64,000 nt of DNA from Diadema antillarum (Eukaryota), in assembly GCF_040938485.1 (NCBI RefSeq), contig NW_027272012.1:124001-188000 (forward strand), read 5' to 3'. Of the stretch, positions 1 to 64,000 are shown one piece after another. Within the stretch, counting starts at the first letter, position 1, and every line of letters starts with the position of its first letter. The notes beneath the pieces are model-generated. The model saw nothing but the letters and a program-made list of their open reading frames with translations, made no database searches and was not told the DNA's origin. Position numbers and translations under genes: made by a program.

Positions 1-25367: not shown

Positions 25368-28300
25368 CACGGTGGGCCAGGGCATACCAATGTGCACCAA
25401 AGGTCATTCTGGGCAATTTTTATCTTTTGATTTTTGACACACCCTGTTGAAAGGTAATACTTTGAAGAATATTTCAGTAAAATCTTAAACTCATGTACGC
25501 AGATTAAAGGGGTATATCACCATCCCAACAAGTAGCAAAAAACAACATATTACGAGTTTCAGTACAAATTGTCACCACTTCAGTGAAAAAGTAATTTTGA
25601 AATGCAGTTCTTAAGATATCAATCTATGATTGCACCCACATATTTCTGAGAGTTTGTTATACTATATCAATGGTGTAAAGATACAAAGGAAAGCAATCTT
25701 TGTGAATTATCTGCAATCTTTGTATCTTTGTAATTATCCTGGAAAATAAACTTATTTTTTGTGTTTTTTGTATATCTATGTGAAATGTTTTGATTTCCAT
25801 GGATTTCCAACTAAATTCTGTTACCACTACATTGCCTGATGTGTCTGCTTTAAGTCGATACCAGATTTAGCTGCCACCTTCTGCCACTTTTTGTGTAAGA
25901 GCCGATTTTCTGTGACACATCACTCATAAAATATGTCTATTTTGGACCACGCAGGCACGGGGGGGGGAATATATCTGTCATCATACACCGCCGCATGGGG
26001 TGCGCATGACTTTTCACCCCTCCTTCACGTCAAGGACCAATAAGCACGTTATTAACACCCACATCATGGCCTAAACACCAAAAAGTAAACAAGATGATAA
26101 TTTATTGGGCTAGTTTTGATTTCTAAAAGTCCCCTCTTCCAAAGATGAAAGTATACTGTACATAGCTATGGGGGTATAGTCTCGCCTTGTACCTCCTAGG
26201 CATCACTACAAGTCATACTTTCCTAGCTCTGCGATACACATGGATATCAAAGAACTTCAACGATCTGTGTACCCATCGATACCTAAGAACTTTGATCCTG
26301 CTTTTCACAAAAGGTGAATAATGATTCACATGGTATGGATTTAATAAATCTTTGTGTATATTAATGATGCAGACTTTCGGACATCAGAAACTCTTTCTTA
26401 TTTGCTTAATCATTTCTCTCTCCGTATAAGGGGAACTTTCTAAGCTGTTTTAATTCCAGTATAGTATTTAAGAGACTAGTTTTTAGAGTGTTGAGCTTGT
26501 ATAAATGATCGATGTGGCTTATAGCGTAATCAGGTAGAGACCGATAAAATGATATCAAAGATTGGTTTTATATCACACATTATACTGTTAGAAAAGAGTG
26601 AAGATATTCACCTATCAGTGTAGCCTCTACATCATAAAATTATTTTCTCACTCATTCACAGTCCTGGACAACAATTGTTTGCTTGACTAGTGTGGATCTA
26701 TTAGCATGGAATTGATTCCTTCAATGAAACGCCAACTTTATGAAATCGCCCTTGTTGAACGATGTTTAAATGACACAGCAGTGTGCTTTGAAAAGTTGAG
26801 TGATTTTGTGAGTCAGCATAATGGATTATCAGGAAATGAGATGCATATCCAAACATCAAAATCAATCAGACAATTCGTGTACAAGTGCAGATGGAGGTGG
26901 AAGAATAGCAATCGTACCTTGGACAAGTTTCCACGTAACTACAGTGACTGGCTCAATGGTAATATGTTCACAGAGGAGGTCAGTAAGTTGCTAAGGCTGG
27001 ACGTACCTGGAACGTCTCATCAACAGCCCACTGTGGGCTGTTCATCTAAAAAATGGCAACATCTGTCCAAAAAATCCAAGTAAAGAATGGCGCAAGATCT
27101 ACTGAGTCACACAGAGCCACCGGAACTGCTTTTTGCAGCATAGCAGGGAACATACAAGAAAAACAGTGACTTAAAGTATGTCCTGAACTTAACTCTGATA
27201 TCCCCATCAAGACCTACCAAAGTGAGAAAACTCATATCACAACCAGTTAAAACAAGAACCGTACACACCTGACGAAGCATTGTCACTACTTCTAGAAACG
27301 GACGTGACAAAGCAGTCATAGCAAATGATAAGAACAGCTGCAAAATGTAAGCATGCAGACATCTATCCATCCTACAACGCAGAAAAAGAAGCCGAAAAGA
27401 AATGCTACCCTGAAACTATATCGACTAAGGAGGATTCTGCCAAAGTCCCTCCCCAGAATCTCCTCGATTACACGGCACTCGGGATCATCCAGGAACAGAA
27501 GGAAGCAATCACTGAAGTTGTCGAGAATCTTGAGGATGATGAACAGCTCCCATGTAAGCTTGTTTGTAAGTGGGGATTCGATGGCTCTTCTGGTCAGAAT
27601 GAATACAAGCAGAGGTTCACCTCCACAGATCAATCCGAAGAGAGTTTATTTTGCACTACAATGTTCTCATTGCAGCTGCTTTCAAATGGTCGTGTATTAT
27701 GGGAGAACCCAGTACCCTCTTCAACGATATTTTGCCGCCCGATTCATTCGCAGCTCAGCAAAGAAACAACTGATTTATCTCAAGAGGAAACACGTCAATC
27801 AGTGAAACTTGCAACTTGATGGATGTTACTTTGGATATCAACTACGAAGTGGAAGTGGACCTCAACAGAAAGGCTGACCTTCAAGTAAGGTATGATCTAT
27901 ATCTCACAATGGTTGACCAAAAGGTAATAAACGTACTGACGAAGACGAAATCATCTGTGCGATGCTGCATTTGCGGGGCAACGTCAAAGCAATTCAATAC
28001 ATTTCTTTCAACATCAATACTCCCCGTTGGCATGATGAGTGAGAAGGCACAAAGACAAGCTATTCCGTCGAAGGCATGCACGAAAAACAACCCAGACTGA
28101 CAACATGAGCGATGTTTTCCATAGGCTCATCCTGGTAACAAGCGATATTGTCTTCAGCAGTAGGTCGATTAGTGCACCAGAGTCACGAACATTACCTCGT
28201 GAGGTTCAGGTGATGATCAAAGCGTCTTGTCATTTTCCTGACTGTGAGAGCTCTGACAGTGATTCCGAGTAACACCGTAAGTGAACAGAAAATTTTGTTT

Positions 28301-28521
28301 GATTTTGCTCACCTTATACCTATAGCTGATCGAAGAATGTTTTTTTTTCTTCAAATGATAGAATTTATTAATTTCTCGAAGCAACATAATTAAACAGAGG
28401 ATGAATGAAATACGTATTTATTGAAACCATTAAAATTATAAAGCCATTTCTTTGGTACTAAGGTGTTTTTTTTTTTCATTTTTTTTTCAAGCTATTTGGT
28501 CGCAAAGGATATACCCTGCCC
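25368..28521 (+). mobile_element. Decayed Transib DNA transposon
   Basis: The left end CACGGTGGGCCAGGGCATACCAATGTGCACCAAA starts with an RSS-heptamer-like CACGGTG. A partial inverted match TTTGGTCGCAAAGGATATACCCTGCCC lies at 28495-28521, but the terminal CACCGTG is missing and no TSD is readable. It encloses the transposase relic. Confidence 0.7.
26706..28272 (+). pseudogene. Transib transposase pseudogene (RAG1-core homologous DDE family), with stops, frameshifts and an internal deletion
   Basis: Motifs across frames: KKWQHLSKKSK*R, PYTPDEALSLLL...S*QMIR...ADIYPSY, KWGFDGSSGQNEYKQ (first catalytic D), LWENPVPSSTIFCRPI..KET, LTMVDQKV (second D), RCCICGATSKQFN, LPVGMMSEKAQ, KLFRRRHARK...DVFHRL...SD. 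Confidence 0.92.
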
Positions 28522-31500
28522 GAAAGCTTGTATACATTTACATTACACAATAAAAACAGACTGCATACAGTGTACATTTGAATAAATCCGCTTGTTTACT
28601 TCATGCATACTCGTATACTACTTCAACAGCGGTTGCCACCGGCAACCCGAAGAACCCCTTTCGAGCAAGGATGAAGTCGCGCTTGGCAGTGCGACAGCCC
28701 GCCCAGGCCCACCCGACATAGCAACAGCGCGTGCATGCAAATTGTATAAAGTACAACAGTATCTTACCAATGTACAGGTTAATGAAACACAATTAATTAA
28801 ACAAAAATGTTTAATCGAAGAATGTCGAAGTAAGACGCATCGAAATTGGGGTTTTATTTTCCCCTTCCAATACGCTTCAGCGTAGTTTTTCTTTTCCTTT
28901 TCTCTGGGAAGGGGATGGTCCTTATAGAAACTTTTTTTTTTATAAGTTGGCAGTGTAATCATAATACATGTATGTTAGTGAATATGAGAAGCGTAAGTCA
29001 GGCTCTTTTCACATCAACCCTTGAAAAAAAATAGCAAAATTTGATATGAAAACAAACTTGCAGATGATTTGCTAAAGGGCAAACATTGCTAGTTGCCGTA
29101 ATACAATGCAGTAAGATGCTAAATGAGACCTGCACCTCAAGTTGGCTCTGCAGTATGGAATTATGATTTTTATTGTTTGTTTGTTTGTTTGTTTTAATCT
29201 CAAAGATAGATATGCACACACATTTTTTTTTTAAATCCAGACTCTCTTTTTGTTTTAACTGTTGTGACCATAAAATTCTGTGCACACGCACACACACTTA
29301 AAACATACAGAGAGATGTAATGAAAGCAAGTTAAGTACAACGCGGTTCTCAAGATACAAAGAATTTAATATTCACATTTGTTCTCTTAATGGCTTTACAT
29401 TGTTACGTAGTAAAAGGCACAAATTTACTCCATTTTCACTACACCCAGTTAAGATGGATGCAGTGCTTTAAGAAAATACAATGTACTTTGTTAATGTTAC
29501 AACAGACTTGCACCTTCTATTGTGGAAGATGTTTGTCTCAGCCAGATAACAATAACAATAAGCTCATCTTCATAAAATTCAATTCTATACCGAGATGCCA
29601 TCATTCAGTATTCTTCAATGAATATCACTCATCATAATATCCTAAATTGAATGGAAAAAAATACATGTACCTACTTGTAATCGTAAAAAGGAATTCGAAA
29701 GGGAATCAAGAAAAACATGTTGCTAATAGGCATGTTCTTATGAATTGAAGCAAGGTTACCACAGCGAAAGAGGACTTCTTTTTACTTCAAGTAACAACGG
29801 AAAACATTGAAAGGGTTACTTTCTCATGTTATAAACCATCAAGATGCGTAATTGCCAGTCCCCTCTTTATACATGCACTTCTAGGCTGATATGCATTCCA
29901 TCTTAAGTCCAGTGTCCTGCCATGTTAACCCATAAAGGCAGAAAACTATACGATACAATTCTGGGGTTTTCAACTTTGTCTTTTTATTGTAAGCCCTACT
30001 GTTTGCAGTTCATTATAAGTTCTTCGTGAAAAAGAGTAAAATCCTCTTTCATTACGGCCCTTTGTTGTTAGCTCCTATAAGATTTTGGCACCAGTATTTT
30101 CAACCTCTAAATTAATTGCTATTTTTCATTGATCCTTAAATTGTCAACACATTTCTGGAGAAGAAAAAAAGAAGAAGAATACAGTTTTCTTTCAAAGTGG
30201 CAGATTTGTGTACTCGGCTATCCAATTTTGAGCAGTTATGACATAACCTTTTCACGTAATTTTCTACCATTATGTCTTAAAGACATAGGGCCTACAATGA
30301 AATTCTTAGGTGACTATTCAGTACAGTACAAGATTCACAACAAGATTTTTACCTCCTGCAACTAAAATTTCCCAAGACGTTATGGCTTACTGGAGCAGTG
30401 CACGTTGTTTCCAGACATGAATATTGTCATTACTAGGGTGTTCGTGGCGGACAAAATGAAGAAAGTATTATGTATCGCCCCTGTCAGACTATGTATCTTT
30501 GTACAATATAGGCAGTATAATCACCGTTGTGCATGTACATTTCATTCCGCGAGTTGTCTTTTTGTCTGATTCGTTGTAATTAGAATGACATTGCATAATT
30601 ACTTTGAATGTGGTACAATGACAATATGATCATAACAGTTATACAAAGTCTCTTTCTCTATGTACAAATCAAATAATTACTGGAAGATACCAAAAGCTGA
30701 AAATCATTTTGATACCAAATTATAGTAATGTAATTACAAAATTCCGTAGTGTAGGAATAAGGCAAGTGAACACGTTTCCATTCTCATATATAGGCCCACT
30801 GCAATTAGTATATATAGGCCCTTTTATATACATGTATACTGTATATGAAGAGTTTGTTTGCAAAAACCGATAAGTCCATATTTGCCAAATGGAGATATTT
30901 GCGATTAAAGGTCAAGAAAAATAGAGAGAATAATAAGAAAATTTTTGCTTCTTTTGACCATACCTTCAAAAATGTACATTTATTTGTAGTGACCAATATA
31001 TCATTTAAAAGGTATTATTTTGTACTTTATGACAGAGACCGTAGTTCAAAATCTTCAAAAATGGACTTATTGGTTTTTGCGACCAAACTCTTCGTATATT
31101 ACACGTGTGTGTGTGAGTGTGTGCGTGCGTGCATGTTGTATGTTGTCAAATCAGCCGACTGAGACAAGGAAGATATGAACATGCATTTTGTTCTTAAAGA
31201 CATTCAAATCATCAGTACACTTGACATATAGGCCTACACCTCTGATGACTTTCAGTATTTCATTGTACAATGTATTAAACAACATCGTGAATAAGAATCC
31301 CTCTCAGCATCAGATCTGATTTTCCAAGAGATTGTGATACAATGTGTCTTGCTCAGGAATGTACATGAATATTATTTCTGAAGGTAACATGAATATTATT
31401 TCTGAAGGTAACGCGTAACAGATATAGTACAAAATGAAGAAACTCGCATCGATCATTCACATCTCCAGATAGTAAAAACAAACCTTCTTGAAATATACGC

Positions 31501-32682
31501 CGACTTCTTAAAACCTATACTGTAACGGTATATATCCTTGCTTGTTATGGAGGTGAATGCCACTCCCCCACCCCCTGAAACTATACATAGGCATCCTTGA
31601 AACGAGTAAATGAAATAAGCATTTTTACCAGCATTCTGAATGCTTTACAGTGGTAGCCACTTACATGTATTTTGTATAAGCACTGTTGTTTTCAGAAGGT
31701 AGTTTGCTCAACTGTTTCAATAAATAGCAGATCTGTACTACAGTCTCAGTCTTCTGTGGGTTTTATCTTACTCTAAATCCATTTATTTTACTTTCTAGAT
31801 TACCCTAAAGAACACAAATTCAAAACCTGTATACGTAATCGGATGTAAGACCTTGTGTCTAAATGTGGGTCACTTTGTTATAGTAATCAAATTTGGCTTC
31901 TGCAACCTAGAAGATAGATATTCGGTGTGTCATATACTTTAGTTTCACAGGTATTCCACTTAAGAATACAATGTATTACAATTACTACAATTAAGACGCG
32001 CAGAATGCTGCACAATGAGAAGGTGAAAGCACCATTTTTTCAACGAGAGGGAATTGATTGATCTCAGTGTTTGGAGAGCGGCAATACGAATGTACTGCTG
32101 AGGGCACATTCTTTGCACTGGTATGCGTTCAGTGATCTATAATGACTATACAATTCATGTATTAATGGTATGAAAAGCCCTTGACGGTTCGCATTTGCAC
32201 TTTGTGTTCAACTTTGACCTTTGGATTTTTGCGTTCCTGTGACGGAATGTTGTCAGTTCTCCTCGGAAGAAATTCGAGCTCTCTTTTGTTTTTTCTTTGG
32301 GAATAGCAGACGATTACATCAACACGTCGATCTTTATGTCACTGTAGGCGGGAAAGACACTGGTGATTTATTCGGGAGATTTAAACGGCTGAGTGTATCT
32401 GCATCATGCCACAACTTCAGTCAGCGCTGATGGCACGGTTTTCCTCGCAAACTTGATCTGGTGTACAGCCACATAACTAAAGGCTACGCACAGCGCCACG
32501 ATGGAATCAGCGAAAATGTACTCGGAATCATTCGTGTAGATTTTCATGCGCTCTATGTCCTTGCTGGCTTAAATAGCTCACTGATGACATCACACAACTA
32601 TCAAGTTGCAAGATATTTCCCGCCAGCCTTTCTCCTAAATCATTCATTCTGCTTTATGCCAGGAGGGTGAACAGATGTTCTC

Positions 32683-35600
32683 TCAAAGATATGTCTGTGG
32701 AAGGGACTCGAACTGTCGAAAGAAAAGTGAGAAGTTACACCAAAATTAGATAGTAATAATGGCAATAATTGTTGTATAGAACGTTATGATAATATGCTAT
32801 GATGCGATACATACCTTCTCATAATGTGAACGAGTTTCGTAATTGTAAAATAATGGAGTCACAGAGAACATGATGTCGCGTCGTTTTACTGGACAAGAAT
32901 ATTAGAGAATCGCGACTGAGACAACTTTACTAACTTACTAATAAGAAGTTTACATGCTGGCACTGTTCTCCTTTCCGTTGAAGAAAATAACTATGCATTC
33001 ACATAATAACGTTATAGAGCCATCAAAAAGTAATATACAATAACGTGTATAATCAATGATCAGTCACAAAATGACTTAGAGAGTACCAGCATTTTACTGA
33101 CAAATAAACGTCATATCTATATCCATACTGAAATGAAAATGTCTCAATTTGCTGGTAAGAAAGAAAAAGATGATACCAAAGAAGAAAACCACTGTGTGAT
33201 AGGTAAAAATATAATTTGCGAATGTGTGACGAAAACTCACGAATTCTTGCGACGAAGGTTCCGCAGTCTCTCGTCTGCGACTTTCATGTAGTGGTAAAGT
33301 GGGTGCTTGTGGCAGATACATCGATGAGTGGTCCACTCTAGCGCGCACTGGTGTAATCTTTAAGACAGAGATTTTAAAGTACATTTCATCAGATAATTTC
33401 TTTTGCATGGGAGAATGAACCCTTTCGTGCATGGTTATTTCAAACTTTTAATTGATGACCTCTTAAAGCATGCACCGAAGACTTACATCACCTAACAGAT
33501 GTCTCTAAAAATTGATGAAGTTACCAAGTTTGCAGATACGATTGGTATGTTGCTATATTCTTCCCCTCTTTTGGGGAGGGGGGGGGGGGGGCGGGTGGCT
33601 GCAATCCATCAAATACTTGACTATACAGTATGCCGCCCCAAAAATTACAATCGGATTTTCGCATTGATAACTCCCAATATGATTTAACTGTCTAAATGCT
33701 ACTTCAGGGTCTTGAAATATAACATCTTAGCTCTATTTTGCAAAAAAAAAAAAAAAAAACACACACACAAAAAAAAAACAAAAAACAAACCAACGTTCAA
33801 TTTGGTGAAGCGGTCACAGGTAAATATAGACTAAATTGCAAAGCATGTCATTTATTATAAGTCTGATTTTTTTTTCCAAGTTCAGCACTTGGATGCTCCT
33901 GGAACTGCATATGTATGAATGTGTGAACACAATGGACAGAACTTATATAGGGCAGAGATTCCTGACATGCTCTACAAAATTCCTCGTTTCTCTTTGACCA
34001 CTGAAGCAAATCGAATGGGGTTTCCTGTGAGATGTGTTGGCAATGAGTTGTAGTTTCATACCCTGGAATCGTATTTACAAGTAGATTGATTCACTATCTT
34101 TAAAGTTATTTTTGCAAAGGGTCCCGTTGTATTCTATTTTTCTTGGGGACATACGGTACAATGCATTTTATTTGACTTGCCAGCCCCCCCCCCCCCCCCC
34201 CCAATAAAATCATTCGCATTTGCAACGTCACAACACTAACAACGCGCATAGGACTTCTCACCACGATCTCAGAGGCGCTAACGGATCGTCTGCACTTACG
34301 TGGAAAGGTGCGGAATGCTTCAGGCTGTCAGTTACGCGCTTCATGCGCGCCTCAATTTCGGCGTCAATGTCGTCGGTGACGAACACCTGCTCCGCCTCGT
34401 ACGGCCAGTTTCCCGTGTCTATCATCGGAGTGTCCGCATTAAAGTCTGAAACTTCGAACATTCCTCTTTCATTCGCTGCGTTATCGAACATGTCCTCTGA
34501 CATTTTCAAGAAAACAAAGACATAAACAAACAATCATAAATCTTGAGGGATACTGCAACATTACAACACAGACAAAGATGCTTAAACTGTAGACGGTAAG
34601 AAGCATAGAGCAATGTTGAATCGTTTTTGTTAGTGCATGTGGTTAGATTATATCGTCATCTAAATCACGCACTCTAAACCGGGTCATCCCACGAGCCCGA
34701 CACCCACGAGTCATAATATGGTCCATGAGCTTGACAATGAAAAAAGTGCCATGGGTCATACAGCCCACGAGTCATACATCCCATGAGCTCGAAACTAGGC
34801 GAGCAAGGCCCACGAGTCTGTCACTAGGCAAAAAAAGGTCCATGACCCCCGACATCGACTTGGCAAACAAGGCCCACGAGACAGACACTGCGTAGACTAA
34901 GCCCTAAGATGTCATGAGTATCAGGCCCATGGTCCTTGTTTGCCTAGTGTTGGACTTATGGGCATTTGTTTTTACCTAGTGTCGGACTTGCGGGCCTTCG
35001 TTTCCTACTGTCTGATCCATTGGTCGTATTTGCCAAATGTCAAGCTCGTGGGCTGTATGACTCATGGGCTGTGTGACTCGTGGACTGTATGACTCGTAGC
35101 GTTGTCGGACTCGTGACGTGCACGCCTCACAACACGCTTCAGGACATCACGGATATTTATAGTTTATGGGGTAGAAAGAGAGAGAGATAGGCAAAACGAT
35201 GTTTATTGTACCTCCAAATCTGGGAGGGATCCCTTCCTCCATGAAACCAACGGTGTCATTGGGGTCCTTCTTCCGGTAAGCATACCCAGTCAGAGAGAAG
35301 CTAGCCTCTGATGCAGGCATGTCGAAGTCGTCTTCCCAGCAACCCATCTGCCTTCTGACGCAGGCGGCGATCACGAATACGACAAGGACACAGAAGAAGA
35401 AGCCAACGATGGAGAAGACGATCACGAGGATTTCCCATGATTCTACAGGTGATGAGCAAGACATTCAGTTGGAGGAACGACCACGAAGCAGTAATCTTAA
35501 ATCTAAGAGTCACGTGTGTGTGTGTGTGTGTGTGTCTATATACGTTCTCTTTAAAAGAATTTATACCACCCAGAGACAGCTGCGTCGTATTCGAGTAGTT

Positions 35601-36835
35601 TGTACAAAGTTCTGTATATAACAGACGAAATTCGAAAGTACAAAGTTCGTTATAGAGTGCAATGGCATTCCACGACCGTCAAGTTAATTCAGTGAAATCA
35701 TACGAACAGAACAGTATGTAGGCCCTGATAAGGTGTTATCAAAATGGAAAACAATTATACGCACGTAGATGTTTCAAAGAACGTATCGTGTTTTTTAAAG
35801 TCAAATCTTGATTGCGACTTACAGTAGATGTGGTAATGTCGATACTTCATAGTTCTCCAACTGGTTTGAAATTTACTATTTTGTAATTGGCTTCGTTTTT
35901 GTATTTAATTGAACATGATAAGCATGACTTGGTCGAAGATGAATATTACCGTTACTGTACACAATTACAGTATGCCAGAGTCGATGTGAAGAATGAAGTT
36001 ATGCTTGTTTCTTGAATTTCATAAATGCATGCATGAAGATCTATGTGCAGGCCAATGGGACACCTTTACCATGCTTATAACAACCCTGTATCTTTCAGTC
36101 TCCTCGTATGATTTATAATGATGATATCAATAATGATAATCGTCGTATATACCCATGATATCTCATCTGCAGTGATATCTCTGCTCTTCCAGAGGGCCTG
36201 TCATTTATAACCATATTCATTCCTCATTTAACGAGACATTTTGAGTAAAATCATTTTGTCCAAGTATTTAAGTACTAACAGGTGGCAGAACTTGAGCCCG
36301 AGACACCACTTCATGTCAAGAGTCCTATCCACTATACCACAGTGTCCACACTGACTTTACTGTGTCTTTTAAAGCCAATTACGTGAAGATGTTGAAGATG
36401 TAATTCCAGTTTTGCAAATGCAACCTGACGCTATAAAGCGTAATAAGCTGGGAGAAGAAATGAAAGAAGAAGAAGTGATTTTCACAGAAAGTCACGCGAA
36501 CATGCTGAAACCGTATCCAAACACCTACCTAGTCCTGTGAATGAGGCGACAGTTGTTGTGGCGACAGTTGTTGTGGTGGCAGTCGTCGGGGCTGGAAACG
36601 CTAATAGTCACATCGAGAGGTGAGAATTGATTAGCCAAAGAGAAACAACAAACTCATATAAATATAAGGATTAAAATGGTGTATATAGACAACAACATTG
36701 TATTGTCAAAACTGACAGAGGAAAAAGTAAAATCCATGGTATAAATTTTGCAATATCGTCTGGCACAGAATCGATAATAAGGTGCGTGAGTGCTGGAAAC
36801 CTGAAATAATGACGTGAGGTGATACTATCATGCGC

Positions 36836-36883
<48 letters not shown>

Positions 36884-39800
36884 GGCCTTAGGACGTCACA
36901 TAGTATCTAAAGTCCACATTGTGCAAGAATGACGACATCTTCGTCGCTTGGAATTTCAGTAATGAACATGTACATTTATACGATTTTGAAGTGGTTCGTT
37001 ACGAGTGTGGGTCAGGGTGGCAAAGAGTGCTGCATGAAAAAGAAGAAAGTAAGGGAAAGAAGGAGGAGACGAAGAAGAACGATGGGATGCGACAAGGGAA
37101 AATGAGAAGAGAAGGACGAGAAGGACAACTGGACAGAAAGGTGAAAGAGGAGAAAAAGAAGAGGTAAAGAAGAGGGATAGAAAACGAAAATAAGAATGAC
37201 GCGGATAAGGAAAATAGATAAAAAGAGGAAGGACAACAAGAACAAGGTGGAAAGGGAGGCAAAGAAGAATCAAAAGAGAAGAAGGAGCAACAGAAGAGGA
37301 CTATTATTTGTGAAAAACCAAAATGTGATCATTAGAGAGAGTGGCGAGGACTTACGTGTACAATATCGCCCGGGGAGAGTGTCAACGTAAGGGTCCATTA
37401 AGTCGGGCGGGCAAGAGCAGGTGTATCCGCGTGTTCCAGTGTCAGAGCAATTCGCGTCTGGATGGCAGTCGGCCAAACCCGTTAAACATTCATCATGCGC
37501 TGTCGCAAAGGATTTAGAAAGGTGAAGTTAATGATCGTGTTCACGTATCAGTTTTGTAAACGTATTCAATACTAGGATGTCGCAACTCTTTCGTAGACAG
37601 CTCAGAAACAAACAAACAAACAAACAAACAAACAGACAACAACAACATCAAAAGCAGAAATCAACTGTCTTAGTTCTAAAATTATCTCGCCCAAGTTTGT
37701 ATTTGAACGTTGTTTCCAATCCCTACTTCACAGAGATTATTTCATTTTCGTTAGAAAGTTAGAATACCATTGAAGACACACACAGCAATGCCATGATTTT
37801 AACTTGATCTTAACTCTAAAGTTCAACTTACATTCTTACATGAAACACCATCCCCTCCCCCCCCCCCCCCCCCTCCCCGTCTTGCACAAGGCCTATATAG
37901 GGATATCAGGTTCTCGTTAGGAGAGAAAGAATTCCGTTGCCTCCTGCTAAATAACACAGAAAGACCTACGTAAGACTGCGACTGCTGACGCCTGAAGCGA
38001 AATGTTCCTCGGAAGGAGCTTCTTGTGGATCTCTAGATACTGCGTTGTTTCGTTAGACACGACCTCGGCCGTCACATTGGTAGAAACGAAACCGATGGCG
38101 TAATCGACAATGATACTCCCCTGCTTGAAGGAAAAGACTTCGCACGTAGCGAGACGGAAGACTGAATCGAGTAGCGAATCGTACATCTCCTTCAGCTACA
38201 CATCATGGGAGCAAAGACATGGAGTAATAAGTGAGTAGGGTCTTTGTCTCCGATTGGAGGCCCAGGGGAGGGATATCGAAGAGTGCAGGAGTACATAGTT
38301 CGGTAATGATCGTTATTCTGAACGTTCGTTATACCCAAGTTTCGTCAATCGGAAAATGAAATAAGATTCTTTAATCCGAAAACGAAATCAGGTGAACATG
38401 CTAACGTATCTTTGGAATGACGGACTTTATTTCTGTTTCGGATTAATGAACATTCTAAATGACGACGAGTTTTTACATTTTCGGATCAACCAACTTCCGG
38501 TATAATAAACTTCATTTCACTTTCGGATTAACGAACCTTCGGAATGATGAATCTTATTTCATTTTGGGATTAACGAGGATTAACGAATCTTCGGAATTGT
38601 CATCATATGATTTCAAGAAAGAACGACCAATGTAAAGACCAAGGTACTTACAGAACAGAGCTGACAATGGTCATTAAGGAAGTTGTACCAAAAAAAAAAG
38701 ATATGGATATTGGACAACACAAAGCACAATATCACCATGAGCACGTTTGTAAAAACTTAGTGATGAATGTTCTTGACACCACTCATTACCACAATCACTG
38801 ACATTTCCGTATCATTAGACACAACTTGTTATGTACATACTCATATTGTCAAATTCAATATCAACTCCCAACATGCACACTTAAAGGTAAAGTTCACAAG
38901 CCCAGGTAAGCAGCAGGATTAGCTTACTGAATTGCAGAATTCCGATTCCAAAACCTTGAATATTTCCGAAGTTGGATCAGAGTAATCATCTTGAAACACC
39001 GCGTTCTCTCCCTTTATCTCAACAATCTTCACCTGCATCATGTAGGACACAACCTCTTGATTACAGAAAGAAAGAAAGAAAGAAGAAAAAACAGCGTGGT
39101 TACTTTCAGATACTCAGAATCGATTGAAACACAGCAGGTTAAAAGAGAAGCACCTGTACCCATATTCCTTCCGATTGGGTACACGCTATAGACCTAAGAA
39201 ACAACAACAAAAGCAACGAAAGTTTGCATCTACGAGGACAGTTTTGAGAGCATGTTTTAAACACATCTAAGCAGAGGTGAAACAAAATGTGTGAAGCACT
39301 AACATCCACGTCACTTCCATGTCATACTGTACCACCATATAGATACTGGCGACACAATGAGTTAGCCAGAAATGTGATATTTATTTATTTATTAATTACT
39401 TTTTTATTCCGATTTCAAGCCTTCTCACTTCTCTTATCAAAGGTTAGGGAAAATATATTGCTGAAGTAATCAGGAAGCTCTGGAAATATATTTTGAATTG
39501 TGATCGCTCGTAGCCAGCTTCTTTGCTGGCATTTTGAAGAAACACAACCAACACAAACACAAACACAAACACATACAGTTGACCCGCAGAACATGCAGAA
39601 TGAAACAACGCACATGGAAGTAGGCCTACGACTTGAATATAATAAAGAGTGTGCTTACAGGCACCAACAAAAACACCGCATGGGTAAATATTATTCCTTT
39701 TTCATTTAGCATTTTTTCTTTTACATTTGTAAAACTGATTAGATGGGGACCAACTATTCTCCAACATTCCGTCAGAATAATTATACTCATGACGCGATTT

Positions 39801-42800
39801 GCAAAGAGAGTCAAATGAATCTCACCGTTACATTTGCCGTTCACGCGTTCATAGCCCTGCCAACAAGCACAAAATCCGCCACTTTTATCTTCGATGCATA
39901 CCTCGTTGTCTTCAACGCATTTAACGCCACAGTACGCTTCTGGAAATAATAAATGCAGTAGAAAAATAGGTCATGATGTGCTTAATTAGTATAATGTGCA
40001 ATGATAATGTAGTGATCAAACACAGGAAAAAACCTCACAGCTGGTATACGAGGGAGTTCAGGGTTACAGATCACTGTCATTAAGTTGATTTTCCGCTTCC
40101 CTGGTAGAGTAGGTGAATGTCACAGAATAGACAATAATAGTAATAGGGGCAATGATGATAATGATGATTAATAAGAACGTATGTATGTATATATATTAGT
40201 AAAGCGTTTTAAAATAATTCAAAATCTATCATAATCTTTAGCTGGAATCATAATAGAATATTACGTCTTCCATTCACTACAATAGAATATCCGTCCGTCG
40301 GTGAATTGTGCATATGTAGTAGAAACAGTGTATAGCATCTGAAAGCACGCTGAGCATCAGAAGGCTTTATTTTTTTTAACCATTGCTACTGTTGGCATAT
40401 TTTTTCCGTTACATTCTAAGCAAATGCGTTTGCGAAAAAAAGTTCTTAAAGCTATCAAGTTAATCTTTTGACGTATCACCTGCGAGTTTGAGAGAACATT
40501 GGACCAGTTTGAACATATACATTGTAATCCAAAATTGTAATCAAATGTGACGTAATTGCTCTCGCCTTGTTCTTTACCTTTTAAAGAGAATTTGTAAAAA
40601 TATGAAATGAAATGGAATAAAGTGAGTTTGCTGGTTAAGACTTAGACAGTGATAAAGTATGTCATTTCTGAGAAACAAATAACGGAGGAACAAGGGGCAA
40701 GCAAGATACGAACCGCTTGCTGTGACAACCGTCTTTGTGGTTAACAGGTCCTGTCCTTTGCTCGTTGTGGAAGGTTGTGCTGCCAAAGTCGTCGCCAGAG
40801 GTGATGGCCGGTCAGTGACAGAGGTTGAAGGATCAGTGCCTGTTGATTCCGAAGGCCTAGTCGAGCTGGTTTCTCTCTCTGTCTGTTCTGTGACCGTTGT
40901 GGGTTGACTTTCCCTCTTTGGTTCAGCTGTTTCTCTTTCTGTGAACAAGTCAGTAGTCATCTGGTGTTGTGATGTGAAGGCGTGTGTACTTGATGACATT
41001 GATTCTGTCTGATCACTCGCTGTTGTTGAAAGGCTTTCTCTTGATGGAGTCATGGCAGTCGCCATATCCGTTTGGATTTGGTTTGTAACGGTTGTCAAAT
41101 GACTCGTAGTTGTTGCCTCACTTGCTGTCAATTCTGTGGTTGTGTATGTAGTTACCTGACGTGATGTTAAGGTACGTTGAGTTGAAGACACAGGTTGTGT
41201 CTGGTCTGTTGCTGATAACGGAAGGTCATCTGTTGTTGATGCCTGGGTAGTTACAGCTTCTGTCTCCACCTCATCTGTAACCATTGACGATTGACTATAA
41301 CTGGTTAGCCTACTTACGGTGACTAAGACAGATGTTGCATCAGGACGTGTTGATTCTTGCGACGTGGTAATTTCTGTCTCTAACGGCTCTGTGACCTTTG
41401 TAGGCTCGCTTTTACTTGTTGGCTCACTTATGTCTAATTCAGTAACTAAGGAAGACGTTGCGTCATGGCGTGTTGTAAAGCTACGTTGAGTTGAAGTGAT
41501 GTTCTCTGTCTGATCTGTCAATAATCTTGATGTACTTTCTTTTCTTGACCCTTGAGTAGTTGTTATTTCTGTCTCTATCTGATCAGTTACTGTTGTCAAC
41601 TGGCTTTCACTAGTTGTTTCGAATTCGGTGATTAAGACAGGTGTCGTAACAAGACGTGTTGTGAATCTGCGTTGCGTTGGAGACATGTCCTCGGTCTGAT
41701 CTGTCAATGTCGATACACTTTCTTTTGTTAGTTCTTGAGTCGTCATTATTTCTGTCTCTACCCGATCTGTGACCATTGTCGCCTGGCTTCCACTAGTCGC
41801 CTCACTTGTTTCGAATTCGGTGATTAAGGCAGATGTTGTATCTTGAAGGGTTGTACTGCTGCTTGGAGTTGAGGTCATTGGTTGGGTTTCTTCCGGCAAT
41901 GAAGTCGACACACTTTCTTTCGTTGTTTCTTGGGTTGACATAATTTCTGTCTCTAACTGATTCGTGACCGTTGTCGATTGGCTTCCACTAGTCGCCTCAC
42001 TTGTTTCGAATTCGGTGATTAAGGCAGATGTTGTATCTTCCCGGGTTGTACTGCTGCTTGGAGTTGAGGTCATTGGTTGGGTTTCTTCGGGCAATGAAGT
42101 CGACACTTTTTTCGATGTTTCTTGGGTTGACATAAATTCTGTCTCTAACTGATTCGTGACTGATGTCGATTGGCTTCCACTAGTCGCCTCACTTGTTTCG
42201 AATTCGGTGATTAAGGCAGATGTTGTATCTTGAAGGGTTGTAAAGGTGCTTTGAGTTGAGGTCATTGGCTGGGTTTCTTCCGGCAATGAAGTCGACACAC
42301 TTTCTTTCGTTGTTTCTTGGGTTGACATAATTTCTGTCTCTAACTGATTCGTGACCGTTGTCGATTGGCTTCCACTAGTCGCCTCACTTGTTTCGAATTC
42401 GGTGATTAAGGCAGATGTTGTATCTTCCCGGGTTGTACTGCTGCTTGGAGTTGAGGTCATTGGTTGGGTTTCTTCGGGCAATGAAGTCGACACTTTTTTC
42501 GATGTTTCTTGGGTTGACATAAATTCTGTCTCTAACTGATTCGTGACTGATGTCGATTGGCTTCCACTAGTCGCCTCACTTGTTTCGAATTCGGTGATTA
42601 AGGCAGATGTTGTATCTTGAAGGGTTGTAAAGGTGCTTTGAGTTGAGGTCATTGGCTGGGTTTCTTCCGGCAATGAAGTCGACACACTTTCTTTCGTTGT
42701 TTCTTGGGTTGACATAATTTCTGTCTCTAACTGATTCGTGACCGTTGTCGATTGGCTTCCACTAGTCGCCTCACTTGTTTCGAATTCGGTGATTAAGGCA

Positions 42801-45800
42801 GATGTTGTATCTTCCCGGGTTGTACTGCTGCTTGGAGTTGAGGTCATTGGTTGGGTTTCTTCGGGCAATGAAGTCGACACACTTTCTTTCGTTGTTTCTT
42901 GGGTTGACATAATTTCTGTCTCTACCTGATCTGTGAACGTTGTCAACTGGCTTTCACTAATTGGTTCACTCCTTTCTAATTCGGTGACTAATGCCGGTGT
43001 TGAAGCAGGACGTGTTGTAAAACTTTCTCGAGTTAAAGCCATATCTTCTGTCCGATATGTTAATGATGTTGCTACACTTTCTGTCATTGACTTTTCAGTA
43101 CTTATCACTTCTGTCTGTTTTGTGACCGTTTTTGATTGAGTAGAACTTGTTAGCTCAGTTGTTTCTAGTTCAGTGACTAAGGCAGATGTTGTATCAGGGG
43201 GTGCTGTAGAGCTGCGTTGGGTTGAAGCCATATCTTCAGTCTGATCTGTCAATAATGTCGATACACTTTCCTTTGTTGATTCTTGAGTCGTCATTATTTC
43301 TGTCTCTACCCGATCTGTGACTGTTGTCAACTGGCTGCCAATAGTTGGCTCACTTGTTTCGAACTTGGTGACTAAGACAGATGTTGTAAAAGGACGTGTT
43401 GTGAAGCTCGGTTGAGTTGAAGCTTTTGTATCTTCTGCAAATGAAGTTGATATACTTTCAATCGTTGATTTTCGAGTAGTTATAATATCTGTCTCCGCTT
43501 GAAGTGTTGCAGATGTAGATTGAATAGATATTGTTTGCTCACTTGTTTCTAATTCTGTAACAGTGACAGATGTAGCATCTGGAGTTAATGTATAACTGCG
43601 TTCAGTTGAAGCCATTTCTTCGGTCTGAGCTGTCAGTGATGTCGATACACGGTCTGTCAATGATTCATGGGTAGTTATTAATTCTGTCTCTACCTGATCT
43701 GAGACCGTTGTCGCCTGGCTTTCACTGGTTGGCCCACTTGTTTGTAATTCAGTGACTAAGGCAGGTGATGTACCAATACGTGTTGTAAGGCTGCGTTGCG
43801 TTGAAGCCATGTCTTCTGTCTGATCTGTCAATAATGTCGACACGCCCTCCTTTCTTGTTTCCTGCGTTGTCATTATTTCTGTCATTACCCGATCTTTTAC
43901 AGTGGTCGTTTGTTTTTCGCTTGTTGGCTCACTTGTTTCAAATTCGGTTGATAAGACATATGTTATATCTTTACTTAACGTATAACTGCGTTGAGTTGAA
44001 ACCATTTCTTCGATCTGATCTGTCAGTGAAGTCGATATACTGTCTGTAATTGAATCTTGAGTCGTCATTATATCTGTCTGTATGTGATCTGTGGCCGTTG
44101 TCGCCTGGCTTTCACTGGTTGGCCCACTTGTTTGTAATTCAGTGACTAAGGTAGGTGTTGTACCAATACGTGTTGTAAGGCTGCGTTGCGTTGAAGCCAT
44201 GTCTTCTGTCTGATCTGTCAATAATGTCGACACGCCCTCCCTTCTTGTTTCCTGCGTTGTCCTTATTTCTGTCACAACCTGATCTGTTTCCGTCGTCGCT
44301 TGTTTTTCGCTTGTTGGCTCACTCGTTTCCAATTCGGTTGATAAGACAGATGTTATATCTTTACTTAACGTATAACTGCGTTGAGTTGAAACCATTTCTT
44401 CGGTCTGATCTGTCAGTGATGTCGATATACTGTCTGTAATTGAATCTTGAGTCGTCATTATATCTGTCTGTATGTGATCTGTGGCCGTTGTAGCCTGGCT
44501 TTCACTGGTTGGCCCACTTGTTTGTAATTCAGTGACTAAGGTAGGTGTTGTACCAATACGTGTTGTAAGGCTGCGTTGCGTTGAAGCCATGTCCTCTGTC
44601 TGATCTGTCAATGATGTCGACACGCCCTCCTTTCTTGTTTCCTGCGTTGTCCTTATTTCTGTCACAACCTGATCTGTTGCAGTGGTCGCTTGTTTTTCGC
44701 TAGTTGGCTCACTTGTTTCAAATTCGGTTGATAAGACAGTTGTATCTGGACTTAACGTATAACTGCGTTGAGTTGAAACCATTTCTTCGGTCTGATATGT
44801 CAGTGATGTCGATATACTGTCTGTAATTGAATCTTGAGTCGTCATTATATCTGTCTCTATAATATCTGTGGCCGTTGTCGCCTGGTTTTCACTGGTTGGC
44901 CCACTTGTTTGTAATTCAGTGACTAGGGTAGGTGTTGTAAAAAGCCTTGAAGTAAAACTGCGTTGCGTTGAAGCCATGTCTTCTGTCTGATCTGTCAATA
45001 ATGTCGACACGCCCTCCTTTCTTGTTTCCTGCGTTGTCCTTATTTCTGTCACAACCTGATCTGTTGCAGTGGTCGCTTGTTTTTCGCTAGTTGGCTCACT
45101 TGTTTCAAATTCGGTTGATAAGACAGTTGTTGTATCTGGACTTAACGTATAACTGCGTTGAGTTGAAACCATTTCTTCGGTATGATCTGTCAGTGATGTC
45201 GATATACTGTCTGTCATTGAATCTTGAGTCGTCATTATATCTGTCTGTATGTGATCTGTGGCCGTTGTCGCCTGGCTTTCACTGGTTGGCCCACTTGTTT
45301 GTAATTCAGTGACTAGGGTAGGTGTTGTAAAAAGCCTTGAAGTAAAACTGCGTTGCGTTGAAGCCATGTCTTCTGTCTGATCTGTCAATAATGTCGACAC
45401 GCCCTCCTTTCTTGTTTCCTGCGTTGTCCTTATTTCTGTCACAACCTGATCTGTTGCAGTGGTCGCTTGTTTTTCACTAGTTGGCTCACTTGTTTCAAAT
45501 TCGGTTGATAAGACAGTTGTTGTATCTGGACTTAATGTATAACTGCGTTGAGTTGAAACCATTTCTTCGGTATGATCTGTCAGTGATGTCGATATACTGT
45601 CTGTAATTGAATCTTGAGTCGTCATTATATCTGTCTCTATAATATCTGTGGCCGTTGTCGCCTGGTTTTCACTGGTTGGCCCAATTCGTGTTGTAAGGCT
45701 GCGTTGCGTTGAAGCCATGTCTTCTGTCTGATCTGTCAATAATGTCGACACGCCCTCCTTTCTTGTTTCCTGCGTTGTCCTTATTTCTGTCATTACCTGA

Positions 45801-48800
45801 TCTGTTACAGTGGTCGTTTGTTTTTCGCTAGTTGGCTCACTTGTTTCAAATTCGGTTGATAAGACAGATGTTGTATCTTTACTTAACGTATAACTGCGTT
45901 CAGTTGAAACCATTTCTTCGGTCTGATCTGTCAGTGATGTCGATATACTGTCTGTAATTGAATCTTGAGTCGTCATTATATCTGTCTGTATGTTATCTGT
46001 GGCCGTTGTCGCCTGGCTTTCACTGGTTGGCCCACTTGTTTGTAATTCAGTGACTAGGGTAGGTGTTGTACCAATACGTGTTGTAAGGCTGCGTTGCGTT
46101 GAAGCCATGTCTTCTGTCTGATCTGTCAATAATGTCGACACGCCCTCCTTTCTTGTTTCCTGCGTTGTCCTTATTTCTGTCATTACCTGATCTGTTACAG
46201 TGGTCGTTTGTTTTTCGCTTGTTGGCTCACTTGTTTCAAATTCGGTTGATAAGACAGATGTTGTATCTGGACTTGATGTATAACTGCGTTGAGTTGAAAC
46301 CATTTCTTCGGTATGATCTGTCAGTGATGTCGATATACGGTCTGTAATTGAATCTTGAGTCGTCATTATATCTGTCTGTATGTTATCTGTGGCCGTTGTC
46401 GCCTGGCTTTCACTGGTTGGCCCACTTGTTTGTAATTCAGTGACTAAGGTAGGTGTTCTACCAATACGTGTTGTAAGGCTGCGTTGCGTTGAAGCAATGT
46501 CTTCTGTCTGATCTGTCAATAATGTCGACACGCCCTCCTTTCTTGTTTCCTGCGTTGTCCTTATTTCTGTCACAACCTGATCTGTTGCAGTGGTCGCTTG
46601 TTTTTCGCTAGTTGGCTCACTTGTTTCAAATTCGGTTGATAAGACAGTTGTTGTATCTGGACTTAACGTATAACTGCGTTGAGTTGAAACCATTTCTTCG
46701 GTATGATCTGTCAGTGATGTCGATATACTGTCTGTAATTGAATCTTGAGTCGTCATTATATCTGTCTCTATAATATCTGTGGCCGTTGTCGCCTGGTTTT
46801 CACTGGTTGGCCCAATTCGTGTTGTAAGGCTGCGTTGCGTTGAAGCCATGTCTTCTGTCTGATCTGTCAATAATGTCGACACGCCCTCCTTTCTTGTTTC
46901 CTGCGTTGTCCTTATTTCTGTCACAACCTGATCTGTTGCATTGGTCGCTTGTTTTTCGCTAGTTGGCTCACTTGTTTCAAATTCGGTTGATAAGACAGTT
47001 GTTGTATCTGGACTTAACGTATAACTGCGTTGAGTTGAAACCATTTCTTCGGTATGATCTGTCAGTGATGTCGATATACTGTCTGTAATTGAATCTTGAG
47101 TCGTCATTATATCTGTCTCTATAATATCTGTGGCCGTTGTCGCCTGGTTTTCACTGGTTGGCCCAATTCGTGTTGTAAGGCTGCGTTGCGTTGAAGCCAT
47201 GTCTTCTGTCTGATCTGTCAATAATGTCGACACGCCCTCCTTTCTTGTTTCCTGCGTTGTCCTTATTTCTGTCATTACCTGATCTGTTACAGTGGTCGTT
47301 TGTTTTTCGCTTGTTGGCTCACTTGTTTCAAATTCGGTTGATAAGACAGATGTTGTATCTTTACTTAACGTATAACTGCGTTCAGTTGAAACCATTTCTT
47401 CGGTCTGATCTGTCAGTGATGTCGATATACTGTCTGTAATTGAATCTTGAGTCGTCATTATATCTGTCTGTATGTTATCTGTGGCCGTTGTCGCCTGGCT
47501 TTCACTGGTTGGCCCACTTGTTTGTAATTCAGTGACTAAGGTAGGTGTTGTAAAAAGCCTTGACGTAAAACTGCGTTGCGTTGAAGGCATGTCCTCTGTC
47601 TGATCTGTCAATAATGTCGATACGCCCTCCTTTCTTGTTTCCTGCGTTGTCCTTATTTCTGTCGTTACCTGATCTGTTACAGTGGTCGTTTGTTTTTCGC
47701 TTGTTGGCTCACTTGTTTCAAATTCGGTTGATAAGACAGATGTTGTATCTTTACTTAACGTATAACTGCATTCAGTTGAAACCATTTCTTCGGTCTGATC
47801 TGTCAGTGATGTCGATATACTGTCTGTAATTGAATCTTGAGTCGTCATTATATCTGTCTGTATGTGATCTGTGGCCGTTGTCGCCTGGCTTTCACTGGTT
47901 GGCCCACTTGTTTGTAATTCAGTGACTAGGGTAGGTGTTGTAAAAAGCCTTGACGTAAAACTGCGTTGCGTTGAAGCCATGTCTTCTGTCTGATCTGTCA
48001 ATAATGTCGACACGCCCTCCTTTCTTGTTTCCTGCGTTGTCCTTATTTCTGTCATTACCTGATCTGTTACAGTGGTCGCTTGTTTTTCGCTTGTTGGCTC
48101 ACTTCTTTCAAATTCGGTTGATAAGATAGATGTTGTATCTGGACTTGATGTATAACTGCGTTGAGTTGAAACCATTTCTTCGGTCTGATCTGTCAGTGAT
48201 GTCGATACACTGTCTGTAATTGAATCTTGAGTCGTCATTATATCTGTCTGTATGTTATCTGTGGCCGTTGTCGCCTGGCTTTCACTGGTTGGCCCACTTG
48301 TTTGTAATTCAGTGACTAAGGTAGGTGTTGTACCAATACGTGTTGTAAGGCTGCGTTGCGTTGAAGCCATGTCTTCTGTCTGATCTGTCAATAATGTCGA
48401 CACGCCCTCCTTTCTTGTTTCCTGCGTTGTCCTTATTTCTGTCACAACCTGATCTGTTGCAGTGGTCGCTTGTTTTTCGCTAGTTGGCTCACTTGTTTCA
48501 AATTCGGTTGATAAGACAGTTGTTGTATCTGGACTTAACGTATAACTGCGTTGAGTTGAAACCATTTCTTCGGTATGATCTGTCAGTGATGTCGATATAC
48601 TGTCTGTAATTGAATCTTGAGTCGTCATTATATCTGTCTCTATAATATCTGTGGCCGTTGTCGCCTGGTTTTCACTGGTTGGCCCAATTCGTGTTGTAAG
48701 GCTGCGTTGCGTTGAAGCCATGTCTTCTGTCTGATTTGTCAATAATGTCGACACGCCCTCCTTTCTTGTTTCCTGCGTTGTCCTTATTTCTGTCATTACC

Positions 48801-51800
48801 TGATCTGTTACAGTGGTCGTTTGTTTTTCGCTTGTTGGCTCACTTGTTTCAAATTCGGTTGATAAGACAGATGTTGTATCTTTACTTAACGTATAACTGC
48901 GTTCAGTTGAAACCATTTCTTCGGTCTGATCTGTCAGTGATGTCGATATACTGTCTGTCATTGAATCTTGAGTCGTCATTATATCTGTGGCCGTTGTCGT
49001 CTGGCTTTCACTGGTTCGCCCACTTGTTTGTAATTCAGTGACTAAGGCAGGTGATGTACCAATACGTGTTGTAAGGCTGCGTTGCGTTGAAGCCATGTCT
49101 TCTGTCTGATCTGTCAATAATGTCGACACGCCCTCCCTTCTTGTTTCCTGCGTTGTCCTTATTTCTGTCACAACCTGATCTGTTTCCGTCGTCGCTTGTT
49201 TTTCGCTTGTTGGCTCACTCGTTTCAAATTCGGTTGATAAGACAGATGTTATATCTTTACTTAACGTATAACTGCGTTGAGTTGAAACCATTTCTTCGGT
49301 CTGCTCTGTCAGTGATGTCGATATACTGTCCGTCATTGAGTCTTGAGTCGTCATTATATCTGTGGCCGTTGTCGCCTGGCTTTCACTGGTTGGCCCACTT
49401 GTTTCTAATTCAGTGACTAGGGTAGGTGTTGTAAAAAGCCTTGAAGTAAAACTGCGTTGCGTTGAAGCCATGTCTTCTGTCTGATCCGTCAATAATGTCG
49501 ACACGCCCTCCTTTCTTGTTTCCTGCGTTGCCATTCTTTCTGTCATTACCTGATCTGTTGCAGTGGTCGCTTGTTTTTCGCTTGTTGGCTCACTTGTTTC
49601 AAATTCGGTTGATAAGACAGATGTTGTATCTGGACTTGATGTATAACTGCGTTGAATTGAAACCAATTCTTCGGTCTGATCTGTCAGTGATGTCGATATA
49701 CGGTCTGTAATTGAATCTTGAGTCGTCATTATATCTGTCTGTATGTGATCTGTGGCCGTTGTCGCCTGGCTTTCACTGGTTGGCCCACTTGTTTGTAATT
49801 CAGTGACTAAGGTAGGTGTTGTACCAATACGTGTTGTAAGGCTGCGTTGCGTTGAAGCCATGTCTTCTGTCTGATCTGTCAATAATGTCGACACGCCCTC
49901 CATTCTTGTTTCCTGCGTTGTCCTTATTTCTGTCACAACCTGATCTGTTTCCGTCGTCGCTTGTTTTTCGCTTGTTGGCTCACTCGTTTCCAATTCGGTT
50001 GATAAGACAGATGTTATATCTTTACTTAACGTATAACTGCGTTGAGTTGAAACCATTTCTTCGGTCTGATCTGTCAGTGATGTCGATATACTGTCTGTCA
50101 TTGAATCTTGAGTCGTCATTATATCTGTGGCCGTTGTCGCCTGGCTTTCACTGGTTGGCCCACTGGTTTGTAATTCAGTGACTAGGGTAGGTGTTGTAAA
50201 AAGCCTTGAAGTAAAACTGCGTTGCGTTGAAGCCATGTCTTCTGTCTGATCTGTCAATAATGTCGACACGGCCTCCTTTCTTGTTTCCTGCGTTGTCCTT
50301 ATTTCTGTCACAACCTGATCCTTTGCAGTGGTCGCTTGTTTTTCGCTTGTTGGCTCACTTGTTTCAAATTCGGTTGATAAGACAGATGTTATATCTTTAC
50401 TTAACGTATAACTGCGTTGAGTTGAAACCATTTCTTCGGTCTGCTCTGTCAGTGATGTCGACATACTGTCCGTCATTGAGTCTTGAGTCGTCATTATATC
50501 TGTGGCCGTTGTCGTCTGGCTTTCACTGGTTGGCCCACTTGTTTGTAATTCAGTGACTAAGGTAGGTGTTGTGCCAATACGTGTTGTAAGGCTGCGTTGC
50601 GTTGAAGCCATGTCTTCTGTCTGATCTGTCAATAATGTCGACAAATCCTCCTTTGTTGTTTCCTGCGTTGCCATTCTTTCTGTCATTACCTGATCTGTTG
50701 CAGTGGTCGCTTGTTTTTCGCTTGTTGGCTCACTTGTTTCAAATTCGGTTGATAAGACAGATGTTGTATCTGGACTTGATGTATAACTGCGTTGAGTTGA
50801 AACCATTTCTTCGGTCTGCTCTGTCAGTGATGTCGACATACTGTCTGTCATTGAATCTTGAGTCGTCATTATATCTGTCTGTATGTGATCTGTGGCCGTT
50901 GTCGCCTGGCTTTCACTGGTTGGCCCACTTGTTTCTAATTCAGTGACTAGGGTAGGTGTTGTAAAAAGCCTTGAAGTAAAACTGCGTTGCGTTGAAGCCA
51001 TGTCTTCTGTCTGATCCGTCAATAATGTCGACACGCCCTCCTTTCTTGTTTCCTGCGTTGCCATTCTTTCTGTCATTACCTGATCTGTTGCAGTGGTCGC
51101 TTGTTTTTCGCTTGTTGGCTCACTTGTTTCAAATTCGGTTGATAAGACAGATGTTGTATCTGGACTTGATGTATAACTGCGTTGAGTTGAAACCATTTCT
51201 TCGGTCTGCTCTGTCAGTGATGTCGACATACTGTCTGTCATTGAATCTTGAGTCGTCATTATATCTGTCTGTATGTGATCTGTGGCCGTTGTCGCCTGGC
51301 TTTCACTGGTTGGCCCACTTGTTTCTAATTCAGTGACTAGGGTAGGTGTTGTAAAAAGCCTTGAAGTAAAACTGCGTTGCGTTGAAGCCATGTCTTCTGT
51401 CTGATCCGTCAATAATGTCGACACGCCCTCCTTTCTTGTTTCCTGCGTTGCCATTCTTTCTGTCATTACCTGATCTGTTGCAGTGGTCGCTTGTTTTTCG
51501 CTTGTTGGCTCACTTGTTTCAAATTCGGTTGATAAGACAGATGTTGTATCTGGACTTGATGTATAACTGCGTTGAATTGAAACCATTTCTTCGGTCTGAT
51601 CTGTCAGTGATGTCGATATACGGTCTGTAATTGAATCTTGAGTCGTCATTATATCTGTCTGTATGTGATCTGAGACCGTTGTCGCCTGGCTTTCACTGGT
51701 TGGCCCACTTGTTTGTAATTCAGTGACTAAGGTAGTTGTTGTACCAATACGTGTTGTAAGGCTGCGTTGCGTTGAAGCCATGTCTTCTGTCTGATCTGTC

Positions 51801-54800
51801 AATAATGTCGACACGCCCTCCCTTCTTGTTTCCTGCGTTGTCCTTATTTCTGTCACAACCTGATCTGTTTCCGTCGTCGCTTGTTTTTCGCTTGTTGGCT
51901 CACTCGTTTCCAATTCGGTTGATAAGACAGATGTTATATCTTTACTTAACGTATAACTGCGTTGAGTTGAAACCATTTCTTCGGTCTGATCTGTCAGTGA
52001 TGTCGATATACTGTCTGTCATTGAATCTTGAGTCGTCATTATATCTGTGGCCGTTGTCGCCTGGCTTTCACTGGTTGGCCCACTTGTTTGTAATTCAGTG
52101 ACTAGGGTATGTGTTGTAAAAAGCCTTGAAGTAAAACTGCGTTGCGTTGAAGCCATGTCTTCTGTCTGATCTGTCAATAATGTCGACACGCCCTCCTTTC
52201 TTGTTTCCTGCGTTGTCCTTATTTCTGTCACAACCTGATCCTTTGCAGTGGTCGCTTGTTTTTCGCTTGTTGGCTCACTTGTTTCAAATTCGGTTGATAA
52301 GACAGATGTTGTATCTGGACTTGATGTATAACTGCGTTGAGTTGAAACCATTTCTTCGGTCTGCTCTGTCAGTGATGTCGACATACTGTCTGTCATTGAA
52401 TCTTGAGTCGTCATTATATCTGTCTGTATGTGATCTGTGGCCGTTGTCGCCTGGCTTTCACTGGTTGGCCCACTTGTTTCTAATTCAGTGACTAGGGTAG
52501 GTGTTGTAAAAAGCCTTGAAGTAAAACTGCGTTGCGTTGAAGCCATGTCTTCTGTCTGAGCCGTCAATAATGTCGACACGCCCTCCTTTCTTGTTTCCTG
52601 CGTTGCCATTCTTTCTGTCATTACCTGATCTGTTGCAGTGGTCGCTTGTTTTTCGCTTGTTGGCTCACTTGTTTCAAATTCGGTTGATAAGACAGATGTT
52701 GTATCTGGACTTGATGTATAACTGCGTTGAATTGAAACCATTTCTTCGGTCTGATCTGTCAGTGATGTCGATATACGGTCTGTAATTGAATCTTGAGTCG
52801 TCATTATATCTGTCTGTATGTGATCTGTGGCCGTTGTCGCCTGGCTTTCACTGGTTGGCCCACTTGTTTGTAATTCAGTGACTAAGGTAGTTGTTGTACC
52901 AATACGTGTTGTAAGGCTGCGTTGCGTTGAAGCCATGTCTTCTGTCTGATCTGTCAATAATGTCGACACGCCCTCCCTTCTTGTTTCCTGCGTTGTCCTT
53001 ATTTCTGTCACAACCTGATCTGTTTCCGTCGTCGCTTGTTTTTCGCTTGTTGGCTCACTCGTTTCCAATTCGGTTGATAAGACAGATGTTATATCTTTAC
53101 TTAACGTATAACTGCGTTGAGTTGAAACCATTTCTTCGGTCTGATCTGTCAGTGATGTCGATATACTGTCTGTCATTGAATCTTGAGTCGTCATTATATC
53201 TGTGGCCGTTGTCGCCTGGCTTTCACTGGTTGGCCCACTTGTTTGTAATTCAGTGACTAGGGTAGGTGATGTACCAATACGTGTTGTAAGGCTGCGTTGC
53301 GTTGAAGCCATGTCTTCTGTCTGATCTGTCAATAATGTCGACACGCCCTCCTTTCTCGTTTCCTGCGTTGTCCTTATTTCTGTCACAACCTGATCCTTTG
53401 CAGTGGTCGCTTGTTTTTCGCTTGTTGGCTCACTTGTTTCAAATTCGGTTGATAAGACAGATGTTGTATCTGGACTTGATGTATAACTGCGTTGAGTTGA
53501 AACCATTTCTTCGGTCTGCTCTGTCAGTGATGTCGATATACTGTCTGTAATTGAATCTTGAGTCGTCATTATATCTGTCTGTATGTGATCTGTGGCCGTT
53601 GTCGCCTGGCTTTCACTGGTTGGCCCACTTGTTTGTAATTCAGTGACTAGGGTAGGTGTTGTAAAAAGCCTTGAAGTAAAACTGCGTTGCGTTGAAGCCA
53701 TGTCTTCTGTCTGATCTGTCAATAATGTCGACACGCCCTCCTTTCTTGTTTCCTGCGTTGTCCTTATTTCTGTCACAACCTGATCCTTTGCAGTGGTCGC
53801 TTGTTTTTCGCTTGTTGGCTCACTTGTTTCAAATTCGGTTGATAAGACAGATGTTGTATCTGGACTTGATGTATAACTGCGTTGAGTTGAAACCATTTCT
53901 TCGGTCTGATCTGTCAGTGATGTCGATATACTGTCTGTAATTGAATCTTGAGTCGTCATTATATCTGTCTGTATGTGATCTGTGGCCGTTGTCGCCTGGC
54001 TTTCACTGGTTGGCCCACTTGTTTGTAATTCAGTGACTAGGGTAGGTGTTGTAAAAAGCCTTGAAGTAAAACTGCGTTGCGTTGAAGCCATGTCTTCTGT
54101 CTGATCTGTCAATAATGTCGACACGCCCTCCTTTCTTGTTTCCTGCGTTGTCCTTATTTCTGTCACAACCTGATCCTTTGCAGTGGTCGCTTGTTTTTCG
54201 CTTGTTGGCTCACTTGTTTCAAATTCGGTTGATAAGACAGATGTTGTATCTGGACTTGATGTATAACTGCGTTGAGTTGAAACCATTTCTTCGGTCTGAT
54301 CTGTCAGTGATGTCGATATACTGTCTGTAATTGAATCTTGAGTCGTCATTATATCTGTCTGTATGTGATCTGTGGCCGTTGTCGCCTGGCTTTCACTGGT
54401 TGGCCCACTTGTTTGTAATTCAGTGACTAGGGTAGGTGTTGTAAAAAGCCTTGAAGTAAAACTGCGTTGCGTTGAAGCCATGTCTTCTGTCTGATCTGTC
54501 AATAATGTCGACACGCCCTCCTTTCTTGTTTCCTGCGTTGTCCTTATTTCTGTCACAACCTGATCCTTTGCAGTGGTCGCTTGTTTTTCGCTTGTTGGCT
54601 CACTTGTTTCAAATTCGGTTGATAAGACAGATGTTGTATCTGGACTTGATGTATAACTGCGTTGAGTTGAAACCATTTCTTCGGTCTGATCTGTCAGTGA
54701 TGTCGATATACTGTCTGTAATTGAATCTTGAGTCGTCATTATATCTGTCTGTATGTGATCTGTGGCCGTTGTCGCCTGGCTTTCACTGGTTGGCCCACTT

Positions 54801-57800
54801 GTTTGTAATTCAGTGACTAAGGTAGGTGATGTACCAATACGTGTTGTAAGGCTGCGTTGCGTTGAAGCCATGTCCTCTGTCTGATCTGTCAATAATGTCG
54901 ACAAATCCTCCTTTGTTGTTTCCTGCGTTGCCATTCTTTCTGTCTCTACCTGATCTGTTGCCATGGTCACTTGGGTTTTGCTTGTTGGCTCACTTGTTTC
55001 ATATTCGGTTGGTAAGACAGATGTTATATCTTTACTTAACGTAAAACTGCGCTGAGTTGAAACCATTTCTTCGGTCCGATCTGTCAGTGATGTCGATATA
55101 CTGTCTGTAATTGAATCTTGAGTCGTCATTATTTTTGTCTCTATGTGATCTGTGGCCAATGTCGCTTGGCTTTCACTTGTTGGCCCACTTGTTTGTAATT
55201 CAGTGACTAGGGTAGGTGTTGTATAAAGCCTTGACGTAAAACTGCGTTGAGTTGAAACCATTTCTTCAGTCCGATCTGTCAGTGATGTCGATATACTGTC
55301 TGTCATTGAATCCTGAGTCGTCATTTTTTCTGTCTCTATTTGATCTGTGGTCGTTGTCGCCGGGCTTTCAATTGTTGACCCACCTGTTTGTAATTCAGTG
55401 ACTAAGGCAGGTGTTGTACCAATACGTGTTGTTATGCTGAGTCGCGTTAAAGCAATGTCCTCTGTCTGATCTGTCGATAATGTCGACACATCCGTTGTTG
55501 TTGTGTCCTGCGTTGTCATTATTTCTGTCTCTACCTGATCTGTTGCCGTGGTTGCTTGTTTTTCTCTTGTTGGCTCACCTGTTCCAAGTTCGGTGTCTAA
55601 GACAGGTGTTGTAACAAGACGTGTGGTAGAGCTGCGTTGCGTTGAGGCCATATCCTCCGTCTGGTCTGTCAATGAAGTCGATACACTTTGTTGCTCTGTT
55701 TCTTGAGTCGTCATAATTTTTGTCTCTACTTGATTCGTGACTGTTGTCGATTGGCTTTCACTAGTCGCCTCACCTGTTTTGAATTCGGTGAATAAAGCAG
55801 ATGTTGTTTCTTGACGGGTTGTAAAGCTACCTTGAGTTGAGGTCGTTGGTTGCGTTTCGTCCGTCAATGCGGTAGACACACTTTCTTTCGTTGATTCTTG
55901 AGTAGTTGTTATTTCTGTTTCTACCTGATCTGTGACTGTTCTTGATGGGATATCACTAGTTGGTTCACTTGTTTCCAATTCAGTTAGTAAGGTAGGTGTA
56001 GTAGCAAGATTTGTTGAAAGCTGAGTCGTCATCATTTCTGTGTCTACCTGATTCGTGACTGTTGTCGATTGGCTTTCACTAGTCGCCTCACTAGTTTTGA
56101 ATTCAGTGATTGAAGCAGATGTTGCATCTTGACGGGTTTTAATACTACGTTGAGCTGAGGTTATTAGAGACATTTCGTCCGTAGATGAAGTTGACTCACT
56201 TTGTTTTGTTCTTTCTTGAGACGTCATAAAATCTGTTTCTGCCTGATTCGTGACTTTAGTCGCTTGACTGCCACTCGTTGGCTTACTTGTTTCGCTTGTT
56301 GAAACAGATGTGAGCACACTTTGTGTCGTAAGGCCAAGTTGTGTTAATGATTCTGTTTGGACATAATCTGTCACTGACGTTGAAAAATCTTGTCCTATTG
56401 ATTCCTTGGAAGTTGTTGTTTCTCTCCCGGTCTGTTCTGTGACCATTGAGGTTTGGGAATCCCGATTTGCTTCACTTACTTCTGTTGTTTGGACTGTTAC
56501 TGCTGTTACCACATATGCAAGGATATGAATAGAATACCATATTACAGTGATGAAATATATATCTATTCAGCACATGGTAACAACAAGAGCAATGGTAATG
56601 GCTGTCAGGCAGTGATACAAAGCATTACTTCAAATATTGACATAAGAATACGTCGTAATGTTATATTTTCATTGTGCCTTTGACAACAAAACTAATAATA
56701 ACGAAAACGAAGCATTATTCAGAGTAAAGCTGATAGCCAGACATATATATGCATACAATGTATGTATATCACATCNNNNNNNNNNNNNNNNNNNNNNNNN
56801 NNNNNNNNNNNNNNNNNNNNNNNNNNNNNNNNNNNNNNNNNNNNNNNNNNNNNNNNNNNNNNNNNNNNNNNNNNNNNNNNNNNNNNNNNNNNNNNNNNNN
56901 NNNNNNNNNNNNNNNNNNNNNNNNNNNNNNNNNNNNNNNNNNNNNNNNNNNNNNNNNNNNNNNNNNNNNNNNNNNNNNNNNNNNNNNNNNNNNNNNNNNN
57001 NNNNNNNNGCAACAAAATTTGTATACGTGGTCGCCATTTGATAGCGCAAAGCGGCCACTGACAGGCAGAGCCTTATAGATGCTGGTCTGCGTATGGAGCT
57101 GCTAGGTAGGAACCAAAGAGATTTTACACCCATAAGATCTCTATAGTTTGAACTTTCTTTTTTCTTCCTCTTTTCTTTACTGCGTAGAGTCCTAGTTGTA
57201 GCCGGTGTTTCACTATGCCATATGCGACTGTCGACAACATGCATATCATAATGTATGTTGGTCCATTAAAGAGTGTGATTCCTATAACGAGAAAGGAACT
57301 GAATATTCAAGCATTTCATCACTAACAATGGAGCTATACAGGTAAAAGTTCATCACTGCTCATTCTTTTCAATTAAACCGATGTATAACCGTATACAGAC
57401 TTAAGACCACAAAGATGCCAAAGAGGGAAAAAAGAGACTGACGGAAATTTAGCAATTATAATCCTTCAACCGTCAAAGACAACCTTAATTAGGTTATTGT
57501 GACATGAGATAAAGCGCGAATGATGTATTTTTTTCTTGATATTAAAGGACAAGTTCACCTTCATAAACATAAGGATTGAGAAAATGCAACAATATTAGTA
57601 GAACACATCAGTGAAAGTTTGAGGAAAATTGGACAATCGATGCAGAAGTTATGAATTTTTTAAATTTTTGTGTTGGAACCGCTGGATGAGGAGACTACTA
57701 CAGCTTGTGAGTCATATACGTACAACAGTATAAAGAAAATGTAAAAGAAAATTCAACATATTTTCACTTTTTTCGTATAATAAAAGAGCACTTGACTTGC

Positions 57801-60261
57801 CTCTTTCTAAAGGCAGGGGGAATAATATTACCCATAACATTTGTCGGTAACAAGTCAGGGGAATGTGTACTTTTTTCAAAAGATGGAATTTTGTGAAATT
57901 CTCTTTATGTTTTCCTTATATTGTTGTACGCATGTGACATCTAAGTTATTCATACACTGCAGTAGTCTTCTCATCCAGCGGGTACTGCACAAAAACTTCA
58001 AAAATTCATAACTTTTGAACGGATTGTCTGATTTTCCTCAAACTTTCAATGATGTGTTCTACTAATATTGCTACATTCTCTCAATCCTTATGTTTATGAA
58101 GGTGAACTTGTCCTTTAAAGAAGGAAATCTGATGAAGATTTCAACGTGCGTGGAACAACAGTTCCGGAGTTACACAGCCATGACAAACTTACCAACAAAG
58201 TATAGTTTTTGTACATCATTACTACCACAAACTTACCAACAAAGTATGGTTTTCGTACATCATTACTANNNNNNNNNNNNNNNNNNNNNNNNNNNNNNNN
58301 NNNNNNNNNNNNNNNNNNNNNNNNNNNNNNNNNNNNNNNNNNNNNNNNNNNNNNNNNNNNNNNNNNNNNNNNNNNNNNNNNNNNNNNNNNNNNNNNNNNN
58401 NNNNNNNNNNNNNNNNNNNNCCTATGCTATTCTGTTTATTTGATTATACGTAGCTAATGTAGGCATTCTGGTTACTGGATAGGGAGATGGGAATTATTTC
58501 CACCTCCCTGGTTATACTAACCTGATGCTAAAAGACTCCGGCCAACTCGATTGTGGTGTGAATCTGTCGAGGAAGGAAATAATGAATCACCGGTCTTAGT
58601 GAAAAAAAAACAACAACTATTTTGTAATTCTGATGTGTTTATTAATTATCTGCCAGGCAATTGGTGCAACATGTGTATATCAGATTCAGTATATTCAGTA
58701 ACTCTTTTGACGTAAAGATGTGCGCTTCGTACAACTGTATCAGAACAAAAGAGATTTACTACAAGAAATGTATACTATATGTACTTGCTATTTATTGGTG
58801 CGCGTTTGTATCAGCACTACACTAAATGTTATCAGGAATCTGATATGAAGTAGCTGGAACATTCTGTCGAATGAACGTTACGAATGCGATGTCAATTTTG
58901 GTATCTACTAAACACTGCTCAAGCAGCTTTTTAACCAGTGGCCGCCATGTGTCCTCAAAAAAAAAGAAAGAAATTGTATACAATCTGACTTATATGCAAC
59001 TGGGCTCACAAAACTTTGTAGGAGCCAATGTGGGCCTCGGGGAAAAAAAGATTGAGTCAGCGCTGTGCGCACTGAATGGAAAATATTGTTTGCGTTATGA
59101 CCACGTACAGACGTAGGCCTACTGCCAGAGTCGGAGACGCTACTTATATTTTTATTTTCTATTAGGACATTGTCTCTTGGCTTGTGTATATAACACTAAG
59201 AGTCTTCGGTCACCTCGTCTAGAACGATGAATCAAAATGTAATGTATGTCTACTTTGTTACCTCTCTCGCCGGCTGCGGCATGACATGACGGGAAATTTG
59301 CAGGGCGCCACCCTCCGTCATCGCACTGTGCTTCGGACGGACCAAGGAGTACCTGCTGCGTGCTGGAGCAGAAGAGTTCAACCCTGTCTCCATGGTTGTA
59401 CCACCCCGGGGAGTCGGCCAGGGGATAAACACTCACACCGTCTTCGTCCAAACTTGGAGGCAGTCTGCATTTGGCTGCATCAGCCATTGGTTGCGAGAAA
59501 GCAAAAGAACGGTTGTTCAGCATACTGTCACTACATCGTTTGATTTCCATTGTTTGCAATATCAACAGGAGATACTGAAGGTTAATTTCGTAGTAATAGA
59601 AGAGGTAAAAGTGCGACCACTTTAACGAAACTGGTACTTAACAATGCTTTAAAAAAAATGAATGACATCAAGCTGCCATGGGCTTACAAGTGTCGCTGTC
59701 ACCTACAGGCGAATTCTCTTCTCTGAATAAAAAACAACAACTCACAACTGGTATTTGCTGTAATTTGCAAGTAAAGATGAACTCTTAAAACCATCACTCA
59801 TTTACTAAATCCTCAGTCATTTCAGGGTATGACCGATGTCCCTCTACTTTGCTGTGCACTGCAAGCCATTTTCTTTTTTGGGTGTAATCATGGCAGGATC
59901 ATTTCATTTTTCTGTAAATTCAAGTGAGAATAAAGCATGATGACTCGTATCGAAAGTTTTGCCCACAAATCTCCCAAACAGTCTCGTATCACCATTAAAA
60001 CTCTTTGTTTACTGGTGCATTTTGGCCTCCCCATCCACATCCATCCCTTTAACTCATTTTCTTGGTGTCCGCCCTCACCATAACAGACGAAATTTAAAGG
60101 ATCGGGTGCCCATGTTCCGTTCCCCGTGCACGTGCTCGTCGAAGACCCAGAAGAGGTGAAACGACTCGTGTCATTGCAAGAAAGCTTGACTACGTTTGTC
60201 CTGTTCGTCAGTGGCGCCACGCGAACTCTTGATGGGTCGCTCAGTGAGATGGAACTACAGG
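32683..60261 (-). CDS. Giant type-I transmembrane mucin: Sushi x2, T/S/E-rich repeats, EGF, SEA, EGF, TM, cytoplasmic tail; at least 5,813 aa, 5'-incomplete
   Basis: Phase-consistent GT-AG exons, 5' to 3': 60261-60079 (Sushi), 59474-59262 (Sushi), 56502-40714 (repeats), 39939-39826 (EGF-like), 39055-38928 and 38195-37970 (SEA, FKQGSIIVDY), 37499-37356 (EGF), 36600-36529 (Thr stalk), 35442-35212 (TM), 34496-34300, 33357-33241, 32712-32683 (FESLPQTYL*). Total 17,444 nt. No signal-peptide exon was found. Confidence 0.88.
34685..35120. mobile_element. Foldback MITE built from CCCACGAGTCATACAG-type subrepeats, in a mucin intron
   Basis: The left CACGAGCCCGACACCCACGAGTCATA mirrors the right TATGACTCGTAGCGTTGTCGGACTCGTG. 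Multiple CCCAYGAG on the left and CTCRTGGG on the right. TSD not resolved. Confidence 0.65.
35212..35442 (-). CDS. Mucin transmembrane exon (SWEILVIVFSIVGFFFCVLVVFVIAACVRRQMGC...)
   Basis: About 25 hydrophobic residues followed by an RR stop-transfer. Acceptor cacctgtag, donor G|GTACAA, phase 1-1. Confidence 0.9.
36838..36880. repeat. (AT)n microsatellite
   Basis: Pure AT run read directly from the sequence. Confidence 0.95.
37030..37300. repeat. Purine-rich (GA/GAA) low-complexity tract
   Basis: Almost exclusively A/G on the plus strand. It generates spurious F/S/L-rich ORFs on the minus strand. Confidence 0.8.
37356..39939 (-). CDS. Mucin EGF-SEA-EGF module (4 exons)
   Basis: AYCGVKCVEDNEVCIEDKSGGFCACWQGYERVNGKCN, then VVSYMMQVKIV...YSDPTSEIFKVLESEFCNS|LKEMY...FKQGSIIVDYAIGF, then HDECLTGLADCHPDANCSDTGTRGYTCSCPP...GRYCT. 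Confidence 0.9.
38298..38600. repeat. MITE-like repeat with TTCGGATTAACGAA subrepeats
   Basis: Repeated TTCGGATTAA/TTCGGAAT motifs, with inverted TTAATCCGAA on the left. Ends not resolved. Confidence 0.45.
40714..56502 (-). CDS. Single 15,789-bp mucin-repeat exon (5,263 codons)
   Basis: Uninterrupted frame (ORF track 40574-56512), trimmed to acceptor ...gtaacag|CA at 56502 and donor AGC G|GTTCGT at 40714. Phase 1-1, length divisible by 3. Confidence 0.9.
41770..42930 (-). repeat. Second coding tandem array: 3 x 387 bp (129 aa)
   Basis: Shadow ORFs at 41964, 42351 and 42738. The unit SLPEETQPMTST...TTSALITEFETSEATSGSQST differs from the main array. Confidence 0.9.
43740..54960 (-). repeat. 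Homogenised coding tandem array: about 29 units of 390 bp (2 x 195 bp), with 375-, 351- and 387-bp variants
   Basis: Antisense shadow ORFs recur at 390-bp steps (53302, 53692, 54082, 54472, 54862), at a 375 step (48712 to 49087) and as 351-bp units (46811 to 47162). Confidence 0.95.
56776..57008. other. Assembly gap (N run)
   Basis: N characters. Confidence 1.
57546..58114. mobile_element. TTAA-flanked MITE with long (~170-bp) TIRs (Kolobok-like)
   Basis: TTAA|AGGACAAGTTCACCTTCATAAACATAAGGATTGAGA...TCTCAATCCTTATGTTTATGAAGGTGAACTTGTCCT|TTAA. Inverted similarity continues inward (AATATTAGTAGAACACATCA / TGATGTGTTCTACTAATATT; CGCTGGATGAG / CTCATCCAGCG). Confidence 0.9.
58180..58268. repeat. ~44-bp tandem repeat running into an assembly gap
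   Basis: CAAACTTACCAACAAAGTATRGTTTTYGTACATCATTACTA occurs twice before the Ns. Confidence 0.75.
58269..58420. other. Assembly gap (N run)
   Basis: N characters. Confidence 1.
59262..60261 (-). CDS. Two Sushi/CCP domain exons of the mucin gene
   Basis: CSSISLSDP...KLSCNDTSRF...STCTGNGTWAPDPLNFVCY and KCRLPP...YNHGDRVELFCSSTQQVLLGPSEAQCDDGGWRPANFPSCH. Both show the C-C-C-W-C pattern and are phase 1-1 exons. Confidence 0.88.
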
Positions 60262-60819
60262 CTTTGAGGAGAGCAAAATAGAATTTGGAGTTAGATACTA
60301 CATTTTGTGATCGTAAAGACTCGATCAAGAGTAGTTCACACTTAAATACCTTCCGTCGACAAACTTCCAAAAAGTAGATTTACTTTATCGATAAAGAGTA
60401 ACTTAACTTACCCCTATGGGTGTAGCAATTGCCCTTTACCCCCCCCCCCCCCCCCCTTCACCCCCATCCCCTTTCTCTGAGGACATACTTTCTGGATGTA
60501 CGCTTATCTATTTTGATTGTAAAATCCGCCAAGAGTAGAGTGACCTGGTATAGCTTGGAACGTTTTTATCTCTATATTCATGTAAATAATCAGTAAATAA
60601 AAATTAGCTAGCAGTCCGTCCATTCAGGGTCAAGTCAAACTGATACTTGAAGAAGAAATTCTCGAAACATACTTGTTATATGAATACCAGGAATTAGCGA
60701 AAAATATGTTTGTTAGTCACCAGGATGCGGTCTTCTGGTTTCGATTCGAAGTTGCACCTGGAGCTACAATGCACGTAGCAGGTCTCATAAAGAAGTCTGT
60801 GAGATCATGGACGTACTAA

Positions 60820-61246
60820 ACATGGACTAGAAACGAAGGTCTTTCTTTGATCCCATCATCACTGCCGCCACCTGATGATGTGCATCTAATGAGTACATGT
60901 ACATTCAGATGGTTTGGACAATGACGATTGTGCAATCTTGCGTCGCATTTACAAAAAAAAAAAAAAAAAAAAAAAAACTGTTTCCCTCATTGCAGCCTTA
61001 TTTTGCCGAGGTGTCTTTTCAGACTCAACTGCCTTTGTATAAACACCAATGAAAAGGAGCAGCAAACCCGAAACATGACAGTTTCCTGTCACAAAATGGA
61101 AAATTACTGAAGTGGAATTTGTGGACAAGCATGTAACATGGTATAATGATAGGAAATACATGTCGTCTACGGTTACTGTCCATGCTTACTCTGAACAATG
61201 TGCGAAAAATGGGGAAAATTAGATTACAAATCAAAACCAACCTGCC
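60820..61246 (+). repeat. Dispersed repeat, copy 2 (homologous to 6112-6538)
   Basis: See copy 1. It carries a poly-A expansion at about 60953-60977. Confidence 0.85.
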
Positions 61247-63439
61247 AAAATAATTGCTTTCTCTTGTAAAGTACGCGCATTTCGCAAATGAAATAAGCAT
61301 TACTTGAGCGATGATTTTCCAATGTACACTACGTTTTACTGCGCATGCATTTTTCTTGATTTAAGAGAATTACTATCTTCTGCGCATGCAGTTTTTTTTT
61401 AATGACAGAAACAGGTGCATGAATTAATTAACGAGCGATGAAAGTCCATAATGTAGTCGGTCCATGGTGATTTATTAAGGAATGAGAGTTACTACTCTCG
61501 TTAGACGTGGAAATTCTTCCCCGGGTCCATCCTATCTCCACGTTTGCAAGGGGTGGGTGGGAGATTTCTTTGCAAATAATTGTCAGAAATGAAATGAAAT
61601 ATCAGGGGAAACAATACGTATTGTGTGCATGATGTCGGGAATCTTACTCTTGTGCAATTACCGTATTGTGCAATTGTCAATATTGACGAATCGCTTGAAT
61701 CCTGCCAGATGACGTAATCATGTTCAAGGAATGGAATACAATTATTCTGTTATTGAGACTGAATAAATTTACCAGTTTCTTTCCTTTTTCTGCTGTAAAC
61801 GCCAAAACTGTTCTGTCACTTCCAGTGATACATTACGAAGAAGGGAAATAGTCTCTGAGTGACATTTTGTACCAAAATTGAGATACACAAGGCTGATCAC
61901 GAGACAAATTAATTTTTAATGGGGATACAGAAGGCTGATCACGAGATGAATTAATCCTAATCATGCCTAATCAACCCTAATCGACCGTAATTGGTGTCTG
62001 AATATCAACAGTTGTATGCGTGGATATGACTATTAATACAGTAGTCACTGACTGACTGGCAAAATGACAAAGTCATTGGCAATGTAGCATTAATGGGCCA
62101 TGCGAAATGTGTGAAGCTTCTCATATCCGCACTGTCGGCAGCCGTCCATCTTGACTCCCATACTTTTCTGTTCACAGCTATGGGGGAAAGCAAAGAACAG
62201 AACCAACACTCGCACAAACCGCGCACCGACACATCGATTTCGTGTTTGCACGAGGCGGCTACATAGACAAATTTACCTATGATATATCAACGCGTGTCAC
62301 AGAGACGCCGCAAAGTTGGAGGGTTTGACAAGAATGAAAAGGTTAAGTGGTAGCCACTTGTTAATCGCTTTGATTGCTGCCATTATTGGATAAATACATG
62401 TATGTATGGAATAGGCATCGGCTCCAACTACCGAAATGACTTATAACACAAGAAAGTGGCCAGAGTTACTAGGAGTATATAGGTTAATAAACTCCTCAAA
62501 CAAAATTGCATGACGAATGCTGGATTTTGACAGACGATTTCCTTTGTCAGCCGCATATCGCACTACAGGCGCATGCAATTTAATGATGAAATGATCAATG
62601 ACTTTATCTGTAAACATTCAAAATTGGCGTCTGCCAGTACAGATATGAATGAATAATGTACAAAGAAATATTGTCACACCGACACAATAGAAAGAGGTAA
62701 CGCCCATTCATGACAAACAAACATACATATTTGATTTCATATTTCAAAAAAAAAAAGAAAGAAAAAAGGCAATGAATGTGTGGGAAATGAATAATGCTAC
62801 TGCGGGGGGGGGGGGGGGGGGGGAGTTGAAGTAACCGAAAAAAGCCATCGATTCCAGTGTGGCTATATTTGAAACGAACCTTTTTAGTGCTAGCGTTGAG
62901 AACTACAAATCTTTATAGTCCTAATGTCATTCCCGCCAATGTCCTCTGATGTATGGTAATCATTTCATATTTGATTAGCGAATTGCATTTTCTTCGCTGT
63001 TTCAATACTTTAAACAACCGTTAAAAGCTTGTATGTTATATTGCCTCTTAAGTATATCAACCATCCGATCAACCAACCAACCAACCAACCAAACAAACAA
63101 AAGCAAGACAGCGCTCATAAATGACGAATTAATTACTCCATATAAAGGAACGCAGTTTGTTCTCGCAAACCTCGAGGTAGCAATAATGGTTTATCCCTTT
63201 TTGCTACTTGCAGGTCTCTCATTTGTAATAGCCACCATGTTTGATCCAAAGATGATGCATACAACATCAAACCAAGGAGGTTCTCAGCTCGTGCACCTTA
63301 AACACAATATCCCCATGCAGACAATAACTCACGTCAAAATTTCAGAGATAAAACCAATTTTATGCCCCACAAAAGCAGCTAAAGATAAACAAAACAAATT
63401 CCAATGTTGTCTATTCTTCTTCTTCTGGAAGTGATAACA

Positions 63440-63575
63440 TGACTTGCTATCGTCGCTATGTTCACGAAGACGTGGTCTACAGGTAGGCGCTCTCCGCACT
63501 CTGTCACAAGGCTCTCGGTTCAAGCCATGTAGTAGTACCTGTCTCTCTGGTCAACACATTTCACTCTGTAACGAT
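63440..63575 (+). mobile_element. Probable tRNA-derived SINE
   Basis: A-box-like TGGTCTACAGGTAGG (about 63473-63487) and B-box-like GGTTCAAGCC (63517-63526) at tRNA-like spacing. No complete cloverleaf or CCA. Confidence 0.4.
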
Positions 63576-64000
63576 AGCTATGCTATAAAATCCCCCCCCC
63601 CCCACTGTTGTTGTTTTCTTCTTAGGCCAACTTGTTGTTCTTCTTTGCGAGTTTTTTTTTTTTTTGGATAAAAAGATGTGTATCTGGCAGGAAATTATGC
63701 CGCTTTCGTGGTTGATGGATTTAACGTGGGTGCGCCTTCAACTGCAACCTGGCTAGGATATTCTACCAAGGGAGGGGAGTGAATTCACCCGAAAAAATGT
63801 AGGTTTGACCCCAAAGACTTTCGTTAAAAAAAAAGAAGAAAAATCATTGTAAAGTCCTTTGAGCACTCTGACGTGATCTAAAAGGAGACCTCCGGATGAT
63901 TTTCAGACTTATACAGTTTCAATTCAATTCAATCATAGTTTATTTCCAATCAACGAAAATCAAAACATAGTACAAAGTATACATGTCATAAAATGATATT

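What the first reader, a model, noticed from the sequence alone, without database searches (positions are those of the whole stretch)
32683..60261. Giant Sushi-tipped, MUC3/12/17-type transmembrane mucin in an invertebrate
Seen: 12 phase-consistent exons encode at least 5,813 aa as Sushi-Sushi / ~5,260-aa O-glycosylatable stalk / EGF-SEA-EGF / Thr stalk / TM / ~160-aa tail. Known: the EGF-SEA-EGF-TM-PDZ-ligand C-terminus is the layout of the vertebrate gut glycocalyx mucins MUC3A, MUC12 and MUC17, which lack N-terminal Sushi domains. Inference: complement-control-type binding domains held far from the membrane on a cleavable stalk could form a recognition, anti-adhesion or sensing system that automated annotation would likely fragment. 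I cannot tell from the sequence alone whether it is already described.
Basis: partly seen in the sequence, partly recalled or inferred. Interest (0 to 1): 0.75.

Follow-up and report, generated by a model that had tools for sequence, protein, structure and literature searches.

The report
Sushi-tipped membrane mucin of sea urchins
This is a real sea-urchin gene for a giant cell-surface mucin, laid out like the human gut mucins MUC3, MUC12 and MUC17 but carrying two complement-type Sushi domains at its outer tip; two other urchins have the same gene, split in two by their annotations, and nobody has studied it.

Summary
On the minus strand, 12 exons with GT/AG borders and compatible phases (60261 to 32683) splice into an open 5,811-aa frame: Sushi, Sushi, a 5,263-aa Thr/Ser-rich tandem-repeat domain in one 15.8-kb exon, EGF, SEA (GSIIV), EGF, a short Thr stalk, TM, and a 164-aa tail ending QTYL. 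Both assembly gaps lie in the intron between Sushi 2 and the mucin exon, so they break no reading frame. The 5' end, including the signal peptide, is missing from the window.

Strongylocentrotus purpuratus and Lytechinus variegatus proteins align colinearly with the whole C-terminal module (36-38% identity, E 1e-77 to 1e-87) and end in the same SLPQTYL. In S. purpuratus, four Sushi exons are spliced in a RefSeq model to one uninterrupted 4,364-aa mucin ORF. That ORF is annotated as two genes, "uncharacterized/Sushi" and "mucin-5AC", formerly "mucin-17".

No RNA runs could be listed, so splicing in this species is inferred. Likeness to MUC3/12/17 is shown for layout only, not for specific sequence kinship. 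No paper on the gene was found. Earlier notes of this scan report another Sushi-tipped membrane mucin elsewhere in this genome. Verdict: a new variant of a known kind, moderately interesting.

The parts
60079..60261 (-). Exon A: Sushi/CCP domain 1 (4 Cys and Trp), phase 1-1. The upstream exon or exons are not in the window.
   Evidence: Splice sites read. Pfam Sushi E 1.2e-3. PDB phmmer hit to CR2, 8e-5. 48% identical to S. purpuratus Sushi 1 exon.
59262..59474 (-). Exon B: Sushi/CCP domain 2, phase 1-1.
   Evidence: PDB phmmer hit to complement factor H, 1.4e-11. 39% identical to S. purpuratus Sushi 4, the last Sushi before its mucin exon.
56503..59261 (-). Intron between Sushi 2 and the mucin exon. 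It holds both assembly gaps (56776-57008, 58269-58420).
   Evidence: N runs located. No domain-like ORF and no signal-peptide exon here. The S. purpuratus RefSeq model has no exon between its last Sushi exon and its mucin exon.
40714..56502 (-). Exon C: one 15,789-nt exon encoding a 5,263-aa Thr/Ser-rich, acidic, Pro-poor tandem-repeat (mucin) domain with 65-aa units in 130-aa super-repeats. Phase 1-1, with a weak donor GTTCGT. A second in-frame acceptor lies 9 nt downstream, at 56493.
   Evidence: Open frame. TRF periods 195, 351, 387 and 390 nt. Composition. Junctions.
39826..39939 (-). Exon D: EGF-like domain 1 (6 Cys), phase 1-1.
   Evidence: 46% identical to the L. variegatus orthologue, tiling without a gap.
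38928..39055 (-). Exon E: N-terminal half of the SEA domain, phase 1-0.
   Evidence: 40% identical to the orthologue. Part of the 84.8-bit SEA profile match.
37970..38195 (-). Exon F: C-terminal half of the SEA domain, carrying the FKQG|SIIVDY candidate autoproteolysis site. Phase 0-1.
   Evidence: Pfam SEA E 0.019. Whole-library phmmer finds the urchin orthologues. Alignment. In the AF2 model of the L. variegatus orthologue, the equivalent G|S falls in the beta2-beta3 hairpin.
37356..37499 (-). Exon G: EGF-like domain 2 (EGF_3), phase 1-1.
   Evidence: Pfam EGF_3 3.6e-6. 47% identical to the orthologue.
36529..36591 (-). Exon H: 21-aa Thr-rich juxtamembrane stalk, phase 1-1. Absent from the S. 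purpuratus and L. variegatus proteins.
35212..35442 (-). Exon I: transmembrane helix and the start of the cytoplasmic tail (conserved GY.YRK), phase 1-1.
34300..34496 (-). Exon J: acidic cytoplasmic tail segment, phase 1-0.
   Evidence: No Pfam family.
33241..33357 (-). Exon K: cytoplasmic tail segment with the conserved MY.P.APT.PL motif, phase 0-0.
32683..32712 (-). Exon L: last 9 codons and the stop. The C-terminus SLPQTYL fits a class I PDZ-ligand pattern and is identical in three urchin genera.

Best explanation
One minus-strand gene encodes a type I transmembrane mucin of a sea urchin. Earlier notes of this scan name the species as Diadema antillarum; I did not check that.

Shown: the exon chain and the domain order, and an orthologue in S. 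purpuratus and in L. variegatus.

Inferred mechanism, by analogy with SEA-type membrane mucins. The 5,263-aa Thr/Ser-rich domain is densely O-glycosylated and forms a stiff stalk roughly 1 micrometre long. The SEA domain cleaves itself at G|SIIV during folding, leaving the stalk held non-covalently on the membrane stub. Mechanical load can then shed the stalk instead of tearing the membrane. The C-terminal QTYL binds a PDZ scaffold that keeps the protein at the apical surface. The two Sushi domains at the distal tip give the glycocalyx a protein-binding head, which the vertebrate MUC3/12/17 mucins lack.
For: Gene structure. Twelve exons with canonical splice sites and compatible phases give an open 5,811-aa frame.

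C-terminal chain. My spliced C-terminus aligns end to end with S. purpuratus XP_030843203.1 / XP_011662852 and L. variegatus XP_041479383.1. Identity is 36-38% over about 420 aa, E 1e-77 to 1e-87, with no gap at any of my exon junctions D to L and an identical SLPQTYL end.

Sushi-mucin link.
- S. purpuratus LOC105437673 (RefSeq, 2,861 aa) splices four Sushi exons onto the mucin exon in phase 1.
- An older 3,772-aa model runs from Sushi-Sushi through the mucin domain and SEA into EGF2.
- The two Diadema Sushi exons are the only conserved blocks upstream in a tblastx comparison with S. purpuratus.
- The mucin exon has no start codon or signal peptide of its own, and the Sushi exons have a phase-1 donor that needs a downstream partner.

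SEA domain. Orthologues pass Pfam's SEA threshold. The family profile finds solved SEA domains of ADGRF1, TMPRSS11D, MUC16, agrin and MUC1. It aligns the urchin G|S to the end of the cleaved ADGRF1 fragment.

Layout features of MUC3/12/17 are taken from PMC13643018.
Against: - There is no transcript evidence: no RNA run could be listed, so read laying could not be used.
- The intron between Sushi 2 and the mucin exon holds two assembly gaps.
- No signal-peptide exon was found in the window, nor in 10 kb upstream of the S. purpuratus gene. The S. purpuratus model starts with 13 residues that are not a signal peptide.
- The current RefSeq models in S. purpuratus and L. variegatus are computational and fragmented.
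- The stalk has only 2.9% Pro and 16% acidic residues, which is not a classic PTS composition. O-glycosylation, SEA cleavage and PDZ binding are all untested.
- GSIIV differs from the G|S[V/I]VV consensus by a conservative V-to-I change.
- The AF2 model of the module has only moderate confidence (pLDDT 65), and Foldseek matches to SEA domains are weak.
Confidence: 0.7

Rival explanations
1. There are two transcription units. The Sushi exons belong to a separate, probably secreted, Sushi protein gene. The mucin gene starts from an unseen first exon lying in one of the assembly gaps or elsewhere in the 2.8-kb interval.
For: Two gaps lie between the Sushi exons and the mucin exon. There is no transcript evidence. 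Phase 1-1 compatibility is the rule for extracellular module exons, so on its own it is weak evidence. Earlier notes report a free-standing copy of a Sushi head next to another mucin in this genome (s1-215048).
Against: The same arrangement, Sushi exons directly upstream of the orthologous mucin exon, is kept in S. purpuratus. There a RefSeq model and an older model both splice them together, with no exon in between. L. variegatus also has a Sushi exon about 540 nt upstream of its mucin ORF. No signal-peptide exon with a phase-1 donor is visible in the readable part of the interval.
Confidence: 0.12
2. The gene model is the same but the job differs. The protein is not a barrier glycocalyx mucin. 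It is instead a gamete-recognition or embryonic apical-matrix anchoring protein, with the acidic Thr/Ser-rich repeat acting as a hydrated or ion-binding spacer.
For: The stalk is Pro-poor and strongly acidic. In echinoderms SEA modules are also combined with hyalin repeats (crinoid hyalin-like protein with 3 SEA domains). The protein that gave SEA its name is a sea-urchin sperm membrane protein implicated in egg-jelly recognition (PMC2119707). No tissue data exist.
Against: The sperm protein is GPI-anchored and was not among the SEA hits. The TM, the conserved PDZ-type end and the SEA-EGF chassis are those of apical membrane mucins.
Confidence: 0.2
3. The gene is real, but the size of the repeat exon is an assembly product (expanded or collapsed array), so 5,263 aa is not the true stalk length.
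For: Repeat units are 90-97% identical over 13 kb. The assembly has gaps nearby. Mucin arrays are typically length-polymorphic. Database models of the S. purpuratus orthologue range from 1,800 to 3,772 aa across annotation versions.
Against: The frame stays open over 15.8 kb, all repeat periods are multiples of 3, and no N lies inside the exon. S. purpuratus has a comparable uninterrupted 4,364-aa ORF.
Confidence: 0.2

Closest known systems
S. purpuratus LOC105437673 (uncharacterized / Sushi domain-containing, 2,861 aa) plus the adjacent XP_030843203.1 (mucin-5AC isoform X1, formerly XP_011662852.1 mucin-17); L. variegatus XP_041479383.1 (mucin-3A-like)
   Same: They have a colinear EGF-SEA-EGF-TM-tail module (36-38% identity) and the identical SLPQTYL end. 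Sushi exons are spliced in phase 1 to one giant mucin exon. These are probably orthologues: the S. purpuratus cluster was that species' only hit among the cluster representatives (clustered at 50% identity) listed at E<1e-3.
   Different: S. purpuratus has four Sushi exons and Diadema has two, matching its first and fourth. The mucin repeats show no detectable similarity between the species. Diadema has an extra Thr-stalk exon before the TM. The S. purpuratus and L. variegatus genes are each annotated as two genes.
Human MUC3A/MUC3B, MUC12 and MUC17 (intestinal SEA-type transmembrane mucins)
   Same: The repeat domain lies in one huge exon. Two EGF-like domains flank a SEA domain with a G|S-hydrophobic motif. 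There is a single TM and a cytoplasmic tail ending in a class I PDZ-type motif (features from PMC13643018).
   Different: They have no N-terminal Sushi domains. Their stalks are Pro-rich PTS, against 2.9% Pro here. No specific sequence affinity was detected, and there is no synteny information. The urchin tail is longer (164 aa) and has its own conserved motifs.
Other SEA proteins with solved structures (ADGRF1/GPR110, TMPRSS11D, MUC16, agrin, MUC1)
   Same: They share the SEA fold and the position of the G|S site. The best per-target structural matches of the model are MUC16 SEA domains.
   Different: The surrounding architecture is different. They are not mucin-EGF-SEA-EGF-TM proteins, apart from the MUC1 and MUC16 mucins, which lack the flanking EGFs.
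[quoted passage not shown]
   Same: It is a sea-urchin surface glycoprotein with EGF domains (PMC2119707). That it contains the founding SEA module is my recollection.
   Different: It is 470 aa, GPI-anchored and has no giant stalk. It was not among the hits of the SEA exon search.
Other Sushi-tipped SEA mucins noted by this scan in the same genome (s1-215048, s1-215178)
   Same: They are reported to have a Sushi head, a mucin domain, EGF/SEA modules and a TM.
   Different: They are reported with six Sushi domains and, in one case, a doubled mucin-EGF-SEA module. I could not compare sequences, so these remain unchecked leads.

Membership tests
MUC3/MUC12/MUC17-type transmembrane mucins | [quoted passage not shown] | tested here: met
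   One 15,789-nt exon of 195/390-nt repeats with an open frame. Feature as stated in PMC13643018.
MUC3/MUC12/MUC17-type transmembrane mucins | Pro/Thr/Ser-rich composition with dense O-glycosylation | tested here: inconclusive
   S+T is 41% but Pro is only 2.9% and D+E is 16%. Glycosylation itself cannot be tested with these tools.
MUC3/MUC12/MUC17-type transmembrane mucins | Juxtamembrane SEA domain with the cleavage motif G|S[V/I]VV | tested here: inconclusive
   The SEA domain is present. The motif reads GSIIV, a conservative V-to-I change at the third position after the G|S cut; S. purpuratus has GSIVV. Cleavage is not testable here.
MUC3/MUC12/MUC17-type transmembrane mucins | [quoted passage not shown] | tested here: met
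   Exons D and G, with 6 Cys each; EGF_3 at 3.6e-6.
MUC3/MUC12/MUC17-type transmembrane mucins | Single TM and a cytoplasmic tail ending in a class I PDZ-binding motif | tested here: met
   There is a hydrophobic helix in exon I. The C-terminus QTYL fits S/T-X-hydrophobic and is identical in three genera. Actual binding is untested.
MUC3/MUC12/MUC17-type transmembrane mucins | Specific sequence or phylogenetic affinity to the vertebrate genes (shared descent) | tested here: inconclusive
   No vertebrate MUC3/12/17 appeared among the 5 library hits of the SEA exon. The profile's best solved SEA is ADGRF1.
SEA domain (PF01390) | Match to the family profile over the whole domain, with a beta-alpha-beta-beta-alpha-beta fold | tested here: met
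   Orthologues score 28-32.5 bits against a cut-off of 26.4. The Diadema spliced sequence scores 84.8 bits against profile A1, which hits solved SEA domains. The predicted topology fits, at moderate confidence.
Sushi/CCP domain (PF00084) | About 60 residues, four Cys, a conserved Trp, encoded by a phase 1-1 exon | tested here: met
   Both exons have the 4 Cys and the Trp. PDB phmmer gives factor H at 1.4e-11 and CR2 at 8e-5. The Pfam scores of 19-20 bits fall just under the 20.7 cut-off.

The most novel reading that the evidence does not exclude
The complete membrane-mucin chassis (single-exon stalk, EGF-SEA-EGF, TM, PDZ-type end) already existed in the common ancestor of echinoderms and vertebrates, with a Sushi binding head. 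On this reading MUC3/12/17 are its head-less descendants, and transmembrane SEA mucins are not a vertebrate invention. As I recall, Lang et al. (PNAS 2007) concluded that they are; I could not read that paper here. In urchins the head could make the glycocalyx a tethered, sheddable sensor: a ligand caught a micrometre from the cell would pull the SEA domain apart.
Probability: 0.15. Interest if true: 0.7.

Novelty: new variant of a known kind. Interest (0 to 1): 0.45.

Why it matters
Membrane mucins of the MUC3/12/17 type build the enterocyte glycocalyx in mammals, and as far as I recall they are treated as a vertebrate innovation. The same layout, conserved in three sea-urchin genera, means one of two things. 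Either the layout is older than vertebrates, or it can be assembled repeatedly from phase 1-1 exons.

The Sushi head is a feature no vertebrate SEA mucin has. It gives a concrete, testable idea: binding domains displayed at the tip of a sheddable stalk.

There is also a practical point. The S. purpuratus and L. variegatus annotations cut this gene in two, so catalogues of urchin surface or immune proteins built on them miss the architecture. Sea-urchin embryos are a tractable system in which to test SEA cleavage and glycocalyx function.

Tried and rejected
1. Word-index protein search with the end of the giant ORF (candidates 2,930-9,330 aa): no hit, so no full-length model of this gene is in the collection.
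2. Sequencing-run search with the unique 5' part of the mucin exon: none was listed, so read laying was never used and splicing could not be tested with reads.
3. PDB phmmer with the single SEA exon: nothing, even at E 10. A family profile was needed instead.
4. Pfam on single exons gives only sub-threshold Sushi and SEA scores, because introns split the domains. The spliced protein has no reference, so it was analysed only in local scripts and was not sent to Pfam, structure prediction or database searches.
5. A search for a signal-peptide first exon in 60262-64000, in the B-C intron, and in 10 kb upstream of the S. purpuratus gene: nothing convincing.
6. tblastx of the upstream regions of S. 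purpuratus and Diadema: only the two Sushi exons are conserved.
7. Synteny with the S. purpuratus downstream neighbour: none in the window.
8. Third word search with the L. variegatus C-terminal module (583-1,857 aa): only itself.
9. Foldseek on the AF2 model: no match at E<=1e-3. Generic ferredoxin-like folds come first, and SEA domains are best only by per-target TM-score.
10. Literature: no paper names the urchin accessions. Lang et al. 2007 and Pelaseyed & Hansson 2020 are not held, so the statement that transmembrane mucins arose in vertebrates is my recollection only.
11. Considered and rejected, pseudogene: the frame is open over 17.4 kb and the module is conserved.
12. Considered and rejected, relation to the 63-kDa sperm protein: it is GPI-anchored and was not hit.
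Full report
WHAT IS THERE. The region holds one minus-strand gene. Its centre is a single open frame, 40577-56566 stop to stop, the longest in the window. It is a tandem array of 195-nt units organised in 390-nt super-repeats; other periods are 351, 387 and 318 nt, all multiples of three. Reading the flanks base by base gave eleven more exons with AG/GT borders. A script that located each border by its unique sequence context joined the twelve exons into 17,435 nt. This is 5,811 codons after one split first codon, with no internal stop.

GAPS. The two N runs (56776-57008 and 58269-58420) both lie inside the intron between exon B (ends 59262) and exon C (starts 56502). No coding sequence touches them, so continuity of frame across them is not an issue. 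What is uncertain is the length of that intron and whether a small exon hides in a gap. I did not fill them or look them up. In S. purpuratus the corresponding intron is short and the RefSeq model has no exon in it.

DOMAINS.
- Exons A and B are classic phase 1-1 Sushi exons with four Cys and the Trp. They match complement receptor 2 (8e-5) and factor H (1.4e-11) among solved structures. Pfam scores are just under threshold.
- Exon C encodes 5,263 aa with 26.8% Thr, 14.2% Ser, 16.3% Asp+Glu, 7.6% Gln and only 2.9% Pro, plus one Cys and three N-glycosylation sequons.
- Exons D and G are six-Cys EGF-like domains (EGF_3 3.6e-6 for G).
- Exons E and F together make a SEA domain. The half in exon F reaches only Pfam E 0.019 and finds nothing in the PDB alone. 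The spliced sequence scores 84.8 bits against a profile built from urchin, crinoid and fish SEA domains.
- That same profile finds the solved SEA domains of ADGRF1 (1.6e-6), TMPRSS11D, MUC16, agrin and, weakly, MUC1. It aligns the urchin G|S to the last residue of the cleaved ADGRF1 fragment.
- Exon H is a 21-aa Thr stalk and exon I holds the TM helix. Exons I to L give a 164-aa acidic tail ending QTYL.

RELATIVES AND THE TEST OF THE EXON CHAIN. No full-length model of this gene is in the protein collection, and no sequencing run could be listed. Transcript evidence was therefore out of reach. A whole-library phmmer search with exon F gave five hits. Two cover the whole exon: an S. purpuratus cluster and an L. 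variegatus protein.
- The S. purpuratus cluster is XP_011662852.1 "mucin-17", 3,077 aa; later versions are "mucin-5AC isoform X1/X2", about 1,800 aa.
- The L. variegatus protein is XP_041479383.1 "mucin-3A-like", 1,061 aa.

My spliced C-terminus aligns with these from EGF1 to the last residue: 36-38% identity, E 1e-77 to 1e-87. No gap falls at any of my junctions D to L, apart from a one-residue gap just after the J/K junction, and all three proteins end SLPQTYL. The four Diadema exons D, E, F and G tile the module without overlap. This validates the chain from the mucin exon to the stop.

For the Sushi link, an older 3,772-aa member of the S. purpuratus cluster starts with two Sushi domains. 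These are 37% identical to the Diadema head (E 5e-17), and the model runs through the mucin domain into SEA and EGF2.

The S. purpuratus genome shows why the current models look different. One uninterrupted 4,364-aa ORF (L001:1166-14257) is annotated as two genes. LOC105437673 (2,861 aa) ends 54 nt before the start of the "mucin-5AC" gene, whose first Met is an internal Met of the same frame. LOC105437673 begins with four Sushi exons spliced, in phase 1, onto that ORF.

Diadema Sushi 1 matches S. purpuratus Sushi 1 (48%), and Diadema Sushi 2 matches Sushi 4 (39%), the last one before the mucin exon. In a tblastx comparison of the upstream regions these are the only conserved blocks.

In L. variegatus the mucin ORF is broken into three frames and is also annotated as two genes. 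A Sushi exon lies about 540 nt upstream of it.

These supports are comparative and computational, not transcripts.

WHAT REMAINS OPEN IN THE STRUCTURE. Exon A starts in phase 1, so at least one exon lies upstream. I found no credible signal-peptide exon in the remaining 3.7 kb of the window, in the B-C intron, or in 10 kb upstream of the S. purpuratus gene. The S. purpuratus model starts with 13 residues that are not a signal peptide. A type I membrane protein needs one, so the true 5' end is unknown in both species.

HOW IT PROBABLY WORKS. This paragraph is inference from the families involved. For MUC1 and the MUC3/12/17 group, PMC13643018 describes three things. First, strain-driven autoproteolysis occurs at G|S[V/I]VV during folding, and the two chains stay associated and can separate under force. 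Second, two EGF-like domains flank the SEA domain. Third, a class I PDZ motif holds MUC17 at the brush border.

The urchin protein has each of these elements in the same order. Its motif is GSIIV (GSIVV in S. purpuratus). In an AF2 model of the L. variegatus module the G|S falls in the beta2-beta3 hairpin, but confidence is only moderate (pLDDT 64.8) and Foldseek support is weak.

I therefore read it as a sheddable apical glycocalyx mucin with a stalk of roughly one micrometre, my estimate from about 0.2 nm per glycosylated residue. Its distal end carries two Sushi domains, a protein-binding module that vertebrate SEA mucins lack. What the head binds, and whether binding signals through the conserved tail, is unknown. 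The Pro-poor, acidic stalk is atypical for a mucin and might escape finders that require a minimum Pro content. That last point is a conjecture.

COMPARISON WITH WHAT IS KNOWN. At the level of layout the match to MUC3/12/17 is complete apart from the Sushi head and the composition of the stalk. At the level of descent nothing is shown. The SEA exon found no vertebrate MUC3/12/17, and the profile's nearest solved SEA is that of an adhesion GPCR. All modules sit in phase 1-1 exons that shuffle easily. NCBI's automatic names (mucin-17, mucin-3A-like, mucin-5AC) show that pipelines saw the likeness, but they are not evidence of orthology.

A cnidarian "mucin1-like" SEA-TM protein has been reported (PMC9080433), so SEA-tethered mucin-like proteins outside vertebrates are not unheard of. 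I found no paper on the urchin genes. The sea-urchin sperm protein behind the name SEA is a small GPI-anchored protein and is not close. Notes of this scan report further Sushi-tipped SEA mucins on other pieces of the same genome and name the species. I used these as leads only.

VERDICT. The gene is a new variant of a known kind: a SEA-type membrane mucin with a Sushi head, conserved in echinoids, present in databases only as fragments under automatic names, and uncharacterised. Interest is moderate (0.45). It bears on the origin of membrane mucins and offers a testable design, but function, glycosylation, cleavage, expression and even the 5' end are unproven.

Noticed in passing
L001:1166-14257 (S. 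purpuratus GCA_000002235.4, AAGJ06000016.1, about 34.065-34.079 Mb): One uninterrupted 4,364-aa ORF is annotated as two genes. LOC105437673 reaches its stop through a tiny frame-shifting 'intron' and ends 54 nt before the internal Met used as the start of the 'mucin-5AC' gene. This looks like an annotation artefact.
   Followed up: yes
L003:3978-12001 (L. variegatus GCA_018143015.1, CM031028.1): The orthologous mucin ORF is broken into three overlapping frames (3978-9467, 9394-9942, 9911-12001) and is annotated as two genes. The cause could be assembly frameshifts in the repeat or real decay; it is not resolved.
   Followed up: partly
window 59262-60261 versus L002:11260-13804: The number of Sushi domains differs between species. 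There are four Sushi exons in S. purpuratus and two in Diadema, which match the first and fourth. The 604-nt Diadema intron between them has no room for more and contains no gap.
   Followed up: partly
window 36529-36591: There is a 21-aa Thr-rich mini-stalk exon between EGF2 and the TM. It has no counterpart in the S. purpuratus or L. variegatus proteins.
   Followed up: partly
window 56493-56502: Two in-frame AG acceptors lie 9 nt apart at the start of the mucin exon. They could give isoforms differing by three residues.
   Followed up: no
window 23525-24496 (+): A 323-aa ORF matches the RsmB/F (NOL1/NOP2/Sun-type) RNA methyltransferase family (Pfam 2.1e-19). It is probably the last exon of an NSUN-like gene on the opposite strand from the mucin gene.
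   Followed up: partly
window 40714-56502: The stalk is Pro-poor (2.9%) and acidic (16% D+E). Only about 6% of 100-aa windows reach both 40% S+T and 5% Pro, so mucin finders that require Pro might miss it.
   Followed up: partly
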